DNA from: Escherichia coli
Lineage (GTDB): Bacteria > Pseudomonadota > Gammaproteobacteria > Enterobacterales > Enterobacteriaceae
Reading direction: 5' to 3' (one strand)
DNA: 64,000 bases
Assembly: GCF_965641715.1 (NCBI RefSeq)
Contig: NZ_OZ282453.1
Shown: piece after piece, positions 1 to 64,000 of the stretch
Position numbering within the stretch: position 1 is the stretch's first letter
Layout: the number at the start of each line of letters is the position of its first letter
The notes under the pieces: model-generated
What the model was told of the DNA's origin: nothing
Database searches by the model: none
What the model saw: the letters and a program-made list of their open reading frames with translations, nothing else
Made by a program: the position numbers and the translations under genes

Positions 1-163
1 AGCCGAGATCATCCGCAGCATAGCCCAGTCGGGCACGCTCACGCGCTTCCCCCTTAAGGCGGGACAGAGCCAGTTCGCGCTTGCTGTTATTCAGTGCGGT
101 CTGCTGTTTATCATCCAGGGTTGCCTGTGGTAGCCGTAACGGTACATTCACCAGCCCCTGTCG

Positions 164-1990
164 CTATTGAAGTAATTCATTACCAAGCCCAAGAAGGCGA
201 TTAAACTCGGTATGCTGCCCATTCATGATCAACAGGGACTGATACGCTTTGTTTTGTTCCGCCGCCTGTTGACGGATCAACGCCACCCGTCGCTCCTCCA
301 GCCCGGCAAGCACATCCTGAATGGATTGCGCTTTACCCTGCATTTGAGTGAGGCGAGACTGTTCAACTGCCAGTTGATTTGTTGCTTCTGCAAGCCCTTC
401 TGTGACAGTTTTTACCGACGTCATGTGGTTAATCATAAAACCGTTATCGGTTGTCCAGCCCGGATTTGCCAGCACATACTGATAGCCAGCAATTTTTTCC
501 TGTAAGGATTTAATCTTACTTTTCTGCTCGTCAATTAACCTGTTCTGCTCCTTCAGTGCCTGTCGCGTCTTTTCCTCATTATCTGACGCTTCAGGAAGCG
601 ACATTGCCGACGTTTTCTGGCGAATTTCGTCGATTGTTGCGGCATACTGGCGTGCAGATTCTCTGGCCTGCTCCTGATTCTGATACATCGTGTACCAGGC
701 CGCAGCCCCCAGCATGACGAGTCCCGGCACACCACCAACCAGCCCCAGCGCGCCACTTAATAAACGACTCCCCACTGACGTAACATTATTCAGCGTTGTC
801 TGTGCCGCTGTTCTGGCCGCAATATTACGGGTAAGTGACGCCTGGGCAGCTGTCAGCTTCGCTTCTGCTGCGGCCTGCCTTTCGGTACCGCGAGCAGCAA
901 CAACCGCCTGTTGCGCACGATAAACCGCCGCACGCGCCCTGGCGGTTGCTATCTGTGTCCCCCGAAGTTGCACTTCAGCAAGAGCCACTTCGTTTCTGGC
1001 TGCAGTAATTAATCCGGCAGTTGCAGATCCAGCAGACGACGCCATATTGCCAAAATATCGGGCTACCCCGACGGCAACCAGAGCACCGGCAGCGGTTGCC
1101 ACGGTGTCAATATTGCCTGCAATACCATTCAGCACACCGGAGAGCGTCTTCGTCACTCCGCTTGCCTCGTTCGCACCACCGACCCAGGCCATAAAGGCGT
1201 TTTCAACTTTGGTTGCAGAGGATGAAACCGTATCAGGCATTGCCGCATATTCATCACGTAATGCCCCAAGCTGACTAATCAGTGCAGGAACAACCTTATC
1301 GGCGGTCAACTTTCCGTTATCCGCCATGGCCTTCAGATCCTTACGGGCAACCCCCATTCCCGCAGCCAGCGCACGAATAACACGATCGCCGTTCTCATTC
1401 ACCGAGTTAAACTCTTCACCGCGCAGCACTCCCTGCGCCAGTGCCTGACTGAACTGCGTGATCACCGAACTGGCTTCTGCTGTACTGGCACCGGATAATT
1501 TCAGGCCCGTGGAGATCGCCTCGGTGACTTTCAGTACCTCCTCAGAACTGTAACCATACTCCCGCATGGAAGCTGCAGAACGGGCAAAAAGGCTGGCGTT
1601 ATCAGAAAACGCCGTCCCCGTTCTCTGGCTGATCGCCATTAATTCACGCTGTGATGCCTGAAAATCATCACTGGACTGTGAGGCCTGCTTCAGACGGGCA
1701 TTTACTGAATTCCACTCATCGGCGAGAGAAATAAGATGACCGGTAGCAAAAGCCCCGGCAAATGCCCCCGCCATATTCAGTGCCGAAGATTTAGCTGTAT
1801 TTATCTGATCCGTCACTTCTGCCAGTGCACGCCGCATTTCACGGGATGCAGCAGCGGACTGCCGGCCCCCGTTCTGCATGGTACGGTAGTAATCCTGCCC
1901 CATACGCGAAGCCCGGGAGATCTCTGACTGGAATGACCGGGAATTTGCCGAGATTTTAATAATCAGTTCACGTAGTGTCGCCACACTCAT
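164..1990 (-). CDS. Tail tape measure protein
   Basis: Long Ala/Gln-rich protein directly downstream of G/T chaperone pair; internal ATG (MSVATLREL) preceded by GGAG; ORF track extends to 2110. Confidence 0.7.
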   Translation of the reverse strand: MSVATLRELIIKISANSRSFQSEISRASRMGQDYYRTMQNGGRQSAAASREMRRALAEVTDQINTAKSSALNMAGAFAGAFATGHLISLADEWNSVNARLKQASQSSDDFQASQRELMAISQRTGTAFSDNASLFARSAASMREYGYSSEEVLKVTEAISTGLKLSGASTAEASSVITQFSQALAQGVLRGEEFNSVNENGDRVIRALAAGMGVARKDLKAMADNGKLTADKVVPALISQLGALRDEYAAMPDTVSSSATKVENAFMAWVGGANEASGVTKTLSGVLNGIAGNIDTVATAAGALVAVGVARYFGNMASSAGSATAGLITAARNEVALAEVQLRGTQIATARARAAVYRAQQAVVAARGTERQAAAEAKLTAAQASLTRNIAARTAAQTTLNNVTSVGSRLLSGALGLVGGVPGLVMLGAAAWYTMYQNQEQARESARQYAATIDEIRQKTSAMSLPEASDNEEKTRQALKEQNRLIDEQKSKIKSLQEKIAGYQYVLANPGWTTDNGFMINHMTSVKTVTEGLAEATNQLAVEQSRLTQMQGKAQSIQDVLAGLEERRVALIRQQAAEQNKAYQSLLIMNGQHTEFNRLLGLGNELLQ

Positions 1991-2031
1991 TCTCCGGACG
2001 AAAAAAAAACCGCCGAAGCGGTTATATTGAC

Positions 2032-2322
2032 TCACTGAGACACTATTAAAAGCGCGTTTTCCAGTCCGGCAAATGGATCTGATACGCCTTCTGTCTGCTC
2101 TTGTCCCCACTGAAGAAGCGCATCATTCAGTGGTACTTTGACACCCTGTGCACCGTAAACCGCAGAAACTATCTGGGCAGCCCGGATATCAGCCCGCTCG
2201 TCACCCAGCGGGCTGAACCTGTCAAATTCTGCCCACATCATGATTTCTGATGCGGACATTTCCCTGCGTAACTCTGACAATGTGCGCCCCATCCTGAGCG
2301 CCAGCATCATCAGAAAACGCAT
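2032..2322 (-). CDS. Tail assembly chaperone, T-frame segment (made as G-T fusion by -1 frameshift)
   Basis: ORF in -1 frame relative to upstream G-like ORF, immediately after slippery site. Confidence 0.6.
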   Translation of the reverse strand: MRFLMMLALRMGRTLSELRREMSASEIMMWAEFDRFSPLGDERADIRAAQIVSAVYGAQGVKVPLNDALLQWGQEQTEGVSDPFAGLENALLIVSQ

Positions 2323-2333
2323 CCCCGGAAGCG

Positions 2334-2720
2334 CTACTTTTTTTTAACCTCGCCGGCATCACTGATCAGTTCCAGAGACTGCCGAAGAAGCCGCGCATGC
2401 ACCGGGCCATACACGGCAATCACCTGTTCACGATCATCCTCTGAAAATACAGGTTGCAGTCCGGTATCACACAGAACATCAATGAACAGTTCAACATCTG
2501 CCTCCAGATTTCGGCGGGCGCGCTCCGCTACGGATAACGGTGTCTCATCATCTTTTGCTTTAACGATCTCCTGCCAGCGCAACCAGGCTTCTGCAGAAGG
2601 TTCCCGTAACACAACCGTTGCTCCCTCCCATTCAGGCACATCAACGGTTTTATGGCGAAACCCCGACATCGTTGCCAGTGCCAGATTACGGATATTTTTA
2701 GTCATCACATCTATCCTCAT
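2334..2720 (-). CDS. Tail assembly chaperone, G-like
   Basis: Position between major tail and tape measure genes; ends ..GEVKKK-stop on A AAA AAG. Confidence 0.6.
   Translation of the reverse strand: MRIDVMTKNIRNLALATMSGFRHKTVDVPEWEGATVVLREPSAEAWLRWQEIVKAKDDETPLSVAERARRNLEADVELFIDVLCDTGLQPVFSEDDREQVIAVYGPVHARLLRQSLELISDAGEVKKK
2337..2345 (-). promoter_or_regulatory. Programmed -1 ribosomal frameshift site (A AAA AAG)
   Basis: mRNA reads gtt aaa aaa aag tag; -1 frame continues VALPGMRFLMM.. into the T ORF. Confidence 0.6.
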
Positions 2721-3424
2721 TAACTGACGGTAACAGTGCAGGAAGTGGAGGTCACCTTGTTAACAGGGCTTGCTGAATCAGAAATCTCGCAGGTATATGC
2801 ACCCGCATCACCGGATACTGCGGATGCCTTACTGAACGTTGCCGCCGTCTGTCCGGAAACAGGAGAACCACCTTTTTTCCAGGCATAAGAATAAGGCGGC
2901 ACACCACCCGCAGCCTCAACCGCCATTTCAAGTTTCGCTCCGGCAGAAATCTGCAGCGTGCTGTTTAAATCGACCTTCACTTTTAGCGGCTCTGTCGTCA
3001 GCACAGGTTTACCTTTCAGACGCAGGGAAAACGTTGCAGCCACAACACCATTGGTTCCTGCAGACCAAGTATGCTGACGCACCTCTGCCATAAAGGTAAA
3101 TCCGTTGCCTGACGGAAAAATAACTTTAAAGCCATACGTGGTGTCATTGTCATAGGCACTACGCAACGCGTTCTGGGCAGCATTGAGGTAAAAGTTGCCT
3201 GACATGGAAATCTCTGACGCGGCACCAAGACCGTTAATATTTTCCTGCTCAACAGAACACAGCGTGGTGACATCAATATCCTGCTTTTGTCCTGCGGTAA
3301 ACTGCACTTCTTTGATTGTACAGCTCAGCCCAAGAAAGCTGGCAGAATCCAGGGTTTCTGCTGTTACCGGTGCAGACGAAATCATAATTTTCGTCAGTTG
3401 CGAACGCTCAAAATTAGAGGACAT
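2720..3424 (-). CDS. Major tail protein with C-terminal Ig-like domain
   Basis: Lambda gpV-like position upstream of G/T; C-terminal Big_2-like segment (..VPPYSYAWKKGG..YTCEISD..). Confidence 0.7.
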   Translation of the reverse strand: MSSNFERSQLTKIMISSAPVTAETLDSASFLGLSCTIKEVQFTAGQKQDIDVTTLCSVEQENINGLGAASEISMSGNFYLNAAQNALRSAYDNDTTYGFKVIFPSGNGFTFMAEVRQHTWSAGTNGVVAATFSLRLKGKPVLTTEPLKVKVDLNSTLQISAGAKLEMAVEAAGGVPPYSYAWKKGGSPVSGQTAATFSKASAVSGDAGAYTCEISDSASPVNKVTSTSCTVTVS

Positions 3425-3485
3425 ACTCGTCTCCTGAAAATAAAAAAGCCCGCCAGCGGCGGGGGGGGTAAAATCATTAACGACC

Positions 3486-3830
3486 TCAGGCTATTACCTG
3501 AAATTCAAGCGTGGCTCTGCTCAGACGGGAATCAGGATCATAACCCTGCGTTTTAGAAATAACGGAGGGTGCCAGTTGCCTTACCGCATCAAGTGCCTGC
3601 TCACGGATATCATCTGCGTCATCAGGTACTGTTGCCCAGACATCGATCTGCACGGTAATTCTGGATTCAGCCTGACCATCAAGCACATCAGACGCAGTGT
3701 CAGAGACCACAGAAAATACCAGCCATGGCGGAGATACCGCAGGCTTTCCCTCCGTCAGCGGGACCACATAAGGATAAACCTGTCCTCCGGCCAGTTTAGA
3801 CAGCAGGGAATACAGTGTGGTCTCTCTCAT
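3486..3830 (-). CDS. Tail terminator/completion-like protein
   Basis: 114 aa ORF between head-tail joining genes and major tail gene. Confidence 0.4.
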   Translation of the reverse strand: MRETTLYSLLSKLAGGQVYPYVVPLTEGKPAVSPPWLVFSVVSDTASDVLDGQAESRITVQIDVWATVPDDADDIREQALDAVRQLAPSVISKTQGYDPDSRLSRATLEFQVIA

Positions 3831-4276
3831 TTGCTTAAGACCTCATCAATAGCCTGATTCATTCGCTGTATGGCAACCTGCGCCGCCAGTTCTTCTGTCG
3901 TATCAAACGCCGGACGAATGAACGGGTGAGCAGGCATGTTTACCGTTCCCAGTTCGACAAAGCGCCAGTAAAACGCATTTCGGGGATCGCTGGCTTTCAT
4001 GCTGTTATCACTGTTTCCGGTTCGCAGATTTCGTCCACGAATGTGGACACCCGAGATAATTTCCCCCCGACGTTTTGATCGCTGAGTGAGAACAACCACA
4101 TTTTTCTTCAGTTTTCCGGTTCGCTCCGGCGCTCGCTCAACAACCGCATCCCGCATAGCTTCAGCACCGGCACGGGTGGCATCGCGCAGTACCTTATTGT
4201 TTTCTGCCCTGCTGAGCGTCTCCAGATCCCGTGCAATATCCGCCAGACCTGAAAAATCAAGACTGAAATCCATCAC
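3827..4276 (-). CDS. HK97 gp10-like tail component
   Basis: Position and family-like sequence (..GKLKKNVVV..AHPFIRPAFD..). Confidence 0.5.
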   Translation of the reverse strand: MMDFSLDFSGLADIARDLETLSRAENNKVLRDATRAGAEAMRDAVVERAPERTGKLKKNVVVLTQRSKRRGEIISGVHIRGRNLRTGNSDNSMKASDPRNAFYWRFVELGTVNMPAHPFIRPAFDTTEELAAQVAIQRMNQAIDEVLSK

Positions 4277-4611
4277 ACATTCCCCTTCTGAGAACAGAGT
4301 ATCTCAAGCCGGGTAGCACGAGCATCCGGTATCGGCGGACCGTCTATACTCAGAATCGCGCCTTTGAATGCACCAGTCAGCACTTTCAGACATGAAGTTG
4401 CTGTCACATCTCGCCGGAATCTCATCCAGACCCTCACTGTAGCCTGAGCAGTTTCTGCACCTCCGGATATTCTCTCCCTGCCACTGATCCCCTTAACTTC
4501 TGCCCATATGGTTGCCCCCTCCGTCATTGTTTCCACAGGGTGCCCTGACGGAGACCGAACGGTGGTGGCATTCAGAATAACCACACGATCACGTAATCTT
4601 CCTGCCTGCAT
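4273..4611 (-). CDS. Head-tail adaptor / head closure protein
   Basis: 112 aa, overlapping stop/start with neighbours, downstream of connector. Confidence 0.5.
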   Translation of the reverse strand: MQAGRLRDRVVILNATTVRSPSGHPVETMTEGATIWAEVKGISGRERISGGAETAQATVRVWMRFRRDVTATSCLKVLTGAFKGAILSIDGPPIPDARATRLEILCSQKGNV

Positions 4612-4619
4612 GAATCCCC

Positions 4620-4925
4620 CTATGTTCCGGGATGAAACCGATACATCCGCAGTCCGGTGTAGAAAAAATCAGGCACTGCATCCTGCATTTCCCTGTTCTC
4701 GTACCAGTAGCCAACCAGTTGCATAAGACGCAGCTTTATCAGCGGTGTTATTACAAGCCCGGTCGTATCCTGCTCAGAAACAGTTTCATCGTAAAGCGTC
4801 CGGTTTAAAAACTTTTCAGCCTCTTCCCTGGCAGCAGCCAGATACATCATAAGAAGAGCATTCTCCTGTTCATTGTCATCATCAATCCGGCACTGAACAC
4901 GAAGCTCTTCCAGAGTGGGCATCAT
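4620..4925 (-). CDS. gp6-like head-tail connector protein
   Basis: N-terminal TLEELRVQCRIDDD motif typical of gp6-like connectors. Confidence 0.6.
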   Translation of the reverse strand: MMPTLEELRVQCRIDDDNEQENALLMMYLAAAREEAEKFLNRTLYDETVSEQDTTGLVITPLIKLRLMQLVGYWYENREMQDAVPDFFYTGLRMYRFHPGT

Positions 4926-4936
4926 TTGGGCAACCT

Positions 4937-5125
4937 CTATGAATGCTGTTTTTTAGACTTATCAGCCCCCCGCGCAACAGGTGTTCTCTTATCAGAGACA
5001 ATCCCAGCTGCAGTGGCAATTTCGCGTACCCGTTCGGGTAATTCTTTATCTTCATACTCACCGGCCCGAATAACCTCAACACGCATACCGTCCGGTGACC
5101 ATTTCAGATCTTGTTTCAGGATCAT
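4937..5125 (-). CDS. Small hypothetical protein between capsid and connector genes
   Basis: 62 aa ORF in operon phase; no recognised domain. Confidence 0.3.
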   Translation of the reverse strand: MILKQDLKWSPDGMRVEVIRAGEYEDKELPERVREIATAAGIVSDKRTPVARGADKSKKQHS

Positions 5126-5175
5126 GATTCTTTCACCTGTCAGAACAGGGGCGCACTTCTGCGCCCCCTGAATGA

Positions 5176-6381
5176 TTACGCCGCTGCAATCTTCAGCAGT
5201 TTAATGGCCTGCGAATCGACCAGCATGCCGCCGGTGCGCTTGGTGGTATAAAAACCGACAAACGGTTTATTGGTGTACGGGTCACGCAGAATGCGGGTGC
5301 CGATACGGTCAACGATGGTGTAACCCCGTTTGAAGTTACCAAATGCAATGGCTTTCGCATCAGCGGCGATATCCGGCATCTGTTCGTTTTCAGCGATACC
5401 GTAACCCGCCAGAGAGGACGGCTGCCCCAGCTCCAGCCCCGGACGCCACAGATAGTTACCCTCGCTGTCTTTCAGCAGACGGATGGCAAACAGGCTGTTG
5501 TTGTTCATCATGAACTTCGCGCCAGTGCGGTGTGCCTTACGCAGCGTGTAAATCAGTTTGATAATGGCGTCTGCGGTCACCGTCGTCGCTTCGCCGGATA
5601 CAATATGCTGAAGTTTGCCGAACGCCCGGACCTTATCGGTTTCATCGGTGGATTCATACGCCAGGAACCCTTTTGGCTTCTTGGTACCATCGCCGGAGGT
5701 AAAGGCAATTTCTTCCTGTTCGGCAAATTCGGTTGCCAGCTCGCTGTTGATCCAGGCCTCCACGTTGAAGAAAGCATCATCCAGCATTTTCTGGGTGGCC
5801 TGCGGGTTACCGTAGATTTCCCCCATGAAAGGTTCAATCAGTCCCAGTTTTGAGGTGGCAGTCTGGGAGCGCGCGTCAGTCTCGCCCACCCACCCGGAAG
5901 CCGTGCCGCCCAGATTCACCAGTTTTTTGTAGTCGGAACCGCCAACGGTGATCACCGTGGCTTCCTGGCGCATCACCACTTCATCTTTCAGCAGGGTGAG
6001 AATGTTGCGATCCAGTGCTTCCGGCACGGCATAGCCGCCGTCTTCATCGGTGCCCACCTGTAATGCCTTGCGCTCCAGATCGCGCAGACCATCTTCACGG
6101 CCTTTACGCAGGAAGCCCACAAACGCTTCTTTATGCTCGGTGGCCAGTTTATTTTGCGCACCACCTGCCGGACGTTTCAGCTCAAGCAGCTCTTTTTCAA
6201 GATCGCTTTTGAGATTTTCCAGCTCGCTGAGTTTCCCGTTCAGGGTTTCCACCTGCCCGGCAAGTTTGCCTTTTTCCTGCTCAATCGCATCCACGCGCTT
6301 GTCGTTCTTTGCTTTGAAGTCGTCAAACTTCTGCTGCAGCTCCTGCGCGACCTGTTCGACATCTTTAATATCTACCGCCAT
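5176..6381 (-). CDS. Major capsid protein (HK97 fold), helper prophage
   Basis: 401 aa with N-terminal coiled delta-like region, follows protease and portal. Confidence 0.85.
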   Translation of the reverse strand: MAVDIKDVEQVAQELQQKFDDFKAKNDKRVDAIEQEKGKLAGQVETLNGKLSELENLKSDLEKELLELKRPAGGAQNKLATEHKEAFVGFLRKGREDGLRDLERKALQVGTDEDGGYAVPEALDRNILTLLKDEVVMRQEATVITVGGSDYKKLVNLGGTASGWVGETDARSQTATSKLGLIEPFMGEIYGNPQATQKMLDDAFFNVEAWINSELATEFAEQEEIAFTSGDGTKKPKGFLAYESTDETDKVRAFGKLQHIVSGEATTVTADAIIKLIYTLRKAHRTGAKFMMNNNSLFAIRLLKDSEGNYLWRPGLELGQPSSLAGYGIAENEQMPDIAADAKAIAFGNFKRGYTIVDRIGTRILRDPYTNKPFVGFYTTKRTGGMLVDSQAIKLLKIAAA

Positions 6382-6395
6382 CGTATTTCTCCTGA

Positions 6396-7046
6396 TTAGA
6401 AGTTCAGATTTTTCAGTGCATTCAGTGCAGAGCCCACATCCTCAGCGTCGCGCAGGGACAGTGCGCCATAGCCCCCGGCCATGAATGCTTTGGCCTGGGT
6501 ACGGGAGAGTCCGACATCACGCAGGACTCTTTCGATTTTTTTCTGTTCGGGGATTTCCCCGCGGGCCAGCGCGTTCTTGACGTCGCTGATCCGCGCCTCG
6601 TCGTTAGACGGAAACGTCACCAGACTGACTTCCCAGAGGTCGATTTCTTTCAGCAGAAAGGCTTCTTTCGTCCGGTCGTATTCCCAGTCCTTCAGGACGT
6701 ACCCAATAGAAAGGCCGGTTAACGAACCGGCCTTCATGTGTGCATGTGCGCGTTTTGCCAGGGGATCATCATCAATGAGCAACCGCCCCCTGACGTAAAG
6801 CCCGACATCGTCTTCCTTCATTTCGGTGTAAACACCGATGGGCTCATCCATGCGGTGCTGCCAGAGCAGCGCAGGCAACGCTTTTCTGTCACTCCACGCC
6901 CGCAGGGAAGCAGCAAATGCCCCGGACATCACCACATCATCGTGACTGTCCTTTACACCAAAGACGGAGCCATATCCTTCAAACTCACCGGAGTCACTGA
7001 CAGATTTCAGACTCAGCGGTACATCAAGACGTTGTTTCGTCTGCAT
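6396..7046 (-). CDS. Prohead protease (HK97 family)
   Basis: ..GYGSVFG.. motif region; ORF track start 7082, internal ATG 7046 reduces overlap with portal. Confidence 0.8.
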   Translation of the reverse strand: MQTKQRLDVPLSLKSVSDSGEFEGYGSVFGVKDSHDDVVMSGAFAASLRAWSDRKALPALLWQHRMDEPIGVYTEMKEDDVGLYVRGRLLIDDDPLAKRAHAHMKAGSLTGLSIGYVLKDWEYDRTKEAFLLKEIDLWEVSLVTFPSNDEARISDVKNALARGEIPEQKKIERVLRDVGLSRTQAKAFMAGGYGALSLRDAEDVGSALNALKNLNF

Positions 7047-8265
7047 TGGCGTTATCCTTCTGCTTACCGGCTTTACTGCCATCGGAGGGTTTCGTGGTCA
7101 TGTTCATCGGTGTGAGATAGACATCACCACCGGGACGCGGATTCATATCTTCCAGGTCACGGCAGTCATTGGGAGAGTAAATTCCCCAGTTAATCCCGGT
7201 GGCGTAGGCTTCAAAACGGGACTTCATATCCCCGCGCAGTAACGCCCCGGCGTTAAATTTGGCGTAATAAACGCCCTGCTTACTTTTTCGTACCAGTCCG
7301 GTGTTGATCCGCTGTTCGATGCGGGTCAGATACGGCACCAGTGAATAGTTGATAAATCCGAGCCCCAGTTCTTCGATATTGTTGAAGGTGGCGCGATCGG
7401 TGTTCTGTACCATGTGCAACGGCACCCGGAACAAACGACAGATTTCTTCAAGCTGAAACTTGCGGGTTTCCAGGAACTGGCTGTCCTCGGCGTTCAGCGC
7501 CATCGACTTCCAGTCCAGCCCCATCTCAAGGATCATCGGGCGGTGAGCATTGCCAAGCCCGGTGTGGCGCTCCTCAAAATCTTTCTTCAGGCGCTCATAA
7601 GCCTGATCCGACAGCGTCTGCTCTGTACGCAATACACCCGACGTCACCGCGCCATTGCTGAACAGTCTGGCCCCGTGCTCTTCGGTCGCTGCCGCCAGCG
7701 ATATTGCCTCGCGGGCATAGGCGATGGGATTCAGTCCCACCAGGCCGTCCAGCGTCAGCGTGCGCACATGCCAGATATCCTCCTGGGTCAGCACATCCGT
7801 GGAGCCGTCCGGGAATGTGACCTGATAGACCGGCTCCCAGCTACTGTTAAGCTTCGGTACCACACAGCCAGGATCGACGGGCAGCAGTTCAGCCACTTCG
7901 CCAAATGCTTTCACTTTGTAGGCGTAAAAGTTCCCCCTCAGGCACAGACAGGTGACCACCAGCTCCCAGAACTCCTGCGGCGTCATATATCCATTGGGAT
8001 GCGTGGAGATCAGCTTATGCAGACGTTCGCCGGTGGCTCTCTGTTTCAGGCTGCCGTTCAGGTGATACAGATTGCAGGGCAACATCCCGACCGACTCTGC
8101 CAGCACCCTGACGCAGGAAAAAACCGCCGTCAGTCGCATGGCCCGCTGGCTGCTGATCTGCTTTCCGGTATAGGTGTCGTATGACAGCCCGATAGCATCT
8201 GCCAGCTCTGCTGGCGTGGTCACCGGCGCGTCACTTTTTCGTTGAAATAATCCCGAAAAGAACAC
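7024..8265 (-). CDS. Portal protein (HK97 family)
   Basis: 413 aa portal-like sequence directly upstream of protease and capsid. Confidence 0.85.
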   Translation of the reverse strand: MFFSGLFQRKSDAPVTTPAELADAIGLSYDTYTGKQISSQRAMRLTAVFSCVRVLAESVGMLPCNLYHLNGSLKQRATGERLHKLISTHPNGYMTPQEFWELVVTCLCLRGNFYAYKVKAFGEVAELLPVDPGCVVPKLNSSWEPVYQVTFPDGSTDVLTQEDIWHVRTLTLDGLVGLNPIAYAREAISLAAATEEHGARLFSNGAVTSGVLRTEQTLSDQAYERLKKDFEERHTGLGNAHRPMILEMGLDWKSMALNAEDSQFLETRKFQLEEICRLFRVPLHMVQNTDRATFNNIEELGLGFINYSLVPYLTRIEQRINTGLVRKSKQGVYYAKFNAGALLRGDMKSRFEAYATGINWGIYSPNDCRDLEDMNPRPGGDVYLTPMNMTTKPSDGSKAGKQKDNANADETTS

Positions 8266-8447
8266 TATTTACCTCCGCCGACAGACGGCTGTGTACGGTC
8301 GAGATATCGCGCCACCAGCCACGACCAGAACAGGCACAGCCCCCCGGCAACAACAAAACCCGCCGGGGGATAAATCAGCCAGGCACCATACGCCAGCAAA
8401 AGCGCACCCAGCACGCCCACCAGTGGTGCGAGAATTATCAGAAACAT
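8265..8447 (-). CDS. Small membrane protein
   Basis: 60 aa, two hydrophobic helices, sits between terL and portal. Confidence 0.35.
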
Positions 8448-8458
8448 AATGACCTCGG

Positions 8459-9184
8459 TTAAAGCGAGCGGATGCCCACGCTGACCAGATGTTCAGACAG
8501 ATCCGGCTCCGGTTCACCACCATTGACCAGCATCCGGCTCATTGCTGTAAACATCGCAACAGGGCCGTCGATTTTGGCTTCCAGCGTGGATTTATTCGGG
8601 AAGATATTGTCGTTTTTGTCCGGTTTTACCGTAACGTTAGACATCATCCAGTTCATGACCGGATGATTGCTGTGATGGAAACGCCCGGCATAGACCAGTG
8701 ATTCCGTTTCCTTCATGGCCTCTGACAGATTGCGAACCGTCTGCGGAACCTCCACCAGCGGTATCCCTTCTTCAGCCAGTGCCAGGCTGAACTGCATCGC
8801 GCTCCACGGGTCAAATCCCAGCTCCCTGAGGTTTTCACCACCAATCCATTCCAGTAAGTCACTTTTTATCTGAGCATGATCGATAACATCACCATCCGTC
8901 AGAATCAGCTTATCCATCTCCGCCCACTTCCGGTAAAGTTCTGCCTGCTGCCGCGAGCATCGTTCCAGCCGTCCTTCCGGAAGCCAGAATTTAAAATCGG
9001 CATGAACATGCCCGTTATCCGTTCGCCAGAGTTTTGCCGCCGCACAGATATCAATCTTATGAGCAAGGTCAACGCCGACCCACATGGGATACGTTTTCAG
9101 CTCATGTCGTGGGGCAATGTATTCGCACTTCTCCCACTTAATCATGTCCATCCAGGCAGACTCTGCTGTTACCCACACATTCAT
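8459..9184 (-). pseudogene. Terminase large subunit, C-terminal nuclease fragment (gene split by satellite)
   Basis: Aligns to C-terminal half of intact TerL 9715..11376; upstream in-frame sequence runs into the satellite junction. Confidence 0.8.
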
Positions 9185-9188
9185 GTGT

Positions 9189-9202
9189 TTTGTGAGAATA
9201 TT
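9189..9202. repeat. Satellite junction core, left copy (tttgtgagaatatt)
   Basis: First 7 bp identical to 24246..24252, 11/14 over 14 bp; same codon phase in terL. Confidence 0.55.
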
Positions 9203-9270
9203 TCAAGTTTTTTAAAATCACCTGTATATCAATCATTTAAAATGAAAAAACAGTCTTTATAAATCATCGA

Positions 9271-9291
9271 GCAATACACAGCGCAATACAC
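9271..9291. repeat. Tandem GCAATACAC motifs, candidate integrase arm-type sites (left arm)
   Basis: gcaatacacagcgcaatacac; near-identical copy at 24095..24115 beside int. Confidence 0.4.
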
Positions 9292-9480
9292 GTATCTGTA
9301 TTGTTTTAATGCTGATACACACCGTTTTTTGATACAGTGATTCGACCTACCATCGCGAAGCATTTTTTATTTCTTGTGTGTAACAATCTGACGAGGTGAG
9401 CACTCAAAGAGATAAGAGGCAGTAGAAATTTCGATCCCCCCCCTGAATGCAATTTTTCGTATATATATATACAAAACAGT

Positions 9481-9632
9481 GCGGGTTATGCGGGTTAGCG
9501 GGTTATCTTCGCGTGCTAAGTATTTTTTACTCTTTAATATCAATACGTTAAAAAACAACGTATCTAAATATCAGCCAGAATGTAACCCGCAAGACATTCA
9601 AAATAACCCGCAAACACCACTCAAATAACCCG
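9481..9632. repeat. Iteron cluster (3 direct GCGGGTTAT + 3 inverted copies around AT-rich spacer)
   Basis: Same 9-mer family as the cluster next to the primase gene. Confidence 0.55.
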
Positions 9633-9714
9633 CAAAAACATCCCTGAAAGTGGGTGCCGATAATACTGAAAATTTATTCCATTAAATGAGCATTGTCCTC
9701 TCTCATCCATTCCG

Positions 9715-11376
9715 TTACACACCATCAAACGTCGCAAGCCGCTCTTTGTGGCTGTCGCTCATATCGAATGCAAATTCCTCATGCTCTGCCTGGAATGTGC
9801 CAAACGCCATCAGCGCCGCAACGCTCGGGTCTATCTTGTTGGATGATTTTTTCTTGTTCGGCTTGATATTGGCGTTCGCGTCACTCTGCATCACAACATT
9901 ACTCATTGACCAGGCCAGCACCGGATCACCACGATGCACAATCACCTTCCGGTTAACAAAAACTTCGAACGATTTCGCCGCCGGACTGAAACGAAGGTAC
10001 GTTTGCGGGAACGGCTCCACCTCAAATCCCGCCCCCTGTAGCTGTGTTCTCAGGTGAGTGGCGTTCCATGTATCGAAGCCCACCAGCCTGATACTGAAAT
10101 TCTCTGCATCCACCATGATGTCATCACGGATACGGTCATAATCAATGCAGTCACCCGGTGTTGTGCGTATCCAGCCCGCCTTTACCCACTGGCGATAAAT
10201 GGCGCGGTTTTTATTGGCGGGGTTCTGTAACTGAAATTCCGGCAGATAGTGACGGGAAACCAGCATAATCTTTTTACCGACCGGAAAGGCATAGCACACG
10301 CTGGAAATATCGCTGGTTGATGATAAGTCCAGCCCCACGTAGCACTCCTGCCCGTATAAATCCGCCTCCGCGAACGTTCCGGCGCACTCCGCCCATGCAC
10401 CGTTACCCATCCACGGCGTAGCCCCCTGACACCAGATATTGAATCGCTTGGTGAGCATTTCCACCCACTGCGACGGAATACCCCGCGCTTTCTGGATGGT
10501 TGAGGCCAGTTTTTCACGATCGACGGAAACATCGATATTGGGATTCGCCTTTATCCACATCGCCGGATCGTCAACCTCGCTTTCATCATCCAGCTCGTAA
10601 ATCAGTACGAACATGGATTCGTTCACCTCTTCACCATCCAGTATCTGGCAGCAATAGTCGTAGTGTTGTTTACAGGCTGAAACAACGTTGCTCCCCGATG
10701 TGGTGATGGCAAATAATAACCCCTCCGGACGCGCCCCCATTCCCAGTTCAAGCGCGGAATAAACCCCGTTGTCAGGGTGCAGGTGATATTCATCTACAAT
10801 GGCAAGACTCGGGTTTGTACCTTCAATGGTTGCCGCTTTTGCTGCCAGTGGCTTTAACAGGCTGTTGGTTTTCGGGTGTATCACCTTGTGTGCCTGAATA
10901 TTTACCCGCTTTCGTAACGGTCGGGATAAAAGGCACATCTGACGCGCATCATCAAACACGATCCGCGCCTGATCACGACTCACGGCGGCGGTGTAAATAT
11001 CCTGCTGCCCGTTTTCCATAACCAGAAACCAGTTAGCCAGGATAGCGGCGACCGTGGATTTGGCATTTTTTCGCGGTACTTCAATGAATGCGCTGGTGTA
11101 TTTGCGCCGTCCGGTGGCCTTAACCTTAAAGCCCAGGATGCACGCAAAGGCGAACTGCTGCCACGGCTCCAGCTCAATGGGGCTACCGCGCATTGCGCCT
11201 TTTACGTGCGGACACACCCTGGAAAAGGCAATAAACTGCTCCACGACCTCCGGATCGAACGTGTAAAGGGGGTTTTCAAGGTCAGAAAAATACCGTTTAA
11301 CGGCCTGTTTCAGTCGTTTACAGGCCGTAATTTTGCCGTTTTTTACGCCTTCTGCGTACTCATGCCAGGCGGTCAA
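9715..11376 (-). CDS. Terminase large subunit (satellite, intact)
   Basis: 553 aa with ATPase motifs (VPRKNAKST, AIVDEYH) and C-terminal nuclease region. Confidence 0.85.
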   Translation of the reverse strand: MTAWHEYAEGVKNGKITACKRLKQAVKRYFSDLENPLYTFDPEVVEQFIAFSRVCPHVKGAMRGSPIELEPWQQFAFACILGFKVKATGRRKYTSAFIEVPRKNAKSTVAAILANWFLVMENGQQDIYTAAVSRDQARIVFDDARQMCLLSRPLRKRVNIQAHKVIHPKTNSLLKPLAAKAATIEGTNPSLAIVDEYHLHPDNGVYSALELGMGARPEGLLFAITTSGSNVVSACKQHYDYCCQILDGEEVNESMFVLIYELDDESEVDDPAMWIKANPNIDVSVDREKLASTIQKARGIPSQWVEMLTKRFNIWCQGATPWMGNGAWAECAGTFAEADLYGQECYVGLDLSSTSDISSVCYAFPVGKKIMLVSRHYLPEFQLQNPANKNRAIYRQWVKAGWIRTTPGDCIDYDRIRDDIMVDAENFSIRLVGFDTWNATHLRTQLQGAGFEVEPFPQTYLRFSPAAKSFEVFVNRKVIVHRGDPVLAWSMSNVVMQSDANANIKPNKKKSSNKIDPSVAALMAFGTFQAEHEEFAFDMSDSHKERLATFDGV

Positions 11377-11716
11377 GCTCGTCCTCTTCCTCTGTTTCCG
11401 GTGGATTTCTGCGGCGACTTACCGGGTCAAAACCCAGCAAAGAAGCCATTTTGATCATTATTCTTTCAGCGTCAGCCTTTGCGCTCAGGGCGGGGTTTCT
11501 GCTCTCGCTGCCCTGACTGTTAACAATGCTGAACCCGCGCGTGGCAAGGTCTTCGACGGCTTTGCGGTATATGGAGTAGTTAACGCAATACAGCTCCAGA
11601 TTGCTCCAGTCGGCGGGGGTAAGGTCTTCCCGTCCGGAAAGCTGGCGCGATTTTTCCTTCCACTGCCTGACCGCGATTTCATCCAGGTAAGCGGGGGCTT
11701 TTGGTGGTCTTGCCAT
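11360..11716 (-). CDS. Terminase small subunit (satellite)
   Basis: Starts MARPPKAPAYLDE..; overlaps terL start; ORF track extends to 11857. Confidence 0.7.
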   Translation of the reverse strand: MARPPKAPAYLDEIAVRQWKEKSRQLSGREDLTPADWSNLELYCVNYSIYRKAVEDLATRGFSIVNSQGSESRNPALSAKADAERIMIKMASLLGFDPVSRRRNPPETEEEDELDRLA

Positions 11717-12004
11717 GTTCTTTTTTCGCCCAATTATTTTCAAAAAAATTCCCGTGCACAAAAATTTGAGGAGGCGGTCGGTGTCCGGCAGGGACGGTTT
11801 TGTCCTGAAAACCTCCCCCCCCCCCTCTGACGGCCTCACCAGCGATTGCGAAAACATTCCATGACCTCGCGGTCACGGTCGGTTAATCGCTTCGCTGTGG
11901 TGCGTTCTGTGCGCCCTGTCCTGTTGGCTTTGTGCCCTGTCTCCTGTGTCTTCCATAAGTCACGCTGCCTTATCAGTCCACGTATCAGCCTGTTTTGCTC
12001 CTGT

Positions 12005-12445
12005 TCAGTCATCATCGCCATACATCCAGTCGTTACGGTGTGCCGCCCGTTCTTCCTGCTCGCGATACATACCCGCCTTACGGTTCGCTTTCGTGGCTGG
12101 ATCTTCCCGTGTTGTCTTACGGTTATGGCACGTCTGGCACAATGCCTGGTGGTTCCACTCAGGCCAGAAGAGAACATCACCGCCGCCATTGATGGGAATG
12201 ATGTGATCCACCACAAGAGCTGGCGTATAAATCCCCTTAGCCAGACAACGCACGCATAACGGATTTTTGCTCAGGTACAGGGCGCGGTATTTGTCCCACT
12301 GTCGGGAATACCCGCGCGCGCGGCGGTGTCCCCGTCTGGCATCCTCTGCACGCCATGCAGCCCGCCTGTGATCTTCGCACTTGCCGGACTTCACGCGCTT
12401 ATTACAGCCCGGCTCAGTGCATCGCCTTAATGGTTGCCACGGCAT
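12005..12445 (-). CDS. HNH endonuclease (packaging-associated)
   Basis: Cys-rich N-terminus and HNH motif (..DHIIPINGGG..H..C..CH). Confidence 0.8.
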   Translation of the reverse strand: MPWQPLRRCTEPGCNKRVKSGKCEDHRRAAWRAEDARRGHRRARGYSRQWDKYRALYLSKNPLCVRCLAKGIYTPALVVDHIIPINGGGDVLFWPEWNHQALCQTCHNRKTTREDPATKANRKAGMYREQEERAAHRNDWMYGDDD

Positions 12446-12744
12446 CAGTACACCCCTACATCACGATAAACCGACCAGAGCGCAGAAATAGCCATAGGCA
12501 GTTCAGACTGCTCCACAGGTGAAACCGCTTCCCTGTTCTCGTACAGGAAAGCGATGTACATCAGGCAACCAACACGTATTGCCGGGGTAAATTCCAGCCC
12601 GTCTTCAAAACGTTTCCCGATATGCTTCTGGCAGGCTTCCAGCGCCGCATCGGTATACATTTTCAGAAGTTCGCCCTCACCTGAGAAGTCATCAAGGCGA
12701 AGATGTGCCCTGACTTCATCAGGTGTAATTTTTTCTTCACTCAT
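12445..12744 (-). CDS. gp6-like head-tail connector (satellite)
   Basis: MSEEKITPDEVRAHLRLDD.. N-terminus; internal ATG, ORF track start 12825. Confidence 0.55.
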   Translation of the reverse strand: MSEEKITPDEVRAHLRLDDFSGEGELLKMYTDAALEACQKHIGKRFEDGLEFTPAIRVGCLMYIAFLYENREAVSPVEQSELPMAISALWSVYRDVGVY

Positions 12745-13951
12745 CTTTTTCACCTTTAATTTCCACCGTCTGCTTCCATGCCTGGCTGAACTCGTCACCA
12801 CCTTCACGCGGCGGCATCCCCTCACGTTCGCGGGCTTCGTTCGGATTCATGATCCCGTTCTTAATCCCTTTCTCATACGTGGCGTAACGCTCGGTTGGAG
12901 TAGCGCGCAGTAAATCGGCTGAATCAAACTCAACCAGATAACGGGTACCAGGTATGGGAGAAGCCACCAGCAAAGCGGCCTTAATTTGCTGTTCGAAGTT
13001 CGCCAGCCATGGGCGCATTGTCATGGTCAGAAACGCGCGGCTTGCCTCACTGAAATTGCTGTAGGTGCTGTTGCTGTATTCCTGAAGAAAAATCGGCGAC
13101 ACGTTGAACATCCGGGCGATGTCTTCAATGGAGAAGCGACGGGAGGCCAGCCATTCTGCATCCTGGTTACTCATCCCCAGTTGCTTGTAATCCATACCCC
13201 CTTCAAGGATTGGCGTTTTTCCGGCATTTTTCGCCCCCTTGTAGCGTTCCAGGGCGTCTAATGCCTGTTTACCTTTCACGCCGTCCAGCCATTCGCCTGA
13301 CGTGATAATCCCTGCCGCCATCATGCCATCTTTCATAATGCTGGCTCCGTGACGCTGTTGAGCAAGGCCAAGCCCCAGCGCCTCACGGCAAATCGTGACA
13401 GGGGAGCGCCCCAGAAAGCCATCATCCGAGGCATAGCGGAGATGCAGAACTTCTTCCTGCAAATACGTGCGCACCGTTCCTGTATAGGGTTCGGTGATGG
13501 TATAGCGGTATTTGTGTGCGCCAGTGCGTTCCGGTACAACACACCCCGGCGCATAAGGATGAAGTGATTTTGGCTGACCGTCCCGCCCCCACTCAATAAC
13601 CGCATAGGCGTTACCGTTCAGCAGGCAGTGACGCATCATTGTGCGTTTAAACTGGTAAGGTGTCTGGCACGAATTAGGCTGCTCATTCAGCAGAATATCG
13701 ACCGGGTGACTGTCCAGCCATTCCCGCGCCTCCCTGCCCTTGTCATTGCGTACCAGATACAGATAACACGGCATCGTGGCCACCGCCTCAGCGATGACAG
13801 AAACCGCGTTCATCACAGCAGGCAATGATTCAGCCGTCCCGGCAGAAACATATTCTCCGGATCCGGTATTCGGTACGCCGGACAGCGCCAGAAAATCATC
13901 AATGGACAGGTTACGCAGATCGCTTTTTTTACGACTAAAAGGCCACCACAT
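12737..13951 (-). CDS. Portal protein (satellite, HK97 family)
   Basis: Portal-like sequence; ATG at 13951 abuts protease stop; ORF track start 14041. Confidence 0.8.
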   Translation of the reverse strand: MWWPFSRKKSDLRNLSIDDFLALSGVPNTGSGEYVSAGTAESLPAVMNAVSVIAEAVATMPCYLYLVRNDKGREAREWLDSHPVDILLNEQPNSCQTPYQFKRTMMRHCLLNGNAYAVIEWGRDGQPKSLHPYAPGCVVPERTGAHKYRYTITEPYTGTVRTYLQEEVLHLRYASDDGFLGRSPVTICREALGLGLAQQRHGASIMKDGMMAAGIITSGEWLDGVKGKQALDALERYKGAKNAGKTPILEGGMDYKQLGMSNQDAEWLASRRFSIEDIARMFNVSPIFLQEYSNSTYSNFSEASRAFLTMTMRPWLANFEQQIKAALLVASPIPGTRYLVEFDSADLLRATPTERYATYEKGIKNGIMNPNEAREREGMPPREGGDEFSQAWKQTVEIKGEKDE

Positions 13952-13952
13952 A

Positions 13953-14513
13953 TCACAACCCCGCCAGTTCAGCCCAGCGATGACGATTATTTCCTGTCGG
14001 GCGTAATTCAGGGTGCTGTGCAAACAACGAACGGTGGGCAATCTCCACGCCGGATTCGGGATAAGCAGGCATCGACGTTATCGTGATTTCACGGAGTTCT
14101 GCGGCGGTAACAGTGCGCAGATACGGTTTTTGCGCGATATTCCACTCTTCGCATAATGCGCGAAAGCCAAAGCTCATTCCTGTAATGTCGCCACGCTCCA
14201 CCAGCGTAAGCACATCTTTTCCAAGCTGGGTATCAGGCGGTGTCAGTTCAAAACGTAGCCCGGTGTTGTCCTCAGTCAGTACCAGTGTTCCGGATTTGGT
14301 GCGCCCCAGCAGTCGGGTATAGTCATGCTCATACAGGCAGCGCACATCATTACCCGCCGCCAGATAGTCAGCAAAAGCCCCCGGCGTGAACTGTTCGCGG
14401 AATTCGTCCCAGATAATTTCTGAAAGGCTGTTCCAGCGAACGGCATACCCCACCAGCTTTTTATTGCTGGCGGTCAGTTCAGATGTGCGGATTTCAAAAT
14501 CGGTGTTTTTCAT
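13953..14513 (-). CDS. Prohead protease (satellite)
   Basis: 186 aa, ..GYAVRWNS.. region matching HK97 protease pattern. Confidence 0.8.
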   Translation of the reverse strand: MKNTDFEIRTSELTASNKKLVGYAVRWNSLSEIIWDEFREQFTPGAFADYLAAGNDVRCLYEHDYTRLLGRTKSGTLVLTEDNTGLRFELTPPDTQLGKDVLTLVERGDITGMSFGFRALCEEWNIAQKPYLRTVTAAELREITITSMPAYPESGVEIAHRSLFAQHPELRPTGNNRHRWAELAGL

Positions 14514-14567
14514 CGGTGTACTCCATAAAGCTGAAAAAGGAGGCCGCAGCCTCCTCCTTACTCATGA

Positions 14568-15737
14568 CTAGCCAGCTTTCATTTCCAGAATTTTGATGGC
14601 GTTTGAATCCACCACACCACCGCCCAGATATTTATCCGTGTGGACCTTGTAGAATCCGGGCTCAGTAATGTTGTCCGGTCGGGTGCGAATCCCTGTTACA
14701 TGATCAACGATGAAATAACCACGACTGAAATCGCCAACCGCTAGCGGTGCTTTTCCTGCGCCGATGTCCGGCATGGACTCCAGGCAGAAAACAGGACGAC
14801 CAAGCAACATATCCGGCGCACCTTCTTTAAGGCTGTCGCGCCAGATATAATCGCCATTCTCATTTTTCAGCTTCTGTAGTGTCCCTGCCGTGCCCGAGTT
14901 CATCACCCAGACGGCATTTTTGCGGTATTTCGCTTTCAGCTTGTAGAGAATGTCGATCAGTTCGTCCGCTGTAATGGCGGTTCCACTTGCCGCTACCACT
15001 TTTTCAATGGTGCCAAAAGCGCGGGTTTTGTCACTGGTCGCCGCACGGGTGTAAGCCATGAAGCCTTTCGGCTTGCCGTTACCGTCGCCATTAACAAAAT
15101 CATCCTCTTCGGTGCTGGCGAACGTGTCGGCAATTTCGGAGGATAACCAGCCCAGAATATCCACCTCTGAAAAATCCAGGATTTCCTGCGTGGTTTTCGG
15201 GTAGGCGTAGATCGGATTCAGCTTGATGGTTACACGTTCAATTTTCGGGGTGTTGGTTTCACTACGTGCGCAGCCTTCTGTGCCTCGTCCTACAGTTGCG
15301 CCGCCAGTGGAAACCAGTTTCTGAAACTCATTTGATTTTGCGGTCTTCACGGTCGCGATCACGCGCATAACACTGTCATCCTGTAGCTGGCGCATGACTT
15401 CGCGATCAAGCTCAGGAATTACGGTATATCCGCCATCCCTGCCGCTGTCAGTGCTGGTGGACAGTGATCGCACATCTCCGGTTACGATGTAGTTACGCAA
15501 TTCATCAGATGATAATTTCTGGATGCCCGTTCCTGGCTTGCTGCGTTCTTCATCAGCCACAGACTCGAGGCGGTAAATTTCTGTGTCGAGGGAATCGGCT
15601 TTTGCACGCAGTTCATCAAACTGTTTGCCCTCGTCATCGTTCAGGCTGCGGTTTTCACTGTCGGCTTTTTCCAGCAGGGATCGCATCTGGTTTTTCAGGG
15701 CGGTTTTTTGCTGGCGGAGTTCGATTAATTTCTTCAT
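14568..15737 (-). CDS. Major capsid protein (satellite, HK97 fold)
   Basis: 389 aa, coiled N-terminal segment, homologous architecture to 5176..6381. Confidence 0.85.
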   Translation of the reverse strand: MKKLIELRQQKTALKNQMRSLLEKADSENRSLNDDEGKQFDELRAKADSLDTEIYRLESVADEERSKPGTGIQKLSSDELRNYIVTGDVRSLSTSTDSGRDGGYTVIPELDREVMRQLQDDSVMRVIATVKTAKSNEFQKLVSTGGATVGRGTEGCARSETNTPKIERVTIKLNPIYAYPKTTQEILDFSEVDILGWLSSEIADTFASTEEDDFVNGDGNGKPKGFMAYTRAATSDKTRAFGTIEKVVAASGTAITADELIDILYKLKAKYRKNAVWVMNSGTAGTLQKLKNENGDYIWRDSLKEGAPDMLLGRPVFCLESMPDIGAGKAPLAVGDFSRGYFIVDHVTGIRTRPDNITEPGFYKVHTDKYLGGGVVDSNAIKILEMKAG

Positions 15738-15974
15738 GAAGGTTTTCTCGTATTGGTTAAGATTCAGGACGTGAAACCAACACGGAGGGAGCGCCGCCCG
15801 ACACTCTCGGCATCTCGCAGATCAACCCGGCATCGCGCAGGGGGTCAGGCGGCATTGTGGCGGCTCACGTCTGAGTGCCACACGCCAACATATACATAAA
15901 AATCAGTATGTAAACATCAGCCAGAATCACCGAACAACCTGGAACAACCACGAACAAATAATTTACAAAACCTG

Positions 15975-16000
15975 AAAAAAAGACCTGGAGAAAATCCAGG
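15975..16000 (-). terminator. Intrinsic terminator upstream of satellite capsid operon
   Basis: Hairpin cctgga/tccagg followed by T-run on minus strand, directly after ORF 16012..16260. Confidence 0.5.
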
Positions 16001-16011
16001 CCTTTATCGCT

Positions 16012-16260
16012 TTATTGTTTCACTGGATCCCGCATTCTGCGTCTTATTTTCCACAGATATTCGATCATCGCTTCCACCTGCTCACGATTGGTTGCGAAAA
16101 TTTCCCCGGTCAGTGAGCTGCGCAGAAAATCATGATGATCCACAACAAACAACGCATCGGAAGAAAGCAGACGGCGATATTTTTTTGCTGTCGTGGTTTC
16201 CAGATCATCAAAACCATGAAACTTTTTATGTTGCTGGACTTCTTCAAATGTCACTGGCAT
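16012..16260 (-). CDS. Hypothetical protein
   Basis: 82 aa ORF, 4-nt overlap with upstream ProQ-like gene. Confidence 0.4.
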   Translation of the reverse strand: MPVTFEEVQQHKKFHGFDDLETTTAKKYRRLLSSDALFVVDHHDFLRSSLTGEIFATNREQVEAMIEYLWKIRRRMRDPVKQ

Positions 16261-16793
16261 GTATCCCCCTTTGCCGCCCGGCGCTGGCGCTTGTGCTTCT
16301 CATTCAGCGCCATCAGCCGCGTTTCTGCCTCCTGCTGTTCCTGTGGTGTCACTTCCCCACATGGCTGGCCTTTCAGGTCGTATCGTACCCCACCAGCAAC
16401 CAGGGCGCGGTAATAGCGCGGAGACTGCGCATAAGATGCCAGCGTCGCACGTAATGCCCCCGGCCCGAATGCCAGCCCCCTGACGGCGAGATCCTGCATC
16501 AGGTCGTCGAATATCCCCACCTTAAGCGGCTTCGGTGCTTCCCTGTTGAATAAGTCAGGCCACATCTCAGTGAGGCGGTTAACGCGCCTGCGGTTTTTGC
16601 GCTGGCGTTTGGTCATATGCCGCCACGGTGTCACCCCTGTGGGCTGCCCTTTGCGGCTCTGCTGTGCGTTCTGATTGCCGGGTATCACTTTATGCGCCGA
16701 TGTGGTTTTATCCCGCTCTTGCGCCGCCTGCGTCGTTTTCTGCGGCGTGCCGTAAATGCCTTTCGGTTTTCGGTTAATGGTCAGCTTTGTCAT
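16251..16793 (-). CDS. ProQ/FinO-domain RNA-binding protein with basic N-terminal extension
   Basis: ..PLKVGIFDDL..RATLASYAQSPRYYRAL..RYDLKGQPCGEV.. parallels ProQ N-terminal domain. Confidence 0.6.
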   Translation of the reverse strand: MTKLTINRKPKGIYGTPQKTTQAAQERDKTTSAHKVIPGNQNAQQSRKGQPTGVTPWRHMTKRQRKNRRRVNRLTEMWPDLFNREAPKPLKVGIFDDLMQDLAVRGLAFGPGALRATLASYAQSPRYYRALVAGGVRYDLKGQPCGEVTPQEQQEAETRLMALNEKHKRQRRAAKGDTCQ

Positions 16794-16957
16794 GCCTTCC
16801 CCTGTAATTACTCTGTTCGCTGTTGTGAATTAAAACGGTATGTTATCCCCGTACAGGTCATCGTGCTGGCCTGTCTGTTGTTTTGCCCTGTTCAGTGCGT
16901 CAGTGGCCTGCCCCTGTTGGCCTTTTTTGCCGCCCGGTCGCGCCGTTCTCGCACTGA

Positions 16958-17254
16958 TTACGCTGTCTGCGATGACCTGCCAGCCCTGCCGCGTTTCGCC
17001 GTTCTGCCCTGTCCACTGCTTACCTGCATGTTACCCGCCACGCTCACCAGTTCGCCTTTGCGGTGTTTTGCCAGTGCGTCGGCCTGTCTGCCAAACGCCA
17101 GGACGGATAACCACATCGTCGCCGTTCCGTCATCTGCCTGGCTGCATGGCAGGGGAACCGCCATACTCGCCATCGCCATTTGTGTTCCCTTGCTGGTGGT
17201 CTTTAACTGCGGGTCAGCCACCAGCCGCCCGTAAGCCGCTATCTGTGCTGTCAT
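16958..17254 (-). CDS. SSB-like OB-fold protein (tentative)
   Basis: 98 aa, ..GRLVADPQLKTT..TATMWLSVLAFGRQA..KGELVSVAG.. resembles short phage SSBs. Confidence 0.35.
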   Translation of the reverse strand: MTAQIAAYGRLVADPQLKTTSKGTQMAMASMAVPLPCSQADDGTATMWLSVLAFGRQADALAKHRKGELVSVAGNMQVSSGQGRTAKRGRAGRSSQTA

Positions 17255-17318
17255 GCTGTCTGCTCTCCGGTTTTAACGTTGATGGTTACGCTTGTTTACA
17301 CCCTTACGGTGAAATTCT

Positions 17319-17441
17319 GCGGGTTATAATCGCACTTTTGCGGGTTATAACTGCCGTTTTGCGGGTTACGTGCGGGTTATTGATTTCCTTTTTATTCATA
17401 CAGTTAATGCACTTATATACATGATAACCCGCATAACCCGC
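17319..17441. repeat. Iteron cluster, candidate satellite origin (4 direct GCGGGTTAT + 2 inverted, AT-rich centre)
   Basis: Immediately downstream of primase/helicase gene. Confidence 0.6.
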
Positions 17442-17464
17442 AACTTTTCACCTCACACAGGGGG

Positions 17465-19588
17465 TTAATCTTCTGCCTCAGGCTGGAACATCAGCACGTA
17501 AAAAACATGCTGCTTCCCCCCAATTTTGCCGAGCGCCTTTTTCTTGTAACGGCGATCGTTACCCGCTTCCAGCATTCCGGCAGCACTCAACGCGCGGGCA
17601 AAGTGAGACGGATTAAATCCCTGTGCTATCTCACCCTCAAATACATGCGGGAACGTGTAAAAACGGAACTCGTCATCTTCGTTTCTGATACTCCCCTTTC
17701 TGTATCCGGCAAGTTCTTTAATCGATAAATCACGCTCGTCGGTATTGGGCCACGGAAGGTATCTGCTGAATCCGAACGACGCTAAAAAAGCTTCTGCCTG
17801 TTCAACCATCTGTTTAAATTCCCTGTTACCCGTGCCGAACTCCTTCACCCAGGCATTAAAATTATGCTGTATGGCATCGCGGCATTCCTGCTCATCCCAG
17901 CCAGTAACATGACCTGAAAGCACAAGCGCGGCCTCCAGTATGGCAAATCGCTCCCCCACACGGTGAACCTGTTCGCCGTAGCTCTCCGGTATCAGGTTGC
18001 GCCACCGCTCACGGCATGTCCTTACCGTGTCCTTTGCCTCCTGCTGGTGTTCTGCCAGCCATTTAACCCACTCACGACCCGCCGCCCCGTGATTTTCTGT
18101 CCAGGCATCCTTTAACGCGTCTGCGTGCGCCTTTCCGGTGCTGTATTCGTGAAATTGCGTGGCTTTTTCCATCGGAACGTTAAGCAGGCGGACAAGCTGC
18201 CCCGCTTTGACTTTTATCCCCTCCGTTTTGAGGAATGTCTCAACGTCCATTTCTCCGGTGCTGATTGCCACCGTGCGCCAGTGTTTGATCTCCCTGTTGC
18301 CGCCGTCCTTCGCCCCCTGTAATTTCCCCGAACCGTTAAACAGCGTATAGGCTGACGTGGACACCTCCCGCGCGTTTCCGGCCTGGCCTATTTCATCCAG
18401 GGGTAAAAGCCCGTCATTGTGTGCCTCTGCTTCGTTGGCGATACCTAACGCTGTGCCGTACCAGGTCAGCCGCTGCGCGTCCGGCTCTCCCCATAAACTT
18501 GATGCGATGTTCTGTGTGGTGGTTTTCCCTGCCGATGACTGTTCGAAAAGATGTACCCCGAAGCCGTCAGCGCCCACCAGCCCGATTAATGGTGCGGATA
18601 ACGATACCGCCACACCCAGCATCATGGACGGATTACCACCAGCCAGCCGCGCAACGGTATCGCGCCAGCCCTCCGCCGTTCCTGCCACGGAATAGCCATT
18701 AACAGCAGCCGTTTTTCCGGTAAACAGGACTGGCTTTTCGCAATCACCAATGACCGAACCGTCCGGCATGATGTACGCGCCAAAATGCCAGCCCGTTGTT
18801 GTGCTTAACTGCCATTCCTCATGGCTTCCGCTTAACTGCATCCAGTCAGCCAGGATAGCCCTGTATTTACCGTTGGTTGTTACGTTCAGTCCGTGGTCTT
18901 TCAGCAACCGCCAGCCGTCACGGTCGCCAATGCCACCGCACGGAACCGCCATTGTGATGACTTCATGGTTTGCTAATTTTTTCCAGCGCATCACGCGGTA
19001 ATGCTCTTTACCGATTGTCCCCGTTCCCAGTAGTTCAAGCGGGGAACATAACCACGTCTCAGGCCGGATAATTTCGCCTGACTGCTTATCCACTTTTGGC
19101 GTTACCCAGAAAACACCATCGGCGCGACTTTCAACGCGGGGCTTTAATTCATCATCGCCCTGGATTTCTGTGATTTTTTTCTTTAAGGGCAACACCAGAC
19201 TTTCCCCGCGCTCGTATTCGTCTTTGAGGCGAGGCAACTGGTCGGATAAATCCGCCGGGCTGATGTCAGTTATCCCCGCGTATTCGTATACGGTCTTCAC
19301 GCCAGCCACAGCCAGCAACGTGACGATCTGTGTAAGGCTACGTTCAGTGATGTGCCCTGCGCGGTAAACACGCACACACTGACGGCTATCATCAATAATT
19401 TGATAACCGGTAATATCTTTCAGGTGTTCATCTGACAGAACGACAGGCGGCACATTGTCGGCGGCAATATGCTTACCTGCCCATTCCTGCCACTCTTTCG
19501 CATGGCTCCACGCATCACTACCCGCAAAGATGATAACCTCCGTCATTTTGTCGGCTGGCTGGTGCTTTAAGTTTGGTGCGCGCTTCAT
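17465..19588 (-). CDS. Primase/helicase-type replication protein
   Basis: 707 aa with Walker A (SSAGKTT), P4-alpha/PICI pri-rep-like position next to iterons. Confidence 0.65.
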   Translation of the reverse strand: MKRAPNLKHQPADKMTEVIIFAGSDAWSHAKEWQEWAGKHIAADNVPPVVLSDEHLKDITGYQIIDDSRQCVRVYRAGHITERSLTQIVTLLAVAGVKTVYEYAGITDISPADLSDQLPRLKDEYERGESLVLPLKKKITEIQGDDELKPRVESRADGVFWVTPKVDKQSGEIIRPETWLCSPLELLGTGTIGKEHYRVMRWKKLANHEVITMAVPCGGIGDRDGWRLLKDHGLNVTTNGKYRAILADWMQLSGSHEEWQLSTTTGWHFGAYIMPDGSVIGDCEKPVLFTGKTAAVNGYSVAGTAEGWRDTVARLAGGNPSMMLGVAVSLSAPLIGLVGADGFGVHLFEQSSAGKTTTQNIASSLWGEPDAQRLTWYGTALGIANEAEAHNDGLLPLDEIGQAGNAREVSTSAYTLFNGSGKLQGAKDGGNREIKHWRTVAISTGEMDVETFLKTEGIKVKAGQLVRLLNVPMEKATQFHEYSTGKAHADALKDAWTENHGAAGREWVKWLAEHQQEAKDTVRTCRERWRNLIPESYGEQVHRVGERFAILEAALVLSGHVTGWDEQECRDAIQHNFNAWVKEFGTGNREFKQMVEQAEAFLASFGFSRYLPWPNTDERDLSIKELAGYRKGSIRNEDDEFRFYTFPHVFEGEIAQGFNPSHFARALSAAGMLEAGNDRRYKKKALGKIGGKQHVFYVLMFQPEAED

Positions 19589-19899
19589 TTTGCCTTTCCC
19601 CGTTCACGAATAATTTCACGTACTGCCTTAATGCGTTCCATTCCTGTAACGCGCATGATTCTGTCGATGTCGCTTAATTCTGCTGGTGGTGCTTTACTTA
19701 CCAAGGTGAACTCCCTGTCAAAGCGCATATGTGACGACACGCAGGGATGCGCATAACCTTCGCGGATATAGGTCACACGAAAATCATCGACGGTTTTGAT
19801 CGTTATCGTGCTGCCGTATTTATCCTGGAAAATATCGCCGGGGCGGATTTCAGGCCGAGCGGGGCCGCTGGCAGTAAAGCCAGAATTTTTCTTTTTCAT
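19585..19899 (-). CDS. Hypothetical protein
   Basis: 104 aa, 4-nt overlap with primase gene. Confidence 0.4.
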   Translation of the reverse strand: MKKKNSGFTASGPARPEIRPGDIFQDKYGSTITIKTVDDFRVTYIREGYAHPCVSSHMRFDREFTLVSKAPPAELSDIDRIMRVTGMERIKAVREIIRERGKAK

Positions 19900-19904
19900 G
19901 TTTT

Positions 19905-20153
19905 TTACTCCAGAGGCAGCTTTTTAGCGGCGAGCTCAATATCAGATGTCAGAGAAACCTGTGTATTTGCCAGGTCTAACAACAAAGAAATAAGAATTTC
20001 TTCTCTGCTATCGGATTTATCGGTGCTAAGGCTGTTCATCCACATATTGACGACTTCCCTGATTTTTTTCGCAGAGTGCAGGGCTTCAAATGCCAGGTCT
20101 TCAATATCATGTTTATTTCGCATAATCGCCCCCGCCATTTTCACAATCAGCAA
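19905..20153 (-). CDS. Hypothetical protein
   Basis: 82 aa ORF in early leftward operon. Confidence 0.3.
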   Translation of the reverse strand: MLIVKMAGAIMRNKHDIEDLAFEALHSAKKIREVVNMWMNSLSTDKSDSREEILISLLLDLANTQVSLTSDIELAAKKLPLE

Positions 20154-20358
20154 TCAGGATGGCTTTTGCCTCATTCAGCGCCATATCAGCACTAAATTGC
20201 ATAACAGCCAGTGAGTGAGGAACGAAAGCCCCGGCATATTCTGTTTCGCTGGTGGCGTGCTTATGCGCCTTGTCTGCGATAACAGAAATATCAATCAGCG
20301 CGTGCATCAGCGTTTTGATGGCTTCGGCGGCTGCGTCCGGACGGGTGTTATTGCACAT
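20113..20358 (-). CDS. Hypothetical protein
   Basis: 81 aa ORF, first gene of leftward operon. Confidence 0.3.
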   Translation of the reverse strand: MCNNTRPDAAAEAIKTLMHALIDISVIADKAHKHATSETEYAGAFVPHSLAVMQFSADMALNEAKAILIADCENGGGDYAK

Positions 20359-20651
20359 GGCGCACCTCCTGACGAATACGGGCAGCGAATACCATCACGC
20401 AGCCAGCCGGGGATTGCTGGCGTGCTTCCTGTTCGCTAGTGGCCTCAATGGTAATCACACGCGGTTGTGCCGTGCTCAGGGCGATAAAACGCCAGATGTA
20501 TTTATTCAGGTTGTGCGAGTCCCGCCCTTGCGGGTGTGTGGTATGATTTAACATAGCTACCTCGATAATCTTGCTATCGTTGGTGGTTAGAAGCCCGGTT
20601 AGTGTTAGCGCACTGCCGGGTTTCGTCGTTTGTATTTCAATAAAACCATTG

Positions 20652-20729
20652 GTGTGTTTCATGTTATTTTGGAGTGAAACACACGTCAAGCCTTTTTTGT
20701 ATTTCTTTTTTGTGTATACTGAAACACAC
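20652..20729. promoter_or_regulatory. Divergent promoter/operator region with three TGAAACACAC half-sites
   Basis: Perfect 10-bp inverted repeat GTGTGTTTCA..TGAAACACAC plus third copy overlapping a TATACT -10. Confidence 0.45.
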
Positions 20730-20750
20730 CAAATTTGAGGAGTTTCAGTT

Positions 20751-21056
20751 ATGGCGACTACCAACAAAAACGCTAAATCACAATTGACCACCGTCAGAGT
20801 CCCCCACGATGTTATGGAGGGCATGGAATCCGTAAAACTGGACGGCGAAAGCAACGCCGGATTCATAGTAACCGCCATGCGCGGTGAGATCGCCCGCCGC
20901 CAGGCAGAAGGAAGCGGAGAAAATCCCCTGGTTTCTTCGCTCGATGCACTGGCGCAGGTGGAAAAAATTGGAGTCAAGGCTGCCGAGGAGATCGGGCAAC
21001 TCGTCACCGTCGCGCGTGAAGAACTCCAGCGACGCAAGGTCAAAGAGCAGGAATAG
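20751..21056 (+). CDS. Ribbon-helix-helix-like regulator (tentative)
   Basis: GAGGAG RBS; N-terminal TTVRVPHDVMEGMESV..AGFIVTAMRGEI pattern. Confidence 0.45.
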   Translation: MATTNKNAKSQLTTVRVPHDVMEGMESVKLDGESNAGFIVTAMRGEIARRQAEGSGENPLVSSLDALAQVEKIGVKAAEEIGQLVTVAREELQRRKVKEQE

Positions 21057-21113
21057 CCACTATCAGCGCCATAGTTTGAGGAACGCAGGCGCATTGCTTT
21101 ACAGGACAGCACC

Positions 21114-21293
21114 ATGAGCGACACAGAATCAACCAAAACACCATCACCAACTCGTAAGAGACGACGCAAAAATATAGCGCATGAACATGAATCAGAAAGA
21201 TTCGCACCTTGTTCGTTTGCTCTTGAGAAATTCCTTAAAGAGCACAGGAAAAAGCTCTCGTTGCAAACCTTGGAACGAACCAAATCTGACTGA
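21114..21293 (+). CDS. Small basic protein (59 aa)
   Basis: ORF below track cutoff, followed by two intrinsic terminators. Confidence 0.25.
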   Translation: MSDTESTKTPSPTRKRRRKNIAHEHESERFAPCSFALEKFLKEHRKKLSLQTLERTKSD

Positions 21294-21359
21294 TCACATT
21301 GCCCACCAGCCGCAAATGTGGCATTGTTGGTGATGCTTTTGTTTTCCCTTGTTCCCACT

Positions 21360-21388
21360 GGCGACCCTTTTGCGGTCGCCTTTGTTTT
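21360..21388 (+). terminator. Intrinsic terminator
   Basis: ggcgaccc tttt gcggtcgcc followed by T-rich run. Confidence 0.45.
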
Positions 21389-21483
21389 GCCTGTTATCCG
21401 GCAATAGTGGCGCTTCGTCACCTGTCTGATATAATTCCACAGCTTATATTCATTTTTTGCGCAGTAGGTTAATTGTTCGCAAG

Positions 21484-21515
21484 GGCGCTCCGGCAACGGG
21501 GCGCTTTTTGTTTTT
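21484..21515 (+). terminator. Intrinsic terminator with GCAA tetraloop
   Basis: gcgctccg GCAA cggggcgc then tttttgttttt. Confidence 0.4.
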
Positions 21516-21673
21516 ACCCACCAGCACAATAAAAATCTTCATTTTCCATTTTTGTAAAATTTCATGCTTTCCGGACGACTGGTCATATGTCATTTTTTAG
21601 CAGAAGATTTTGCCTTGCTGGTGGGTAGCTTCCCGGTCAACACGATGTACCGTATAATCAACACCGCGTGTGG

Positions 21674-22252
21674 TTACTGAATACGCTCACCAAAGTAAAA
21701 CTCAGGCTGGTATTCACGTATCAGCCTTTTTTCTTCTTCCTCCAGCTCACGCTTTTTGCGCTTACATGCCTGTAGCTCCCTCCCCTTCTCACTGGCACTT
21801 ATCTGGTATTGCTCTTTGCGGCGGGAAAAATCCTGTAATGCGCCCCACGGGATACCATAAGCCCCCGTTTTTCTGATACCCGGTATCACATTTCTGAATA
21901 CCCAGTTACTGAAACGATGAGCAAATGTGCCAGGCGTCGTTGCTTTGCGGCTGCGGGCTATTAGTTTGTAGAAACCTGACTCGGAGATAATGCTCATATT
22001 CTGATTTCCTCCGGGGGTGTAAGTTAAATTTACTCCCTTTTCGTCATCATCAAGCATCTGCAACGCCGTACGCGAATTGGTCAATTCCAGCGCAGCACAA
22101 ACATCCTTTGCAACAAACCACGGATCGCCGTTTAGATACACCACACGAACATCCACGCCATCAAAGCGCAGAACGACCAGATCACGAATATCACAGAATT
22201 TTTTCACATGACGTGCGTCACCCTTGCCCGTCACGGCAATATTTTTATTCAT
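21674..22252 (-). CDS. Bro-N domain protein (antirepressor-like)
   Basis: ..FDGVDVRVVYLNGDPWFVAKDVCAALE.. matches Bro-N consensus. Confidence 0.7.
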   Translation of the reverse strand: MNKNIAVTGKGDARHVKKFCDIRDLVVLRFDGVDVRVVYLNGDPWFVAKDVCAALELTNSRTALQMLDDDEKGVNLTYTPGGNQNMSIISESGFYKLIARSRKATTPGTFAHRFSNWVFRNVIPGIRKTGAYGIPWGALQDFSRRKEQYQISASEKGRELQACKRKKRELEEEEKRLIREYQPEFYFGERIQ

Positions 22253-22309
22253 TGCTTTTTACCTCACATACAAAAAACCCCGCATTGCGTGGTGCGGGGT
22301 TGTCGGTAA

Positions 22310-22588
22310 TTACTTATTGGCGTTTTTGTATGGGCTGTTTACTTCCTTTACTCCTGGCGGATGCATAACCCACCAGAGCACATCAGAGAGCAACCAGGAA
22401 ACAGACACTTTCCCTAAATGAGCACGAGCAGGAAATGCTCCCTCCTGTTCAAGTACCCAACGTCTGCTTCTTGAAAGCCCGGTACGATTGGCACACTCAT
22501 GTTCGCGTATACGGCGATCATACGGTTCGCCATGATCTTTCAGAATCTGAATGCGTTCTTCGGGTGTAGGATAAATAAATTTTTGCAT
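22310..22588 (-). CDS. AlpA-family regulator / excisionase-like
   Basis: HECANRTGLSRSRRWVLEQEGAFP..VSWLLSDVLWWV; internal ATG, ORF track start 22618 is TTG. Confidence 0.6.
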   Translation of the reverse strand: MQKFIYPTPEERIQILKDHGEPYDRRIREHECANRTGLSRSRRWVLEQEGAFPARAHLGKVSVSWLLSDVLWWVMHPPGVKEVNSPYKNANK

Positions 22589-22651
22589 AAAAATATCACC
22601 TATAAAAAAACCCGCCAAAAGACGGGTTGATTATATCTCATTTAATTTAGC

Positions 22652-22873
22652 TCAGGGTTTCCATTCACCTTTTACCCATTCCAGCACCTCAGATAAGCGC
22701 CAGACTTTTGTTTGTGGGCCAATACATATTTTTCGTGGAAATTTTCCTTCCTTTTCAAGTAACGATCTGTGTCTCCTGCCAAGAGCGGTTAACCATGCAC
22801 ATTCATCCTCCTTAATCATCCTGTCGATTGTTTCATCATTTTCAAGTTCTTCACGCGTAACTATTTGAATCAT
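22652..22873 (-). CDS. AlpA-family regulator / excisionase-like
   Basis: DECAWLTALGRRHRSLLEKEGKFP..VWRLSEVLEWV; start uncertain (22885, 22873 or 22819). Confidence 0.6.
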   Translation of the reverse strand: MIQIVTREELENDETIDRMIKEDECAWLTALGRRHRSLLEKEGKFPRKICIGPQTKVWRLSEVLEWVKGEWKP

Positions 22874-24074
22874 TACTGTCACCACTAATTTGCTTATTCA
22901 GATAGTCGTACCACCAGTTCATAGCTTCTTTTTTTCTGTCCATATACTGGCTTCTGTTATAAACCCCGGCAACACCGCCTAATGTGTGCCCAAGCAACTG
23001 TTCAACCACATTATGTTCAAAACCATGATCACTTAGTTTTGTGGCAAACACTCTTCGCATATCATGCGCCGTCCATTTCTCCGAGTGTTTCATCCTTTTC
23101 CATGTCTTACCGATAGTTACGCTTGCCGTACACTGACGCATATCAAACCCAATCACATTTTCTTTGTTACCTGTTATTTTTTTTAACGTAACTAACCAGT
23201 TAAACATGCCATCAGGAATCGGTCTGATTATTTCCCTGCCATTTTTGCTATGATCAGCGGGAACGCGCCATAATTTCTTATCAAAATCCCACTCTACCCA
23301 GGACGACAGTAATACTTCTGACAGTCGACAACCAAAAACTACCAGGAAACGTAAAATAATTCGGTTTTCATATGATAATTCGTGATTGTCATAATCAGTA
23401 TTAATACTTCGCCATAAATCTCTGATTTCATCATCTGTTAAAACCCTGCTTCTTCGCGCAGACTTTTTTCCCACATCACAGACCTCAAGATCATCAATTT
23501 CATGACTAATCGCGTATTTTCTTACCCTACAAAATTTAAGCGCCTGTTTTGATATACGCAACAAAGCTCCGGCCTGTACAGGTGCTACTTTTTTTATTTT
23601 GTCAAAACACTTAATCCACATAGATATAGAGCAATCACTAAGTGGTACATGACCAATCACCGGATAAATATGTTTACCAAAGCACTGCCTGATATGTTCT
23701 GCTCCCCTACGCTTATCCATTGCATAATTATCAAGCCAGTATTCAAGTGCCTCACGAACGGTAACAGGTTGCAAGGTGGCTTCCCGTTCAATTTTTATCT
23801 GAATCCGTGGATCTCTGCCCTCCGCAAGCCAGGTTCGACACTGATCGCGCATCTCTCTCGCTGATTTGAGACTCAGATCAGGATATTTTCCAAGTGTCAG
23901 CCAGATGGGCGCGGTTCCCCTTCCCGCCAGTCTGTAAAAGAAAACAAAACTAACACATCCGTATTTACTGACCCGTACCGAAAGCCCGTTACCATCAGCG
24001 ATGGTTTCCTGCCTCTCACTCCTGCGCCCAAGCAGGGAACGAAGTTTTTTATCGCTCAGTTTGTTTAGCGCCAT
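22851..24074 (-). CDS. Tyrosine integrase, P4 type (satellite)
   Basis: MALNKLSDKKLRSL.. N-terminus, C-terminal HxxR..Y catalytic region; ORF track start 24110. Confidence 0.85.
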   Translation of the reverse strand: MALNKLSDKKLRSLLGRRSERQETIADGNGLSVRVSKYGCVSFVFFYRLAGRGTAPIWLTLGKYPDLSLKSAREMRDQCRTWLAEGRDPRIQIKIEREATLQPVTVREALEYWLDNYAMDKRRGAEHIRQCFGKHIYPVIGHVPLSDCSISMWIKCFDKIKKVAPVQAGALLRISKQALKFCRVRKYAISHEIDDLEVCDVGKKSARRSRVLTDDEIRDLWRSINTDYDNHELSYENRIILRFLVVFGCRLSEVLLSSWVEWDFDKKLWRVPADHSKNGREIIRPIPDGMFNWLVTLKKITGNKENVIGFDMRQCTASVTIGKTWKRMKHSEKWTAHDMRRVFATKLSDHGFEHNVVEQLLGHTLGGVAGVYNRSQYMDRKKEAMNWWYDYLNKQISGDSNDSNSYA

Positions 24075-24094
24075 GTGATTTATAACCCGTTTTT

Positions 24095-24115
24095 GCAATA
24101 CACAGTGCAATACAC
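24095..24115. repeat. Tandem GCAATACAC motifs, candidate integrase arm-type sites (right arm)
   Basis: gcaatacacagtgcaatacac just upstream of int; copy at 9271..9291. Confidence 0.4.
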
Positions 24116-24245
24116 AAATGATGAAAACAGCCAGAACCTTCCAGAAAAAACAAAAACGACGAACAAGAAAAAATCTTTTTCTTTCATTTGGTTACTAAAA
24201 AAATCAGGACAGGTCGCACTGTTGTTACGGCGTGATGTTACTTTC

Positions 24246-24259
24246 TTTGTGAAAAAATT
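24246..24259. repeat. Satellite junction core, right copy (tttgtgaaaaaatt)
   Basis: First 7 bp identical to 9189..9195; encodes ..FTK of the terL N-terminal fragment. Confidence 0.55.
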
Positions 24260-25273
24260 CACCCGCGCCGAGACCTGCTCCTTCGCCTTTTTCGCCAGAC
24301 GACGCAGATCATCCCAGCGTTTACAGATGCCCAGGCCGGGATTCGCTTTCTGCCAGACCGTTTCATCAAACGGATCATCTCCCTCATCGAGCGTGTAAAT
24401 GATCGCAAAGTAAGAGTCGTCTTTTACCGCGCCCTCCACGTCACTGTTATAGCCACGCAATACCTTAATGGCGTAATCACGCTGCTCGTAACAAATCCCT
24501 TCCTTGTTAAACCCTGCCGTGGTGATACCAAATAAAAGGGACTGCAGACGGGCACCGGTTGCCGTTTCCAGAACGTCCCACACGTCACGGGTTTTATGTG
24601 CATGCAGCTCATCAATAATGGCGCAGTGGATGTTCAGACCGTCCAGGTTGTTTGCATCCGAGGAAAGCGGTTCAAATTTTGATGCGCTCTGCTCCTGGTA
24701 GATCGCCAGCTTGTTGAAATCAAATAACCGCCCGAGTGTCGACCGGGCTTTTCTGACCATATTTTTGGCGTCTTCAAACACGATTCTGGCCTGGTCACGC
24801 GTGGTTGCGGCTGAATACACCTCAGCTCCACCTTCACCATCTGCCCCCGTCATATACAGGCCGATACCCGATGACAGAGTTGATTTTGCGTTTTTACGGG
24901 CGACTTCGTTGTACGCCGTCCGGAACCGGCGCACCATCACCGGACGTCCGCTGCCATCGCTGCGCATGACAACTTCCCCGGTCTCTTCATTCACCAGCGG
25001 AATGACAAAACCAAAAATATTAATGAGGATAAATACATGCCAGTCCATCAACTCAATGGGCTGGCCTGCCAGCGCCCCTTTTACATGAGGCACAAATTTG
25101 TAGAAATTCAGGATGTGCTGCGCACGGGGTTCACTGAAATAAATCCCCCGCTCTTCGCCGTACTTCAGATCATCAAGAAAACGCTGGCAGGCCAGACGGA
25201 CAAATTCCCCAGCAACAATTTCTCCTGCAACAACACGTTCGGCGTAGCGGATCCCGTCAGCCACTTTTGCCAT
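24253..25273 (-). pseudogene. Terminase large subunit, N-terminal ATPase fragment (gene split by satellite)
   Basis: ORF 24080..25273: first ~340 aa align to TerL N-terminus (VARKNAKST, AIIDELH), then 54 unrelated residues read into the satellite. Confidence 0.8.
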
Positions 25274-25755
25274 CAGTCTCTCGCTTTTAAAAGCTCTGCC
25301 AGCGGATCAACATCATCCGGTCCGGCGATATTTACTTTCGCCCGGCTTGCCGGTGACATACCAAACTCTGCAAGCATTGCCCGGATCCGCTTCCAGGCAT
25401 CCGCTTTCATTGCCGCCGCGGGGTGCGCCTTAATCAGTACATCACCGCTCTGCGTTTCCGTGCGGTAGGTATACCCCTCAACATCGAGTGTTTCGCAGTG
25501 ATGCCGATATTCGGTGTAGGCTTCCACCAGCAACTCGAGCGCACGCGCATCAAGCTGAGAAATGATCCCTTCCGCATTCAGCTCTTCCGCCATTCGCCTG
25601 AACCAGTACTTCCCCTGAGCCCCTAAATGCTGCGGAATTTTAGGAAGACCTTTTTCATCCTTTTTAGCGGTTTTTTTGGGGTCTTTAACGGGGCGCTTTG
25701 AGGGATTGCCTCGTATCAAATGCAGGCGTGGCGGGGTTTTCGGAGGTCCTGACAT
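25273..25755 (-). CDS. Terminase small subunit (helper prophage)
   Basis: 160 aa, MSGPPKTPPRL.. start, stop overlaps terL start. Confidence 0.7.
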   Translation of the reverse strand: MSGPPKTPPRLHLIRGNPSKRPVKDPKKTAKKDEKGLPKIPQHLGAQGKYWFRRMAEELNAEGIISQLDARALELLVEAYTEYRHHCETLDVEGYTYRTETQSGDVLIKAHPAAAMKADAWKRIRAMLAEFGMSPASRAKVNIAGPDDVDPLAELLKARD

Positions 25756-25903
25756 AATCGGTTTTACCTATCAATCATTTAATCACATTCCCAAAAAAAA
25801 GTTTTCGAACCTGCGGCGATGCGAGGAAAGGTCAGGCGGCGGTACTGAGCAGCCAGGGCTGCAGAGATTTGACCCGCCCCTCCCCTACAGATGGGAACTG
25901 TTA

Positions 25904-26254
25904 TCAATTGATGCGTTCGCGTGCTGTTTTTGCTTTATGACAGGGGCAGCACAGACTCTGCAGGTTACTGTCTGCATCCGTGCCACCATGAGCTTTCGGA
26001 ATGATGTGGTCCACAGTTCTGGCTTCAACGGCTCTCCCATTGCGCATGCAGTTCTGACACAGATGATTATCACGCTTCAGTATGCGCGCACGTATGGCAT
26101 CCCATTTCGAGCCATAGCCACGCTGGTGGCGGCTCAGTCCGCGCTGATGCTGTACCCATCCTTCGCCACGATGTTTATCGCAGTAACCAGAACTGTCTGT
26201 GGTTGTACCTGCACATCCACGCTTACGGCAGGCGCGGGGGATTTGTGATGGCAT
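25904..26254 (-). CDS. HNH endonuclease (helper prophage)
   Basis: Cys-rich N-terminus and ..DHIIPKAHGGTD..CCPCH motif; ORF track start 26290. Confidence 0.75.
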   Translation of the reverse strand: MPSQIPRACRKRGCAGTTTDSSGYCDKHRGEGWVQHQRGLSRHQRGYGSKWDAIRARILKRDNHLCQNCMRNGRAVEARTVDHIIPKAHGGTDADSNLQSLCCPCHKAKTARERIN

Positions 26255-26296
26255 AGAATTTCGCTCCGCTAAAAAATATTCTGCTCTCACCGTCGG

Positions 26297-26479
26297 TCAG
26301 TTCTGCAGACACTGCCGGACACTATCAACAATTTCGCAGACCTGAGAAGCTGTATCGAAAAGCTGACGCGCCTTATCCAGGCTGACGCATCCCGCCAAGA
26401 AAAAAGGCACCAGTATCGCTACCAGTGCCCATTTCGCCGCCACTCGTGGCATTCTGTGTGTCCAGTGTTTTCTGCTCAT
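26297..26479 (-). CDS. Lipoprotein, possible outer-membrane spanin
   Basis: Signal peptide with lipobox ..FFLAGC; last gene of lysis cassette; ORF track start 26551. Confidence 0.4.
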   Translation of the reverse strand: MSRKHWTHRMPRVAAKWALVAILVPFFLAGCVSLDKARQLFDTASQVCEIVDSVRQCLQN

Positions 26480-26493
26480 AACACACCTGGTTA

Positions 26494-26877
26494 TCAGCGT
26501 TTCAACTGAAAGTGAGGCCCGTCTTTCAGTGTTTTCCAGTCCCCGCCCCATTCGATGGCAGTTCCCAGCTCTGCGGCAGCCTGCTTAAATGCCTGCGCGA
26601 TTTTCTCGTACAGAGCCCAGTCCCATGACACCTGGCTGCCAACGTAAGCCACAACATCCACCGCATCACCGGTCAGGTGACGACTGTTCATGGTCTGGCT
26701 CTTGCCTTCTGCAACCAGCTGTTTCTGGCGTTCTTTCGTGCGCAGGCCTTCCGTAATACCGAAATCAACCTCCGTCAGCTCCAGCGCACGGCGAACCACG
26801 GCAACCAGCTGTGGTTTGACGCCCTCCAGATTCTTTTCGCTGCGACGACTAAATCTGAATTTACCCGACATATTCAC
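26494..26877 (-). CDS. Endolysin, M15-type peptidase
   Basis: SRHLTGDAVDV matches SxHxxGxAxD zinc-peptidase motif; follows membrane proteins. Confidence 0.65.
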   Translation of the reverse strand: MNMSGKFRFSRRSEKNLEGVKPQLVAVVRRALELTEVDFGITEGLRTKERQKQLVAEGKSQTMNSRHLTGDAVDVVAYVGSQVSWDWALYEKIAQAFKQAAAELGTAIEWGGDWKTLKDGPHFQLKR

Positions 26878-27149
26878 CTCAACAATGGAAAGATTTTTGT
26901 GACGTTCCCGCGTGCGCGTATTACCAGTACGCAGAACAACAGATTAAAAAACACGACCAGCCAGTTACCGGGAAGAATGGTGCCACAGAGAAAGGCAAGT
27001 GGCGGAAGCGCATATACCGTCATCAACAACCAGGCCAGCCATGACATCAGCGGTTTGTGTCTGGAGTCACGACGGCGATAAAAAAAGAGCGTCGGCACGA
27101 TAAACGAGCACAACGCCACATTCAGCAATCCGGGAAGGTTATTTAACAT
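26874..27149 (-). CDS. Membrane protein of lysis cassette (holin/antiholin-like)
   Basis: ~91 aa, three hydrophobic segments; ORF track start 27203. Confidence 0.4.
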   Translation of the reverse strand: MLNNLPGLLNVALCSFIVPTLFFYRRRDSRHKPLMSWLAWLLMTVYALPPLAFLCGTILPGNWLVVFFNLLFCVLVIRARGNVTKIFPLLR

Positions 27150-27531
27150 TGCCGCCTCCTCCGCCCCGCAGGCGGGAGAACAGGCCGGACACCAGTGATG
27201 CAATATCCTGCTGGTGGATGAACGACAGAATCTTTACCGACACCACTGACACCAGTACTGCACACAATGCGTCAACAGGTGCACCGTCAAACCCTGTATG
27301 CTTTACCAGCCAGGACGCCAGAACCTCTGCGCCCAGCACGCCGATAATGAACGACACAAGAAAATGCGCCACCACACGCCAGGCTGAAAGCGCCTGCGGC
27401 ATCGTTGCCACAAATAACGCCCCGGCGAACGCACCAAACACAATCCCGAAATCCGTTCCGGTAAACAGCCCGAAGACCGTCGCTCCACCGAGCGCCGCAG
27501 CCGTGCCGGAACCGGATAAGGGTTCAGACAT
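27139..27531 (-). CDS. Holin-like membrane protein
   Basis: Gly/Ala-rich TM helices, AGGAG RBS before ATG at 27531; ORF track start 27654. Confidence 0.45.
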   Translation of the reverse strand: MSEPLSGSGTAAALGGATVFGLFTGTDFGIVFGAFAGALFVATMPQALSAWRVVAHFLVSFIIGVLGAEVLASWLVKHTGFDGAPVDALCAVLVSVVSVKILSFIHQQDIASLVSGLFSRLRGGGGGNVK

Positions 27532-27898
27532 ACTTTTTCTCCTGTAAATAAAAAAGGGCCACCAGCGGCCCGTAAAAAACACCCCGTCAAAAGCACCGGC
27601 ATCCGCAGATGCCCTTTGTGTGGCGTTATTTGATGCGCACCAGATGTGGCGCAAAGAAATGAAATAAGACTTACCGAAAATTAAGGTTAATTTGAGGATT
27701 TAAACCACTTCTGAAGCTTAGTAGTATGAACATGTCCCCGGAAGGGGGCCAATACTTATTATTCTTCATGGACTTTGTCCCGCGGTCTTAATCCGACGAC
27801 CGCGCTACTTTTTACCCTCTCGCAAATTGCTATCTAAAGGACGTTGTCCCACGAGTATTCCTGGATGCTCGTGTCTTTTTTTGTCCTGAGAAAGGAAT

Positions 27899-27922
27899 AA
27901 AAAAAACCGCCAGATATGGCGG
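27899..27922 (-). terminator. Intrinsic terminator upstream of lysis genes
   Basis: ccgccatatctggcgg hairpin followed by T8 on minus strand. Confidence 0.45.
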
Positions 27923-28858
27923 TTGGTCAATGCAAGGGATGAATTTTTTAATTGTTATTAAACCGAGGCGCCGGGTGCCTCCCGAAGTATTCCGTGCTGT
28001 ATGGATACTGTGGTTTCCCGCTAAACCGACTCTATAAACCACCCTCGCGCTGAGGAACGCCCCAATTCATGTTTTTCAACACAGAGAAGCGCATCACTGG
28101 TTACTCAACGCTAAATCCGGCTTCCTGTCGTGGGCAATGCGCCATTTCTGTGTCATAAAAAAATACAGCACTGAATCCGTAACCGATCTCCATTACAGAA
28201 TGAGGCCCAACAAAGGAATTAACGAGATCTGTTCCTCACAAAAAACGCCAGTGCTGTAAAAACTCATCAAAGAACAATGAAGGTACGGAGAACAGGAATC
28301 GAACCAGTATCACTAACCTAAAAGGCTGAAGTAATAGCCACTGTACGATACCTGTATATAGAGCGGGCCTCCGTAACCACAGTAATGATACTATAACAAT
28401 ATGATTAAACGGATGCCAGCAATGACCCGCGAGGCAGCTGGTCATGCGCCAGTGAACACAGACTCGCTGCCTTTTGGGTCGGGAGTAATATTACCGATAA
28501 ATCATATGACATCAAAAAATAATTGGTTTTAAGATTTTAATATGTGTATAAATATGTATCAGATAAATACAAATTATTTTATTTCATCCAGAATTCTGAT
28601 TTTACGCAAGAGATTGCTAAAAAATAACACAAACATGATCAGTTTGGGAACAAACCAATTCCGTTGTCGCAATAAATAACAGGAAATACTCCGGGAACAA
28701 CGGAGCGCAAGAATTACATCAGCAGTGGTTTTTGTAACGTTTAACGTTAATTGTATCGTTGATAGAAAAGCTTTGACGCAATATAGTGAACTAACAGGGC
28801 CTGACGAATAGCCCTATTACGCCGAGCTAATAGCGCTGCCAGCTAAACTTGCATGGAA

Positions 28859-28935
28859 TGGTCCGCCACCGAGGACTCGAACCTCGCACCATCAACTTAG
28901 AAGGTTGATGCTCTATCCCGATGAGCTAGTGGCGG
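28859..28935 (-). tRNA. tRNA-Arg (anticodon UCU)
   Basis: Cloverleaf with acceptor CCGCCAC/GTGGCGG, anticodon loop CTTCTAA, TTCGAGT T-loop, encoded CCA. Confidence 0.8.
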
Positions 28936-28936
28936 T

Positions 28937-29012
28937 TGGTGGCCCTTGCTGGATTTGAACCAGCGACCTGGCGATTATGAGTCGCTCGCTCTCACCACTG
29001 AGCTAAAGGGCC
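28937..29012 (-). tRNA. tRNA-Ile2 (anticodon CAU, ileX/ileZ-like)
   Basis: GGCCCTTTAGCTCAGTGG..CTCATAA..GGTTCAAATCC..CCA, near-identical to E. coli ileX as recalled. Confidence 0.8.
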
Positions 29013-29131
29013 GGGCGCAGGATAATAACGTTACAAAATCAATGTTGCAAGCATTCAAAAATCACCTGGTTAAAAATCCCCCTTACTTCCTCCACCAGCG
29101 CATTCACCATGTCTATCCGAGATAAGTGGCA

Positions 29132-29154
29132 CAAAAAACCCGCATTTCGGCGGG
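29132..29154 (-). terminator. Candidate tR-prime terminator downstream of late promoter
   Basis: cccgccgaaatgcggg hairpin then T6 on minus strand (also reads as terminator on plus strand). Confidence 0.5.
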
Positions 29155-29204
29155 TTTTGTTTGCTTTTGCCATCACGTACAAAATCGGCAAAATATCAGA
29201 TTTG

Positions 29205-29240
29205 CGTGAAATATATGCCTTTCAATCTACTTTTGCAACA
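29205..29240 (-). promoter_or_regulatory. Candidate late promoter (pR-prime-like) overlapping 3' end of Q-like gene
   Basis: TTGCAA, 17-bp spacer, TATATT on minus strand, ~50 nt upstream of the terminator. Confidence 0.35.
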
Positions 29241-29917
29241 CTTTGCTTTGAAAATGCCGCCTTTTGTTTTGAACGCGTTCTCATTACAAACAATAAAGCC
29301 CCACTATCCAGTCGGTAAAAAATGTGTTTCATTGCAACCCAGTGACGAGTAAATGTTTTGGACCAGTTTTTAGTTGTCACTCCCGCCAGTAATGCCAGCT
29401 CCTGGTATTCATAACCTTCCCCACCAAAAAGTTCTGCTTTTACTGCCTGCGCCGCCAGCCAGATTAATTTTTTCAGGCGTTCCTGCGTTTTCCCTGCAAT
29501 TTTTCTGGTACCGGATTGAGTATTAAATTCATTCCACGCCCACTGTGTTATCGCGATCTGATATTCCCAACAAATACTCCCGCTGTAACACCACAACAAC
29601 CAGGCTTTATGATGTTCTTCAAGAGACAGAACAGCCCGCCGCCACGATGATGTCGAAAACTCAACCGGACTGACCAGAGGAATTGACGTCCCCTTCGCCA
29701 GCGATTGCTTTCCCGGAATTGGTGGATTATCCCGCGTTATCATTTTTCCAGTCACTTCATCGCGGTACCGGATTTTTTTTCGCCTGTAACGCCCTGTATC
29801 GAACATGGCATTCTCTTGCCAGGCTTCAAGCTGACCTTTTGTTGCCCCACTCAAATCAGCGGTGGCGATAATGAGCTGCTCACGCACAAACTGTAAATAC
29901 TGGTTATTCATGCGCAC
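29222..29917 (-). CDS. Putative late antiterminator Q-like protein
   Basis: Call by position only: between rusA and late promoter/tRNAs/lysis; 231 aa. Confidence 0.4.
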   Translation of the reverse strand: MRMNNQYLQFVREQLIIATADLSGATKGQLEAWQENAMFDTGRYRRKKIRYRDEVTGKMITRDNPPIPGKQSLAKGTSIPLVSPVEFSTSSWRRAVLSLEEHHKAWLLWCYSGSICWEYQIAITQWAWNEFNTQSGTRKIAGKTQERLKKLIWLAAQAVKAELFGGEGYEYQELALLAGVTTKNWSKTFTRHWVAMKHIFYRLDSGALLFVMRTRSKQKAAFSKQSVAKVD

Positions 29918-30273
29918 TCCAGTTCTGTGATTTTTATCCCCAGCCGCCCACCAGGAACGAGCTGACCGCGCACAATATTGATTTCATCAAACTGCTCGTC
30001 GTCTATAAGTAGTCCGGCATGCGTCAGCGCATCCAGTGGTGCCTTCAGGATATTGTCCAGGTCGCGGCGGCGCTTATCCGGTGGCTCTGCAATAATCTTT
30101 ATCGCCAGCCTTCCGGACAGGCTTAATTTCAGCCGCTGCTGGCGAACAATTAGCGCCACATCACGGCGATAACGCTTTCCGGCTTCCGAGATGAAATACG
30201 TATTGCCATGACGTCGCCAGTAGGTATTCACCGTCGGCGGGTAAGGCAAAACAAATTCTATGCGTTCAGTCAT
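29908..30273 (-). CDS. rusA: Holliday junction resolvase RusA
   Basis: 121 aa, ..YPPTVNTYWR..RRDLDNILKAPLDAL.. RusA signature. Confidence 0.85.
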   Translation of the reverse strand: MTERIEFVLPYPPTVNTYWRRHGNTYFISEAGKRYRRDVALIVRQQRLKLSLSGRLAIKIIAEPPDKRRRDLDNILKAPLDALTHAGLLIDDEQFDEINIVRGQLVPGGRLGIKITELECA

Positions 30274-31329
30274 TCATGCTTTCCACTTCAGGACACCCGA
30301 ATTTCTCGCGTGCATTAAAAAACGAATCAGCAACAACAGCTGGCTGCCGTGTTTTTCTTCAAAATCTTTTACCCCGGCGTGCAGTTCGTTATGACATTTA
30401 CGGCACAGCGGAATAACAAACAAATCATCAGCCTTTGTTCCCATCCCTCCCAGTCCATGACCAATGATGTGATGCGGATCATCTGCCTGATTACCGCACG
30501 TCATGCATTTCTGCGTTTTTACCCAACGCGTGTATACAGGCATCTCTTCCCGTTGTGGTTTCTGGCGCTGGAGATACTGAGCCGGTGACTCCGGATCAAC
30601 GGCAATGCTGACCACCGTCTTTTCCTGTGGCGGGTTTTGCTGGTGGGCGTGAGGCAGCGGCGCAAGATTTTTTGTGCACTGCTTCAGTATGCTGGTGGCG
30701 GTCTGCTCTCCCGGTACGATGTCGCTTTCACGGTACATTGGGCGGATTTTTTCCGCACGCAACCCCAGCGAACGACGTAATACCGCTTCCGGTAGCGCGT
30801 CCGCCACCTGATTGCGGACCGCCCACCAGGATAATTCAGCCAGCGATAATTCCCGCTCCTGTGTGCCATTCATTGCGTGACGGATGACGTCAATCATCCA
30901 TGCTGACAGGTTTTGTTGAGCAAGTTGCCCGAGTGACTCTGATGTCTGGTCGCGCAGCTGGTTGTCACAGTGCCAGCACAATACCATCGCGCCAGTACCG
31001 TAACGATGTATGACGGTTTCACTGTGATGGTAGTCACCATGAGGCCACTGGCAGGATTTAATATGACGCAGGAGCCAGTCAGACAATGCGCCTGCGCCGC
31101 CAGCAGCACGAATCACCCGTTCGTCGCTGAAAAATGGCAGTAATGATTTATCTTCCATCAGTGGCTGGCGAACGGCAGGAACAATCCCGGATGGCAGACC
31201 GCGCATGCTTTTCGGTTCCGGCTCCACCAGCACTCGAGGGTTATGAAATACCTGCATGGATTCACGGCCCGGCTTTAGCACCACCAGCCCAAGTTCCGGT
31301 ACCGGAACAGGTCGAAGTAATACCCGCAC
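30274..31329 (-). CDS. DUF968-type nin-region protein with C-terminal Cys/His cluster
   Basis: 351 aa; C-terminal CMTCGNQADDPHHIIGH..CRKCHNELH. Confidence 0.55.
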   Translation of the reverse strand: MRVLLRPVPVPELGLVVLKPGRESMQVFHNPRVLVEPEPKSMRGLPSGIVPAVRQPLMEDKSLLPFFSDERVIRAAGGAGALSDWLLRHIKSCQWPHGDYHHSETVIHRYGTGAMVLCWHCDNQLRDQTSESLGQLAQQNLSAWMIDVIRHAMNGTQERELSLAELSWWAVRNQVADALPEAVLRRSLGLRAEKIRPMYRESDIVPGEQTATSILKQCTKNLAPLPHAHQQNPPQEKTVVSIAVDPESPAQYLQRQKPQREEMPVYTRWVKTQKCMTCGNQADDPHHIIGHGLGGMGTKADDLFVIPLCRKCHNELHAGVKDFEEKHGSQLLLLIRFLMHARNSGVLKWKA

Positions 31330-31330
31330 G

Positions 31331-31609
31331 TTACCTCCAGATCCGTTGCTGGAATGTGCGGGACGGACGCGGTGGGCGTTCGGAGTAAGGAAGCCTGACG
31401 GAGATTATCCAGTGACGATAATCGAGGCTGAGGGCTTTCTTAATCTCGTATCCGTGTCTGCGGTAGCACTGAATTAGCCATTCAGCTTGTTCTTCAGTAC
31501 ATGGGGGATGCTGGTACCAATCAGATTTAAATGCGTGAGAGCGCCGCCCGTGCCTGCTGGCAAAGACGGCTGAATTATCAGAATTGTGTAATTTGGTATC
31601 GTGCGCCAT
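31331..31609 (-). CDS. Hypothetical protein
   Basis: Internal ATG (MAHDTKLH..); ORF track start 31738. Confidence 0.3.
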   Translation of the reverse strand: MAHDTKLHNSDNSAVFASRHGRRSHAFKSDWYQHPPCTEEQAEWLIQCYRRHGYEIKKALSLDYRHWIISVRLPYSERPPRPSRTFQQRIWR

Positions 31610-31776
31610 CGGTTGTCTCTGCTGGCGCAGCAGGTGCCAGTTGTTCAGGCTGGCGTGCGAATTGTAAACCAGAATGCCAGGAAAAAACAAAACCCGCCGA
31701 AGCGGGTTAAGTGCGGGTGCGTTGAGGATGCCTGACACATCAGAGGTGGCGAGGGATTTCTCCCCCGCCAGGTCTC

Positions 31777-31932
31777 TTACTCCTCAGGTTCGTAAGCTGT
31801 GAAGACAGCGACCCCCGTCTGGCCGGTTCGGATTCGTACCTCGCAGAGGTCTTTCCTCGTTACCAGTGCCGTCACAATGACGGTTAAACAGATGACGATC
31901 AGGGCGATTAACATCGCCTTTTGCTGCTTCAT
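31777..31932 (-). CDS. hokD: Hok-family type I toxin (HokD/RelF-like), 51 aa
   Basis: MKQQKAMLIALIVICLTVIVTALVTRKDLCEVRIRTGQT.. near-identical to HokD as recalled. Confidence 0.8.
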   Translation of the reverse strand: MKQQKAMLIALIVICLTVIVTALVTRKDLCEVRIRTGQTGVAVFTAYEPEE

Positions 31933-32185
31933 AGCCTGCTTCTCCTTGCCTTTCGGCACGTAAGAGGCTAACCTAGATTTGCCGTTCATAGATTGAGCCT
32001 CAGATTAATGTTAAGCGTCTTGCAGGACGCGTAATGTTAACTGGGGCTTTTCTCTATCTGCCTTTGGTGTTCATGCCTGAGGCAGATAGCCTCAAGCACC
32101 CGCAGCAATTCTACTTAAGTTAGATAAGCTTTTCTATGGTATTCTCTCAGCGTCCCGTAAATACAGTCTCGGCTCATCATTTTTA

Positions 32186-32449
32186 TCACAGGTGCGAGGA
32201 AAATATATAGCGCCCTCCATCAAGCATAACGAAATACATTTTCCATTCATCGCCATTCCTCAATTTAATACGAAGACTTTCCCCGCAAGTGTATTTATTA
32301 AACAACTGTTCCGATGTGCTAGTAAGAGGTATTTTTACCGTTATTACAACTACTGCCCCACCATTTAACTCTCGAAGTTCAGCATCCGCATCCACAAAAG
32401 ATGAATAAATGTTATGATCTGGGTAATCAACAATTAACTGCATATTCAC
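32186..32449 (-). CDS. Hypothetical protein
   Basis: 87 aa ORF in nin-like region. Confidence 0.35.
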   Translation of the reverse strand: MNMQLIVDYPDHNIYSSFVDADAELRELNGGAVVVITVKIPLTSTSEQLFNKYTCGESLRIKLRNGDEWKMYFVMLDGGRYIFSSHL

Positions 32450-32582
32450 TCCTTAAATATAGCAACTAAAACAAACAACGATTTAACAGTAGGAATTGTT
32501 TTTATAACATATGAACGGTGCAAGATCTATCCAGATGAAGCCTCCCCTCACCCCCCCCGTCTCATTACATGCATTTACTATC

Positions 32583-33098
32583 TCACCGTAAAACATCCTC
32601 CACGCTTATCAGTCCGTTTCGCTTCAGGTAGTCCATCGCCTTCTCCGGTAATTTGCAGTCCGGCTTGGCTTTTTTCAGTTGGCTGACCAGTCGTTTAACC
32701 CACATTGTTAATTCGCTAACCTGATTGCCGGAAGCTGGTGGGTTGTCGGCTTTACCCAGAATGACAGCACTGCAGGCCTCTTTGAGTACCCAATCAACAG
32801 CATCTTTCCATGCTCCTGTTTCGACTGGTGGATTCTCACGCTTTACCTGTTCATAAAAGCGCACGGCTTTAACCAGTCCTTCTGATGTCAGTGGCACAGG
32901 CGGGGCAGTGAATAACGCCTGAATTTCATAGCTCGGCCTGTCGTTGCAATCCTCTTTTGTCGGTACATATTTCCAGTCACCAACCCACGGCTCCCCCTGT
33001 GAGTCCGTAATGCCTTTTTTCACGTAGCGATATCGCCATGCAACTGGTTTTGCCTGCCCTGCCGTTTCATGTCCTTCCTGATAATTAATCTCGCTCAT
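32583..33098 (-). CDS. Hypothetical protein
   Basis: 171 aa ORF, operon phase with downstream small ORFs. Confidence 0.4.
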   Translation of the reverse strand: MSEINYQEGHETAGQAKPVAWRYRYVKKGITDSQGEPWVGDWKYVPTKEDCNDRPSYEIQALFTAPPVPLTSEGLVKAVRFYEQVKRENPPVETGAWKDAVDWVLKEACSAVILGKADNPPASGNQVSELTMWVKRLVSQLKKAKPDCKLPEKAMDYLKRNGLISVEDVLR

Positions 33099-33289
33099 TC
33101 ATCGCCCCACTCATCACAATATGCTTCGACCGGAGTTTTTCCTGCTTCGTAGTCATAACGCCATGCTTCAGCATCAGCGGCACTTCCACCGCGTAACTCT
33201 GCATAGTCCATTAACAGTTCATGCCATTCTTCAAAACTGACGTTGTATTTAGTTGAACCAAAATCAGCCATTTTGTTCTTCCTCCTCAT
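33095..33289 (-). CDS. Hypothetical small acidic protein
   Basis: 64 aa, start overlaps neighbour. Confidence 0.3.
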   Translation of the reverse strand: MRRKNKMADFGSTKYNVSFEEWHELLMDYAELRGGSAADAEAWRYDYEAGKTPVEAYCDEWGDE

Positions 33290-33446
33290 CTTTTATTTCG
33301 TGATATGAGTAATTGCAGTAGTTAAAGAAAATTTCTTTTGCTTCGTCCTGTATTTCATCTGGTGTCGCACCATCATCCACTTCGAATACATCCTCAAAAT
33401 CTCCACCAGCTATTCCCGTTTCAATAATTATTCTGAACTTTCGCAT
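33264..33446 (-). CDS. Hypothetical small acidic protein
   Basis: 60 aa ORF. Confidence 0.3.
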   Translation of the reverse strand: MRKFRIIIETGIAGGDFEDVFEVDDGATPDEIQDEAKEIFFNYCNYSYHEIKDEEEEQNG

Positions 33447-33541
33447 TTCATTACCGCCCTTTCGGGCGGCCTCCTGATGTTCTGAGGGTGCAGAAATCCC
33501 TCCGGTTAAGGATTAAATTTTATTTACAACACTAAATTTAA

Positions 33542-33742
33542 TTATTCAGGCGCGCGAATCTGTTCCGCACAATGCAACAATGCTTCTGTCACTTCCTTAA
33601 GCGTTACGGTATCGGCATCATCCAGTCCTGCAACTTTTGCGTGCCTGGCAAACGCCGCGCAAAGGTCGTTAAACGCCACCGCCCGTACATCAGCCAGGAA
33701 AGCGTTAGCAGCAGCCAATTCCTGGTAGTCAATCCTGCTCAC
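33542..33742 (-). CDS. Hypothetical protein
   Basis: 66 aa ORF with overlapping stop/start. Confidence 0.3.
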   Translation of the reverse strand: MSRIDYQELAAANAFLADVRAVAFNDLCAAFARHAKVAGLDDADTVTLKEVTEALLHCAEQIRAPE

Positions 33743-34164
33743 TGCGCCGCCTCCTGAAAATTCCCCTGATAGAAAGCCAGTACACGCTGCATAACTTCAC
33801 TATTCCGGCACTCGCGACAGATTATGTTCAGACGCCTGTCATAGCGGCGTATTTCTCCGTCTGGTAACGACCAGATAAGGTCCGGATCAACCACAGATGT
33901 TTTTTTCTTCAGCTTTGCCCTTGAGAGTTTTTTGCGGGCATTTTGCCAGTCCTTACGAGCCTGTTCAGACGGGAATAACCCGTAACCAGAGTTGTATACA
34001 TCGCCACTGGCAACCAGCTCTCTGGCAAGAACGCTCATCAGATATCTTGTTGCCCCAGTTTTAGCTTCCAGTTGTCGTAACGTCTCGCGCCCACTCTGGC
34101 GTACGAGTTCAACAACCTGCCCTTTAATTTTTTCCCGCTCTTCTTGTGTAAAAACTTTTGCCAC
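33739..34164 (-). CDS. Hypothetical protein downstream of replication initiator
   Basis: 141 aa, basic, CRECRN motif; too short for lambda P or DnaC. Confidence 0.35.
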   Translation of the reverse strand: MAKVFTQEEREKIKGQVVELVRQSGRETLRQLEAKTGATRYLMSVLARELVASGDVYNSGYGLFPSEQARKDWQNARKKLSRAKLKKKTSVVDPDLIWSLPDGEIRRYDRRLNIICRECRNSEVMQRVLAFYQGNFQEAAQ

Positions 34165-34204
34165 AAGCCCTCCTGAAAATTACCTCATGACCAGAAATTA
34201 ACAC

Positions 34205-35281
34205 TTACCCCCTGAAGCCCGGCGGAATTTCGTTATCCGGTTCAGAAATATGATTCACACAACGCTGGTTGTTCGTGCCGCTTACCGGGAGCAACCAGGG
34301 GTTCTCAAAATTCCGGTCCGGTCCAAAAAACGTCGTCGCTCGCTGAACAAATTCCGTTCCCGTTTTCCCGGTAGCCGCCAAGTATCTTGCGTAACGCCTC
34401 ACGCCATCCAGCATGGCCTCTGGTGGCACCCCCTCGCGTAATCTGGCCTTCCAGGCACTGAAAGCGGATTTCTTCGGGTTTGCTCCGGCACGCAACGGGT
34501 ACTCCCGCCAGACCTGTTCGAACGCATCCGGATAATCCACTCGTCCCACAGACAGCCCGGTGTTTTCCGGGACTACCCGATCGGCTTTCCGCTGAATGGC
34601 GGAATCGGCTTCAGGCTGCTGCAGTTGGTGTGATTGCTCCGGCCTTGGGGTCATCACCTGCTGCACAGCGCCCGAATCGGCTTTCAGCGCATACGCTGAA
34701 TCGGCTTCCGGTGTCGTGCCTGCTGGCTGACCAGGATTGACGGTCTGAACATCCCCTGCCTGGTTCGTGGCGTTTTTTACGCCATGGACCATAGTGTTTT
34801 GATCTTCTTGATCTGTATCTTTATCTGTATCTTTATCTGTCGTGACTCGTCGTGACATGTGCGTGACATTTCGTGACGCGCCGTGACAATCGCCATTTTG
34901 TTCCCGCTTTCTTTCCCTCTCTCGCTGCGCCCTCTTGCGCTCTGCAGGAGATTTTGCGGTTTGCGAAATATTGCCGTTGTCCTCTTTAAGCACCTGGCGT
35001 TTTTCCCATCCAGTGATTAAATCACCATCAAGTACCCGCCCCTGCATCGTCTGCAAAATTGAATCAATTACCTCTTCTGTCACGTCGAGCGCACTTGCCA
35101 AATCTTCTGTCGTGACATCAATGTGACCTCGCGTGACATTTCGTGACGCGCTCACCAGGAGGTGGATATACACTGCCATCACTGTTGCAATTGGCTGCCC
35201 TGACACCCTGGCAATTGTTCGCCACTTAGGGTCATTTGGCATGTCATGCCATAATCTGAGCCAGGCGTTAGCCATACTCAC
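34205..35281 (-). CDS. Replication initiator (O-like / replisome organiser) with internal iterons
   Basis: N-terminal replisome-organiser-like region; CGTGAC and ATCTGTATCTTT repeats inside the ORF. Confidence 0.55.
   Translation of the reverse strand: MSMANAWLRLWHDMPNDPKWRTIARVSGQPIATVMAVYIHLLVSASRNVTRGHIDVTTEDLASALDVTEEVIDSILQTMQGRVLDGDLITGWEKRQVLKEDNGNISQTAKSPAERKRAQRERERKREQNGDCHGASRNVTHMSRRVTTDKDTDKDTDQEDQNTMVHGVKNATNQAGDVQTVNPGQPAGTTPEADSAYALKADSGAVQQVMTPRPEQSHQLQQPEADSAIQRKADRVVPENTGLSVGRVDYPDAFEQVWREYPLRAGANPKKSAFSAWKARLREGVPPEAMLDGVRRYARYLAATGKTGTEFVQRATTFFGPDRNFENPWLLPVSGTNNQRCVNHISEPDNEIPPGFRG
34811..34892. repeat. Candidate prophage origin: 12-bp tandem repeats plus five CGTGAC iterons inside O-like gene
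   Basis: atctgtatcttt x2.5 then cgtgac x5; second CGTGAC cluster at ~35110..35150. Confidence 0.5.
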
Positions 35282-35346
35282 CTCTTCTGATACCGAATCT
35301 TTTTACTCACGAGTTGCCGGAAGCGATTCGATATGGCTATTATCAC

Positions 35347-35772
35347 TCAATGCACTGCCACAGCATTTCCTGCCGGGCCACCACGGTTCATCTGATTGAA
35401 ACCGGCGATTGCCACTGCGACAAAATCATCGGCGTCTCTCACCAGTCGCTCCCGCGTCTCCACCAGCTCCCGAAAATAAGCTGAACTGTGGCTACGCATT
35501 CTGGCCACCAGCAAAGGTGGCATTGCCTTTTCGATCGCTGGTAACAACGCCTGAATTTTTTCAACTGCATCAGGGGTGTCTTTCTCTACCCAGCGGAAAA
35601 TTTTCTGGGTATTGCGAGCCAGGGCTTCCGGATGGCTGTCGTCGTACAGTTCAGGAAACGTCATACCCAACTCAAAATAAGCCTGGGTTATTCCAGCTGC
35701 CGGAACTTTTTCGCCATCAGGACGCGCCCAGGCATTCATCGCCATGCGGATGTGTTCATGCTTGATTTTCAT
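35347..35772 (-). CDS. CII-like regulatory protein (tentative)
   Basis: Position immediately downstream of cro-like gene; ORF track start 35844. Confidence 0.35.
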   Translation of the reverse strand: MKIKHEHIRMAMNAWARPDGEKVPAAGITQAYFELGMTFPELYDDSHPEALARNTQKIFRWVEKDTPDAVEKIQALLPAIEKAMPPLLVARMRSHSSAYFRELVETRERLVRDADDFVAVAIAGFNQMNRGGPAGNAVAVH

Positions 35773-35998
35773 GAATCCCCCCTTGGTTAGAAGGCGGATT
35801 ATGATCAGAACCGGGAATGACAACCGTCGGTATGTGTAACTCATATTTGAGCGCCCCGGCAGTGACTGCCTGAATTAGCAACGCCCATTTCCACGGAACC
35901 TCTTCCCCCCACATGCTGACTGTGGTTTTTGACGTTCCTAGAGCTGCGGCTGTTTTAACAACTCCGCCAAAATAGCCTAATACTTCTGATTTTTTCAT
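35756..35998 (-). CDS. Cro-like HTH regulator
   Basis: Small HTH protein (..TAAALGTSKTTVSMW..) divergent from cI. Confidence 0.5.
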   Translation of the reverse strand: MKKSEVLGYFGGVVKTAAALGTSKTTVSMWGEEVPWKWALLIQAVTAGALKYELHIPTVVIPGSDHNPPSNQGGIHENQA

Positions 35999-36089
35999 GA
36001 GTCGCTCCATAAAACTGAACGCCAAAAGTTTAATAATCAAAACCAAAGAAAGTCAAGAAACAAAACCATCTGTGTTTTAAAATCAAAAC

Positions 36090-36728
36090 ATGAGCAAGCA
36101 AACAATATCTGAACGCATAACCCAACGTATGCATGCGCTAAACCTGAAAGGCAAAGACCTTGTCAATGCCACTGGCGCATCAAAAGGCTCCGTAAGTCAA
36201 TGGATGAACGGTGGAGGAGCGCCGTCCTCGCGTTACATAAGTTCACTGGCAAAAATATTGAAAGTAAACGAAAATTGGCTTCTTAATGGAGGAGAGTTAA
36301 ATACAGGTGATTCGCTTGATCTATCTTTACCGCCGATAAAAACGGTTCCGCTACTATCACTTCAGCAGGCAGCAAGCTGGAGTGATTATATGAAAAATTC
36401 CTCAATAACCTCTTGTGTGCAGCTTGTCGGAGAAATCCCGGCCAATACCTTTGCAGTTGTTCTAGAGAGTGACAGTATGTCAACATCTGGTGGGGGAGTT
36501 TCCATCCCAAATGGTTCAACAGTTTTTGTTGATCCCGATCGAACCGTACAACCAGGAAATATTGTCCTTGCCTTACCCAAAGGGACCACAACACCTGTCA
36601 TTCGTAAACTGGAGATAGAAGGGCCGGATATTCTTTTAGTCCCCACGAATCCTCGCTACCCTTCAATTATGCTGGATGATCTATCTTGCATATTGGGCGT
36701 ATGCTTTAAAATTCAACAAGATATTTAA
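36090..36728 (+). CDS. CI-type repressor (HTH + S24 LexA-like peptidase)
   Basis: N-terminal HTH (..KGKDLVNATGASKGSVSQW..), C-terminal S24 domain. Confidence 0.8.
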   Translation: MSKQTISERITQRMHALNLKGKDLVNATGASKGSVSQWMNGGGAPSSRYISSLAKILKVNENWLLNGGELNTGDSLDLSLPPIKTVPLLSLQQAASWSDYMKNSSITSCVQLVGEIPANTFAVVLESDSMSTSGGGVSIPNGSTVFVDPDRTVQPGNIVLALPKGTTTPVIRKLEIEGPDILLVPTNPRYPSIMLDDLSCILGVCFKIQQDI

Positions 36729-37159
36729 CCGACCTCATCTATTTGATTAACTGTATGCCATCGTGGTGATGGCTTAACAGCTGCCTGCTTAAAATGTTTT
36801 GATAAAAAAACATTGACCTGAAAAGTTCATTTTTCTAAACTTCATTCATTCCCTCTCCCCACCCCACAGAATGCAGGGCAATACTTCGAGTTACCAGGCA
36901 GTGGTCAGGGGTTAAGTAGCCAGCCTGAGGCGTAAGAACATGACGGCAGGGTCCAACTTTAATAACTATGCAGCAGGTTTTTGTTCCGCTACCCCGGCGT
37001 TAAGGGGAAACAGAGGATTTCTCAGTGGGCGAAGTCAAACATCAGAATGGAAGGCATCACGGGATCGGCAAAGAAGCAGCAATGGCGCTTTATATTGACA
37101 TCAGCGCCATTGCCGGACAGGTAAGAGTTATCAGAGCGGTAACTAAGCGGTATGCGTCT

Positions 37160-37366
37160 TTATTTCAGAAAGTCTCTGGTGAGTGCACCGAAGATATTGT
37201 CAACGATTTCGTCATCGAACTGCGAGGACTCATCTTCAGTTACAAGGTGACCACAATTTTTGCAGATGGCTCCCGCGAAACTGTCAGAGCCCTGCGGCTT
37301 AAAGGATGTGTCAAAGACTTCGCCACCACATTCTGGGCAAGAAAACTTGATTGTATTCATAACCAA
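37160..37366 (-). CDS. Zinc-ribbon small protein (tentative)
   Basis: CPECGG..CKNCGH; overlaps an alternative plus-strand ORF 37025..37381. Confidence 0.3.
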   Translation of the reverse strand: MVMNTIKFSCPECGGEVFDTSFKPQGSDSFAGAICKNCGHLVTEDESSQFDDEIVDNIFGALTRDFLK

Positions 37367-37452
37367 TTTCCTCTCGAGTAACAGACCCCTCAGAGGATAC
37401 CACCTCGCCTGACGTGGTTAAAAGCAGGCAATGCGAACCACAAGGAGCTGAC

Positions 37453-37671
37453 ATGCAGAAACGAGAACCTGTCATCATCGCGCCAGACTATACCGATGAT
37501 GAACTTTATGAGTGGATGCGCCAGAAAATTAATGCAGCGCAGGATCTGAAATGGGCTAATGAAGCCAGGGCTAAGCAGGCTGAAAATCTGTTCTCTCTGG
37601 AGCAGGATATCACCAATCTGGAAAAAGCAGCGGCATTAAGCATTGCCAGAATGATTACATACCCACGTTAA
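37453..37671 (+). CDS. YdfC-like protein (72 aa)
   Basis: AAGGAG RBS before ATG; size and position as in Qin dicB operon; ORF track start 37414. Confidence 0.4.
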   Translation: MQKREPVIIAPDYTDDELYEWMRQKINAAQDLKWANEARAKQAENLFSLEQDITNLEKAAALSIARMITYPR

Positions 37672-37693
37672 TAGCTAACCAACGAGGCTAATA

Positions 37694-38101
37694 ATGGAAT
37701 TTAAAGATTTACCAAAAGAAATCCAGACAATTGCTGCAACGACTCTCGGTGATAGTCTGGTGAAAATTGACCCGGCATACACCAAAAAAGAAACCATCGA
37801 TAATATGGTTCGTAATGTGCGCAATGCTTTTTCTGGGCTATATGGTTCTGATAATCAAAAGCAGGAAAGCGATGTTAATGAACGGGTAATTTCTGTTTGC
37901 GTGAATGGCCATGTTCTTTCATCAATCAAAACAGAAACAGCGACAGTCTTCGATTGCCTTTGCATTGTACAGAGCCTTGTTGATGCCCTGTTTCGTTCAG
38001 TGAATTTAGAAAATGATGCAAATCTGCGAGGGCGCACAATAGCACATCCATATGCACATACTTTAGGCTCTGTGGATATCAAAGATCCCACAAATCTTTA
38101 A
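37694..38101 (+). CDS. Hypothetical protein
   Basis: 135 aa ORF in pL-type operon. Confidence 0.4.
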   Translation: MEFKDLPKEIQTIAATTLGDSLVKIDPAYTKKETIDNMVRNVRNAFSGLYGSDNQKQESDVNERVISVCVNGHVLSSIKTETATVFDCLCIVQSLVDALFRSVNLENDANLRGRTIAHPYAHTLGSVDIKDPTNL

Positions 38102-38645
38102 TGAAATAGTTAACGCGAATTGTACTTGCTCTTTCAGTTGCTTTCAGAATACGCGTTGAAACTGCTGGCGGTAATTTGGTATTCCATTTATTAAAATCAT
38201 GCCCGGGGAAGTACTCTTCGAAAATACTTTTAACTGCAGACTCGCCTATTGAAATGCTGCTTACCATGCGATTTTGATAAAGGCATTTAGCAATAAGAGT
38301 TGATTTTAACATTCACCCTCCTGAGGGTTGGTAATTAAGGAGTTCTCCACGGGTGAGGTGGAGTGCGTGCGCCGGACACGGGTGAACATCCGGCACTGAC
38401 AGTTTACTGAAAGGATATTTCCCTGAAAAGTCAGACCATAACGCGAAAGCGCACGGCGAGGTAGCTGGTTCATAGATAGCCTGTCGTTAAATTTTCGTCG
38501 ACCGTGCGCTTCCGGTTGTGGCAACCCGCGAAATGGCGCGGCGGTAAGTATGGCGGGGTTATTCCTTCCCCGTTGAGGACACCGGGTTGTCAGGTTGACC
38601 ATACGCTTAAGTGACAACCCCGCTGCAACGCCCTCTGTTATCAAT

Positions 38646-38698
38646 TTTCTGGTGACGTTTGGCGGTATCAGTTTTACTCCGTGACTGCTCTGCCGCCC
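38646..38698 (+). ncRNA. dicF: DicF small RNA (cell-division inhibitor sRNA)
   Basis: tttctggtgacgtttggcggtatcagttttactccgtgactgctctgccgccc + T-run matches DicF as recalled. Confidence 0.65.
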
Positions 38699-38872
38699 TT
38701 TTTAAAGTGAATTTTGTGATGCGGTGAATGCGGCTAAGCGCACGCGGAACAGTTAAAACCAAAAACAGTGTTATGGGTGGATTCTCTGTATCCGGCGTTA
38801 ATTGTTAACTGGTTAACGTCACCTGGAGGCACCAGGCACTGCATCACAAAATTCATTGTTGAGGACGCGATA

Positions 38873-39061
38873 ATGAAAACGTTATTACCAAACGTTAATA
38901 CGTCTGAAGGTTGTTTTGAAATTGGTGTCACTATCAGTAACCCTGTATTTACTGAAGATGCCATTAACAAGAGAAAACAAGAACGGGAGCTATTAAATAA
39001 AATATGCATTGTTTCAATGCTGGCTCGTTTACGTCTGATGCCAAAAGGATGTGCACAATGA
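38873..39061 (+). CDS. dicB: Cell division inhibitor DicB (62 aa)
   Basis: MKTLLPNVNTSEGCFEIGVT.. directly downstream of DicF; ORF track start 38768. Confidence 0.7.
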   Translation: MKTLLPNVNTSEGCFEIGVTISNPVFTEDAINKRKQERELLNKICIVSMLARLRLMPKGCAQ

Positions 39062-39249
39062 ATTCAGCATTTGCGCTTGTTCTGACAGTTTTTCTTGTTT
39101 CCGGAGAGCCAGTTGATATTGCAGTCAGTGTTCACAGGACAATGCAGGAGTGTATGACTGCAGCAACCGAACAGAAAATTCCCGGTAACTGTTACCCGGT
39201 CGATAAAGTTATTCACCAGGATAATATCGAAATCCCGGCAGGTCTTTAA
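39058..39249 (+). CDS. ydfD: YdfD-like protein (63 aa)
   Basis: MNSAFALVLTVFLVSGEPV.. follows dicB with ATGA overlap. Confidence 0.55.
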   Translation: MNSAFALVLTVFLVSGEPVDIAVSVHRTMQECMTAATEQKIPGNCYPVDKVIHQDNIEIPAGL

Positions 39250-39342
39250 AACAGTTCCGTAATAAATATCCGGTTTCATTCTTATATGCCAGCAATGGCA
39301 GGGATTTGTTCATCCTTAAATCTGTCATGAGGTTAAAACAAA

Positions 39343-41814
39343 ATGAGTAAAGTCTTTATTTGCGCCGCTATTCCTGACGAACTGGCAACAAGGGAAGAAG
39401 GCGCTGTGGCTGTAGCCACAGCCATTGAAGCTGGCGACGAACGCCGTGCTCGAGCAAAATTTCACTGGCAGTTCCTGGAACATTATCCGGCTGCTCAGGA
39501 CTGCGCTTATAAATTTATTGTCTGCGAGGATAAACCTGGCATACCCCGCCATGCCCTCGATTCATGGGATGCTGAATATATGCAGGAAAACCGCTGGGAT
39601 GAGGAGTCTGCTTCTTTTGTCCCGGTTGAGACTGAATCCGATCCGATGAACGTCACTTTTGACAAGCTGGCCCCTGAAGTACAGAACGCTGTCATGGTTA
39701 AGTTCGACACATGTGAAAACATCACCGTTGATATGGTTATTAGCGCACAGGAATTGTTGCAGGAAGACATGGCAACATTCGACGGACATATCGTTGAAGC
39801 GTTGATGAAAATGCCAGAAGTTAACGCCATGTATCCGGAGCTTAAGTTGCACGCCATTGGGTGGGTTAAGCATAAATGTATTCCTGGTGCTAAATGGCCC
39901 GAAATTCAGGCAGAGATGCGCATCTGGAAAAAACGTCGCGAAGGTGAACGCAAGGAAACCGGAAAATACACGTCTGTTGTTGATCTCGCCCGCGCCAGAG
40001 CCAATCAACAGAACACTGAAAATTCAACAGGAAAAATCAGCCCGGTCATTGCTGCCACTCATCGCGAATACAAGCAGACATGGAAAACACTGGATGACGA
40101 ACTGGCCTACGCTCTCTGGCCTGGTGATGTGGATGCCGGAAACATTGACGGCAGCATCCATCGCTGGGCAAAAAAAGAAGTTATCGACAACGACCGCGAA
40201 GACTGGAAGCGTATCTCGGCATCAATGCGCAAACAGCCTGATGCCCTTCGCTACGACCGCCAGACTATTTTTGGCCTTGTCCGTGAACGTCCGATCGACA
40301 TTCACAAAGACCCTGTGGCACTGAACAAATACATTACTGAATACCTGACTACAAAGGGCGTGTTTGAAGATGAAGGAAGAAATCAGAGCGCAACTGATAC
40401 TCTCTCGTCGCCAGTACCAGAAACTGATGCAGTGGAAACGGCAATTCCGGACAACGAAAAAACCGAATGCAAAGTGGAAGTCGAACCATCTGTAGAGCGT
40501 GAAGGGCCGTTCTACTTCCTCTTCACCGACAAGGATAGCGAAAAATACGGTCGCGCAAACAAACTTTCTGGTCTGGATAAGGCACTGGCTGCAGGGGCTA
40601 CTGAAATCACGAAAGAAGAATATTTCGCCCGCAAAAACGGTACATACTCAGGTTCACAACAAAATACTGGTGCATCTGACACGACCGCACAACCAGGGCC
40701 GGTAAAAGTTACCGCTGACGAAGTAAACAAAATTATGCAGGCAGCCAATATCAGCCAGCCTGACGCCGATGAACTGCTTGCAGTATCACGTGGTGAATTT
40801 GTTGCAGGGATTAGCGATCCGAATGATCCGAAATGGGTGAAGGGGATTGAAACCCGCGATTCTGTGAACCAGAACCAGCAAGAAACGGAACAGAACGACC
40901 AGAAAGCGGAACAAAACAGCCCAAATACGCCACAAAACGAGCCAGAAACGAAACTACCTGAACCAGTAGTGCAACAGGAAGTGGAAAAAGTCTGCACCGC
41001 CTGCGGTCAGACCGGCGGCGGCAACTGCCCTGATTGTGGTGCGGTGATGGGCGACGCAACATACCAAGAAACATTCGATGAAGAGTATCAGGTTGAAGTT
41101 CAGGAAGATGATCCGGAGGAAATGGAAGGCGCTGAACATCCACACAAGGAGAACACTGGCGGCAATCAGCATCACAATAGCGATAATGAGACTGGCGAGA
41201 CGGCAGATCACTCAATTAAGGTGAACGGTCATCACGAAATCACATCCACCAGCAGGACGTGTGACCATCTAATGATCGACCTTGAAACCATGGGAAAAAA
41301 TCCTGATGCCCCGATCATCTCAATAGGTGCAATATTTTTCGATCCGCAAACCGGAGATATGGGACCGGAATTTAGTAAGACTATCGATCTGGAAACTGCT
41401 GGCGGAGTCATTGATCGGGACACCATTAAATGGTGGCTTAAGCAATCACGCGAAGCGCAATCTGCCATTATGACCGATGAAATCCCGTTAGATGATGCAC
41501 TGTTACAATTGCGGGAATTTATCGACGAAAACTCCGGTGAATTTTTTGTTCAGGTTTGGGGAAATGGAGCCAACTTCGACAACACGATTTTGCGCCGTTC
41601 ATACGAACGGCAGGGGATCCCCTGCCCGTGGCGTTACTACAACGATCGCGATGTACGCACAATCGTTGAGCTGGGGAAAGCCATAGACTTCGATGCCAGA
41701 ACGGCTATTCCATTCGAAGGTGAGCGCCATAATGCACTTGATGACGCTCGTTACCAGGCAAAATACGTTTCAGCTATCTGGCAAAAACTGATCCCGAGTC
41801 AGGCTGATTTTTAA
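39343..41814 (+). CDS. RecE-like exonuclease with C-terminal DnaQ-type 3'-5' exonuclease domain
   Basis: 823 aa; ..SRGEFVAGISDPNDPKWVKGIETRD.. RecE-like segment, CxxC..CxxC ribbon, C-terminal DLETMG..H..D. Confidence 0.5.
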   Translation: MSKVFICAAIPDELATREEGAVAVATAIEAGDERRARAKFHWQFLEHYPAAQDCAYKFIVCEDKPGIPRHALDSWDAEYMQENRWDEESASFVPVETESDPMNVTFDKLAPEVQNAVMVKFDTCENITVDMVISAQELLQEDMATFDGHIVEALMKMPEVNAMYPELKLHAIGWVKHKCIPGAKWPEIQAEMRIWKKRREGERKETGKYTSVVDLARARANQQNTENSTGKISPVIAATHREYKQTWKTLDDELAYALWPGDVDAGNIDGSIHRWAKKEVIDNDREDWKRISASMRKQPDALRYDRQTIFGLVRERPIDIHKDPVALNKYITEYLTTKGVFEDEGRNQSATDTLSSPVPETDAVETAIPDNEKTECKVEVEPSVEREGPFYFLFTDKDSEKYGRANKLSGLDKALAAGATEITKEEYFARKNGTYSGSQQNTGASDTTAQPGPVKVTADEVNKIMQAANISQPDADELLAVSRGEFVAGISDPNDPKWVKGIETRDSVNQNQQETEQNDQKAEQNSPNTPQNEPETKLPEPVVQQEVEKVCTACGQTGGGNCPDCGAVMGDATYQETFDEEYQVEVQEDDPEEMEGAEHPHKENTGGNQHHNSDNETGETADHSIKVNGHHEITSTSRTCDHLMIDLETMGKNPDAPIISIGAIFFDPQTGDMGPEFSKTIDLETAGGVIDRDTIKWWLKQSREAQSAIMTDEIPLDDALLQLREFIDENSGEFFVQVWGNGANFDNTILRRSYERQGIPCPWRYYNDRDVRTIVELGKAIDFDARTAIPFEGERHNALDDARYQAKYVSAIWQKLIPSQADF

Positions 41815-41875
41815 TGTTCAACTGTCGCCAGTTGTCGTTGGTATTCTGCAACTGGCGCGTTCCGGAGTGATAGCC

Positions 41876-42145
41876 ATGAGCGAACAGTACCTGATAACGC
41901 TCGATGAGTGGAAGCCAAAACGGTTCAGTCTCCCAATAACAAACACTACCCTGGTGAAATACGGAAAACTAGGATACATCGTTCCAAGACCACAAAAAAT
42001 TCGTGGGCGTTGGCTGATAGATCGCCGGGCAGTATTTGTTGGACCTGGTGAAACGGGAATTGCGCCGGAAATTCATACTGGCGATGATGATGCACTGAAG
42101 GAGATTTTAACTCATGTCACCGAGGCCACGAAAAAACAGCACTGA
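41876..42145 (+). CDS. Excisionase-like protein
   Basis: Call by position only: small ORF immediately upstream of and overlapping int. Confidence 0.4.
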   Translation: MSEQYLITLDEWKPKRFSLPITNTTLVKYGKLGYIVPRPQKIRGRWLIDRRAVFVGPGETGIAPEIHTGDDDALKEILTHVTEATKKQH

Positions 42146-43232
42146 CGTAACCGGTCTTTACGAAAAGTTTGATCGCAGAACTGGCAGGGTTTACTACCAG
42201 TATAAAAACCCTGTGACTGGAAAATTTCACGGTCTCGGAACAGACAAAGGCAAAGCAGAAAAAATCGCTTCCACAGCCAATCAGCGAATAGCTGCAGCAG
42301 AAGCTGAATATTTCATGCGCAAAATTGATGAAAGTCCGTCAGCAACAAAACGTCGGGGTATCAGATTAAAGGCATGGGTTGATCGATATCTGAAAATACA
42401 GGACGCGCGACTGAAAAATGGAGATATTGCAGCTACAACTCACAAAGAAAAAGCCCGAATGGCTGCATACCTGGTTTCCCGTCTGGGAAACCACCCATTG
42501 AAAGAACTGGAAGTAAGAGACTTTGCATTAATACTGGATGAGTGGCTGGATAAAGACATGGTCAGCACAGCGAGAGTAAATCGTGGATTATGGGTTGATA
42601 TTTATAAAGAAGCACAGCATGCAGGGGAAGTTCCTCCTGGATGGAATCCTCCGGAGGCTACCCGTAAACCGATCCCTAAAGTAACCAGAGCCAGACTCAC
42701 CCTAGAGGACTGGCAAAAAATTTACAATTCAACACCAGAAAAACACTTTATCCGTAACGCAATGCTTCTTGCGATTGTTACTGGTCAGCGCCGTGATGAC
42801 ATTTGCCACATGCGTTTTTCAGATGTGTGGAACGAACACTTGCATATCACCCAGGGAAAAACCGGAATGCGTCTGGCGTTACCGCTTACGCTACGCTGTG
42901 ATGCCATTGGAATATCGCTAAAAGAAGTGATTGATGGATGCAAGGACAGAATATTGAGTCCATACCTGATTCATAGTCGGCACCAGAAACAACCAAAACC
43001 AATGAGTAAAGATAACCTGAGCGACTACTTTGCTAAAGCGCGGGATCTGGCAGGAATAACTCCACCAGCAGGAAAAACACCACCAACATTTCATGAACAA
43101 CGCTCCCTGTCAGAACGACTGTACCGCGCACAGGGTATCGATACAAAAACATTACTGGGACATAAAGTCCAAGCAACCACCGATCGTTATAACGATACTC
43201 GTGGTCAGGAATGGGTTAAATTGGTTGTTTGA
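42114..43232 (+). CDS. Tyrosine integrase (helper prophage)
   Basis: 372 aa lambda-family integrase at prophage end. Confidence 0.85.
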   Translation: MSPRPRKNSTDVTGLYEKFDRRTGRVYYQYKNPVTGKFHGLGTDKGKAEKIASTANQRIAAAEAEYFMRKIDESPSATKRRGIRLKAWVDRYLKIQDARLKNGDIAATTHKEKARMAAYLVSRLGNHPLKELEVRDFALILDEWLDKDMVSTARVNRGLWVDIYKEAQHAGEVPPGWNPPEATRKPIPKVTRARLTLEDWQKIYNSTPEKHFIRNAMLLAIVTGQRRDDICHMRFSDVWNEHLHITQGKTGMRLALPLTLRCDAIGISLKEVIDGCKDRILSPYLIHSRHQKQPKPMSKDNLSDYFAKARDLAGITPPAGKTPPTFHEQRSLSERLYRAQGIDTKTLLGHKVQATTDRYNDTRGQEWVKLVV

Positions 43233-43335
43233 CGAAATAAATACAGCTGTAACGTTGCCAGTAATTAACAACCGATAAAAATGTTGATATTGCTTTACTG
43301 ATGTAAAAACCCCGGCTGATGCCGGGGTTTGGAGA

Positions 43336-43803
43336 CTAATCTTGATCAGGTTCCTGCTTAGAATAATGTTTTCCAACAATAAATGCCGTAACCAATGCAA
43401 CAAGATCTATTGAAACGAGAGCTCCAGCAAGAACAGTCTCCCCCATGACACCAAAGACAGCAGCAACGAAGATAATCAATATCGCCAGCCAAAAAGCCTT
43501 TGTTTGACCATCTCTGGCAATATCAATGGTATCAGCCACCGTTTTGTGGCGATGAGCCTGCTCCTTTTCAGTCAACTCAACAAGCCTATTTGCAAGCCCT
43601 GGCATCAGTTGATCATACTTTTTAAGCATTGATGGCGGAGGAACCGGCCCCTGAAAATGCTGGCAAACAATAGCTCGCACCTGCGGGCTCTCCAAAACCC
43701 TGTTTAAGACTTCTGGATTTTCGATTACTCGAGAAACCAGTTCATTGTCCTTTTGTTCTTCACAAGTGAGTTTGGTGTTCTCACTTTCTTTTTGATCTGG
43801 CAT
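43336..43803 (-). CDS. Membrane protein (soluble N-domain + two C-terminal TM helices), possibly YmfA-like
   Basis: 155 aa cargo gene between int and chromosomal potC. Confidence 0.4.
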   Translation of the reverse strand: MPDQKESENTKLTCEEQKDNELVSRVIENPEVLNRVLESPQVRAIVCQHFQGPVPPPSMLKKYDQLMPGLANRLVELTEKEQAHRHKTVADTIDIARDGQTKAFWLAILIIFVAAVFGVMGETVLAGALVSIDLVALVTAFIVGKHYSKQEPDQD

Positions 43804-43984
43804 TGTTCAGCTTTTCAACGTTAACGGATACCATTGCTCTTTGGAAATCGCCTCTGATAGCCGCAGCATCCTGACGCAAAGCGGCAACTGGATTCGCTGG
43901 CATACCATTTGCTGAAACGACCGCTGGGCTCAGGGCTATAACCGAGCCAATGGCTTGCAACAAAGCCACTCTTTTACGCTTCAT
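43781..43984 (-). CDS. Small secreted protein
   Basis: Signal peptide MKRKRVALLQAIGSVIALSPAVVSA; ORF track start 44023. Confidence 0.3.
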   Translation of the reverse strand: MKRKRVALLQAIGSVIALSPAVVSANGMPANPVAALRQDAAAIRGDFQRAMVSVNVEKLNNARSKRK

Positions 43985-44291
43985 AGTCACTCCTGAGTTC
44001 AATGAGATTTCAAACGGATTCAAAGTGAATCATGTTAGGTAATTCTAATACCACATTATGTGTTTTTTCAACACGAAGAAATCGCATCAAAAATCTCATT
44101 CGGAAAGTGATATGGGTAAACAAACTGGAATACTTTTCTGTCCTAGTGTGCTCGCCATGTATAAAAATGCTGTAAAATGCGTGGTCCTGTTTTGGGGAAA
44201 AGTTTTGGAGAGATTTTGGAGAAAGGAAAAAATTGAATAAATTCAAAATCCTGAAAGTGCTCCACCTTATGAATAAGAAGGTAGAACTCGA

Positions 44292-45086
44292 ATGATCGGT
44301 CGACTGCTTCGCGGCGGTTTTATGACCGCTATCTACGCGTACCTGTATATCCCAATCATTATTTTGATTGTGAACTCTTTCAACAGCTCGCGCTTTGGCA
44401 TCAACTGGCAGGGTTTTACCACTAAATGGTATAGCCTGCTGATGAACAACGACAGTCTGTTGCAGGCAGCTCAGCATTCATTGACGATGGCGGTGTTTTC
44501 AGCGACGTTTGCTACGCTTATCGGTTCACTGACTGCAGTTGCGCTGTACCGTTATCGCTTTCGCGGTAAGCCGTTCGTTAGCGGAATGCTGTTTGTGGTG
44601 ATGATGTCGCCAGATATTGTGATGGCGATTTCGCTGCTGGTGCTGTTTATGCTGCTGGGTATTCAGCTTGGCTTCTGGTCGCTGCTGTTCTCGCATATCA
44701 CCTTCTGCCTGCCATTTGTGGTGGTGACGGTGTATTCGCGCCTGAAAGGTTTTGACGTGCGAATGCTGGAAGCGGCGAAAGATCTCGGTGCCAGCGAATT
44801 TACCATTCTGCGAAAAATCATTCTGCCACTGGCAATGCCAGCGGTGGCGGCGGGCTGGGTGTTAAGCTTTACCCTGTCGATGGACGATGTGGTGGTTTCT
44901 TCGTTCGTCACTGGGCCGAGTTATGAAATTCTGCCGTTAAAAATTTATTCGATGGTCAAAGTCGGCGTATCGCCGGAAGTTAACGCGCTGGCAACCATAT
45001 TACTGGTGCTGTCGCTGGTGATGGTTATTGCCAGCCAGCTTATTGCTCGTGATAAAACGAAAGGTAACACAGGGGACGTTAAATGA
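44292..45086 (+). CDS. potC: Spermidine/putrescine ABC transporter permease PotC
   Basis: 264 aa, sequence and length match PotC; overlaps potD start. Confidence 0.95.
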   Translation: MIGRLLRGGFMTAIYAYLYIPIIILIVNSFNSSRFGINWQGFTTKWYSLLMNNDSLLQAAQHSLTMAVFSATFATLIGSLTAVALYRYRFRGKPFVSGMLFVVMMSPDIVMAISLLVLFMLLGIQLGFWSLLFSHITFCLPFVVVTVYSRLKGFDVRMLEAAKDLGASEFTILRKIILPLAMPAVAAGWVLSFTLSMDDVVVSSFVTGPSYEILPLKIYSMVKVGVSPEVNALATILLVLSLVMVIASQLIARDKTKGNTGDVK

Positions 45087-46129
45087 AAAAATGGTCACGC
45101 CACCTGCTCGCGGCGGGTGCTCTGGCACTGGGCATGAGCGCCGCTCACGCCGATGACAACAATACGCTGTATTTCTACAACTGGACCGAGTACGTGCCGC
45201 CAGGACTGCTTGAACAGTTCACCAAAGAAACCGGTATTAAGGTTATCTATTCGACTTACGAGTCGAACGAAACCATGTACGCCAAGCTGAAAACGTACAA
45301 AGACGGTGCCTACGACCTGGTGGTTCCTTCAACCTATTACGTCGATAAAATGCGTAAAGAAGGGATGATCCAGAAGATCGACAAATCGAAGTTAAGCAAT
45401 TTCAGCAACCTCGATCCAGACATGCTCAACAAGCCGTTTGACCCAAATAACGACTACTCCATTCCGTATATCTGGGGGGCGACGGCGATTGGCGTTAACG
45501 GTGATGCGGTAGATCCGAAATCCGTTACCAGCTGGGCCGATCTGTGGAAGCCTGAGTACAAAGGCAGCCTGCTGCTGACCGACGATGCCCGTGAAGTGTT
45601 CCAGATGGCGCTGCGTAAGCTGGGCTACTCCGGTAACACCACCGATCCGAAAGAGATTGAAGCTGCATATAACGAGCTGAAAAAACTGATGCCAAACGTG
45701 GCAGCCTTTAACTCCGATAACCCGGCTAACCCGTACATGGAAGGCGAAGTTAACCTCGGCATGATCTGGAACGGTTCTGCTTTCGTTGCACGCCAGGCGG
45801 GTACGCCTATTGACGTGGTGTGGCCGAAAGAAGGCGGTATATTCTGGATGGACAGCCTGGCGATCCCGGCAAATGCCAAAAACAAAGAAGGCGCGCTGAA
45901 ATTGATCAACTTCCTGCTGCGCCCGGATGTGGCAAAACAGGTTGCTGAAACTATCGGTTATCCAACGCCAAACCTTGCGGCGCGTAAGCTGTTAAGTCCA
46001 GAAGTGGCGAACGATAAGACGCTCTACCCGGATGCTGAAACCATTAAAAATGGCGAATGGCAGAATGACGTTGGCGCAGCCAGCAGCATTTATGAAGAGT
46101 ATTATCAGAAGCTGAAAGCAGGACGTTAA
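45083..46129 (+). CDS. potD: Spermidine/putrescine-binding periplasmic protein PotD
   Basis: 348 aa with signal peptide, matches PotD. Confidence 0.95.
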   Translation: MKKWSRHLLAAGALALGMSAAHADDNNTLYFYNWTEYVPPGLLEQFTKETGIKVIYSTYESNETMYAKLKTYKDGAYDLVVPSTYYVDKMRKEGMIQKIDKSKLSNFSNLDPDMLNKPFDPNNDYSIPYIWGATAIGVNGDAVDPKSVTSWADLWKPEYKGSLLLTDDAREVFQMALRKLGYSGNTTDPKEIEAAYNELKKLMPNVAAFNSDNPANPYMEGEVNLGMIWNGSAFVARQAGTPIDVVWPKEGGIFWMDSLAIPANAKNKEGALKLINFLLRPDVAKQVAETIGYPTPNLAARKLLSPEVANDKTLYPDAETIKNGEWQNDVGAASSIYEEYYQKLKAGR

Positions 46130-46135
46130 TTCAGC

Positions 46136-46168
46136 AAACGGGCGGTGGTATTACCGCCCGTTTTTTAT
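46136..46168 (+). terminator. Intrinsic terminator after potD
   Basis: aacgggcggtggtattaccgcccgtt hairpin followed by tttttt. Confidence 0.6.
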
Positions 46169-46240
46169 TTAGCAAGGATGTGGTTAATGAGTCAGGACAG
46201 TAGAGTTTTATCCCGCTCTTTCGTCGGTATTGTGGTCCGC

Positions 46241-46275
46241 TTGTAGACCTGATAAGCGTAGCGCATCAGGCAATG
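46241..46275. repeat. REP element
   Basis: ttgtagacctgataagcgtagcgcatcaggc palindromic REP consensus overlapping cobB 3' end. Confidence 0.6.
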
Positions 46276-46284
46276 CTTCCTGCT

Positions 46285-47106
46285 TTATAATCCCTTCAGC
46301 AACTTTTCAACAAATTCTGGCACCACCTGGCTTGCCGGGCCGTAATATTTCTCGGCAAATTCATTACCAACCTGACTCGGTTCAAGATTCAGTTCCACGG
46401 TGTGCGCGCCATGCAGTTTCGCTTCGTGAACAAACCCAGCCGCCGGATAAACATGCCCCGAAGTACCAATGGCAATGAAAATATCGGCCATCGACAACGC
46501 CATATAAATTTCATCCATGCCGAGTGGCATTTCGCCAAACCACACTACATGCGGGCGCAAGGGTGCCGGGAACTGGCAGCAATGGCATTTATCTTCTGGG
46601 GTAACGTCTCCGGTCCAGTCGAGAACCTGACCACTTTGTGAACAACGAACTTTCAGCAGTTCCCCATGCATATGAATCACATTGGTATTACCTGCGCGTT
46701 CATGCAGGTTGTCTATATTCTGCGTCACCAGCAAAAAGCGATCGCCGAGAGCATCTTGCAGTTTAGCCAGCGCAAGATGCGCGGCGTTAGGCTGAATTTC
46801 TGGCTGCTGCAGCTGTCGACGACGGGCGTTATAAAACGCTTGCACCAGTTCAGGATCGCGATCGAAACCTTCCGGCGTTGCCACATCTTCAACCCGATGT
46901 TCTTCCCACAGGCCATCTGCGGCGCGAAAGGTACGAATACCTGATTCCGCAGAAATTCCTGCCCCTGTCAGTACGAGTACTCTTGGTTTTTCCATTGCTT
47001 CCGGCACCACTTTATCTCTGAAAAAAATACGCTGACGCAAACGCTCGCGCAGGCGGCGTTTATTTTTACGAAAACGACTTAACCGATGACCCCGACGCGA
47101 CAGCAT
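46285..47106 (-). CDS. cobB: NAD-dependent protein deacylase CobB (long isoform)
   Basis: [19 protein letters not shown].. N-terminus, sirtuin core; 273 aa. Confidence 0.9.
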
Positions 47107-47121
47107 AGCAACCTCTGTTGT

Positions 47122-48033
47122 TTAATCGGTTAGATGTAGGAAGGCCGCACCACGCATTCCTCCCGCATCACCGTGGCGCGCGCGTTCAATGCGCGGAACA
47201 CGAGCTACAGGTAAGAGATGACGAGGCAGCCTGTCCGCCAGTTGCGTTGTGATTGCCGGGAAATTCGATAAGCCACCACCAATGACGACCAGGTCAGGGT
47301 CAACAATGGTCAGGATATTTCCCAGACAAACCGCTAATAAATCCAGATAACGCTCAACGTGCGCCCTTGCCTGCTCATCGCCTTGATCATAAAGCGCAAT
47401 AATTTCGGGAGCCTGCAACGGTTGATGATAATAGTGTTGATACAGCCACGCAAAACCGCGACCAGACAGATAATTTTCAATGCAGCCATGCTGACCACAG
47501 CCGCAGCGGCGTAACGGGAAATCCAACACCATCATGGTTAACGCATCAACCGGCAGACGCATATGGCCAAACTCGCCGGTAATGTAGCTTTTACCGGTAA
47601 TCGGTTTGCCGTTGAAAATCAGCCCGCCGCCAACGCCGGTGCCGAGAATCAACCCCATCACCAACGGATATTGCGTAAATTCGTCATCCCAGGCTTCTGA
47701 AAGGGCAAAACAGTTGGCATCGTTATCAAGGCGTACATCGCGATCAAGACGTGCGCTCAGGTCGGCACGCAGCGGTTTGCCGCTGGCAGCGGGGACATTA
47801 GCGGCATACAGCGTACCATCTTCTGTTTCCGGCATTCCCGGAATACCGATGCCGACAGAACCTTTACAGCCAAAACGTTGATCAGCTTCAGCTACCAGCT
47901 CACACACTGCATCTAAAAATGCGTCATAGCTGTCACGCGGTGTCGGCAGCCGCTTTTCCCACTGCAACTGCCGACCGCTATCAAACACGCCAAGCGCAAT
48001 TTTTGTTCCACCAATATCAAACCCGTAATACAT
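47122..48033 (-). CDS. nagK: N-acetyl-D-glucosamine kinase NagK
   Basis: [17 protein letters not shown].. start; 303 aa; ORF track start 48093. Confidence 0.9.
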
Positions 48034-48061
48034 TGCCGCTCCTTGTTTTAATGTACTGCCT

Positions 48062-51310
<3,249 letters not shown>

Positions 51311-51460
51311 TCAATCGGCTAAATTGCCATGTTTTATCATCAATCTTGCCGCCTGATCTTAATCTGAAAAATCATCCAATACAGACAGATACCCATTACA
51401 CCTCGGGTCATAACCCGCAGGATCAACCGCATGTAAATTAAAAAAGAGCGTGTTGTCCTG

Positions 51461-52534
51461 ATGAAACAAAAAGAGCTATGGATTAACCAGATCAAAGGGT
51501 TATGTATTTGTCTGGTGGTGATTTATCACTCGGTCATTACCTTTTATCCGCATATGACCACTTTTCAGCATCCGTTATCGGAAGTCCTGAGCAAATGCTG
51601 GATCTATTTCAATCTTTACCTTTCACCCTTTCGTATGCCGGTTTTTTTCTTTATATCCGGCTATTTGATTCGCCGCTATATCGACAGCGTACCGTGGGGA
51701 AATTGTCTCGATAAACGGATCTGGAACATCTTCTGGGTGCTGGCGCTTTGGGGCGTGGTGCAGTGGCTGGCGTTAAGTGCGCTGAACCAGTGGCTGGCAC
51801 CTGAGCGCGATTTAAGCAATGCCTCCAATGCCGCTTATGCCGATTCCACCGGTGAGTTCCTGCACGGGATGATCACCGCCAGCACCAGCTTGTGGTATCT
51901 GTATGCGTTAATTGTCTATTTCGTGGTATGTAAAATTTTTAGCCGTCTGGCGCTGCCACTATTCGCCTTGTTTGTACTGCTGAGTGTGGCGGTTAATTTC
52001 GTTCCCACGCCGTGGTGGGGAATGAACAGTGTGATCCGCAATTTGCCTTATTACAGCCTTGGCGCATGGTTTGGCGCAACAATAATGACCTGTGTTAAAG
52101 AGGTGCCGTTGCGCCGCCATCTGCTGATGGCTTCTTTGCTTACCGTTCTGGCGGTCGGTGCCTGGTTGTTTACTATCTCGCTGCTGTTGTCGCTGGTATC
52201 GATTGTGGTGATCATGAAGCTGTTTTATCAATACGAGCAACGATTCGGTATGCGCTCCACCAGCCTGCTGAATGTGATTGGCTCCAACACCATTGCTATC
52301 TACACCACCCATCGCATTCTGGTTGAAATATTCAGCTTAACTCTACTTGCGCAAATGAACGCAGCACGCTGGTCGCCGCAAGTCGAACTGACACTCCTGC
52401 TGGTTTATCCCTTTGTCAGTTTGTTCATCTGTACTGTTGCGGGCTTGCTGGTAAGAAAACTTTCACAGCGTGCATTCAGCGATCTGTTGTTCTCCCCGCC
52501 TTCACTGCCCGCTGCCGTCAGTTACTCCCGCTAA
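51461..52534 (+). CDS. ycfT: Inner membrane acyltransferase-family protein YcfT
   Basis: 357 aa polytopic membrane protein between lolC and mfd. Confidence 0.85.
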   Translation: MKQKELWINQIKGLCICLVVIYHSVITFYPHMTTFQHPLSEVLSKCWIYFNLYLSPFRMPVFFFISGYLIRRYIDSVPWGNCLDKRIWNIFWVLALWGVVQWLALSALNQWLAPERDLSNASNAAYADSTGEFLHGMITASTSLWYLYALIVYFVVCKIFSRLALPLFALFVLLSVAVNFVPTPWWGMNSVIRNLPYYSLGAWFGATIMTCVKEVPLRRHLLMASLLTVLAVGAWLFTISLLLSLVSIVVIMKLFYQYEQRFGMRSTSLLNVIGSNTIAIYTTHRILVEIFSLTLLAQMNAARWSPQVELTLLLVYPFVSLFICTVAGLLVRKLSQRAFSDLLFSPPSLPAAVSYSR

Positions 52535-52661
52535 GCCATCGCCCCAGCCGGGGCGATTCAATTTGCTAAACCATGTCGATTACGGATAATGAACAGCATT
52601 GCTTATCAGAGATATGCCCCCATATGTTGAGGCATATCCTAACGAGAATCTGACAACCGTT

Positions 52662-55600
52662 ATGCCTGAACAATATCGTTATACGCTGCCCGTCAAAGCG
52701 GGTGAGCAGCGTCTGCTGGGCGAGTTAACCGGCGCTGCCTGCGCGACGCTGGTGGCGGAAATTGCCGAACGTCACGCCGGTCCGGTGGTACTCATTGCAC
52801 CAGATATGCAAAATGCTCTGCGTTTGCATGATGAAATCAGCCAGTTCACCGATCAGATGGTGATGAATCTGGCGGACTGGGAAACCCTCCCTTACGACAG
52901 TTTTTCGCCTCATCAGGACATTATCTCCTCGCGCCTTTCCACCCTTTACCAGCTACCGACGATGCAGCGTGGCGTACTGATTGTTCCGGTGAATACGCTT
53001 ATGCAGCGCGTTTGCCCACACAGTTTTCTCCACGGTCATGCGCTGGTGATGAAAAAAGGTCAGCGCCTGTCACGAGATGCATTACGAACCCAACTGGACA
53101 GCGCCGGTTATCGCCATGTTGACCAGGTGATGGAGCACGGCGAATACGCCACGCGCGGCGCGTTGCTGGATCTCTTCCCGATGGGGAGTGAGCTGCCTTA
53201 TCGTCTTGATTTCTTTGATGATGAAATCGACAGCCTGCGGGTGTTTGACGTCGACAGCCAGCGCACTCTGGAGGAAGTAGAAGCGATCAATCTGCTGCCC
53301 GCGCACGAATTTCCGACCGATAAAGCGGCAATTGAACTGTTCCGCAGCCAGTGGCGCGATACCTTCGAAGTGAAGCGCGATCCGGAACATATTTACCAGC
53401 AAGTGAGTAAAGGTACATTGCCTGCCGGGATCGAGTACTGGCAGCCGCTATTCTTCAGCGAACCGCTGCCGCCACTGTTCAGTTATTTCCCTGCCAATAC
53501 CTTGCTGGTGAATACTGGCGATCTGGAAAACAGTGCCGAACGTTTCCAGGCTGATACACTGGCGCGTTTTGAGAATCGCGGCGTCGATCCGATGCGCCCA
53601 CTGTTGCCACCACAATCGCTCTGGCTGCGGGTGGACGAGCTCTTCTCAGAGCTGAAAAACTGGCCCCGAGTGCAGCTAAAAACTGAACATTTACCGACAA
53701 AAGCCGCGAATGCCAATTTAGGTTTCCAGAAACTGCCAGACCTGGCCGTTCAGGCACAACAAAAAGCGCCGCTGGATGCGCTGCGTAAGTTCCTCGAGAC
53801 TTTCGACGGTCCGGTGGTGTTCTCGGTAGAAAGTGAAGGTCGCCGTGAAGCGCTGGGTGAACTGCTCGCACGAATTAAAATTGCTCCGCAACGCATTATG
53901 CGTCTTGATGAAGCCAGCGACCGTGGGCGTTATCTGATGATTGGCGCTGCCGAACATGGTTTTGTCGATACGGTGCGTAACCTGGCGCTGATTTGCGAAA
54001 GCGATCTGCTCGGTGAACGTGTTGCCCGCCGTCGTCAGGATTCTCGCCGCACCATCAACCCCGATACACTGATCCGCAACCTCGCGGAGCTGCATATTGG
54101 CCAGCCGGTGGTCCATCTGGAGCACGGCGTCGGTCGCTATGCCGGAATGACCACGCTGGAAGCTGGCGGCATTACTGGCGAGTACCTGATGCTCACCTAT
54201 GCCAACGACGCCAAACTGTATGTTCCGGTGTCGTCACTGCATCTGATTAGCCGTTACGCAGGTGGCGCGGAAGAAAACGCCCCGCTGCATAAACTTGGCG
54301 GCGATGCGTGGTCACGCGCGCGGCAGAAAGCGGCGGAAAAAGTGCGTGATGTGGCGGCGGAATTGCTGGATATCTACGCGCAACGCGCCGCCAAAGAGGG
54401 CTTCGCGTTTAAACACGATCGTGAGCAGTATCAGTTGTTCTGCGACAGCTTCCCGTTTGAAACCACGCCGGATCAGGCGCAGGCCATTAATGCGGTACTT
54501 AGCGACATGTGTCAGCCGCTGGCAATGGATCGTCTGGTGTGCGGCGATGTTGGCTTTGGTAAAACAGAAGTGGCGATGCGCGCCGCTTTCCTGGCAGTAG
54601 ATAACCACAAGCAGGTGGCGGTGCTGGTGCCTACCACCCTTCTCGCGCAGCAGCATTACGACAACTTCCGCGACCGTTTCGCCAACTGGCCGGTACGTAT
54701 CGAAATGATCTCCCGTTTCCGCAGCGCTAAAGAGCAGACGCAAATCCTTGCGGAAGTGGCGGAAGGGAAAATCGATATTCTGATCGGTACGCACAAACTG
54801 CTGCAAAGTGACGTCAAGTTTAAAGATTTAGGCCTGCTGATTGTCGATGAAGAACACCGCTTCGGGGTGCGTCATAAAGAGCGCATTAAAGCGATGCGCG
54901 CGAACGTGGATATTCTGACGCTTACTGCAACGCCGATCCCACGTACGCTGAATATGGCAATGAGCGGAATGCGTGACCTGTCGATTATCGCCACGCCGCC
55001 CGCCCGTCGTCTGGCAGTTAAAACCTTTGTCCGTGAGTATGACAGCCTGGTGGTCCGGGAGGCGATCCTGCGTGAAATTTTGCGCGGAGGACAGGTTTAT
55101 TATCTCTACAATGATGTGGAAAACATTCAGAAAGCCGCCGAACGGCTGGCAGAACTGGTGCCAGAAGCGCGGATCGCCATCGGTCACGGGCAGATGCGCG
55201 AGCGCGAACTGGAACGGGTGATGAATGATTTCCATCATCAACGTTTCAACGTGCTGGTTTGTACAACCATTATCGAAACCGGGATCGACATCCCGACAGC
55301 CAACACCATTATCATTGAACGCGCGGATCACTTCGGTCTGGCGCAACTGCACCAGTTACGCGGTCGCGTCGGACGTTCGCATCATCAGGCATATGCATGG
55401 CTGCTGACGCCGCATCCAAAAGCGATGACTACCGATGCACAAAAACGTCTTGAAGCGATTGCCTCGCTGGAAGATCTCGGGGCAGGTTTTGCGCTGGCAA
55501 CGCACGATCTGGAGATTCGCGGCGCGGGTGAACTGCTTGGCGAAGAACAAAGCGGCTCAATGGAAACCATCGGTTTCTCGCTGTATATGGAGTTGCTGGA

Positions 55601-56108
55601 AAACGCCGTCGATGCACTGAAAGCCGGACGCGAGCCGTCGCTGGAAGATCTCACCAGCCAGCAAACAGAAGTCGAGCTACGGATGCCGTCGCTATTGCCA
55701 GATGATTTCATTCCTGACGTGAATACGCGTTTGTCGTTCTATAAACGTATTGCCAGCGCCAAAACGGAAAACGAACTGGAAGAGATCAAAGTCGAGCTTA
55801 TCGATCGCTTCGGCCTGCTGCCGGATCCGGCGCGTACCCTGCTGGATATTGCCCGTCTACGCCAGCAAGCGCAGAAACTGGGGATCAGGAAGCTGGAAGG
55901 TAATGAGAAAGGCGGCGTGATCGAATTTGCCGAGAAGAATCACGTTAATCCGGCCTGGTTGATTGGTTTGCTGCAAAAACAGCCGCAGCATTACCGCCTT
56001 GATGGTCCGACGCGCCTGAAATTTATTCAGGATTTGAGTGAGCGGAAAACGCGTATCGAATGGGTACGCCAGTTTATGCGTGAACTGGAAGAGAACGCGA
56101 TCGCTTAA
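52662..56108 (+). CDS. mfd: Transcription-repair coupling factor Mfd
   Basis: 1148 aa from MPEQYRYTLPVK.., helicase motifs GFGKTEVA, DEEHRFG. Confidence 0.95.
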   Translation: MPEQYRYTLPVKAGEQRLLGELTGAACATLVAEIAERHAGPVVLIAPDMQNALRLHDEISQFTDQMVMNLADWETLPYDSFSPHQDIISSRLSTLYQLPTMQRGVLIVPVNTLMQRVCPHSFLHGHALVMKKGQRLSRDALRTQLDSAGYRHVDQVMEHGEYATRGALLDLFPMGSELPYRLDFFDDEIDSLRVFDVDSQRTLEEVEAINLLPAHEFPTDKAAIELFRSQWRDTFEVKRDPEHIYQQVSKGTLPAGIEYWQPLFFSEPLPPLFSYFPANTLLVNTGDLENSAERFQADTLARFENRGVDPMRPLLPPQSLWLRVDELFSELKNWPRVQLKTEHLPTKAANANLGFQKLPDLAVQAQQKAPLDALRKFLETFDGPVVFSVESEGRREALGELLARIKIAPQRIMRLDEASDRGRYLMIGAAEHGFVDTVRNLALICESDLLGERVARRRQDSRRTINPDTLIRNLAELHIGQPVVHLEHGVGRYAGMTTLEAGGITGEYLMLTYANDAKLYVPVSSLHLISRYAGGAEENAPLHKLGGDAWSRARQKAAEKVRDVAAELLDIYAQRAAKEGFAFKHDREQYQLFCDSFPFETTPDQAQAINAVLSDMCQPLAMDRLVCGDVGFGKTEVAMRAAFLAVDNHKQVAVLVPTTLLAQQHYDNFRDRFANWPVRIEMISRFRSAKEQTQILAEVAEGKIDILIGTHKLLQSDVKFKDLGLLIVDEEHRFGVRHKERIKAMRANVDILTLTATPIPRTLNMAMSGMRDLSIIATPPARRLAVKTFVREYDSLVVREAILREILRGGQVYYLYNDVENIQKAAERLAELVPEARIAIGHGQMRERELERVMNDFHHQRFNVLVCTTIIETGIDIPTANTIIIERADHFGLAQLHQLRGRVGRSHHQAYAWLLTPHPKAMTTDAQKRLEAIASLEDLGAGFALATHDLEIRGAGELLGEEQSGSMETIGFSLYMELLENAVDALKAGREPSLEDLTSQQTEVELRMPSLLPDDFIPDVNTRLSFYKRIASAKTENELEEIKVELIDRFGLLPDPARTLLDIARLRQQAQKLGIRKLEGNEKGGVIEFAEKNHVNPAWLIGLLQKQPQHYRLDGPTRLKFIQDLSERKTRIEWVRQFMRELEENAIA

Positions 56109-56248
56109 TGGTAAATCGGGGGCGTTTCTGCGCCCCCATCTGCAACATTTACAAATTCTTTGCACTTCCCTGCACTATCCGACACTGTCACCATCCATAA
56201 TTCAGGCTTATCTGTTTATTACAATAACCTTATATTTATTATGGATTT

Positions 56249-57214
56249 TTGGTGATGATCAAAACGCGTTTTTCTCGCTGGCTAACGTTTTTTACGTTCG
56301 CCGCTGCCGTGGCGCTGGCGCTACCGGCAAAAGCCAACACCTGGCCGCTGCCGCCAGCGGGCAGTCGTCTGGTTGGCGAAAACAAATTTCATGTGGTGGA
56401 AAATGACGGTGGTTCTCTGGAAGCCATCGCCAAAAAATATAACGTCGGCTTTCTCGCTCTGTTACAGGCTAACCCCGGCGTTGATCCTTACGTACCGCGC
56501 GCGGGTAGCGTGTTAACGATCCCGTTGCAAACCCTACTTCCAGATGCGCCGCGCGAAGGCATTGTGATCAATATTGCGGAGCTGCGTCTCTATTACTACC
56601 CGCCGGGTAAAAATTCGGTAACCGTGTATCCCATCGGCATTGGTCAGTTGGGTGGTGACACGCTGACACCGACAATGGTGACCACCGTTTCTGACAAGCG
56701 TGCAAACCCAACCTGGACGCCAACGGCAAACATCCGCGCCCGTTATAAAGCACAGGGAATTGAGTTGCCTGCGGTAGTGCCGGCTGGACCGGATAACCCA
56801 ATGGGCCATCATGCGATTCGTCTGGCGGCCTATGGCGGCGTTTATTTGCTTCATGGTACGAACGCCGATTTCGGCATTGGCATGCGGGTAAGTTCTGGCT
56901 GTATTCGTCTGCGGGATGACGATATCAAAACACTCTTTAGCCAGGTCACCCCAGGCACCAAAGTGAATATCATCAACACTCCGATAAAAGTCTCTGCCGA
57001 ACCAAACGGTGCGCGTCTGGTTGAAGTACATCAGCCGCTGTCAGAGAAGATTGATGACGATCCGCAGCTGCTGCCAATTACGCTGAATAGCGCAATGCAA
57101 TCATTTAAAAATGCAGCACAAACTGACGCTGAAGTGATGCAACATGTGATGGATGTCCGTTCCGGGATGCCGGTGGATGTTCGCCGTCATCAAGTGAGCC
57201 CACAAACCCTGTAA
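56249..57214 (+). CDS. ldtC: L,D-transpeptidase LdtC (YcfS)
   Basis: Signal peptide, LysM-like region, catalytic ..HGTN..SSGCIRL; start may be 56255. Confidence 0.85.
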   Translation: MVMIKTRFSRWLTFFTFAAAVALALPAKANTWPLPPAGSRLVGENKFHVVENDGGSLEAIAKKYNVGFLALLQANPGVDPYVPRAGSVLTIPLQTLLPDAPREGIVINIAELRLYYYPPGKNSVTVYPIGIGQLGGDTLTPTMVTTVSDKRANPTWTPTANIRARYKAQGIELPAVVPAGPDNPMGHHAIRLAAYGGVYLLHGTNADFGIGMRVSSGCIRLRDDDIKTLFSQVTPGTKVNIINTPIKVSAEPNGARLVEVHQPLSEKIDDDPQLLPITLNSAMQSFKNAAQTDAEVMQHVMDVRSGMPVDVRRHQVSPQTL

Positions 57215-57296
57215 AGCACGGATAAAAAAAATCCCCGCGACACGGCATGTCGCGGGGAAAAAATCAGCAGTAGCAGGCATTAATGAGGGTTAATGC

Positions 57297-57554
57297 TTAT
57301 TTATAAATTACTGCTGTTCCATGGAGGGTATTCGGACCGGTTACAGAAGTAATACGGAAAGATTTTGCGCCCATCTCATCCGCTTTTTGCGCCAGCTGCT
57401 CTTCCAGCGATCCCAGATTTGTCCCCGCGTTAGCACTGATTGTACCGACTTTTTGTTGGCCTTCTGGCGTTGACTGAACTTCGACAGCCGCAAAGCTGGC
57501 AAATGACATGGAGCTTAAAATCGCCGCAGCGATGAGGGTTTTTACGTTTTTCAT
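57297..57554 (-). CDS. bhsA: Multiple stress resistance protein BhsA (YcfR)
   Basis: 85 aa with signal peptide, DUF1471-like. Confidence 0.85.
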   Translation of the reverse strand: MKNVKTLIAAAILSSMSFASFAAVEVQSTPEGQQKVGTISANAGTNLGSLEEQLAQKADEMGAKSFRITSVTGPNTLHGTAVIYK

Positions 57555-57794
57555 AATAGTGGCCTTATGCAGATGAATGACGTCGCAAGAAATTACTTAA
57601 CGATCGATAACTAAATGATAGATGTGATCTGGATCACATACAAGATATTTTTTATAACAATCATTAATTAATTTAAAAATCTTTAAATTTCAGTTAAATA
57701 GAAAGCAATTATTTTTATGGGATCTGGACTGGTGAACGGAGGTGATTATTTTTATAATAACCTTTCATTCACAGTCACCAGGTATAACGGCATC

Positions 57795-58427
57795 ATGGCA
57801 ACTGACTCAACACAATGTGTAAAAAAAAGCCGTGGCCGCCCAAAAGTGTTCGACAGGGATGCCGCGCTTGATAAGGCCATGAAATTGTTCTGGCAACACG
57901 GTTATGAAGCGACTTCTCTTGCGGACCTCGTCGAAGCGACCGGAGCCAAAGCGCCCACGCTATACGCGGAATTTACCAACAAAGAGGGGTTATTTCGTGC
58001 CGTTCTCGACCGCTATATCGATCGTTTTGCCGCTAAGCATGAAGCACAGCTGTTTTGTGAAGAGAAAAGCGTGGAGTCTGCGCTGGCTGACTATTTTGCT
58101 GCCATCGCCAACTGCTTTACCAGCAAAGACACCCCGGCAGGCTGCTTCATGATCAACAACTGCACCACCCTCTCCCCAGATTCTGGAGATATCGCCAATA
58201 CGTTGAAATCACGCCATGCGATGCAAGAGCGCACTTTGCAGCAGTTTTTATGTCAACGACAAGCGCGCGGGGAAATCCCGACCCACTGTGACGTGACACA
58301 TCTGGCAGAATTCCTTAATTGTATTATTCAGGGGATGTCGATCAGCGCACGCGAAGGTGCATCGCTGGAAAAACTGATGCAGATTGCCGGAACGACTTTG
58401 CGTTTATGGCCCGAACTGGTGAAATAA
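57795..58427 (+). CDS. comR: TetR-family repressor ComR (YcfQ)
   Basis: 210 aa from MATDSTQCVKKSRGRPKV.., TetR N-terminal HTH. Confidence 0.8.
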   Translation: MATDSTQCVKKSRGRPKVFDRDAALDKAMKLFWQHGYEATSLADLVEATGAKAPTLYAEFTNKEGLFRAVLDRYIDRFAAKHEAQLFCEEKSVESALADYFAAIANCFTSKDTPAGCFMINNCTTLSPDSGDIANTLKSRHAMQERTLQQFLCQRQARGEIPTHCDVTHLAEFLNCIIQGMSISAREGASLEKLMQIAGTTLRLWPELVK

Positions 58428-58488
58428 GTCGCAAAAAAAGCCCCTCAGCCTGAGCGAATGAGGGGCCAAATTGCAGAGTACAGCCTTG

Positions 58489-59028
58489 TTATACTTTGTT
58501 ATTCAAAATCAGTTGCCCGTTACTATCTAGCGGGATCTGCGTACCCGGATCGCGGTCCATGCGGATTTTGCCCTGCTGATCGCCAATCTTATAGGTCACA
58601 TCATAACCGAGCATTTTTTCTGACTTGTCATACACCGTTTTACAACGCTGTTGCGTAGTCGTGTAAGTATCGCTTTCCTGGAGAGAGCCCTGGATCTGGT
58701 TACCGGCATATCCACCACCCAGCGCCCCCACAACAGTGGCGACATCTTTACCACGACCACCACCAAACTGATGCCCTATCACGCCGCCAGCAACAGCGCC
58801 GAGCACCGACCCGGTAATGCGATTTTCATCCTGCACCGGTCGACGATGGGTCACTGTGACGTTGCGACACTCCTGACGCGGTGTTTTAACCGTTTCCTTG
58901 ATTGGGATTGCAGAAACAACCTGAGCGTATTGCGGGCCACGTTCAAACACGTTCAGACTGGCCACTGCCGCTACGCCCAGCGCAGCTGCGACACCAATCC
59001 CGATACCCGCCAACATTGATTTATTCAC
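58489..59028 (-). CDS. ycfJ: Outer-membrane-associated protein YcfJ
   Basis: 179 aa; apparent GTG start (MNKSMLAGIGIG..), Gly-zipper region. Confidence 0.8.
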   Translation of the reverse strand: MNKSMLAGIGIGVAAALGVAAVASLNVFERGPQYAQVVSAIPIKETVKTPRQECRNVTVTHRRPVQDENRITGSVLGAVAGGVIGHQFGGGRGKDVATVVGALGGGYAGNQIQGSLQESDTYTTTQQRCKTVYDKSEKMLGYDVTYKIGDQQGKIRMDRDPGTQIPLDSNGQLILNNKV

Positions 59029-59155
59029 GGGAACACCTCCTTCTTTGCAGTTATGCCAATCATGCAAGCGAAGGAGAAAAGCAGCTATCAGACAGAAGAT
59101 GAAAAGCGCGGGAATGGCTGGAAATACTTAATGATTCGGAGGAGTCTGAAGGAAT

Positions 59156-59242
59156 GCCTGATGCGACGCTTAACGCGTCTTATCAGGCCTACCGCTCATA
59201 CCATTTGTCCAGGGCGGACATGGCGTTTATGCCACATCCGCC
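59156..59242. repeat. REP element region
   Basis: gcctgatgcgacgcttaacgcgtcttatcaggcctac palindrome between ycfJ and ndh. Confidence 0.5.
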
Positions 59243-59254
59243 AGTGTACGTCGA

Positions 59255-60559
59255 TTAATGCAACTTCAAACGTGGACGGATAACGCGGTTAATACTCCCC
59301 ACCAGCATCATTAATCCGGTTTTAAAGTAACCATGCAGCGCAATCTGATGCATTCGGTATAGCGAGATATATACAAAGCGCGCAATTCGTCCTTCAATCA
59401 TCATTGAGCCGCGCGTCAGGTTACCCATCAGGCTACCAACGGTGGAGAAGTTCGACAGCGATACCAGCGAACCATGATCTTTATACTGATAATTTTTCAG
59501 CGGCTTACCGTTCATCTGCGCCAGAATGTTGTTCATTGCGCAAGTCGCCATCTGGTGTGCAGCCTGAGCACGCGGCGGAACAAAGCCCCCTTCCGGACGC
59601 GGGCATGACGCGCAGTCGCCAATAGCGTAAATGTCTGGATCGCGGGTGGTTTGCAGCGTCGGTTCCACCACCAGCTGGTTGATACGGTTAGTTTCAAGAC
59701 CACCGATATCTTTCAGGAAGTCTGGCGCTTTGATCCCAGCTGCCCATACCATCAGATCAGCCTCAATATATTCGCCATCTTTAGTGTGCAGGCCGCCTTC
59801 ATCAGCACTGGTGACCATGGTTTGCGTCAGCACGCGAACGCCAAGTTTCGTTAGCTCGTTGTGGGCCGCAGCAGAGATACGTGGCGGTAATGCAGGCAAA
59901 ATACGTTCTCCCGCTTCTACCAGCGTTACGTTCAGGGCTTCGTTGGTCAGGCCTTTGTAACCGTAGCTGTGCAGTTGCTTGACCGCGTTGTGCAATTCAG
60001 CGGAGAGTTCTACACCCGTCGCGCCGCCGCCGACAATCGCAATGTTCACTTTGCCATTCGCGCCCAGGTTGGCGGAGTATTTCAGGAACAGATTCAGCAT
60101 CTCCTGGTGGAAGCGACGCGCCTGGTGCGGGTTATCGAGGAAAATGCAGTTCTCTTTGACACCTGGCGTATTGAAATCGTTAGAGGTGCTACCCAGCGCC
60201 ATTACCAGGGTGTCATAGGCGATTTTACGTTCCGGAACCAGCAGTTCACCTTTCTCATCGCGCAGTTCTGCAATAGTGATTGTTTTCGCTTCACGATCAA
60301 TATCAATGACGGAACCCAGCTGGAACTGGAAACCATGATTGCGCGCATGGGCCAGATAGCTCAACGCATCGACGCCTTCATCAAGCGAGCCAGTCGCCAC
60401 TTCGTGCAGCAGCGGTTTCCACAGGTGGCTGTGGTTACGATCGACCAGCGTAATTTTGGCTTTTTTCTTGCGTCCCAGCTTATGCCCCAGCTGTGTTGCC
60501 ATTTCCAGCCCACCAGCACCGCCGCCGACAATCACAATTTTTTTCAATGGCGTAGTCAA
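59255..60559 (-). CDS. ndh: NADH dehydrogenase II (Ndh)
   Basis: 434 aa from [16 protein letters not shown]..; apparent TTG start with AAGGGGG RBS. Confidence 0.9.
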
Positions 60560-60820
60560 CGTGACCCCCTTAAATTTATTAACCAATTGTTAATTAATGG
60601 TTATTAACATAGCTATTAATTAACAACAGGTTACAGCAATGAAAATGTTCTTCGCTATTGAGAATAACATGAATGGTGCATTGGTCATACCAAAATTGAT
60701 GTTAATCAAGTTTTGTTGCTGAAAAGATAGGCGACTTTACCGGGTGAGATCAAAAAACAGAGTTTATTGTTTATTATTTGAGCGTATTTGTGAGAGTGAT
60801 ATAGAGTGAGGGGCGTTCGG

Positions 60821-60940
<120 letters not shown>

Positions 60941-60947
60941 AGGGCAT

Positions 60948-61490
60948 TTACCCGAGGGTTTTGAACGCTTTAATGCGCTGCAAATGCGGGGAGATATTCT
61001 TGAATTTGTGCGTCTGCTCTTCGTCCCAGACAATCTCGTAATAATGATGCAACTCTTCAGATGTCCGCTGGCTGTTAAGCGCTTCATCATTACGCGACAA
61101 AATCACCAGGCAACGATCGCGATTCTTCTCGCGGAAGTTGGTCACACACTTAGTGGCAATATCGGCATACTCTTCCGGGCGATCAATCTTGCCTTCCATG
61201 TTCTCATAAGGGAACAAATTAGGGTTGAAGATCACCTGGCGGATATCGCAAAGAAAACCAATCCGTTCAGCCCAGTATCCGCCCAGGCCAACGCCGCAAA
61301 TTAGCGGACGCTCGTCAACGTTCAGTTGCAACATTTTGTCCACTTCTTTAAGCAGATGCTGCATATCATGTTTCGGATGCCGCGTACTGTAGCTTATCAA
61401 GCGTACATCCGGGTCAATAAACTGCAATTGTAAGACTTTCTCGTGGTTACCCGGACTGTTAGAGTCAAAACCGTGTAAATAGATAATCAT
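60948..61490 (-). CDS. ycfP: UPF0227 esterase-like protein YcfP
   Basis: 180 aa from [18 protein letters not shown].. Confidence 0.8.
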
Positions 61491-61512
61491 CGCTTCCTCA
61501 CATAAGCCAGGG

Positions 61513-63353
<1,841 letters not shown>

Positions 63354-63373
<20 letters not shown>

Positions 63374-63995
63374 CTTTACCTGACCAGATAATTTCGCCCG
63401 TCTGCACCAGCATCAGCTGCATTTGTAGGGTCGGAGCGTTAACGTTGCCAGAGGCGCTGGAGTACAGCACGTAATGAGCGCCGACATTACGGGCAATGCC
63501 TATGGCTTTACTACGGGTACCTAAACTGTCCTGCGGCGACAAACCTAACTGTTGCTTAGCCATCGACAGCTGCTGGGCGGAAACCAGGGTAAATTTACCG
63601 TTATTAGCCAGCGCATTTCGCAGCGTTTCGGTCGCTTCTGCGGCATTCAGCGAACCGTTAGTACGGTTGTTAACGCTATCAACCAGCAGGACGCTACCCG
63701 CAGTCACACCGTCAGCCCCAAGCATCTTACTGACCATCGGCTGCATTGCGCCATTCCAGTCATAATGGCGAATATGCGGCGCAGGCGGTGCAGTTTGATC
63801 TTCGTGCTCAATTGGGCCTGGCTGCTGCGGGATCGTCGGCACCGAGGGCACTGTGGGGACAGGCTGTTGTGGCTCGGCTGGTTGTTCCGGCGCTGGTTTC
63901 ACTTCTTCTACCGGTGCAGGTTCACGTTGCCCCACACACCCGGCGAGAAACATCGCCAGCGCGGTAATCAAGGCGTAGCGACTCATTTTTGTCAT
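63354..63995 (-). CDS. lpoB: Penicillin-binding protein activator LpoB (YcfM)
   Basis: 213 aa lipoprotein from [20 protein letters not shown]; Pro-rich linker. Confidence 0.85.
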
Positions 63996-64000
63996 CAAGA

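Follow-up and report, generated by a model that had tools for sequence, protein, structure and literature searches.

Between the tail assembly chaperone frame T and the tape-measure protein (TMP) gene of an Escherichia coli prophage, the coding strand carries a hairpin followed by nine T. The question raised by this locus is what a terminator-like element is doing in the middle of a tail operon. An initial annotation, made on the 64,000-nt stretch of contig NZ_OZ282453.1 that is called the window here, read the element as a strong and unexpected intrinsic terminator, which might act as an attenuator or a processing site, or be tolerated through antitermination. Comparison with relatives suggests that it is probably a cargo-less copy of a moron-slot terminator, located at the classical HK97-like slot and tolerated through antitermination.

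Anatomy of the hairpin and its place in the tail module

The window holds a lambdoid, HK97-like prophage of E. coli. Its tail module shares 96-99% identity with those of Evi, a cultivated temperate coliphage, and phi467, an Stx2f phage, and was found in 901 of 5426 complete E. coli genomes; E. coli 042 also has it. As shown in Table 1, the tail genes lie on the minus strand. G ends GTT AAA AAA AAG TAG and the -1 frame continues to the TGA of T. In three related loci (L150, L178 and L193) the A-run at the G/T slippery site is one A shorter and the frames are fused otherwise, for example into a 165-aa ORF; this could be a homopolymer sequencing error or genuine variation of the slippery site. 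Between gp17, the tail completion gene, and the major tail gene is a gap of 60 nt that holds a second terminator-like hairpin, and the V-G-T block is flanked by the two hairpins (3463..3449 and 2023..2008).

Table 1. Features of the window referred to in the text (positions counted from the first letter of the window).
Feature	Position	Strand	Basis
TMP gene, HK97-type, stop at 166..164	164..1984	-	Pfam TMP_3 + Phage_HK97_TLTM
Probable TMP start codon GTG	1982..1984	-	spacing, relatives, PGAP annotation of PEC422
GGAG Shine-Dalgarno of TMP gene	1992..1995	-	sequence; kept in relatives
T9 (U9) tract, overlaps last stem positions	2001..2009	-	sequence
Terminator hairpin AACCGC-TTCG-GCGGTT, 4 G-C + 2 A-U pairs, UUCG loop	2008..2023	-	sequence, folding, conservation
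TGA stop of T frame (end of G-T frameshift product)	2032..2034	-	T frame matches Pfam Phage_tail_T
Tail assembly chaperone G	2334..2720	-	Pfam PF06222 (Phage_TAC_1), E = 2.8e-58
Slippery heptamer A AAA AAG, -1 frameshift G to T	2337..2343	-	read from sequence
Major tail protein with Ig domain	2720..3424	-	Pfam
Second terminator-like hairpin CCCGCC-GCT-GGCGGG, then C + T6	3449..3463	-	consensus scan, folding
Tail completion gp17	3486..3830	-	Pfam
tR'-like hairpin AAACCCGCCGAAATGCGGGTTTTTT, just downstream of Q	29158..29135	-	consensus match only
PR'-like promoter TTGCAA-17-TATATT	29238..29210	-	consensus match only
Q antiterminator gene, head of late operon	29222..29917	-	Pfam PF06323, E = 1.8e-91
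sok antitoxin RNA	31927..32101	-	Rfam, 111.7 bits
DicF RNA	38647..38698	+	Rfam

The stem arms of the hairpin are 2023..2018 and 2013..2008 on the minus strand with the TTCG loop between them. The letters read a(2022)ccgcttcggcggt(2009), an extra A:T pair is available at 2023/2008, and the first one or two T of the T-run are able to close the stem; the longer stretch reads ...tctcagTGAgtcaatatAACCGCTTCGGCGGTTTTTTTTTcgtccGGAGaatgagtGTGgcgaca... The hairpin begins 8 nt past the T-frame stop and the T-run ends 5 nt ahead of the GGAG, so that both the sequence and its position before the tape-measure ribosome-binding site were as first described. The placement between the T stop and the TMP start held for the stop codon; ATG 1990, which had been given as the start, is probably to be replaced by GTG 1984. 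This codon is preferred because the GGAG is 7 nt from it and 1 nt from the in-frame ATG (1990..1988), because in relatives the codon at the 1984 position is ATG or GTG and the upstream ATG 1990 is not conserved, being absent from some of them (aacgagaGTG), and because PGAP places the start at the equivalent codon in the near-identical strain PEC422. The TMP start annotation is thus likely corrected to GTG 1984.

The sequence offers what is expected of an intrinsic terminator, namely a G+C-rich stem-loop with an adjoining U-tract, on the gene strand and just past a stop codon. As far as sequence can tell, the element has the anatomy, orientation and place of a Rho-independent terminator, and unmodified polymerase would be expected to terminate at it. 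The isolated hairpin folds with -8.5 kcal/mol (z = -3.3), and 1 of 200 shuffles was as stable. The terminator consensus scan picks it up (6 pairs, 4 G-C, loop 4), and this permissive scan yields 23 sites over 12 kb where shuffled sequence yields 12.7 +/- 3.4. The T9 tract is the sole run of at least nine T or A in 64 kb, where 2.2 +/- 2.3 are expected by chance. The 71-nt region around the hairpin shows no unusual structure (folding z = -0.74). Since the T-run is within chance, the scan is loose and the neighbourhood is unstructured, the case for a real element rests on comparison with relatives.

The short distance from the U-tract to the GGAG raises the idea that the hairpin works on the RNA after read-through, either as a 3' exonuclease barrier for the V-G-T message or as a leader that tunes ribosome loading on TMP. 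Ribosomes that stay in frame leave at the end of G, about 350 nt before the TMP start, and the T stop is reached by frameshifted ones alone, so that translation of TMP must begin de novo. In the folded ensemble of the read-through RNA the hairpin is predicted at p ~0.85. We consider this role very unlikely. A search of 1850-2450 against Rfam 15, at gathering and permissive thresholds, gave no family at gathering score (best hits 14-19 bits, cut-offs 50-58). In the folding model, deletion of the hairpin raises the predicted accessibility of the Shine-Dalgarno sequence, and a hairpin that serves stability needs no U-tract. Pairing of CUUCGG in the hairpin with CCGGAG at the ribosome-binding site is the minimum-energy fold of the 71-nt region. 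It was rejected on the z score given above and because it is a minority structure in an ensemble dominated by the terminator hairpin; it is also impossible with the other hairpin types found at this position.

Cargo genes at the T/TMP junction

The match between E. coli ST648 and the window breaks off inside T, and in ST648 a gene for a 113-aa 'zinc ribbon domain-containing protein' precedes TMP. The identical hairpin (aaaaaCCGCTTCGGCGGtttttttt) follows the stop of this gene, just ahead of the TMP ribosome-binding site. An exact scan for the 21-mer pattern of the hairpin retrieved at least 120 IMG/VR contigs, about 45 of them with the window arrangement (T stop, 8 nt, hairpin) and about 40 with the zinc-ribbon gene, then the hairpin, then TMP; in the remaining ones the 21-mer lies ahead of other tail genes. 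The order of T, zinc-ribbon gene, hairpin and TMP recurs in FSL SP-016, an isolated phage of Salmonella. Across the zinc-ribbon loci (ST648, IMG/VR prophages and FSL SP-016) the 21-25 nt of hairpin and T-run are identical to the window, whereas about 400 nt of low-GC cargo lie between the T stop and the hairpin, compared with 8 nt in the window. In four of these loci (L038, L051, L071 and L076) not only the hairpin but also the ribosome-binding site and TMP sequence downstream of it agree exactly with the window. This indicates that the cargo-bearing and cargo-less alleles are homologous by descent at the hairpin.

The zinc-ribbon cargo protein has 111-115 aa, with N-terminal membrane segments, a CxxC...CxxC motif and a C-terminal YLEEAR(R/Q)K, and matches Pfam Zn_ribbon_3. 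The GC content of its gene is 0.36-0.42, compared with about 0.50-0.55 in the flanks. In relatives with cargo, the hairpin starts 5-10 nt past the stop of the cargo gene. The scan for a promoter of the zinc-ribbon cargo in these relatives gave consensus matches at chance level (2, with 2.2 expected). Hexamers TTGACT/TTTATT picked by eye did not pass the criteria of the promoter scan.

The first moron to be described was HK97 gene 15, located between the chaperone and TMP genes, and morons carry their own promoter and terminator (PMC3594210). Relatives of the window have such an extra gene between the conserved genes; the cargo ORFs have a GC content of 0.32-0.45, against 0.52-0.59 for G and T. 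In the window no gene lies between T and TMP and there is no room for a promoter, while the terminator has the same sequence as that of the zinc-ribbon cargo gene. The hairpin follows the T stop after 8 nt, and the slot in the window is therefore empty rather than occupied by a moron.

The HK97 record (NC_002167) gives the same order, with a Gp15 'moron product' (8203-8391) directly past the G-T frameshift gene, a 'terminator, putative' (8398-8422) and TMP (8435). The N-terminus of this TMP, gp16 (MATLRELIIKISANS...), is 91% identical to that of the window TMP. The HK97 element lies in the same slot and orientation, and its hairpin + T8 ends about 12 nt before the homologous TMP. It differs in the stem (ACCCGC-TATCAA-GCGGGT) and in its cargo, a 62-aa YebO-like gp15, where the window has the terminator without a cargo gene or promoter. 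HK97 gp15 acts to exclude superinfecting phages. The slot is said to have been known since the HK97 genome paper, and the putative terminator of the gene 15 moron reportedly goes back to Juhala et al. in 2000. Contrary to what had been supposed, a terminator is thus not unexpected here, because the slot is the classical moron slot. By sequence and position the window copy joins the known class of moron-slot terminators and is ordinary for HK97-like tail operons; what looked like an oddity in mid-operon is explained as the footprint of cargo-gene traffic at a known slot.

The K-I intergenic region of HK97 (L125, 5561..5825) contains unannotated frames, one starting MYTVGFGWIFVGIFIGLILWFF... and another ending ...NYLEEARKKAGL*. 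The latter ending is the C-terminal motif of the zinc-ribbon cargo, and an annotated putative terminator follows. Judged from these motifs, the frames may be a decayed relative of the zinc-ribbon family at a second slot. HK022 carries its moron gp20 at the K-I position.

The 21-mer was also found in unrelated phages, where it precedes TMP_3-type TMP genes of other lineages, I-like and K-like (JAB + NlpC/P60) genes, and genes for tail fibre, baseplate J, spike and DNA circularisation. Some of these copies follow long structural ORFs and have no obvious cargo, so not every such hairpin is cargo-derived. Common descent of all copies in the more than 120 viral contigs was rejected as unsafe, for a short stereotyped design can arise repeatedly. 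Our claims of homology are therefore confined to copies with flanking sequence in common.

Conservation of the slot and of the cargo-less allele

Because the 21-mer scan selects for the hairpin, loci were also collected by homology to the TMP N-terminus alone, in two samples of 80 loci each, the second centred on a more distant TMP. A hairpin with a T-run lies directly before the TMP ribosome-binding site in 80/80 loci of the first sample and in 76/80 of the second (156/160 in both). The window hairpin accounts for 64 loci of the first sample (57 cargo-less, 7 after a zinc-ribbon gene). The other 16 have five further hairpin types, each after a low-GC ORF of about 113-123 aa that is mostly lipoprotein-like. 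The exceptions in the second sample are three TerL-TMP deletion fusions (L231 twice and L243 once) and L280, in which the cargo gene is reversed and its own hairpin abuts T. Going by their sequences, these four exceptions fit a cargo-linked origin of the hairpin. In the three fusion contigs a terL-like ORF runs up to 13 nt before the TMP start and the head and proximal tail genes are missing, an apparent large deletion that fused terL to the TMP gene.

About 16 distinct stems are found at the slot (HK97 counted), with predicted energies of -8.5 to -17.6 kcal/mol and 6 to 9 U. Among these the window stem is the weakest, and the word 'strong' in the initial annotation was an overstatement. Nearly all of the hairpins follow diverse low-GC ORFs for lipoproteins or small membrane proteins. 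Variants within one hairpin type fall in the loops (TGTGT/TATGT, TAA/TTA, TTAA/TTGA) and none in the stems. The presence of a hairpin after diverse cargo in 156/160 loci indicates that the T/TMP junction is a cargo hot spot and that the terminator is its constant feature. The junction is thereby marked as a hot spot for lysogen-expressed membrane proteins and lipoproteins, which aids the annotation of prophage accessory genes. In the IMG/VR loci L127-L287 the slot holds at least ten unrelated small cargo families in the GC range of 0.32-0.45, among them lipoprotein families (e.g. ...ISACKP...DPDSAKFNS...YKLFC, ...ATQTLAPLEP...), small membrane proteins and the one reversed gene of L280.

Cargo-less relatives were gathered by their flanks and not by the hairpin, which gave 62 distinct contexts. 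The hairpin is identical in 62/62 of them. The T-run has 8 T in 45 contexts, 7 in 14 and 9 in 3, and 9 in the window. A flank-anchored pattern scan of 116 contigs found no cargo-less relative without the hairpin. These data exclude the reading of the element as a chance match to a loose terminator consensus, to which we give practically no probability in spite of the scan figures and the chance expectation for the T-run given above. All flank-ascertained relatives have the hairpin without a change, it is homologous to the terminator of a cargo gene in sister genomes, and different hairpins fill the same position in the TMP-ascertained loci.

A 701-nt query was matched in one place over 80% or more of its length in about 870 of the 5426 complete E. 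coli genomes, with the hairpin itself read in few of them; on this sequence evidence the orphan form is the common allele. Its origin may be loss of the cargo with the terminator kept, or the terminator may have been there first and the cargo may have come in ahead of it. A comparison of cargo-bearing and cargo-less alleles revealed no deletion junction or microhomology, as the alleles already diverge in the last ~45 nt of T. A second cargo-less slot, apparently independent of the first, is seen in L283, where the spacer is AT-rich and 85 nt long and a terminator is present.

In the 57 TMP-ascertained cargo-less loci, 0/14 hairpin columns are variable where about 2.5 are expected (P ~0.06), and 31/150 upstream and 23/150 downstream columns vary (15-21%). 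On this weak signal the hairpin could be kept for a role of its own. It may instead be a pure relic, a neutral scar of moron traffic which has no present effect and persists through the youth of the lineage. The cargo-less lineage is narrow, its flanking DNA being 96-99% identical, the statistical case for constraint is weak and the length of the T-run drifts between 7, 8 and 9; the slot in L283 also agrees with a relic, since it looks like an independent case that kept spacer and terminator. We regard a pure relic as possible but doubtful. The hairpin upstream of the major tail gene, itself conserved in relatives, has several stem-breaking variants in the same contigs in which the T/TMP hairpin is invariant. 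Moreover, a hairpin with U9 is still expected to act on unmodified polymerase, selected or not.

Probable read-through of the late operon and state of the prophage

The late region of the window resembles the PR'-tR'-Q arrangement of lambda, with a Q-family gene, a promoter-like site, a short hairpin and all late genes downstream on one strand. Unlike that of lambda, the late operon of the window is split by a satellite-like insertion of 15 kb. Terminators along the late operons of lambdoid phages are read through by polymerase that Q has modified. Our own scan of the coding strand from Q to TMP found about ten clean sites of a hairpin with a T-run, to which the consensus scan adds the one between gp17 and the major tail gene. 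With about ten such hairpins in the late operon, a terminator inside the operon is the rule and not the exception.

Two tRNA genes (28862-29012, minus strand) lie downstream of Q. The tRNA sets at this place differ among close relatives, with two in PEC422 and four in OkiPb01701.

The cultivated temperate coliphage Evi forms plaques (PMC6969025). In its genome the same hairpin stands without cargo ahead of TMP and every distal tail gene. Since Evi is viable with this hairpin, read-through must occur in a working phage. By analogy with known lambdoid late operons, we infer that Q-modified polymerase reads through the window hairpin. Of the three options that the initial annotation offered, tolerance through antitermination thus fits best; the Q gene and the hairpins of the late operon are there, and read-through itself is the inferred part.

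Under the cargo-less terminator reading, the events at the slot would be as follows. In sister phages the hairpin would end an inserted low-GC cargo gene, most often that of a ~112-aa zinc-ribbon membrane protein. In the window the cargo gene and any promoter would have gone or never arrived, leaving the terminator alone 8 nt past the T stop. Unmodified polymerase, coming from the cargo promoter in sister phages or from spurious starts, would stop at the hairpin, so that in a lysogen ordinary polymerase would be kept from entering the tape-measure and distal tail genes. During lytic growth the Q-modified, terminator-resistant polymerase would pass the window hairpin like the other hairpins of the operon.

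Lambdoid late operons with terminators inside were already in the literature, which again speaks against an unexpected element. In the phage L / P22 late operon, Rho-independent terminators are likewise predicted in a single-promoter, antitermination-dependent operon. The authors called intra-operon terminators common, wrote that 'their roles are not known', and proposed that they damp downstream mRNA or block transcription that is not subject to antitermination (PMC8022706). The phage L terminator differs in place, as it lies at the end of the procapsid module instead of the T/TMP junction, and that paper does not connect it with cargo genes (PMC8022706). For the role of such terminators, which was left unknown there, the common cargo-less allele described here would offer a clean natural test.

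Both proposed roles (PMC8022706) would make the window hairpin a selected valve inside the operon, which lowers TMP and the distal tail proteins relative to the major tail protein and chaperones by partial termination, or blocks leaky expression in the lysogen. The location of the V-G-T block between two terminator-like hairpins, the invariance of the hairpin in 62 contexts with varying flanks and the terminator ahead of TMP in nearly all TMP-ascertained loci agree with this. We nevertheless consider such a valve unlikely. A tail operon can do without such a hairpin, as HK022 shows, where none lies between T and an unrelated TMP. The sequence of the hairpin changes with the cargo, as if the terminator travels with the cargo rather than with TMP. 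Q-modified polymerase is in general terminator-resistant, and the conservation signal (0/14 variable columns) is weak. The tail operon of lambda, too, works to our knowledge without a hairpin between T and TMP. In phage phiX174 internal attenuating terminators lie between structural genes, and this phage has no antiterminator; by that analogy, terminators between structural genes could grade transcript abundance by protein stoichiometry.

As the same 21-mer also stands before I, K, tail-fibre and baseplate genes, the junction might serve as an exchange patch. The terminator and the ribosome-binding site before TMP would then form a selected, cargo-independent docking point that silences the distal tail genes in lysogens or damps them in lytic growth and offers a ready-made stop and exchange patch for cargo. 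We hold this to be quite improbable. Under the reading of a cargo-less moron-slot terminator, the slot suggests a natural, terminator-equipped site for the insertion of cargo into HK97-like phages.

The prophage in the window appears defective. Codon 607 of its TMP gene is a premature stop (166..164), and relatives, which encode about 1075 aa, have Gln at this codon; the relatives compared are 99.9% and 96.6% identical at the DNA level without gaps. Its terL is split into an N-terminal part (24080..25273) and a C-terminal part (8459..9184). The TMP stop and the split terL together suggest a defective prophage. With the late operon broken in this way, the hairpin may never be transcribed in this strain, and functional conclusions therefore rest on intact relatives.

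The insert in terL is a ~15.0-kb element (9203..24245) bordered by imperfect 14-bp junction repeats at 9189-9202 and 24246-24259 (TTTGTGAGAATATT and TTTGTGAAAAAATT). This att repeat was found by BLAST against an uninterrupted relative, having been missed by a repeat search with a 14-nt minimum and a 12-nt exact seed. The insert carries genes for an integrase, HTH regulators, a DUF927 primase/helicase, SSB and ProQ/FinO, and further for a major capsid protein, protease, portal, connector, HNH, TerS and TerL, with no tail genes among them. All of them run in the same direction as the late operon of the helper-like prophage. By its predicted genes the insert matches a capsid-forming satellite of the PICI type. 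The same insert-in-terL arrangement was found in about 22 complete E. coli genomes.

A hairpin much like the studied one, AACCCGCTTCGGCGGGTT with a T-rich tail, lies at 31712..31687 (minus strand) near sok. Such a hairpin, sok and DicF (Table 1) are typical accessory features of lambdoid prophages.

What the first reader, a model, noticed from the sequence alone, without database searches (positions are those of the whole stretch)
2032..2720. Conserved G/G-T tail-chaperone -1 frameshift with an A AAA AAG slippery heptamer
The G-like ORF ends gtt aaa aaa aag tag. Shifting -1 on the A-run reads VALPGMRFLMM.. and continues through ORF 2032..2322 to give a G-T fusion, as in lambda and most long-tailed phages. 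This confirms the tail module is organised for expression.
Basis: partly seen in the sequence, partly recalled or inferred. Interest (0 to 1): 0.3.

Follow-up and report, generated by a model that had tools for sequence, protein, structure and literature searches.

The report
Phage tail-chaperone G/GT frameshift site
This is the well-known programmed -1 frameshift that lets long-tailed phages make a short tail-assembly chaperone and a rarer extended form from one gene pair, here in an HK97-like E. coli prophage; it is real but ordinary.

Summary
On the minus strand, a 123-aa chaperone gene (2334..2705) ends GTT AAA AAA AAG TAG. The -1 frame has a TAA at 2344..2346, so it opens inside the A8 run. 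It then stays open for 101 codons to TGA 2032..2034.

The two parts match Pfam Phage_TAC_1 (2.8e-58) and Minor tail protein T (4e-19). The fused 224-aa product matches a profile of fused tail proteins end to end (5.5e-93). The G part is about 64% identical to HK97 gp13 (PDB 2OB9). The HK97 record annotates gp14 as a -1 frameshift product.

In 12 divergent phages and 77 of 78 IMG/VR relatives, T lies in the -1 frame. A AAA AAG, G GGA AAG or G GAA AAG sits at the same aligned lysine codon. A homologous cassette ending A_AAA_AAG_TAG gave 7% frameshifting in E. coli (Antonov 2013).

I found no conserved stimulatory RNA structure. Transcriptional slippage on the A8 run would give the same protein and cannot be excluded as a contributor.

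One caveat concerns "organised for expression". The tape-measure gene just downstream carries a private in-frame amber codon (164..166). Tail assembly from this copy may therefore be defective.

The parts
2334..2705 (-). G-type tail assembly chaperone gene (HK97 gp13 homologue), 123 aa plus TAG. The maximal ORF extends to ATG 2720.
   Evidence: PF06222 Phage_TAC_1 at 2.8e-58, covering 1-124 of 124 profile positions. phrog_344 tail assembly chaperone. PDB 2OB9, which is HK97 gp13, at 4.7e-49. RefSeq relatives annotate 'phage tail assembly chaperone' with a 372-nt CDS.
2337..2343 (-). Slippery heptamer A AAA AAG in zero-frame phase (the last two Lys codons of G).
   Evidence: It falls in the same alignment column as A AAA AAG, G GGA AAG or G GAA AAG in relatives.
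2338..2345 (-). A8 homopolymer run containing the slip site. It is invariant in length in 82 close relatives.
   Evidence: 82 of 82 loci have A8 followed by GTAG.
2334..2336 (-). Zero-frame stop TAG directly 3' of the heptamer. It terminates G.
   Evidence: The same heptamer-plus-stop arrangement recurs in several divergent relatives.
2344..2346 (-). TAA in the -1 frame. It limits the zero/-1 overlap to 7 nt.
2032..2337 (-). T extension read in the -1 frame (101 codons, VALPGMRFLMM...IVSQ, plus TGA 2032..2034). With G it gives a 224-aa GT fusion, join(2705..2337, 2337..2032).
   Evidence: PF06223 Phage_tail_T at 4.2e-19. phrog_337 at 1e-39. The fused product matches phrog_14766 over residues 6-225 against profile positions 1-220 of 224, at 5.5e-93. 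The HK97 frameshift product has the same length, 224 aa.
2720..3424 (-). Context: major tail (tube) protein gene with a C-terminal Ig-like domain, immediately upstream of G.
   Evidence: phrog_158 major tail protein at 1e-108. Pfam Ig_2, Phage_TTP_11 and Phage_tail_2 also match.
1..1990 (-). Context: tape-measure protein gene immediately downstream of T. It is cut by the window edge and carries an in-frame amber at 164..166.
   Evidence: PF20155 TMP_3 and PF06120 Phage_HK97_TLTM. phrog_339 at 1e-259. TAG here versus CAG in L001.
1999..2023 (-). Context: terminator-like hairpin (AACCGCTTCGGCGGTT) plus a T9 tail, between the T stop and the tape-measure start.
   Evidence: The HK97 record annotates putative terminators in the same module.

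Best explanation
This is the G/GT recoding site of an HK97-like E. coli prophage tail module.

Shown from the sequence: most ribosomes translating the chaperone gene would read GTT AAA AAA AAG and stop at TAG, giving the 123-aa G protein. A -1 shift anywhere in the A run continues into the T frame and gives one defined 224-aa product, ...GEVKKK-VALPGMRFLMM....

Inferred mechanism: a small fraction of ribosomes, probably a few percent, slip back one base. The two lysyl-tRNAs re-pair from AAA-AAG to AAA-AAA on the heptamer A AAA AAG.

Inferred function, by homology with lambda and HK97: G and the G part of GT coat the tape-measure protein. The T domain recruits the major tail protein so that the tube polymerises to the correct length. 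Neither protein stays in the virion. The fixed low GT:G ratio is the purpose of the frameshift.

Inferred stimulator: the TAG placed directly after the heptamer may help by slowing A-site decoding. No conserved RNA structure or Shine-Dalgarno stimulator is evident.
For: Sequence anatomy.

Position: the pair lies between the major tail protein and tape-measure genes.

Homology: G matches PF06222 (195.7 bits against a cutoff of 25) and T matches PF06223 (69.2 against 25.9). The fused product matches phrog_14766 continuously through the junction at 5.5e-93. G matches PDB 2OB9 at 4.7e-49, and 2OB9 is HK97 gp13.

Annotation precedent: the HK97, HK446 and Bcep176 records annotate the homologous pair as a joined CDS. 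The HK97 record says 'translated due to a -1 frameshift'.

Conservation: T is in the -1 frame in all 12 divergent relatives and in 77 of 78 analysable IMG/VR relatives. The slippery motif sits at the same aligned column. Site types among the 78 loci were A AAA AAG 18, G GGA AAG 13 and G GAA AAG 45. A conserved peptide, P-[GDE]-x-x-F-[LM]-M, is encoded in the -1 frame upstream of the first ATG of T. This holds even in Burkholderia phages, where that stretch lies inside the G ORF. All 82 near-identical copies keep A8-GTAG.

Experiment in homologues: Antonov et al. 2013 (PMC3711429, Suppl. [quoted passage not shown] It is identical to the Stx2 phage 1717 sequence in L083 and gave 7 +/- 0.79% frameshifting in E. 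coli. An HK542-like G_GGA_AAG cassette gave 6%.

Function of G and GT, and the 30:1 ratio in lambda: Atkins et al. 2016 review (PMC5009743).
Against: Nothing was measured for this exact sequence.

No conserved downstream stimulatory structure was found. The predicted hairpin starts 15 nt after the heptamer with z = -2.0. In 10 relatives it pairs no better than shuffled controls, 56.8% against 56.4%. Rfam gave no frameshift-element match.

The GAGG upstream is only 4 nt from the heptamer, whereas dnaX has a spacing of about 10 nt, and it is not conserved.

An A8 run could also support RNA polymerase slippage, which yields the same protein. The share due to ribosomes is therefore not established.

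RefSeq (PGAP) and most phage records annotate G and T as two separate CDS.
Confidence: 0.85

Rival explanations
1. The GT fusion is made mainly by transcriptional slippage. RNA polymerase would add one extra A while copying the T8/A8 tract. A fraction of mRNAs would then carry A9 and encode GT in one continuous frame (GTT AAA AAA AAA GTA GCG...). The protein is identical to the ribosomal frameshift product.
For: The run here is A8, longer than the 6 A's the heptamer needs, and its length is invariant in 82 close relatives. Antonov et al. state that A runs with n > 7 have been implicated in programmed transcriptional realignment. They also report that efficiency rises with run length: 10% for 7 A's, 40% for 9 and 63% for 11. 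A Halomonas relative has A9 at the same site.
Against: Efficient slippage by bacterial RNA polymerase is documented for runs of 9 A's or T's (PMC5009743); 8 is borderline. Most family members have only A6 or A7, or use G GGA AAG or G GAA AAG, which cannot support polymerase slippage. Yet they keep the same -1 arrangement. The A6 cassette A_AAA_AAG_TAG already gives 7%.
Confidence: 0.1
2. G and T are two separate proteins. T would be translated on its own by initiation or termination-reinitiation at ATG 2322, 2310 or 2307, as RefSeq annotates. The A run next to the G stop would then be incidental.
For: PGAP and many phage records list separate 'tail assembly chaperone' and 'tail assembly protein T / DUF4035' CDS. 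An ATG at the start of the T domain is invariant in 10 divergent relatives. In Burkholderia and Serratia relatives the G stop overlaps that ATG as TGATG or ATGA, a typical coupling arrangement.
Against: No usable Shine-Dalgarno sequence precedes the ATGs. GGGG abuts ATG 2322 and lies 11 to 14 nt from the others. The -1 frame encodes a conserved P-G-x-x-F-L-M motif upstream of that ATG in all relatives. The -1 frame is open back to an aligned slippery motif in every analysable relative. Fused profiles and annotated joined CDS exist. Frameshift fusion products were observed experimentally for two family members. In lambda, it is the T region of the gpGT fusion that binds the major tail protein.
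Confidence: 0.04
3. The arrangement is a decayed gene: a once-continuous GT gene broken by a 1-nt deletion in a mutable homopolymer (A9 to A8) in a defective prophage.
For: Homopolymers are indel hot spots. This prophage copy does carry a nonsense mutation in the tape-measure gene. It also shows homopolymer length differences from its nearest relative elsewhere.
Against: All 82 near-identical copies, including sequenced phages such as phi467 and Evi, have A8. Every divergent relative has the same split with T in the -1 frame.
Confidence: 0.01

Closest known systems
Phage HK97 gp13 / gp14 (tail assembly chaperone and its -1 frameshift extension; PDB 2OB9 for gp13)
   Same: The protein families are the same (PF06222 plus PF06223). 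The G part is about 64% identical. The gene order is the same: major tail protein, G, T, tape measure. The fused length is the same, 224 aa. T is in the -1 frame and the slip occurs at the same aligned Lys codon.
   Different: HK97 has CGG GAA AAG at the site, and its G continues 5 more codons to TAA. Here the site is a canonical A AAA AAG within an A8 run, and the stop follows immediately. HK97 also has a moron gene (gp15) between T and the tape-measure gene, which is absent here.
Phage_TAC cassette of E. coli O157 / Stx-phage prophages tested by Antonov et al. 2013 (A_AAA_AAG_TAG, 7% frameshifting)
   Same: It is a homologous G/T pair (G 68% identical) with the same heptamer, the same immediately following TAG, and a similar downstream sequence.
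   Different: The run there is A6 (AGA AAA AAG), not A8. In the Stx2-1717 copy the T ORF is shorter (80 codons past the G stop). This exact sequence was not tested.
Phage lambda G / GT (Levin, Hendrix & Casjens 1993; Xu, Hendrix & Duda 2004, 2013, 2014)
   Same: The genomic position, the logic (low-level -1 frameshift near the end of G) and the presumed function are the same. The T half here matches the Pfam family named 'Minor tail protein T', PF06223.
   Different: Lambda uses G GGA AAG. The G half here matched only PF06222 (Phage_TAC_1) in the Pfam scan, with no second chaperone family reported. The 30:1 ratio was measured only for lambda.
E. coli dnaX gamma/tau frameshift cassette
   Same: The slippery heptamer A AAA AAG is identical, and it is decoded by the same shift-prone tRNA-Lys.
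   Different: dnaX has an upstream Shine-Dalgarno stimulator and a downstream hairpin and reaches about 50%. Neither stimulator is conserved here. In dnaX the shift truncates the product rather than extending it.

Membership tests
G/GT-type tail assembly chaperone frameshift of long-tailed dsDNA phages (Xu, Hendrix & Duda 2004) | Two ORFs located between the major tail protein gene and the tape-measure gene | tested here: met
   The order is major tail protein 2720..3424, G 2334..2705, T 2032..2337, tape measure ..1990, all on the minus strand.
G/GT-type tail assembly chaperone frameshift of long-tailed dsDNA phages (Xu, Hendrix & Duda 2004) | The second ORF is in the -1 frame, overlaps the end of the first, and has no stop between the slip site and its end | tested here: met
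   The overlap is 7 nt and the -1 frame is open for 101 codons.
G/GT-type tail assembly chaperone frameshift of long-tailed dsDNA phages (Xu, Hendrix & Duda 2004) | A slippery sequence in the correct phase within the overlap | tested here: met
   A AAA AAG at 2337..2343, in phase with zero-frame codons AAA AAG.
G/GT-type tail assembly chaperone frameshift of long-tailed dsDNA phages (Xu, Hendrix & Duda 2004) | The arrangement is conserved among homologues despite sequence divergence | tested here: met
   12 of 12 divergent phages and 77 of 78 analysable IMG/VR loci have T in the -1 frame, with an aligned shift-prone motif.
G/GT-type tail assembly chaperone frameshift of long-tailed dsDNA phages (Xu, Hendrix & Duda 2004) | A GT fusion protein is actually produced at a low ratio to G and is needed for tail assembly | not testable with these tools
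   Only precedent is available: 7% and 6% in reporter cassettes from homologues, and the 30:1 ratio and function shown for lambda.
HK97 gp13/gp14 protein families (Pfam PF06222 Phage_TAC_1 plus PF06223 Phage_tail_T) | The G part scores above the PF06222 gathering threshold | tested here: met
   195.7 bits against a cutoff of 25, with full-length profile coverage. PDB 2OB9 (HK97 gp13) matches at 4.7e-49.
HK97 gp13/gp14 protein families (Pfam PF06222 Phage_TAC_1 plus PF06223 Phage_tail_T) | The -1-frame part scores above the PF06223 gathering threshold | tested here: met
   69.2 bits against a cutoff of 25.9.
dnaX-type stimulated -1 frameshift cassette | A Shine-Dalgarno-like stimulator about 10 nt upstream of the heptamer | tested here: not met
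   The only match is GAGG 4 nt upstream, and it is not conserved in relatives.
dnaX-type stimulated -1 frameshift cassette | A conserved stem-loop or pseudoknot a few nt downstream of the heptamer | tested here: not met
   The predicted hairpin begins 15 nt downstream with z = -2.0. There is no covariation, and pairing equals shuffled controls in 10 relatives. Rfam gave no match.
Programmed transcriptional slippage sites | A homopolymeric A or T run long enough for RNA polymerase realignment (efficient at 9 or more; n > 7 implicated) | tested here: inconclusive
   The run is A8, at the lower edge of the reported range. No transcript data are available.

The most novel reading that the evidence does not exclude
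In this prophage clade the slip site has expanded from the A6 heptamer to a fixed A8 run bounded by a -1-frame TAA and a zero-frame TAG. GT might therefore be made by two routes that converge on one protein: ribosomal -1 slippage and RNA-polymerase insertion of an A. This could set a higher GT:G ratio than the roughly 4-7% seen for lambda and the A6 cassette, and tract length would act as an evolutionary tuning knob for the ratio.
Probability: 0.2. Interest if true: 0.25.

Novelty: already known. Interest (0 to 1): 0.08.

Why it matters
The main value is for annotation. RefSeq and most phage records list G and T of this very common E. coli prophage as two independent genes (902 of 5426 complete genomes carry it). 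The 224-aa GT fusion is therefore missing from protein sets. Biologically it adds nothing new to the established G/GT paradigm. The only mildly open point is how much the A8 run adds through transcriptional slippage. The private amber codon in the neighbouring tape-measure gene matters more for whether this particular prophage can still build tails.

Tried and rejected
- NCBIfam gave no hit for G, T or GT. This is uninformative, because Pfam and PHROGs matched strongly.
- The first IMG/VR scan with the G protein returned only 100%-identical copies. It served only for the run-length census. I repeated the scan with a diverse GT alignment headed by a Serratia sequence.
- I looked for a downstream stimulatory hairpin. 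One is predicted (-33 kcal/mol, z = -2.0). It starts 15 nt after the heptamer, lies in sequence coding for the conserved LALRMGRTL motif, and shows no covariation. I rejected it as an established stimulator.
- I considered the upstream GAGG as a dnaX-like Shine-Dalgarno stimulator. I rejected it because the spacing is wrong and it is not conserved.
- An Rfam scan of 1900..3600 gave only sub-threshold chance hits: rsmX, isrK and a snoRNA.
- The pattern-only significance test shows that the heptamer and open -1 frames are too common in the window to be evidence on their own.
- I checked whether the window's own genome is in the E. coli collection, to see its annotation. No exact match was found around the amber codon.

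Full report
**1. Observation**

All genes in this part of the window are on the minus strand. The ORF 2334..2720 ends ...GGC GAG GTT AAA AAA AAG TAG.
- The A8 run is at 2338..2345.
- The canonical heptamer A AAA AAG is at 2337..2343, in phase with the zero-frame codons AAA AAG.
- The TAG is at 2334..2336.

Reading from the G of AAG in the -1 frame gives VALPGMRFLMMLALRMGRTL...IVSQ.

The -1 frame has a TAA at 2344..2346. The two frames therefore overlap by only 7 nt, and any slip within the run yields the same product...GEVKKK|VALPG....

The true start of G is probably ATG 2705 (123 aa) rather than 2720. Supporting evidence:
- GAGGA lies 8 nt upstream of 2705.
- The Pfam match starts at residue 6 of the long ORF.
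- RefSeq relatives use a 372-nt CDS.
- Homologue N-termini align there.

**2. Is the pattern more than chance?**

Not on pattern alone.
- AAAAAAG occurs 28 times in the window, against 17 +/- 3.8 expected.
- 46 of 156 long stop-to-stop ORFs have a -1 frame open for at least 60 codons past their stop.
- Several of those carry some in-phase XXXYYYZ.

The case rests on homology and conservation.

**3. What it is**

The G part matches Pfam PF06222 Phage_TAC_1 over the full profile (2.8e-58). The -1-frame part matches PF06223 'Minor tail protein T' (4.2e-19).

In PHROGs the fused 229-aa translation matches phrog_14766, a 224-position 'tail protein' profile. The match is continuous, residues 6-225 against profile positions 1-220, at 5.5e-93. 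This is the direct test of the fused frame.

The flanking genes are a major tail protein with a C-terminal Ig domain (2720..3424) and a tape-measure protein (..1990).

G matches PDB 2OB9 at 4.7e-49, and 2OB9 is identical to HK97 gp13. The HK97 record annotates the homologous pair as gp13 plus a joined CDS 'translated due to a -1 frameshift'. The HK446 and Bcep176 records do likewise.

The region is an HK97-like prophage of E. coli.
- Matches at 95-99% identity occur in about 900 of 5426 complete genomes.
- It is also present in sequenced phages such as phi467 and Evi.
- It is integrated next to the host mfd / lolCDE / ndh region.

RefSeq (PGAP) annotates G and T as separate CDS, without slippage.

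**4. Conservation**

In 12 divergent relatives, T is always in the -1 frame relative to G. These span Escherichia, Salmonella, Klebsiella, Serratia, Halomonas and Burkholderia phages, with G identity from 69% down to 29%.

A nucleotide alignment places a shift-prone motif ending in AAAG in one column.

Fusing each pair at that column gives proteins that align through the junction. They share a conserved P-[GDE]-x-x-F-[LM]-M motif encoded in the -1 frame upstream of the first ATG of T. This holds even where that stretch lies inside the G ORF, as in the Burkholderia phages. It argues strongly against independent initiation of T.

A broader census of 80 IMG/VR loci, retrieved with a diverse GT alignment, gave 78 analysable loci.
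- 77 of the 78 have T in the -1 frame.
- Site types: A AAA AAG 18, G GGA AAG 13, HK97-type G GAA AAG 45.

All 82 near-identical copies keep exactly A8 followed by GTAG.

**5. Experimental precedent**

Antonov et al. 2013 (PMC3711429) tested two members of their 'Phage_TAC' cluster in an E. coli GST-MBP reporter.
[quoted passage not shown] It is identical to the Stx2 phage 1717 sequence I fetched as L083.
- An HK542-like G_GGA_AAG cassette gave 6 +/- 0.61%.

The first cassette has the same heptamer-plus-TAG design as the window.

The role of G and GT comes from lambda, as reviewed by Atkins et al. 2016 (PMC5009743).
- G coats the tape measure.
- The T domain recruits the major tail protein.
- The molar ratio is 30:1.
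- Neither product is in the virion.

**6. Mechanism and open points**

The most likely mechanism is tandem -1 slippage of the two lysyl-tRNAs on A AAA AAG. It is probably aided by the adjacent stop codon (inference). The heptamer-plus-stop arrangement recurs in several independent junction types.

I found no conserved stimulator.
- The predicted downstream hairpin shows no covariation: 56.8% paired against 56.4% in shuffles.
- The upstream GAGG is too close and is not conserved.
- Rfam has no match.

Because the run is A8, RNA polymerase slippage that adds one A would give the same protein. Runs with n > 7 have been implicated, and runs of 9 are efficient. Most relatives use A6 or A7, or non-homopolymeric sites. 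The family-level mechanism is therefore ribosomal. A transcriptional contribution in this clade cannot be excluded without transcript data.

**7. Caveat on 'organised for expression'**

The tape-measure gene immediately downstream has an in-frame TAG at 164..166, where a 99.8%-identical prophage has CAG.
- The frame stays open beyond the TAG to the window edge.
- None of the 976 E. coli genomes with this region contains the exact 91-mer; the best hits have one mismatch.

This copy may be tail-defective, or the base call may be wrong.

**8. Verdict**

The finding is a real, correctly read example of a long-known recoding event, in the HK97 gp13/gp14 family.
- Novelty: already known.
- Interest: low.
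- Practical value: correcting the annotation (a missing 224-aa GT product) and flagging the tape-measure amber.

Noticed in passing
window 164..166 (minus strand), within the tape-measure gene 1..1990: There is an in-frame amber codon after 608 codons of the tape-measure gene (CAA TAG CGA). The 99.8%-identical prophage in strain PEC422 has CAG (Gln) and an intact 1075-aa protein. No E. coli complete genome in the collection has the exact 91-mer. This is either a private nonsense mutation, which probably makes the tail module defective, or a sequencing error. A Gln-inserting amber suppressor would restore the wild-type protein.
   Followed up: partly
window 19594..19600 (minus strand): A second in-phase slippery heptamer lies at a gene junction in the same prophage. 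A roughly 104-codon ORF (ATG 19899) ends CGG GGA AAG GCA AAA TGA. The -1 frame is that of the downstream 707-aa DUF927 ORF (17465..19588), whose ATG overlaps the stop as ATGA. About one such case per window is expected by chance, so ordinary translational coupling is more likely.
   Followed up: no
window 1999..2023 and 3449..3470 (minus strand): Terminator-like GC hairpins with T tails flank the tail tube/chaperone block: one after the tail-terminator gene and one between T and the tape-measure gene. The HK97 record annotates putative terminators in its corresponding module. Both sites differ from the nearest relative by one base of homopolymer length (T9 vs T8, G8 vs G7).
   Followed up: partly
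L001 (RefSeq NZ_CM168005.1) 4132..4805; also L083, L084, L086, L087, L094: RefSeq/PGAP and most phage records annotate G and T as two independent CDS ('phage tail assembly protein T' or 'DUF4035'), with no ribosomal-slippage join. The GT fusion is therefore absent from their protein sets. Only the HK97, HK446 and Bcep176 records carry the joined CDS.
   Followed up: yes
L087, L091, L092, L093 (Serratia and Burkholderia phages), G stop / T start: An ATG at the start of the T domain is invariant across 10 divergent relatives. In these phages the G stop overlaps it as TGATG or ATGA, although the aligned A AAA AAG lies 24-33 nt upstream. This raises the possibility that some relatives also make free T by translational coupling.
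   Followed up: partly
L099 (IMGVR_UViG_2808606809_000008): This is the one relative out of 78 where the G and T motifs fall in the same frame and the G stop comes early. The junction is Klebsiella-like and appears to carry an indel. It is probably a mutated or mis-assembled copy.
   Followed up: no
window 28859..29012 (minus strand): Two adjacent tRNA genes, tRNA-Arg(tct) and tRNA-Met(cat), lie inside the prophage region. Neither is a suppressor that could read the amber codons noted above.
   Followed up: no
window 2720..3424 (minus strand): The major tail protein carries a C-terminal Ig-like domain (Pfam Ig_2 / Ig_3; PHROG 'Hoc-like' matches). The domain is fused in frame. RefSeq names the whole protein only 'immunoglobulin domain-containing protein'.
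   Followed up: partly

Follow-up and report, generated by a model that had tools for sequence, protein, structure and literature searches.

A satellite with a capsid-forming gene set embedded in the terminase large-subunit gene of an Escherichia coli lambdoid prophage

Active lysogeny elements, such as skin in sigK of Bacillus subtilis and phi10403S in comK of Listeria, interrupt a gene without supplying a replacement for its end, and their precise excision restores that gene at a defined time. An analogy between such elements of regulated gene integrity and helper-embedded satellites (HE-PICIs) was drawn by Tommasini, Mageeney & Williams (NAR Genom Bioinform 2023; PMC10111431), whose publication predates a preliminary description of the locus analyzed here that had taken the strategy to be undescribed. 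Two terL sites, A:Terminase_1:132 and A:Terminase_1:246, are named in that work, with 68 attL sequences aligned for the latter; Supplementary File 1 lists Eco14930.15.A_Terminase_1_246 (core 'tcacaaa') and an element of E. coli 042, and the core of the group follows the synonymous codons of its target (TTACCAA, TCACAAA, TCACGAA) (PMC10111431). HE-PICIs also carry a doubled motif, tgTGTATTGCantgTGTATTGCa, present as two co-oriented copies, one upstream (81±2 bp) and the other downstream (132±2 bp) of the attP centre (PMC10111431). The only induction experiment concerns the type HE-PICI of E. coli NRG857c (11capE / 61icd), inserted in capsid gene E: the composite excises and replicates, the satellite then excises, restoring the late gene, and no virions were recovered (PMC10111431). 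11capE is 11 kb long, its late cargo is limited to a capsid and a decoration gene, and, having neither terS nor terL, it is presumed to use the packaging machinery of its helper.

The second relevant class comprises the capsid-forming PICIs (cf-PICIs). EcCIEDL933 assembles small capsids of its own, uses its HNH, TerS and TerL to package itself and takes only tails from its helper, and the search criterion for the class was a dedicated attachment site never occupied by prophages (bioRxiv 10.1101/2022.09.08.507074). The cf-PICIs described so far lie in the chromosome, away from the helpers with which they interact in trans, and EcCIEDL933 reportedly leaves its helper unblocked.

The locus studied here lies in a 64,000-nt stretch of E. 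coli DNA (contig NZ_OZ282453.1; hereafter the window), where the terL gene of an HK97-headed lambdoid prophage at potB/potC is interrupted at codon 343 by a 15,057-bp insert (one core copy counted). The edges of the insert are formed by a 7-bp core, TCACAAA on the minus strand, at 24246..24252 (attL, where it is the 7-bp identity block and matches the catalogued core) and at 9189..9195 (attR). It corresponds to the F-T-K codons of terL (residues 341–343), and the insert supplies no replacement for the 3′ end of the gene. The architecture given in the preliminary description is confirmed. The 5′ part of terL (24246..25273, minus strand; codons 1–343, ATPase domain and start of the nuclease domain) belongs to an ORF at 24080..25273 that encodes TerL up to ..ARVNFFTK and then runs through 55 unrelated codons into the insert, ending at a TAA at 24082–24080. 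The 3′ part (8459..9195, minus strand; nuclease domain, residues 343–585) contains ORF 8459..9184, upstream of which the frame reads ..TK-HMNVWVTAESAW, as claimed, and the direct repeat, TTTGTGA on the plus strand, is present at both positions given for it; its surroundings, described as 11/14 identical, reach 12/14 in the best 14-bp window. Joining 25273..24246 to 9188..8459 in silico yields an uninterrupted ORF of 1,758 nt encoding a 585-aa TerL, with Pfam matches to TerL_ATPase (residues 112–268) and TerL_nuclease (residues 283–563). The break thus falls within the nuclease-domain profile, about 60 residues past its start, rather than exactly at the boundary of the two domains. Each half is colinear with the satellite's own 553-aa TerL, with 32% identity through the junction. 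These results bear out the earlier structural reading, in which a satellite with a P4-type integrase sits in phase in the helper terL and precise excision would restore the gene.

The helper retains its remaining packaging and late genes on the minus strand. A P27-family small terminase gene (25273..25755) lies directly upstream of the split terL, with an HNH endonuclease gene at 25904..26290 and a Q-like late antiterminator gene at 29222..29917. Downstream, the late genes occupy 1..8447, comprising portal (7024..8265), protease (6396..7082), capsid (5176..6381), head-tail genes, major tail (2720..3424), the G/T chaperones and a tape-measure gene starting at 1984. The prophage integrase gene (42114..43232, plus strand) marks the potB/potC end of the prophage. 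The tape-measure gene contains an in-frame TAG (amber) codon at 164–166, codon 607 of 1,075, making it doubtful that helper tail production is left intact in this copy, as had been proposed.

The embedded satellite (9196..24245; 15,057 bp with one core copy) has all of its core genes on the minus strand, in the direction of the helper late operon (terS/terL, head and tail genes). Profile searches identified an integrase, two AlpA proteins, a Bro-N protein, a primase, and a head and packaging set of capsid, protease, portal, adaptor, HNH, TerS and TerL. The tyrosine integrase (22851..24074; 407 aa from the ATG at 24074; Arm-DNA-bind_3 and Phage_integrase) is followed on the same strand by two AlpA-family regulators/excisionases of 77 aa (22652..22885) and 102 aa (22310..22618), a 192-aa Bro-N/anti-repressor-like protein (21674..22252), whose E. 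coli 042 homolog is annotated BRO-N, and a 707-aa primase/replicase of the DUF927 type (17465..19588). The ssb gene (16830..17254, minus strand) is frameshifted by a 1-nt deletion near 17018/17019, so that its ORF ends at 16958 and encodes 98 aa in place of 141. The late module, also on the minus strand and assigned with PHROG profiles, encodes a 389-aa HK97-type major capsid protein (14568..15737), a prohead protease (13953..14513), a portal (12737..13954), an Ad1-type head-tail adaptor that is the sole connector found (12445..12744), an HNH endonuclease as packaging accessory (12005..12445), a P27-family small terminase (11360..11857) and an intact 553-aa large terminase (9715..11376) 32% identical to the helper TerL. 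The start of the satellite TerS is probably internal to its ORF, the E. coli 042 homolog being 118 aa long. No tail or lysis family matched any of the 19 satellite proteins scanned, and none appears in the RefSeq annotation of the E. coli 042 homolog. A P4-like satellite was considered and rejected: only the integrase type (Arm-DNA-bind_3 plus Phage_integrase) is common to both, the element has its own HK97-type capsid, and no PHROG match to Sid, Psu or Delta was obtained among the scanned satellite proteins.

The helper-embedded arrangement at terL is already known, and the site in the window falls in group A:Terminase_1:246 (PMC10111431), with whose sites attL and attR align. The insert disrupts a prophage late gene with no replacement sequence in attP; its int, alpA and primase genes are co-oriented with that gene, and its integrase is placed in the HE-PICI clade by near-identity to a catalogued member rather than by a tree. 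It shares 50% identity with the 11capE integrase, of the same clade, and 41–42% with those of chromosomal cf-PICIs. Within the 64 kb, the doubled TGTATTGC motif matches exactly twice, where 0.01 matches would be expected, each time on the minus strand. Upstream of the attP centre, TGTATTGCgcTGTGTATTGC (9271..9290) ends at a distance of 79 nt from the centre of the core, and downstream of it TGTATTGCacTGTGTATTGC (24095..24114) starts at a distance of 135 nt. Taken from the centre of the core identity block, the spacing of 79/135 nt (sum 214) compares with 81.5/133.5 (sum 215) on 11capE by the same method. Motif spacing and the layout of int, alpA, a Bro zone, primase, ssb and a late zone are shared with 11capE, but unlike 11capE the window element has a complete set of head and packaging genes, with a TerL of its own. 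With the catalogued A:Terminase_1:246 elements it shares target codon, terL family, 15-kb size, doubled motif and orientation. Eco14930.15.A_Terminase_1_246 agrees with the window in the TCACAAA core and over the whole of attL; the two attR sequences differ by one base. Eco33.15.A_Terminase_1_246 of E. coli 042 has an integrase with 99.75% identity to the present one and aligns with 87% of the window element at 97.5% identity, the E. coli 042 copy differing in its TTACCAA core and in one additional T that fuses the interrupted terL (terL′) to int in frame. Judged by sequence, the window element is the catalogued Eco14930.15 element or a sister copy; nothing essential differs, and its own lesions are the tape-measure amber and the ssb frameshift.

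Compared with the definition of Alqurainy et al. 2023 (bioRxiv 10.1101/2022.09.08.507074) and the SatelliteFinder model (PMC10085698), the same element also has the composition of a cf-PICI. It combines the core of integrase, AlpA-type regulator and primase/replicase with the packaging set of capsid, protease, portal, connector, HNH, TerS and TerL (10 of the 11 SatelliteFinder components, 'Type B'), and at 15,057 bp, against a stated size of 10–15 kb, it has no tail or lysis gene among the 19 products scanned. EcCIEDL933-type cf-PICIs are likewise about 15 kb long without tail or lysis genes and present the same set in the same order (int, alpA, primase, capsid, protease, portal, connector, HNH, TerS, TerL). 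The late module is 97% identical to that of a chromosomal cf-PICI in strain PEC414 and approximately 71–87% identical in DNA to the O157:H7 island between roxA and phoQ, which we take to be of the EcCIEDL933 type and which has two connector genes versus one here. The integration module, in contrast, is unrelated to that of cf-PICIs. The terL site is used by no prophage, yet it is itself inside a prophage, a case that the original cf-PICI definition did not foresee; whereas described cf-PICIs reside apart from their helpers, this one sits within the helper terL, where a block of helper packaging would be expected in cis.

Since a 7-bp repeat alone is statistically meaningless, the weight of the insertion reading rests on comparisons with other genomes. 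Five complete E. coli genomes have an uninterrupted terL that agrees at 100% identity with a 312-nt stretch across the rejoined junction, 905 of 5,426 genomes give a match covering at least 80% of this stretch, and the attL and attR junctions of the window were found in 35 and 33 complete genomes, respectively. In NZ_CM149870.1, the same potB/potC locus contains an intact terL, with a prophage structural region 99.8–100% identical to that of the window. Two homologous HK97-type head and packaging gene sets within 25 kb could mislead an assembler, but a chimeric assembly, or a pair of prophages in tandem or recombined, is a negligible possibility: the two TerL proteins share only about 32% identity, a 7-bp core marks junctions that are precise to the base, and identical junctions recur in 35 independently finished genomes, E. 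coli 042 included. Together with the rejoined-junction matches, this recurrence refutes a chimera. It is also very improbable that a chromosomal cf-PICI integrated into terL off target. Near-identical late modules do occupy chromosomal sites (rcnR/thiM, roxA/phoQ) in approximately 125 other complete genomes, and HE-PICI integrases are known for off-target insertions (PMC10111431). These chromosomal relatives, however, have different integrases (41–42% identity) and an int-alpA module without nucleotide similarity, while the same terL codon is occupied in 35 complete genomes, 68 attL sequences are aligned for this site group in the catalogue, the core changes along with synonymous codons in the target, and the HE-PICI-specific doubled motif lies at the correct spacing. 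Distinct integrases, recurrence, the codon-tracking core and the doubled motif effectively refute accidental integration.

A different question is whether the window holds a fossil, that is, a once-mobile element decaying in the terL of a now cryptic prophage without current interplay between helper and satellite, which we regard as possible though rather unlikely. The amber codon in the tape-measure gene and the ssb frameshift indicate that this composite may be decaying and immobile; IS elements are present in related composites (IS1414 in EC416, an IS3 family transposase in TUM1881), and many HE-PICI helpers appear truncated to the authors of PMC10111431. The ORFs for int, both alpA genes, primase and the whole packaging module are nevertheless intact, as are both att cores and both doubled motifs. 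Across the rest of its structural region (1–9202), the helper shows 99.8–100% identity to the intact-terL prophage and is free of the IS4 and IS3 insertions that the latter carries, and the single-base lesions could be sequencing errors. Decay would in any case concern the condition of this copy, not what the element is.

Very probably, the insert is an HE-PICI in the helper terL with a cf-PICI late module, whose excision would be driven by the late operon and which would package itself. The P4-clade tyrosine integrase of the satellite recombined the 7-bp TCACAAA core in the F-T-K codons of terL. Upon induction, Q-antiterminated, terminator-resistant helper late transcription would run from terS through terL′ into int and the first alpA, and helper late expression would therefore produce integrase and excisionase. 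A scan of the minus strand from 25273 to 22628 showed no terminator-like hairpin; the promoter scan, of a simple type, is also compatible with an int promoter of the satellite's own. By analogy to 11capE, the whole composite would excise and replicate first and the satellite would leave late, restoring the gene. Before that, the helper would be without its own TerL and would be expected not to package its DNA, whereas the satellite, as for EcCIEDL933, would build small capsids, package itself with its HNH/TerS/TerL and borrow only helper tails. A helper-packaging block until excision, with tails alone needed, agrees with the published HE-PICI model, from which we infer it for terL-site elements. 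Active lysogeny differs in that here the interrupted gene belongs to a helper phage, and the timing of its restoration would serve the satellite, not the cell.

The window thus offers confirmation through a clear, sharply bounded representative of a published class, one that links HE-PICIs to capsid-forming PICIs and may serve as a test case for terL-site biology. Two aspects may be unpublished: the full cf-PICI packaging set of the late module and the translational link of int to the truncated helper terL. Neither is spelled out in PMC10111431, and the cf-PICI literature searched does not mention embedding in a prophage. Tentatively, and with considerable doubt, we suggest that terL-embedded HE-PICIs are full cf-PICIs uniting two strategies known until now from separate descriptions, in which the helper is held packaging-dead but tail-competent, the satellite relies on its own unrelated TerS/TerL/HNH, and int synthesis is tied to terL′ translation; if so, helper late expression would itself be the excision trigger. 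In the window, the terL′ reading frame ends 5 nt ahead of the int ATG, a stop-restart arrangement, while in E. coli 042 the two are joined in an in-frame 807-aa TerL(1–343)-linker-Int fusion. This frame relation is not conserved, and the translational coupling may be incidental.

In helper-embedded satellites, a parasite of a virus lands in an essential gene of that virus, whose reproduction then hinges on the satellite leaving. Satellites in such composites are missed by tools that forbid neighboring phage genes, and the composites yield 'pseudogene' terminases and spurious terminase-integrase fusions that have leaked into phage protein families.

Over the window's first 36 kb, the genes, mostly on the minus strand, are those of the helper, a lambdoid HK97-headed prophage. 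The insert is preceded by genes for a Q-like antiterminator (29222..29917), endolysin (26494..26877), HNH endonuclease (25904..26290) and P27-family small terminase (25273..25755); past it come the portal, prohead protease, HK97-type capsid, head-tail, major tail protein and tape-measure genes, which continue beyond the left end of the window. The prophage integrase (42114..43232, plus strand) abuts potC/potD, placing the helper at the potB/potC locus. Between these gene groups, the large terminase subunit gene terL is split. The ORF at 24080..25273 encodes TerL residues 1–343 (..ARVNFFTK) followed by 55 codons unrelated to TerL, and the frame of the ORF at 8459..9184, read upstream, gives ..TK-HMNVWVTAESAW... 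The minus-strand 7-mer TCACAAA is present at both 24252..24246 and 9195..9189. Joined in silico over a single copy of this core, the two parts form a 1,758-nt ORF of 585 aa, with Pfam matches to TerL_ATPase (residues 112–268) and TerL_nuclease (residues 283–563); the insertion break falls approximately 60 residues inside the nuclease profile. After excision, the restored terL junction (attB) would read ..TTTTTCACAAAACAC.. and the satellite junction (attP) ..AATATTCTCACAAAGAAAGTAAC...

To establish whether the site also occurs without the insert, as the preliminary description had proposed, we searched 5,426 complete E. coli genomes with a 312-nt probe over the rejoined terL junction. The probe matched 934 genomes, of which 905 have an uninterrupted terL; in five the match is 100% identical. 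One of these five, NZ_CM149870.1, carries a prophage at potB/potC with an intact terL, and its structural region is 99.8–100% identical to window positions 1–9202; the alignment of the window to it jumps straight from 9202 to 24246. Probes for the occupied junctions detected attL in 35 and attR in 33 complete genomes, including E. coli 042, and terL is occupied in about 3.7% of genomes with the helper-type terL family. The empty sites, together with junctions common to 33–35 genomes, show that the insertion is real, precise and recurrent. The same identical junctions, found in finished genomes, rule out an assembly chimera, which the preliminary description had named as a possible refutation, as well as tandem prophages. 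Its central claim, that an insert splits a single terL and that deletion between the repeats rebuilds an uninterrupted gene, is borne out by the two-domain 585-aa ORF and the empty-site genomes. The direct repeat it reported stands as a 7-bp core at both junctions, but in the best 14-bp stretch containing it 12 positions agree, rather than 11. Uninterrupted terL genes with 96–98% identity occur in temperate coliphages that were isolated or induced, among them phi467, Evi and PhiR49_2, so the helper family does form virions. In NZ_CP122620.1 (E. coli ETEC4090), attL (3033720–3034019) and attR (2884891–2885190) of this satellite family are about 149 kb apart, which suggests that the chromosome was rearranged between prophages once the satellite had integrated.

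The strategy had been put forward as undescribed, which is incorrect: helper-embedded PICIs (HE-PICIs) were reported in 2023 by Tommasini, Mageeney & Williams in NAR Genomics and Bioinformatics (PMC10111431), with sites that include the terminase large-subunit positions A:Terminase_1:132 and A:Terminase_1:246 (once given as :245 in the main text). Supplementary File 1 of that study lists Eco33.15.A_Terminase_1_246 in E. coli 042 (FN554766.1/2250958-2235714), a locus that we reached independently of the catalogue; the window element matches it over 87% of its length at 97.5% identity, and their integrases are 99.75% identical. For a second entry, Eco14930.15.A_Terminase_1_246 (UCWC01000005.1/287384-302438, 15,055 bp, att identity 'tcacaaa'), the printed attL is the same as in the window, whereas attR differs by one base. 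The published diagnostic is the doubled motif tgTGTATTGCantgTGTATTGCa, present twice in the same orientation on either side of the attP centre, 81±2 bp upstream and 132±2 bp downstream (PMC10111431). The window contains exactly two matches to this motif (0.01 expected), both on the minus strand, one ending 79 nt before the core centre and the other starting 135 nt past it; the same measurement on 11capE of E. coli NRG857c, the type HE-PICI, gave 81.5 and 133.5 nt, and the 11capE integrase is 50% identical to that of the satellite. All testable features of HE-PICIs were found, and the element is an HE-PICI, either a catalogued member itself or a sister copy of one. The observation is thereby confirmed as one of an already published class; the earlier interpretation was structurally right, and its mechanism is in line with the published HE-PICI model.

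The insert comprises 15,057 bp, with genes on the minus strand except where noted. Its tyrosine integrase combines Arm-DNA-bind_3, an arm-binding domain of the P4 type, with Phage_integrase. It also encodes two proteins of the AlpA family, a Bro-N anti-repressor-like protein, a small divergent gene, a DUF4222 protein, a primase of the DUF927 type (707 aa) and ssb, followed by the major capsid protein (HK97 type), prohead protease, portal and a single head-tail adaptor, and by the HNH endonuclease, TerS (P27 family) and an intact TerL of 553 aa. Genes for tails or lysis were not found in the satellite. Capsid-forming PICIs (cf-PICIs) are defined by this gene set (bioRxiv 10.1101/2022.09.08.507074). 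The satellite TerL is colinear with the helper TerL but only 32% identical to it; it is not a recent copy of the interrupted gene. At the homologous codons (L-T-K of ..EMLTKRF..; 10459–10467, calculated from the codon index), the satellite's own terL carries TCACCAA, which matches each known core (TTACCAA and TCACAAA) at 6/7 positions within unrelated flanks (12/36 identical).

The late module, from capsid to terL, is 97% identical to that of a chromosomal island at rcnR/thiM in strain PEC414 (NZ_CM168006.1 1681438–1695131) and approximately 71–87% identical to that of an O157:H7 island between roxA and phoQ (NZ_CP038313.1). The integrases of both islands are only 41–42% identical to the satellite integrase, and the int–alpA region of the satellite has no nucleotide similarity to either island. 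The element is thus a mosaic that couples the late module of a cf-PICI to an integration module of another kind. At a threshold of at least 95% identity, the late module occurs in 160 complete genomes, only about 35 of them with the terL-embedded form; a common late module with unrelated int–alpA regions implies that integration modules have been swapped on a shared backbone. The different integration module and the HE-PICI motif rule out a chromosomal cf-PICI that inserted off target, and a P4-like satellite was rejected, since the element resembles such satellites in its integrase type alone. An Rfam scan for P4-type immunity RNAs and other satellite RNAs returned nothing inside the element; its sole matches lie in the helper, namely the sok antitoxin RNA of the hok/sok type I toxin-antitoxin system (31927–32101, minus strand), the DicF sRNA (38647–38698, plus strand) and the tRNA genes Arg-tct and Met-cat (28859–29012), downstream of Q. 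No composite deposited as a phage was found in the phage-genome collection, where similarity was limited to about 76% over capsid and portal genes in three records, one of them a 16.5-kb 'induced prophage'. The 16.5-kb record, LR881103.1 ('Escherichia phage vB_KppS-Ant', 16,548 bp), has about 76% identity to the satellite capsid–portal region and is probably a cf-PICI deposited as a phage.

The HE-PICI paper cites the cf-PICI study solely as evidence of PICIs gaining late genes (PMC10111431). Our literature search, with partial journal coverage, found no explicit link between the two classes, and the searchable cf-PICI papers make no mention of embedding in prophages. That terL-site HE-PICIs carry a complete, unrelated packaging set may be a new point; with such a set, interruption of the helper terL costs them nothing. 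Before excision, the helper is without a TerL of its own, and Tommasini et al. raised the 'backup copy' idea, in which the satellite TerL would stand in for that of the helper (PMC10111431).

After mitomycin C treatment, the whole 11capE composite excises and replicates, precise satellite excision follows only about 2 h later, and induction yielded no virions (PMC10111431). The cf-PICI EcCIEDL933 makes capsids of its own and packages its DNA with a separate HNH/TerS/TerL set that it encodes itself; its helper supplies nothing but tails (bioRxiv 10.1101/2022.09.08.507074). By analogy, we infer that SOS induction of the helper would be followed by Q-dependent late transcription passing through terS–terL' (terL' being the truncated 5' part of helper terL) into int and alpA; the satellite would then excise, restoring terL, and package itself into its own heads, to be joined by helper tails. 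No terminator-like hairpin was detected on the minus strand from helper terS/terL' to the end of the first alpA, the first one being at 22628–22609. The terL' frame stops at a TAA (24082–24080), 5 nt ahead of the int ATG at 24074. The T-run between attL and int is T6 in the window (within 24072–24252) and T7 in E. coli 042 (within 27060–27245 of the extracted locus), where the extra T creates an 807-aa ORF in which a 57-codon linker connects the 343 codons of terL' to int; the published catalogue marks such cases 'reannotate terminase/int fusion' (PMC10111431). Because the frame differs between the two copies, we rejected a conserved terL'–int frame as a sign of designed coupling, and a translational link of int to terL', which may also be a new point, is speculative. 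The last 130 residues of the integrase (22851–24074) are matched by phrog_9, a PHROG family named 'terminase large subunit', at profile positions 690–811 of 812 (E = 2.6e-25); terL'::int fusion ORFs of such composites are evidently among the members of this reference family.

Two lesions were noted in this copy. One is in the helper tape-measure gene (minus strand, start 1984), where an in-frame TAG at 164–166, codon 607 of 1,075, arises from a single G->A relative to the otherwise 99.8%-identical intact gene of NZ_CM149870.1; this strain may have a tail-defective helper, or the TAG may be a sequencing error. The other is in the satellite ssb (16830..17254, minus strand), which lacks one nucleotide near 17018/17019 compared with its E. 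coli 042 homologue, and the frameshifted ORF ends at 16958 with 98 aa instead of 141, losing the C-terminal tail. If the lesions are real, the composite may be unable to supply tails and may represent one of the 'abandoned' HE-PICIs mentioned by the authors of the catalogue (PMC10111431).

Follow-up and report, generated by a model that had tools for sequence, protein, structure and literature searches.

A satellite inserted in the helper terL gene

The window analyzed here is a 64,000 nt stretch of E. coli DNA (GCF_965641715.1 NZ_OZ282453.1), and the features described below lie on its minus strand unless stated otherwise. It contains a phage satellite of 15,057 bp (window 9189-24252), which splits the terL gene of a helper prophage at the 7 bp core TCACAAA. 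One copy of the core is found at attL (24246-24252) and the other at attR (9189-9195), position 9189 being the last base of the attR copy in the minus-strand reading. The sequence-only reading had assigned 9189-27531 to the satellite; the left end coincides with the attR core, but the right end falls within a holin gene of the helper, to which all of 24253-27531 belongs, with the terL 5′ fragment, terS, HNH and lysis genes.

The terL 5′ fragment (terL′, 24246-25273) is an ORF annotated as 'terminase large subunit, missing C-terminus' in the relatives L001-L003, and its reading frame extends 55 codons into the satellite as far as a TAA stop at 24082-24080. The 3′ fragment with the nuclease domain (8459-9188) is an ORF that PGAP names 'TerL endonuclease subunit, missing N-terminus'. 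When the two flanks are joined at this core, they yield an in-frame terL of 1758 nt encoding 585 aa, the same length as terL of the induced phage vB_EcoM-606R7, and 800 nt of the reconstructed join are 100% identical to the uninterrupted terL of E. coli NZ_CP043821. The empty site occurs in 905 complete E. coli genomes and the attL junction in 35; in genomes with uninterrupted terL, the match to the window ends exactly at 24246. A doubled TGTATTGC motif, a candidate arm-type site, is located at 24095-24116, ~133 nt downstream of the core center and proximal to int, and its distal copy at 9271-9292, ~80 nt upstream. The motif tgTGTATTGCantgTGTATTGCa, specific to helper-embedded PICIs (HE-PICIs), was reported 81 ± 2 bp upstream and 132 ± 2 bp downstream of the attP center (Tommasini, Mageeney and Williams, 2023, NAR Genom Bioinform 5:lqad036, PMC10111431), which is about the spacing found here.

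Upstream of terS lie the helper genes that would drive late transcription. The antiterminator Q gene (29222-29917, 231 aa; Pfam PF06323 Phage_antiter_Q, E=1.8e-91) is annotated as 'antitermination protein Q' in L001 and in vB_EcoM-606R7. As the sequence-only reading proposed for ~29210, a promoter-like site abuts the Q stop codon: the candidate PR′-like late promoter (29210-29238; 9/12 in the consensus scan) overlaps this codon and consists of a -35 TTGCAA (29238-29233), a 17 nt spacer and a -10 TATATT (29215-29210). In lambdoid phages, the late promoter typically follows Q without a gap. Promoter and terminator calls throughout this study are consensus matches. Approximately 45-75 nt downstream of the candidate promoter, a tR′-like intrinsic terminator (29130-29158; -16.6 kcal/mol, z=-3.5) is formed by the hairpin AAAACCCGC/GCGGGUUUU followed by U-rich sequence. 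The late leader also contains two tRNA genes with CAT and TCT anticodons (28859-29012; ARAGORN; Rfam tRNA 72.5 and 59.4 bits), and another intrinsic terminator precedes the lysis genes (27905-27924; 8 bp stem and U8, -12.4 kcal/mol, z=-4.5). The lysis cassette, HNH (25904-26290) and terS (25273-25755) occupy 25273-27654 as ORFs, for which PGAP in L001 gives holins, M15 peptidase, HNH and P27-family terS, and a terminator-like hairpin is located inside this stretch (26405-26430, -18.5 kcal/mol). Beyond the satellite, the other helper late genes in the window (164-8447) encode portal, protease, capsid, connectors, tail tube, chaperones and tape measure.

Such an insertion might be a dead end, in which terL of a decaying prophage was knocked out, both elements are inactive and the orientation has no functional meaning. 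Many HE-PICI helpers indeed look truncated and virions were not recovered for 50icd/11capE (PMC10111431); moreover, cro is annotated as frameshifted in L001, one relative carries an IS inside the satellite and another an IS beside attR. However, Q, the S24-type repressor, the helper integrase, the restorable terL and all satellite ORFs are intact in the window, the reconstructed junction is that of a live empty site, 9188 nt of the helper late region are 97.6% identical to vB_EcoM-606R7, a phage recovered by induction, and a sister HE-PICI was shown to excise precisely upon induction (PMC10111431). We therefore regard a dead end as very improbable.

Gene zones and transcription signals of the satellite

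The satellite begins at attL with a tyrosine integrase gene (int, 22851-24074, 407 aa; Pfam Phage_integrase and Arm-DNA-bind_3), whose product shares 50% identity with the integrase of a capE:80 HE-PICI and 41-42% with those of non-embedded PICIs. Its 3′ end is overlapped by 23 nt by alpA1 (22652-22873; Pfam Phage_AlpA, coordinates from PGAP relatives), while the two genes are 1 nt apart in capE:80 elements and 365-420 nt apart in three non-embedded relatives. A second gene of the same family, alpA2 (22310-22588; Pfam Phage_AlpA), is enclosed by the terminators T1 (22609-22628; -13.8 kcal/mol, U7, z=-5.2), between alpA1 and alpA2, and T2 (22276-22301; -15.6 kcal/mol, U6), between alpA2 and the next gene; both are 100% conserved in L001-L003. 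Since alpA2 starts only 21 nt past the T1 stem and ~13 nt past its U-tract, there is no room for an obvious alpA2 promoter. AlpA2 shares 55-58% identity with AlpA of non-embedded capsid-forming PICIs (cf-PICIs), versus 48-52% for AlpA1.

A gene for a Bro-N domain protein follows (21674-22252; Pfam Bro-N, E=7e-20). The only divergent unit encodes a YlcI/YnfO-family small protein on the plus strand (20751-21056; an ORF with this PGAP name in L001-L003 and no Pfam match), and the terminator scan placed two plus-strand terminators of this unit at 21360-21380 and 21481-21508. The putative control region (20649-20732, without strand assignment) comprises a promoter-like site surrounded by three TGAAACACAC operator-like repeats; the site, TTGACG, 17 nt, TAACAT (20689-20661), is on the minus strand and precedes the replication operon. 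The replication zone (16012-20358; Pfam and PGAP names) contains genes for an Icd-like protein, small ORFs, DUF4222, a DUF927 primase (17465-19588), SSB, ProQ/FinO (16251-16793) and a hypothetical protein. Terminator T3 (15975-16000; -15.7 kcal/mol, U7, z=-4.3) and a promoter-like site (15887-15914; TTTACA, 16 nt, TATGTT) with a ~140 nt leader precede the capsid/packaging operon (9715-15737; Pfam), which encodes major capsid protein, S78 protease, portal, head-tail connector, HNH, terS and terL. These proteins are only 19-41% identical to their helper counterparts. The zones thus follow the HE-PICI order of Integration (int-alpA1-alpA2), Bro, Replication (Icd/DUF4222/DUF927/SSB/ProQ) and Late (major capsid protein to terL).

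Both terminators named in the sequence-only reading, at 15975-16000 and 27899-27922, are genuine hairpins with a U-tract (16000-15975 and 27924-27905). However, the satellite does not carry a single terminator but three on the sense strand (T1, T2 and T3), and the helper site at 26430-26405 had been overlooked as well.

That all satellite genes except one small unit are on the minus strand was borne out by a PGAP-annotated relative of 98.5% identity, which carries an IS1414 apparently absent from the window; the exception is the YlcI/YnfO gene, and Pfam searches back the gene calls. The Q-lysis-HNH-terS-terL-portal-capsid-tail operon of the helper is on the same strand. For one insertion site taken alone, the orientation is a coin toss, fixed by site-specific recombination. 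Nevertheless, co-orientation with the interrupted late gene was reported at 14 of 14 late-gene site groups (PMC10111431), and we confirmed it for int, alpA and primase at the two sites that were re-checked, terL:246 (L001-L003) and capE:80 (L006 and L007). It is the published count that speaks against chance.

Late transcription as a possible trigger of excision

To arrive at attL from the promoter beside Q, a polymerase must get past at least three terminators, which requires antitermination. A Q-modified polymerase coming from upstream cannot be kept from transcribing the genes ahead. The layout agrees with the claim that helper transcription would run straight into int: there is no terminator-like hairpin between terL′ and int; sense-strand terminator-like sites were found neither between 24748 and 22628 nor between 9715 and 9189. 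Read-through of late transcription into the satellite is plausible but unproven; it is inferred from this arrangement of genes and signals, and a literature search for transcripts of this satellite or other HE-PICIs found none. The idea is not new: helper late transcription into the satellite and restoration of the late gene upon excision have already been proposed (PMC10111431, Discussion). Neither the overlap of int with alpA1 nor terminators inside the satellite are mentioned in the same paper, which treats terL′-int fusions as an annotation problem only. Its experiments concerned another site group, 11capE, inserted in capsid gene E, for which qPCR and deep sequencing revealed precise excision only ~2 h after mitomycin C, once the composite had been excised and replicated (PMC10111431).

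The sequence around the core would allow a stronger form of dependence on the helper. The circular attP, as reconstructed, contains a sigma-70-like promoter (TTGAAA, 17 nt, TAACAT) that points toward int and has the 7 bp core within its spacer, and integration swaps its -35 for GGTGAA of the helper terL, a 1/6 match at the same 17 nt spacing. No 9/12 promoter-consensus match was found upstream of int-alpA1 in the integrated state, nor any strong promoter from the core to int. A similar TTGxAA-17-TAnnAT across the crossover scores 9/12 in seven of the 14 published site groups, and in the site group of this satellite, A:Terminase_1:246, translation of terL′ stops no more than 5 nt from the int start codon (ATG) or, in T-run variants, fuses to int. 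Integration might hence amount to a promoter swap for int, after which embedded int-alpA1 would be expressed only on the Q-antiterminated late transcript as the sole trigger of excision; we consider this reading rather unlikely. If it were true, late antitermination alone would trigger excision, and the unexcised helper copies, lacking terL but transcribed to the tail genes, would supply tails to the satellite.

The sequence-only reading held that the satellite could be induced directly by helper late antitermination. The architecture fits this proposal, but the replication and capsid modules need no read-through. A chromosomal cf-PICI at cspD/clpS shares the replication and packaging modules at 96% identity and the capsid control region at 97%, and L005, a non-embedded cf-PICI, matches the 273 nt region 16010-15738 at 97.4% identity. 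Read-through is not required for these modules because they are 96-97% identical in a chromosomal PICI that helper late transcription cannot reach. Read-through would thus contribute no more than one layer of control, chiefly over excision.

Alternatively, the helper might act in trans only, with one of its products switching on alpA and the satellite promoters and the read-through RNA being a by-product; the co-orientation would then be tolerated, or selected to avoid head-on collisions and to keep the portal, capsid and tail genes beyond the insert within reach of late transcription. The modules common to non-embedded relatives are consistent with this scenario, as are the promoter-like sites and operator-like repeats inside the satellite, the greater likeness of alpA2 to alpA of non-embedded PICIs, the existence of off-target chromosomal members of A:Terminase_1:246 (A246_DUF333|yeaN) and the alpA-dependent trans-induction demonstrated for cf-PICI EcCIEDL933 (Alqurainy et al., 2023, 10.1101/2022.09.08.507074). 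It accords less well with the lack of an intergenic region between int and alpA1, the missing 9/12 promoter upstream of this pair when integrated, and the missing space for an obvious alpA2 promoter after T1, and the Q-modified polymerase from upstream would transcribe these genes regardless. We therefore consider induction exclusively in trans somewhat unlikely.

We favor, with a probability of roughly 0.6, the reading that the element is an HE-PICI of A:Terminase_1:246 with a cf-PICI-type late zone, in which read-through is the most likely trigger of excision but not the sole driver of the late genes. The tyrosine integrase would have placed the satellite at TCACAAA in terL of an HK97-head-type lambdoid prophage, and int, alpA, primase and the capsid genes are read with the helper late operon because the att sites determine the orientation. 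In the lysogen, transcription from the helper late promoter would start but end at tR′, leaving int-alpA1 quiet. Upon induction, the Q-modified polymerase would proceed through the lysis genes, HNH, terS and terL′ and, unhindered, into int and alpA1. Resistant to terminators, it would continue through T1, alpA2, T2, the replication genes, T3 and the capsid operon, crossing on its way a 1.3 kb untranslated stretch antisense to the YlcI/YnfO gene, and beyond the satellite enter the helper portal, capsid and tail genes. Int and AlpA made at this late stage would excise the satellite, restoring the helper terL and freeing a 15 kb circle to be replicated and packaged by the satellite's own proteins. 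After excision, the satellite promoters would take over, probably under AlpA2 and the divergent regulator.

Counted against this mechanism were the promoter-like sites inside the satellite, before the replication and capsid operons. The modules common to the chromosomal cf-PICI, the trans-induction of related cf-PICIs via alpA and the off-target chromosomal copies were counted likewise. In favor of the mechanism, the satellite is common to helpers with three different Q and lysis modules (L001-L003).

Relation to HE-PICIs, cf-PICIs and other elements

Judged by its att sequences, the satellite is a member of the HE-PICI group A:Terminase_1:246, already known from Tommasini et al., 2023 (PMC10111431). 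The placement is indirect, because it relies on an attL identical and an attR nearly identical to those of the published group: Eco14930.15.A_Terminase_1_246, from the same host species, has the published att identity 'tcacaaa', differs from attR here by a small change in the distal arm and measures 15,055 bp compared with 15,057 bp. The doubled TGTATTGC motif, similarly spaced, and the co-orientation with the late gene are further features shared with the group, and, as expected of an HE-PICI, the interrupted gene can be rebuilt in frame with a junction identical to the empty site. We found no essential difference from A:Terminase_1:246.

The satellite also resembles the cf-PICIs, of which EcCIEDL933 is the prototype, in having int-alpA-primase followed by a full capsid/packaging operon (Alqurainy et al., 2023). 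Int, alpA, rep and the complete capsid/packaging set are present with a Pfam match for every component, and the size lies within the 10-15 kb of cf-PICIs, with neither tail nor lysis genes annotated. The packaging module shares ~85% DNA identity with the O157 element at roxA/phoQ; with the element at cspD/clpS, the identity is 96%. Described cf-PICIs, however, use chromosomal attB sites that are said never to be prophage-occupied and are induced in trans (10.1101/2022.09.08.507074), whereas attB here is inside a prophage gene; the satellite further differs in its integrase module (41-42% identity), two alpA genes, the overlap of alpA1 with int and its seat inside the helper. Therefore, it is outside the cf-PICI family as first defined, though it probably works like one; members of that family build small capsids out of their own proteins and borrow just the tails of the helper.

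The skin element in Bacillus sigK and phi10403S in Listeria comK are examples of gene-integrity elements. Like such elements of regulated gene integrity or active lysogeny, the satellite interrupts a gene without replacement sequence, to be restored by staged precise excision (PMC10111431, Discussion), but here the gene that is interrupted is one of another mobile element, the helper phage, and it is the satellite, not the cell, that would benefit from the timing. As to the satellite P4, an Rfam search of the satellite gave no match to C4/isrK (P4 CI RNA) at E≤0.1. Transcription termination and read-through largely control gene expression in P4. P4, with its helper P2, shares with the satellite a P4-family integrase and an AlpA/Vis-type regulator, but it is chromosomal, is activated in trans and encodes no capsid or terminase.

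Insertion of the satellite into helper terL

The window holds a lambdoid E. coli prophage, the helper, whose late genes are all read from the minus strand. Q (29222-29917; Pfam PF06323, E=1.8e-91) is followed by two tRNA genes, detected by tRNA searches (Rfam among them), and then by holins, an M15 endolysin, a spanin-like ORF and an HNH gene, which precede terS (25273-25755) and a 5' fragment of terL (24246-25273). The 3' fragment of terL (8459-9188) lies 15 kb beyond, and the portal, protease, major capsid protein, connector and tail genes extend to the left end of the window. An S24-type repressor (36090-36728), a cro-like ORF and the helper integrase (42114-43232) are also present, and host chromosomal genes occupy the window from ~43.3 kb onward. 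The 9188 nt of late genes left of the insert share 97.6% identity with the induced phage vB_EcoM-606R7 (38.5-kb record), in which the gene order is likewise unidirectional (Q, tRNAs, lysis, HNH, terS, terL, portal) and terL is intact (1758 nt). Comparison of the helper Q with solved structures gave no meaningful match. The helper tRNA genes are separated from the pre-lysis terminator by ~0.9 kb of AT-rich DNA (27930-28860; ~43% GC), a position at which lambdoid phages often have cargo genes. This DNA includes a degenerate third tRNA-like sequence (28284-28355; 27.1 bits, under the Rfam threshold).

The core sequence TCACAAA, in minus-strand reading, occurs at 24252-24246 and 9195-9189. When the flanks were joined via one core copy, terL was restored in frame (1758 nt, 585 aa), and 800 nt of this reconstructed join were 100% identical to the uninterrupted terL of NZ_CP043821. 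The join was matched at ≥80% coverage in 905 of the 5426 complete E. coli genomes. The right junction, attL, was found in 35 genomes, and elsewhere the match ends precisely at 24246. These junctions give the satellite a length of 15,057 bp (9189-24252, with the duplicated core included at both ends). The sequence-only reading had placed it at 9189-27531; the left boundary is exact, being the end of the core copy at the left junction, attR (9195-9189), but the right one is wrong, as 27531 falls within a helper holin gene and the satellite ends at 24252.

Gene content of the satellite

Satellite genes were called from ORFs, the annotation of relatives and Pfam. From the integration end, they are int (407 aa), alpA1 (with a 23-nt overlap with int), alpA2 and a Bro-N protein gene, with terminators T1 between the two alpA genes and T2 between alpA2 and Bro-N. 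A 1.3-kb stretch follows, in which the sole gene is the plus-strand YlcI/YnfO ORF (20751-21056), accompanied by plus-strand terminators. Next come the replication genes, encoding an Icd-like protein, a DUF4222 protein, a DUF927 primase, SSB, a ProQ/FinO protein and a hypothetical protein, and terminator T3 precedes the genes for the major capsid protein, S78 protease, portal, connector, HNH, TerS and TerL. Except for the YlcI/YnfO gene, all annotated satellite CDSs share the helper late strand, which bears out the co-orientation claimed from the sequence.

The two AlpA-family genes lie within 22310-22873. alpA1 resembles the int-adjacent alpA of the helper-embedded PICIs (HE-PICIs) at capE, and alpA2 is nearer to its counterparts in chromosomal PICIs (55-58% identity to their AlpA). 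alpA2 starts 21 nt past the T1 stem (~13 nt past its U-tract) and has strong terminators on both sides. The ProQ/FinO-domain RNA-binding protein (16251-16793; Pfam E=9e-25) is replaced by a PerC-family regulator in the relatives L002, L003 and L004.

The satellite head and packaging proteins are 19-41% identical to their helper counterparts. Substitution of the broken helper terL by the satellite terL is unlikely, because the two TerL proteins share 32% and the two TerS proteins 26% identity. Between the satellite terL and attR, the right end is non-coding and carries six TAACCCGCA / TGCGGGTTA repeats (9480-9635; three direct, three inverted), which could form a cos/TerS-binding site or an origin. 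IS1414 lies in the Bro/regulator gap of the strain EC416 copy (L001, 24127-25335) and an IS3-family element adjoins attR in the strain TUM1881 copy (L003, 32785-34013); such acquisitions suggest that some copies are decaying. No known phage record contains the satellite; the only likeness was a 3-kb stretch of capsid and portal genes, ~76% identical, in a 16.5-kb Klebsiella 'induced prophage'.

A P4-type immunity RNA was considered and rejected. Neither C4 nor isrK was matched when 8000-30500 was scanned with Rfam (E<=0.1). The only matches were the helper tRNAs and, below threshold, a sequence resembling the SymR antitoxin RNA (20555-20627, plus strand; 33.6 bits, gathering score 61, E=0.006). 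This last match, which lies in the satellite a short way upstream of the Icd-like gene region, is probably due to chance.

Proposed late transcription across the satellite

The sequence-only reading had put a late promoter at ~29210, and a promoter-like sequence is present there on the minus strand (TTGCAA, 17 nt, TATATT; 29238-29210), matching 9 of 12 consensus positions and abutting the Q stop codon. It is followed, some 45-75 nt further on, by a strong hairpin that ends in a U-rich tail (29158-29130; -16.6 kcal/mol). Together they have the layout to be expected of a lambdoid late promoter followed by its terminator tR'. Two further terminators named by that reading were recovered on the same strand, one upstream of the lysis genes (27924-27905; -12.4 kcal/mol) and T3 (16000-15975; -15.7 kcal/mol), but its list was incomplete. 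We also found a terminator-like hairpin in the lysis cassette (26430-26405; -18.5 kcal/mol, U6), within an 84-aa ORF (26297-26551), as well as T1 (22628-22609; -13.8 kcal/mol) and T2 (22301-22276; -15.6 kcal/mol). No sense-strand terminator-like site was detected at 24748-22628 or from the satellite terL stop (9715) to attR.

Any polymerase arriving at attL from the candidate promoter beside Q has crossed three terminators and must therefore be Q-modified. As Q modification confers resistance to terminators, neither T1-T3 nor the untranslated 1.3 kb should stop it. T1-T3 lie on the transcription path and would be passable only for antiterminated polymerase. In the integrated state, no recognisable promoter was found upstream of the int-alpA1 unit. 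The int-alpA spacing is also tight in the capE:80 HE-PICI elements (1-nt gap) and is 365-420 nt in three non-embedded relatives. Both terminators enclosing alpA2 are 100% conserved in three relatives with the same satellite (L001-L003), the helpers of which have Q and lysis modules of three different kinds. We estimate a probability of about 0.8 that helper late transcription reads through into the satellite; it would then probably determine when int and alpA are expressed and, through them, when the satellite excises.

The replication and capsid operons have candidate signals of their own on the minus strand. A promoter-like site before the replication genes (20689-20661) is bracketed by three TGAAACACAC repeats (20649-20732), one inverted pair with arms 13 nt apart plus a third copy. 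The repeat region adjoins the divergent YlcI/YnfO gene and, together with the promoter-like site, looks like an operator/repressor switch for the replication operon. Another promoter-like site precedes the capsid operon (15914-15887). Within 15738-15914 it is followed by a GC-rich leader of ~140 nt, and the predicted fold is just marginally more stable than shuffled sequences (-50.1 kcal/mol, z=-1.8).

Direct induction of the whole satellite by helper antitermination, as originally proposed, fits the architecture, but the replication and capsid operons are shared with a non-embedded capsid-forming PICI (cf-PICI). This cf-PICI, located at the chromosomal cspD/clpS site, matches the satellite at 96% identity over the replication-plus-packaging block and at 97% over the 273-nt control region of the capsid operon; in an O157 element at roxA/phoQ, identity over the block is 85%. 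Moreover, cf-PICIs are induced in trans, via alpA (10.1101/2022.09.08.507074), and a chromosomal off-target copy of the satellite's published site group, A:Terminase_1:246, exists. These relatives, the trans-induction and the off-target copy count against sole dependence on read-through, which the replication and capsid operons do not need. The co-oriented, embedded layout is thus confirmed, and the read-through interpretation is plausible and partly supported.

We also considered translation and transcription at the int end. In the window and in L001-L003, the frame of the helper terL fragment continues through attL and an arm-type motif, open for 55 codons, to a TAA (24082-24080) 5 nt ahead of the int ATG (24074). 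Some A:Terminase_1:246 members are flagged as 'terminase/int fusion' in a published table (PMC10111431); presumably, a T-run of another length shifts the terL fragment into the int frame. Late-gene/int translational coupling is not a general HE-PICI trait, since the E fragment frame of the capE:80 elements stops 132 nt before the int ATG; the proximity at terL is therefore site-specific and possibly incidental. In the reconstructed attP (9196-9215 joined to 24230-24252), a sigma-70-like TTGAAA, 17 nt, TAACAT faces int and has the 7-bp crossover core in its spacer, and in attL GGTGAA replaces the -35 element at the same spacing. When attP was rebuilt for the 14 published site groups, 7 reached a 9/12 promoter match and 11 had the 17-nt spacing. 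This test was post hoc, the groups share ancestry, a non-embedded fis PICI control scored 9/12 in both attP and attL, and the V49 attL scored 10/12. The attP-spanning promoter is thus a lead only, of uncertain specificity.

Without the insert the helper measures ~38.5 kb. The composite, at ~53.6 kb, would probably not fit as one unit into a head built for 38.5 kb, and the two elements would therefore have to separate before packaging. A late transcript of the composite would carry the satellite head genes upstream of the helper's own head and tail genes, and the extra 15 kb would also delay helper structural-gene expression.

Comparison with published helper-embedded satellites

HE-PICIs were defined by Tommasini, Mageeney and Williams (NAR Genom Bioinform 2023; PMC10111431), who mapped 491 of them to 14 sites in nine prophage late genes. 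Their integrases form one clade, and integrase, AlpA and primase are co-oriented with the interrupted late gene in all of them (PMC10111431, Figure 3 legend). The published member Eco14930.15.A_Terminase_1_246 ('tcacaaa', 15,055 bp; PMC10111431) has the same attL as the window, but its attR differs slightly, in the distal arm only. The doubled motif tgTGTATTGCantgTGTATTGCa, reported on both sides of the attP centre (81 bp upstream, 132 bp downstream; PMC10111431), occurs in the window at 9292-9271 and 24116-24095, at about the published distances. The sister element 11capE, inserted in capsid gene E, excises precisely at ~2 h, later than composite excision and replication (PMC10111431). In the literature searched, no later paper testing read-through was found.

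Helper-embedded satellites represent cis-acting phage parasitism, in which an essential helper gene is held hostage, and they may borrow helper late transcription to time their own escape. The exact junctions and the defined helper Q, candidate late promoter and tR' region make this locus suited to testing read-through. As the layout, the insertion site and the read-through idea were already published for the HE-PICI family in 2023, the window adds only a clean, intact example, namely a capsid-forming satellite inside terL of a helper closely related to inducible phages.

Follow-up and report, generated by a model that had tools for sequence, protein, structure and literature searches.

A probable two-unit replication origin, with one unit displaced, in a capsid-forming PICI encoding a DUF927 initiator-helicase

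Results and Discussion

A capsid-forming satellite with two repeat clusters

The stretch of Escherichia coli DNA analysed here (64 kb, hereafter the window) contains, at ~9190-24258 on the minus strand, an element which by its gene content is a capsid-forming PICI and which interrupts the terL of a resident prophage. The att junctions were placed by alignment with an intact phage terL and from the annotation of L001 (98.5% identical), and the att cores delimit about 15.06 kb. The genes follow the order int, regulators, Icd-like, DUF4222, DUF927 rep, SSB, capsid, protease, portal, connector, HNH, terS and terL, with neither tail nor lysis genes, which corresponds to the gene set and size of capsid-forming PICIs (L001 annotation, PHROG matches). 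The main features are as follows:

9188..9202, no strand: left att core TTTTGTGAGAATATT, where the element meets the 3' fragment of the prophage terL (8459-9184/9203)
9271..9291, paired with 24095-24115, no strand: candidate integrase arm-type site, two tandem copies of GCAATACAC
9460..9471, no strand: (TA)6 run flanking the tight triplet of unit A, part of a conserved tail and a candidate unwinding element
9460..9633, no strand: unit A, the putative displaced second origin unit, with (TA)6 and three direct copies, a spacer and three inverted copies
9538..9550, plus strand: IHF-consensus match in the unit A spacer (TATCAATACGTTA = WATCAANNNNTTR), a consensus match alone
9715..11376, minus strand: the satellite's own terL, last gene before unit A (PHROG 9 at 6e-180; L001 annotation)
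17319..17441, no strand: unit B (cluster B), the putative rep-proximal origin unit, with four direct and two inverted GCGGGTTA[T/C] copies
17465..19588, minus strand: Rep, a predicted 707-aa DUF927 initiator-helicase (Pfam DUF927 at aa 168-435)
17468..17791, minus strand: C-terminal ~105-110 residues of Rep, putative iteron-recognition domain as judged from a cassette swap
22851..24110, minus strand: satellite tyrosine integrase (PHROG 1 at 2e-57; L001 annotation)
24246..24259, no strand: right att core TTTGTGAAAAAATT, where the element meets the 5' fragment of the prophage terL

The original prediction was of two clusters of the 9-mer GCGGGTTAT in a satellite, one of them at its left end, and it proposed a motif count as a check. 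Run on the 64-kb window, this count confirmed both clusters and a strong enrichment, with 12 exact matches on both strands vs. 0.45 expected (sd 0.72), a number reached by none of 100 dinucleotide shuffles. Nine of the 12 lie inside clusters A and B. The 8-mer GCGGGTTA is found 20 times in the window (1.8 expected), and the eight copies outside the clusters are isolated, within coding sequence and devoid of common flanks. Four copies at 48946-51418, looked at individually, are of this kind. The predicted copy numbers (three direct and three inverted in A, four and two in B) hold if the ninth base is allowed to vary (GCGGGTTA[C/G] variants included), whereas the exact 9-mer gives only 2+2 and 3+2.

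In cluster A, the direct copies are tightly packed at 9481 (ending in T), 9490 (G) and 9498 (T), and the inverted copies at 9583 (C), 9604 and 9626 are spaced by 21-22 bp, the last of them ending at 9633 rather than 9632 as first given. The (TA)6 run, originally placed in the spacer, actually sits to the left of the direct triplet. The direct copies of unit B start at 17319, 17340, 17361 (ending in C) and 17372 (spacing 21, 21 and 11) and the inverted ones at 17425 and 17434 (spacing 9). As anticipated, each cluster is built around an AT-rich core, namely a 76-bp spacer at 9507-9582 (70% AT) in unit A and 44 bp at 17381-17424 (75% AT) in unit B, vs. 50% AT for the whole element, and the least stable duplex of the 15-kb element is found in 25-mers at 9451 and 9521. 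Cluster A is located downstream of terL, 82 bp past its stop (9715) and ~280 bp from the left att core, and its distance to cluster B (9481-9633 to 17319-17441) is 7.7 kb along the integrated element, or 7.1 kb in the opposite direction on the 15.06-kb circle formed by excision. An Rfam scan of the whole element returned no RNA family at either cluster; a weak, sub-threshold symR match was seen at 20555-20627.

Unit B as a probable origin beside rep

According to a published description, a PICI origin lies directly 3' of rep and has an AT-rich region with an iteron set on either side, and a rep-ori fragment from EcCICFT073 can drive the replication of a plasmid (PMC6092414). On sequence criteria, unit B exactly fits this layout, in agreement with the typical origin organization first attributed to it: it starts 24 bp past the stop codon (17465) of the 707-aa rep gene, i.e., immediately 3' of the initiator gene, and is present after the rep stop in every one of 80 related loci with sequence there. 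Both units display the internal arrangement of a PICI origin (3+3 copies around 76 bp in A, 4+2 around 44 bp in B). Unit A, however, is not immediately 3' of the initiator gene in the window (7.7 kb off), whereas its homologue is in L005, L009 and L030-L044.

An exchangeable Rep C-terminus

Annotations give Rep a primase/helicase name. The "primase" label, also used in the original prediction for 17465..19588, is not borne out: a Pfam search of Rep yielded DUF927 only and no primase domain, and the PHROG "DNA primase" profile (PHROG 1139) is covered at positions 285-894 of 895, its N-terminal part being unmatched. Sequence matches in the PDB were to 8tch ("Pathogenicity island protein", 3e-15) and to 5dgk (Cch helicase), so that, at the sequence level, Rep is a relative of the self-loading helicases of the SaPI and Cch types.

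Within the family, L046 encodes a Rep 95-100% identical to that of the window over aa 120-600, with an identity dropping to 55, 37 and 15% over the last three 40-column alignment blocks (the C-terminal ~110 residues), and has GGGACAAC iterons, unlike the GCGGGTTA class of the window. In this word-switch comparison, DNA homology is lost exactly across the Rep C-terminus and the origin and is regained ahead of the SSB gene, so that the swapped cassette comprises the origin together with the final ~105 residues of Rep, between flanking DNA that is 94% and 92.5% identical. From this swap we infer that the C-terminal ~105-110 residues of Rep constitute the iteron-recognition domain. AlphaFold2 modelled the C-terminal 150 residues with a pLDDT of 45 (15-sequence alignment), too low for the model to be of use, and a PDB profile search with the alignment of these 150 residues gave no meaningful match. 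Profile searches also detected no similarity between the Rep C-terminus and the P4 alpha origin-binding domain (1ka8), which the Rep of L006, used as a positive control, matched at 3e-24.

A probable two-unit origin among related elements

The comparison set comprised 80 IMG/VR loci whose Rep is 60-100% identical, plus several E. coli genomes. Across this set, a unit A homologue usually adjoins unit B, i.e., the origin is made of two units. The homology to unit A includes the spacer in L005, L009 and L030-L044, where the unit sits directly beside B, and extends through the TA run in L005 and L009 (L005 being an O157:H7 locus with the gene set of a capsid-forming PICI, which we take to be EcCIEDL933-type). 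The 80 loci include six iteron words distributed by Rep lineage (GCGGGTTA, GGGACAAC, GTGGGTTA, TGAACCAA, GTGGTTCA and GGGATAAG), and within each lineage units A and B carry the identical word with copy number, spacing and orientation kept. These six words track six Rep C-terminal types, which on comparative grounds suggests that iterons are specific to their cognate Rep. The GCGGGTTA and GTGGGTTA classes have the most similar C-termini, as do the GGGACAAC and GGGATAAG classes, in parallel with the similarity of the words. Part of the shared word change in A and B is hitch-hiking, since the cassette is exchanged as a single block. The conversion of every copy to a new word across deep divergence nonetheless seems hard to explain without selection. 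That both clusters belong to one initiator system, as first proposed, is thus supported by the side-by-side units after rep in relatives and by words that change together with the Rep C-terminal domain.

Adjacent units are the ancestral state of the DUF927-Rep origin. Judging from these alignments, the origin of the family would normally have two units, and in the lineage of the window B would have stayed at rep while A was displaced after terL. The split layout is seen only in the GCGGGTTA lineage. It is present in about half of the 302 E. coli genomes carrying the unit (an estimate from a sample of 60 matches) and occurs at several integration sites. Elements with unit B and no unit A within 4-10 kb downstream amount to 9-11 GCGGGTTA-class loci plus L083, and have a B-to-SSB junction in common with the split elements. 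Hence unit A may be dispensable, or some of these contigs may be cut short. Conversely, L003 has an intact unit A and an unrelated Rep whose own origin uses GGTAGACAG, so that A can persist without its cognate Rep, either as a recent mosaic relic or with a function in trans. The idea that the distal cluster always accompanies the element's own Rep is contradicted by L003, which we keep as an exception.

Given such cases in mosaic elements like PICIs, unit A could be a remnant without function, left by the shuffling of modules and brought in together with the att-proximal end module. We hold this to be unlikely. Among 16 distinct split-type copies of unit A, variable columns represent 3 of 53 in the iterons vs. 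62 of 143 elsewhere (Fisher p = 1.2e-7), and the spacers of these displaced copies differ by up to 18%; at the level of aligned columns, this shows purifying selection on the displaced iterons. The frequency of the displaced layout and its recurrence at several integration sites likewise argue against a leftover, as does the lack of any element with both an adjacent and a distal unit A among those sampled.

Candidate roles for the displaced unit

The position of unit A, close to both terL and att, would also suit a cos/pac site for packaging or an arm site for integrase/excisionase, and the original prediction had raised the packaging option. Either function appears highly improbable, since in L005, L009 and the majority of other lineages the homologue is next to rep and well away from terS/terL and att, and since unit A occurs with three unrelated packaging modules as well as with none. 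Its word follows the Rep C-terminus and not Int or TerS, the candidate arm repeats use a different word (GCAATACAC; other PICIs have AACTACACC twice at the equivalent place), and the true lambda-type cos of L009 is located elsewhere. The DNA that separates unit A from att resembles cos (ACGGGGCGG in both L003 and L004) and was considered as a lambda-type cosN, a reading rejected given the real cos of L009 and the lack of such a sequence at that place in the window.

The tail GTTTTG(TA)nCGAAAAA (read in the rep direction) is invariant in alignments and shared by the six iteron classes. Where A and B are adjacent, this tail and the tight triplet precede the ribosome-binding site and start codon of the next gene, at 20-40 bp from the former, which might point to a mainly Rep-controlled promoter or operator that in the split layout fires across att, towards int in the excised circle. 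We regard this as quite unlikely to be the main role: scans for sigma-70 promoters and terminators at both units and in L009 gave nothing at the (TA)n tail and no sigma-70 consensus promoter at unit A of the window or of L009, and no gene lies between unit A and att in split elements. Such a role would in any case be compatible with an origin role.

A further alternative is that unit A does not start replication but controls it, titrating Rep or pairing with B ("handcuffing") to limit or time the process. In iteron plasmids, the second arrays (P1 incA, F incC) limit replication by such titration and handcuffing. Unit A shares the word of the origin at a distance of kilobases, and elements with B only fit a non-essential modulator. 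It has, however, the anatomy of an origin (inward-facing sets, AT-rich spacer, IHF-consensus site and least stable DNA) and not that of a one-way array, and copy-number limits would seem of little use to a satellite whose replication comes as a burst upon induction, so that we rate this explanation as rather unlikely.

A model for the two units

Overall, the comparisons make it probable that clusters A and B are iteron arrays for the DUF927 initiator-helicase of the satellite and together form its replication origin. Reading away from rep, an ordinary unit B would consist of two tight iterons, an AT core and four phased iterons, and would be followed by one linker iteron; an ordinary unit A would then provide two phased iterons, the AT-rich spacer, three tight iterons and the (TA)n tail, with both iteron sets facing inwards in each unit. 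Following induction and excision of the satellite, the C-terminal domain of Rep would bind the iterons of units A and B, and the helicase would assemble around the AT-rich core and unwind the DNA. Unit A would act as a second start site, or as an enhancer looping to contact unit B. One of these two roles is probable because the least stable DNA of the element and the IHF-consensus site are both found there; the TATCAA..TT core of this candidate site is invariant among split-type copies, and IHF-consensus matches also occur in the GGGACAAC class. It is tempting to speculate further that the displaced unit is a working part of the origin, through two nearly opposite firing sites on the 15-kb circle or long-range Rep-mediated looping between units, in which case an unrelated initiator family would have independently reached a solution like P4 ori/crr. 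This extension is tentative, and we would call it possible rather than likely.

PICI origins have so far been treated as a single compact unit beside rep, and we suggest that the DUF927-Rep family instead has a conserved two-unit origin. Related elements offer a natural separation experiment, the second unit being next to the first, 7.7 kb from it, missing altogether, or left alone with a foreign Rep, and this set of variants makes the role of the second unit (start, enhancement or control, and action at a distance) directly testable. The exchangeable cassette of Rep C-terminus and origin represents a ready map of specificity determinants, which should help predict which co-resident satellites cross-replicate or interfere. 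Finally, if the displaced unit does work as part of the origin, its place right at the border of the integrated element means that replication starting there ahead of excision could also copy flanking DNA, here the head and tail genes of the prophage whose terL holds the satellite.

Comparison with known systems

Searches of the literature retrieved no binding or replication study of the DUF927 Rep family and no description of a two-unit, split or distal PICI/SaPI origin (cf-PICI ori, DUF927 iterons, P4 crr), which is weak evidence as subscription papers fell mostly outside the searched set. With PICI and SaPI origins, the present system shares the position of unit B directly 3' of rep, the two iteron sets around an AT-rich core, a Rep related to SaPI-/Cch-type helicases and an iteron word specific to the Rep lineage; it differs in that the DUF927-Rep family has two units, the second here lying at the far end of the element.

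In P4, the sites for the alpha protein form two clusters, ori and crr, separated by ~4.5 kb, and crr is required in cis. The P4 resemblance originally noted stands for the layout, as two clusters of one initiator word are separated by kilobases on a small satellite replicon, and extends to an initiator that is a helicase with a C-terminal specificity domain (putative in our case). It does not extend to the initiator domain, which is DUF927 here with no primase domain detected and no 1ka8 match, nor to the word (GCGGGTTAT vs. the P4 type I iteron TGTTCACC). The ancestral layout is moreover adjacent here, and the relatives with B only hint that the distal unit may not be required in cis. The sibling satellite L006 combines a P4-type 1ka8 domain with P4 TGTTCACC iterons, seen only there, and yet has a compact origin.

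Like P1 incA and F incC, unit A is an extra array of initiator sites outside the minimal origin. Those arrays are one-way and negative-acting, whereas the inward sets, AT-rich core, IHF-consensus site and (TA)n tract of unit A make it look like an origin unit. In gene set and order the element matches EcCIEDL933-type capsid-forming PICIs, likewise ~15 kb long and without tail or lysis genes; in L005, however, both origin units are adjacent, and the element described here resides in a prophage terL rather than at a chromosomal site.

Iteron clusters in the window

On the two strands of the 64-kb window, GCGGGTTAT occurs 12 times against 0.45 expected, as estimated from dinucleotide-preserving shuffles, none of which attained 12. 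Its 8-mer core, GCGGGTTA, is found 20 times in the window (1.8 expected), with 12 of the 20 copies concentrated in two short stretches, a distal cluster (A, 9460-9633) and one next to the satellite rep gene (B, 17319-17441). The other eight copies are single, lie within coding sequence and are mutually unrelated. The repeat enrichment presumed in the original prediction is confirmed, and its copy counts hold if the ninth base is left free to vary.

Cluster A iterons, direct: 9481, 9490, 9498
Cluster A iterons, inverted: 9583, 9604, 9626
Cluster B iterons, direct: 17319, 17340, 17361, 17372
Cluster B iterons, inverted: 17425, 17434

In both clusters, two sets of iterons face inward around a core, which is 76 bp long and 70% AT in cluster A, and 44 bp long and 75% AT in cluster B (element overall, 50%). 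The (TA)6 run previously assigned to the cluster A spacer lies outside it, at 9460-9471, beside the tight iteron triplet.

Satellite element and insertion site

The element is 98.5% identical to an annotated locus of E. coli EC416 (L001), whose gene order on the minus strand is integrase, regulators, Icd-like, DUF4222, DUF927, SSB, ProQ/FinO-like, major capsid, prohead protease, portal, connector, HNH, terS and terL. By its gene content, this is a capsid-forming PICI (cf-PICI). It interrupts the terL gene of a resident prophage (window 8459-9203 and from 24246), with a crossover core of ~14 bp (9188-9202 and 24246-24259, from alignment to an intact phage terL) and an element length of ~15.06 kb. 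Both terL fragments sum to a full-length gene, and precise excision would therefore restore it; the integrated satellite should disable the prophage's own DNA packaging, with the prophage head and tail genes left downstream. Of 5426 complete E. coli genomes, 33 have the same junction and ~890 the uninterrupted target. Cluster A sits between the satellite terL stop (9715) and the left att core.

Several other features of these elements were observed. A tandem GCAATACAC pair lies near both satellite ends (9271-9291 and 24095-24115, one copy overlapping the int start) and probably represents integrase arm-type sites; in L003-L006, which are PICIs inserted at other sites, the equivalent place is taken by a AACTACACC pair. 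The satellite SSB gene (16958-17254, minus strand) has 98 open codons in the window vs. 141 in L001, probably through a frameshift or truncation in the window strain, and the SSB gene of another related island (L008) is likewise frameshifted. L001, the closest relative, holds an IS1414 transposase gene (21127-22335) between its YlcI-like and BRO-N genes; no ORF matching it shows at the corresponding position of the window, and genes past that point are shifted by ~0.9 kb. A sub-threshold Rfam match to the SymR antitoxin RNA beside the Icd-like gene (20555-20627, plus strand; 33.6 bits vs. a gathering score of 61, E = 0.004) is probably due to chance.

Rep and its adjacent putative origin

The only Pfam domain found in the 707-aa Rep (17465..19588, minus strand) is DUF927, its PDB matches are the “Pathogenicity island protein” 8tch (3e-15) and the Cch helicase 5dgk, and the PHROG “DNA primase” profile is matched only from position 285 of 895. 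Based on these matches we name Rep an initiator-helicase; the primase activity implied by its earlier label is unsupported. Cluster B starts 24 bp past the stop of this gene, and the origin layout proposed for it corresponds point by point to the published description of PICI origins, with iteron sets on both sides of an AT-rich region immediately downstream of rep (PMC6092414). Plasmid replication is driven by a rep-ori fragment of EcCICFT073 (PMC6092414). Cluster B (hereafter unit B) thus appears to be an ordinary PICI origin unit.

A probable two-unit origin across Rep lineages

Scanning IMG/VR with the Rep protein yielded 80 loci (Rep identity 60-100%), in which the iteron word was taken as the most frequent 8-mer within 450 bp downstream of rep, then mapped along the locus. 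This word varies by Rep lineage, and both origin units carry the word of their lineage.

Iteron words and identity of the associated Rep to the window Rep
GCGGGTTA: 83-100%
GGGACAAC: 71-81%
GTGGGTTA: 67-68%
TGAACCAA: 61-68%
GTGGTTCA: one locus (L084)
GGGATAAG: 60% (L081)

Almost all loci share one architecture: the rep stop is followed by unit B (two tight copies, an AT core, then four copies at intervals of 11, 21 and 21 bp), a single linker copy, two copies 21 bp apart, an AT-rich spacer, and finally three tight copies 9 bp apart, where unit A ends in a GTTTTG(TA)nCGAAAAA tail. A two-unit origin is therefore the normal state of this Rep family. The tail stands behind the tight triplet in all six iteron classes, despite their differing iterons, and may be an unwinding element.

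GTTTTG(TA)nCGAAAAA tail, window: 9441-9480, minus-strand reading
GTTTTG(TA)nCGAAAAA tail, loci L030-L089: ~+300 to +350 after rep

Searching with cluster A, we detected it in 302 of the 5426 complete E. coli genomes, and examined the genomic context for a sample of these. Five islands (L001, L004, L007, L008 and L090) with differing cargo or packaging modules and differing integration sites combine a DUF927 rep and unit B with a distal unit A 8-10.6 kb off, at the island's far end. In L005 (from O157:H7, taken to be an EcCIEDL933-type cf-PICI) and L009, the unit A homologue adjoins unit B directly after rep, with homology that includes spacer sequence and the TA run. The orientation of A relative to B is identical in split and adjacent layouts, and across 23 distinct A units from both layouts the iterons, TA run and a short spacer motif are invariant, the remaining spacer being variable. 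Among the loci sampled, the split layout occurs only in the GCGGGTTA lineage (15 IMG/VR loci, the window and the five islands). Cluster A would thus correspond to the second unit in this family-wide arrangement, moved to the element end in a single E. coli lineage. In the searchable literature, which covers few subscription journals, no account was found of a PICI origin with two units or a split layout.

Where the two units are adjacent, the linker iteron pairs in inverted orientation with the first iteron of unit A (TAACCCGCAGAAAAAACCCCGTTTGCGGGTTA) ahead of a T run, and the resulting hairpin could also terminate rep transcription.

TAACCCGCAGAAAAAACCCCGTTTGCGGGTTA hairpin, L009: 12155-12190
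TAACCCGCAGAAAAAACCCCGTTTGCGGGTTA hairpin, L005: ~19049-19080

At the far end of L005 (10270-10680), the place of unit A in the window, are ~five copies of a different repeat, ..ATCAACCAGTTACCGCGCC.., present in one or two copies in L006. Between the replication module and unit A of L007, a split-origin DUF927 PICI, three large hypothetical cargo genes of ~2.5, 2.1 and 2.8 kb (13209-20556) may encode a defence system.

Iteron specificity and the Rep C-terminus

The Rep of L046, an element with the word GGGACAAC, matches the window Rep at 95-100% identity across residues 120-600, vs. 55, 37 and 15% in the last three 40-column alignment blocks (C-terminal ~110 residues). DNA homology between the two follows the same pattern: 94% up to codon ~600, broken across the Rep C-terminus and origin, and regained at 92.5% just ahead of the SSB gene. 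The swapped cassette therefore contains the iterons and, as its only coding segment, the Rep C-terminus. Its downstream edge is marked by the tail. Similarity of the Rep C-termini parallels likeness of the iteron words, the most similar being those of the GCGGGTTA and GTGGGTTA classes, and likewise of the GGGACAAC and GGGATAAG classes. These comparisons provide strong evidence that the Rep C-terminal domain, whose predicted structure is of low confidence (pLDDT 45), would read the iterons of both units. As block-wise transfer of the cassette carries A and B along together, their shared change of word is in part hitch-hiking. Nevertheless, that all ~12 copies should have been converted to each new word, and their spacing kept across deep divergence, is hard to explain without selection for Rep binding.

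Role of the displaced unit

Unit A is unlikely to be a site for packaging or an arm site for Int/Xis, as it adjoins rep in most lineages, is found with three unrelated packaging modules, and tracks the Rep C-terminus rather than Int or TerS. Furthermore, the candidate arm repeats are a different word (GCAATACAC pairs, at both ends), and the true lambda-type cos of L009 is located elsewhere. In adjacent-type elements, in which a ribosome-binding site and start codon come next, the tight triplet and TA tail could conceivably form a promoter controlled by Rep, but a sigma-70 consensus search there found none, and no gene follows unit A in the split layout.

Across 16 different A units of the split type, which are as little as 82% identical to the window overall, 3 of 53 iteron columns are variable vs. 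62 of 143 other columns (Fisher p = 1.2e-7). Of all 25-bp stretches in the 15-kb element, the two with the least stable duplex lie in unit A, in the spacer (9521) and at the TA run (9451), and an IHF-consensus match (9538-9550) falls within the invariant part of the unit A spacer. No element with both an adjacent and a distal unit A was seen among those sampled, and the B-to-SSB junction is common to split and B-only elements. Together, these observations point to a functional unit A, and the displaced copy is still under selection. Less probably, it would be a relic, or would act as a negative control site comparable to P1 incA. Unit B is present with no unit A within 4-10 kb downstream in 9-11 GCGGGTTA-class loci and L083, some of whose contigs may be truncated; as B-only loci exist, unit A is perhaps non-essential.

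A further variant is provided by L003, a PICI of E. coli 85.0412 between clpS and cspD, which has an orphan distal unit A at its end (12056-12208) with all six GCGGGTTA copies intact, alongside an unrelated Rep (“DNA primase family protein”) with its own origin of GGTAGACAG iterons (17020-17260). Because the integration site of L003 is also that of L008 and L009, and DUF927-bearing elements have A units nearly identical to its own, the simplest reading is that the rep module of L003 was exchanged recently. The orphan unit may be a relic of this exchange, or may let a co-resident DUF927 satellite act in trans. With these natural variants (adjacent, split, absent and orphan), what the second unit does becomes directly testable.

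Comparison with P4 and sibling satellites

The suggested parallel with the P4 ori/crr arrangement stands as an analogy of layout, but the initiator domain and iteron word differ: no similarity to the origin-binding domain of P4 alpha was detected in the C-terminus of the window Rep, and the P4 word is unlike that of the window satellite. A P4-type module (18800-19040 and 19051-20865) does occur in L006, a sibling cf-PICI with nearly the same packaging genes, whose Rep carries at its C-terminus a match to the origin-binding domain of P4 alpha (1ka8, 3e-24) and whose origin is compact rather than split, with iterons of TGTTCACC, the P4 iteron word. At least three unrelated rep/ori modules circulate on this satellite backbone. 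Unit B itself belongs to the known PICI kind of origin.
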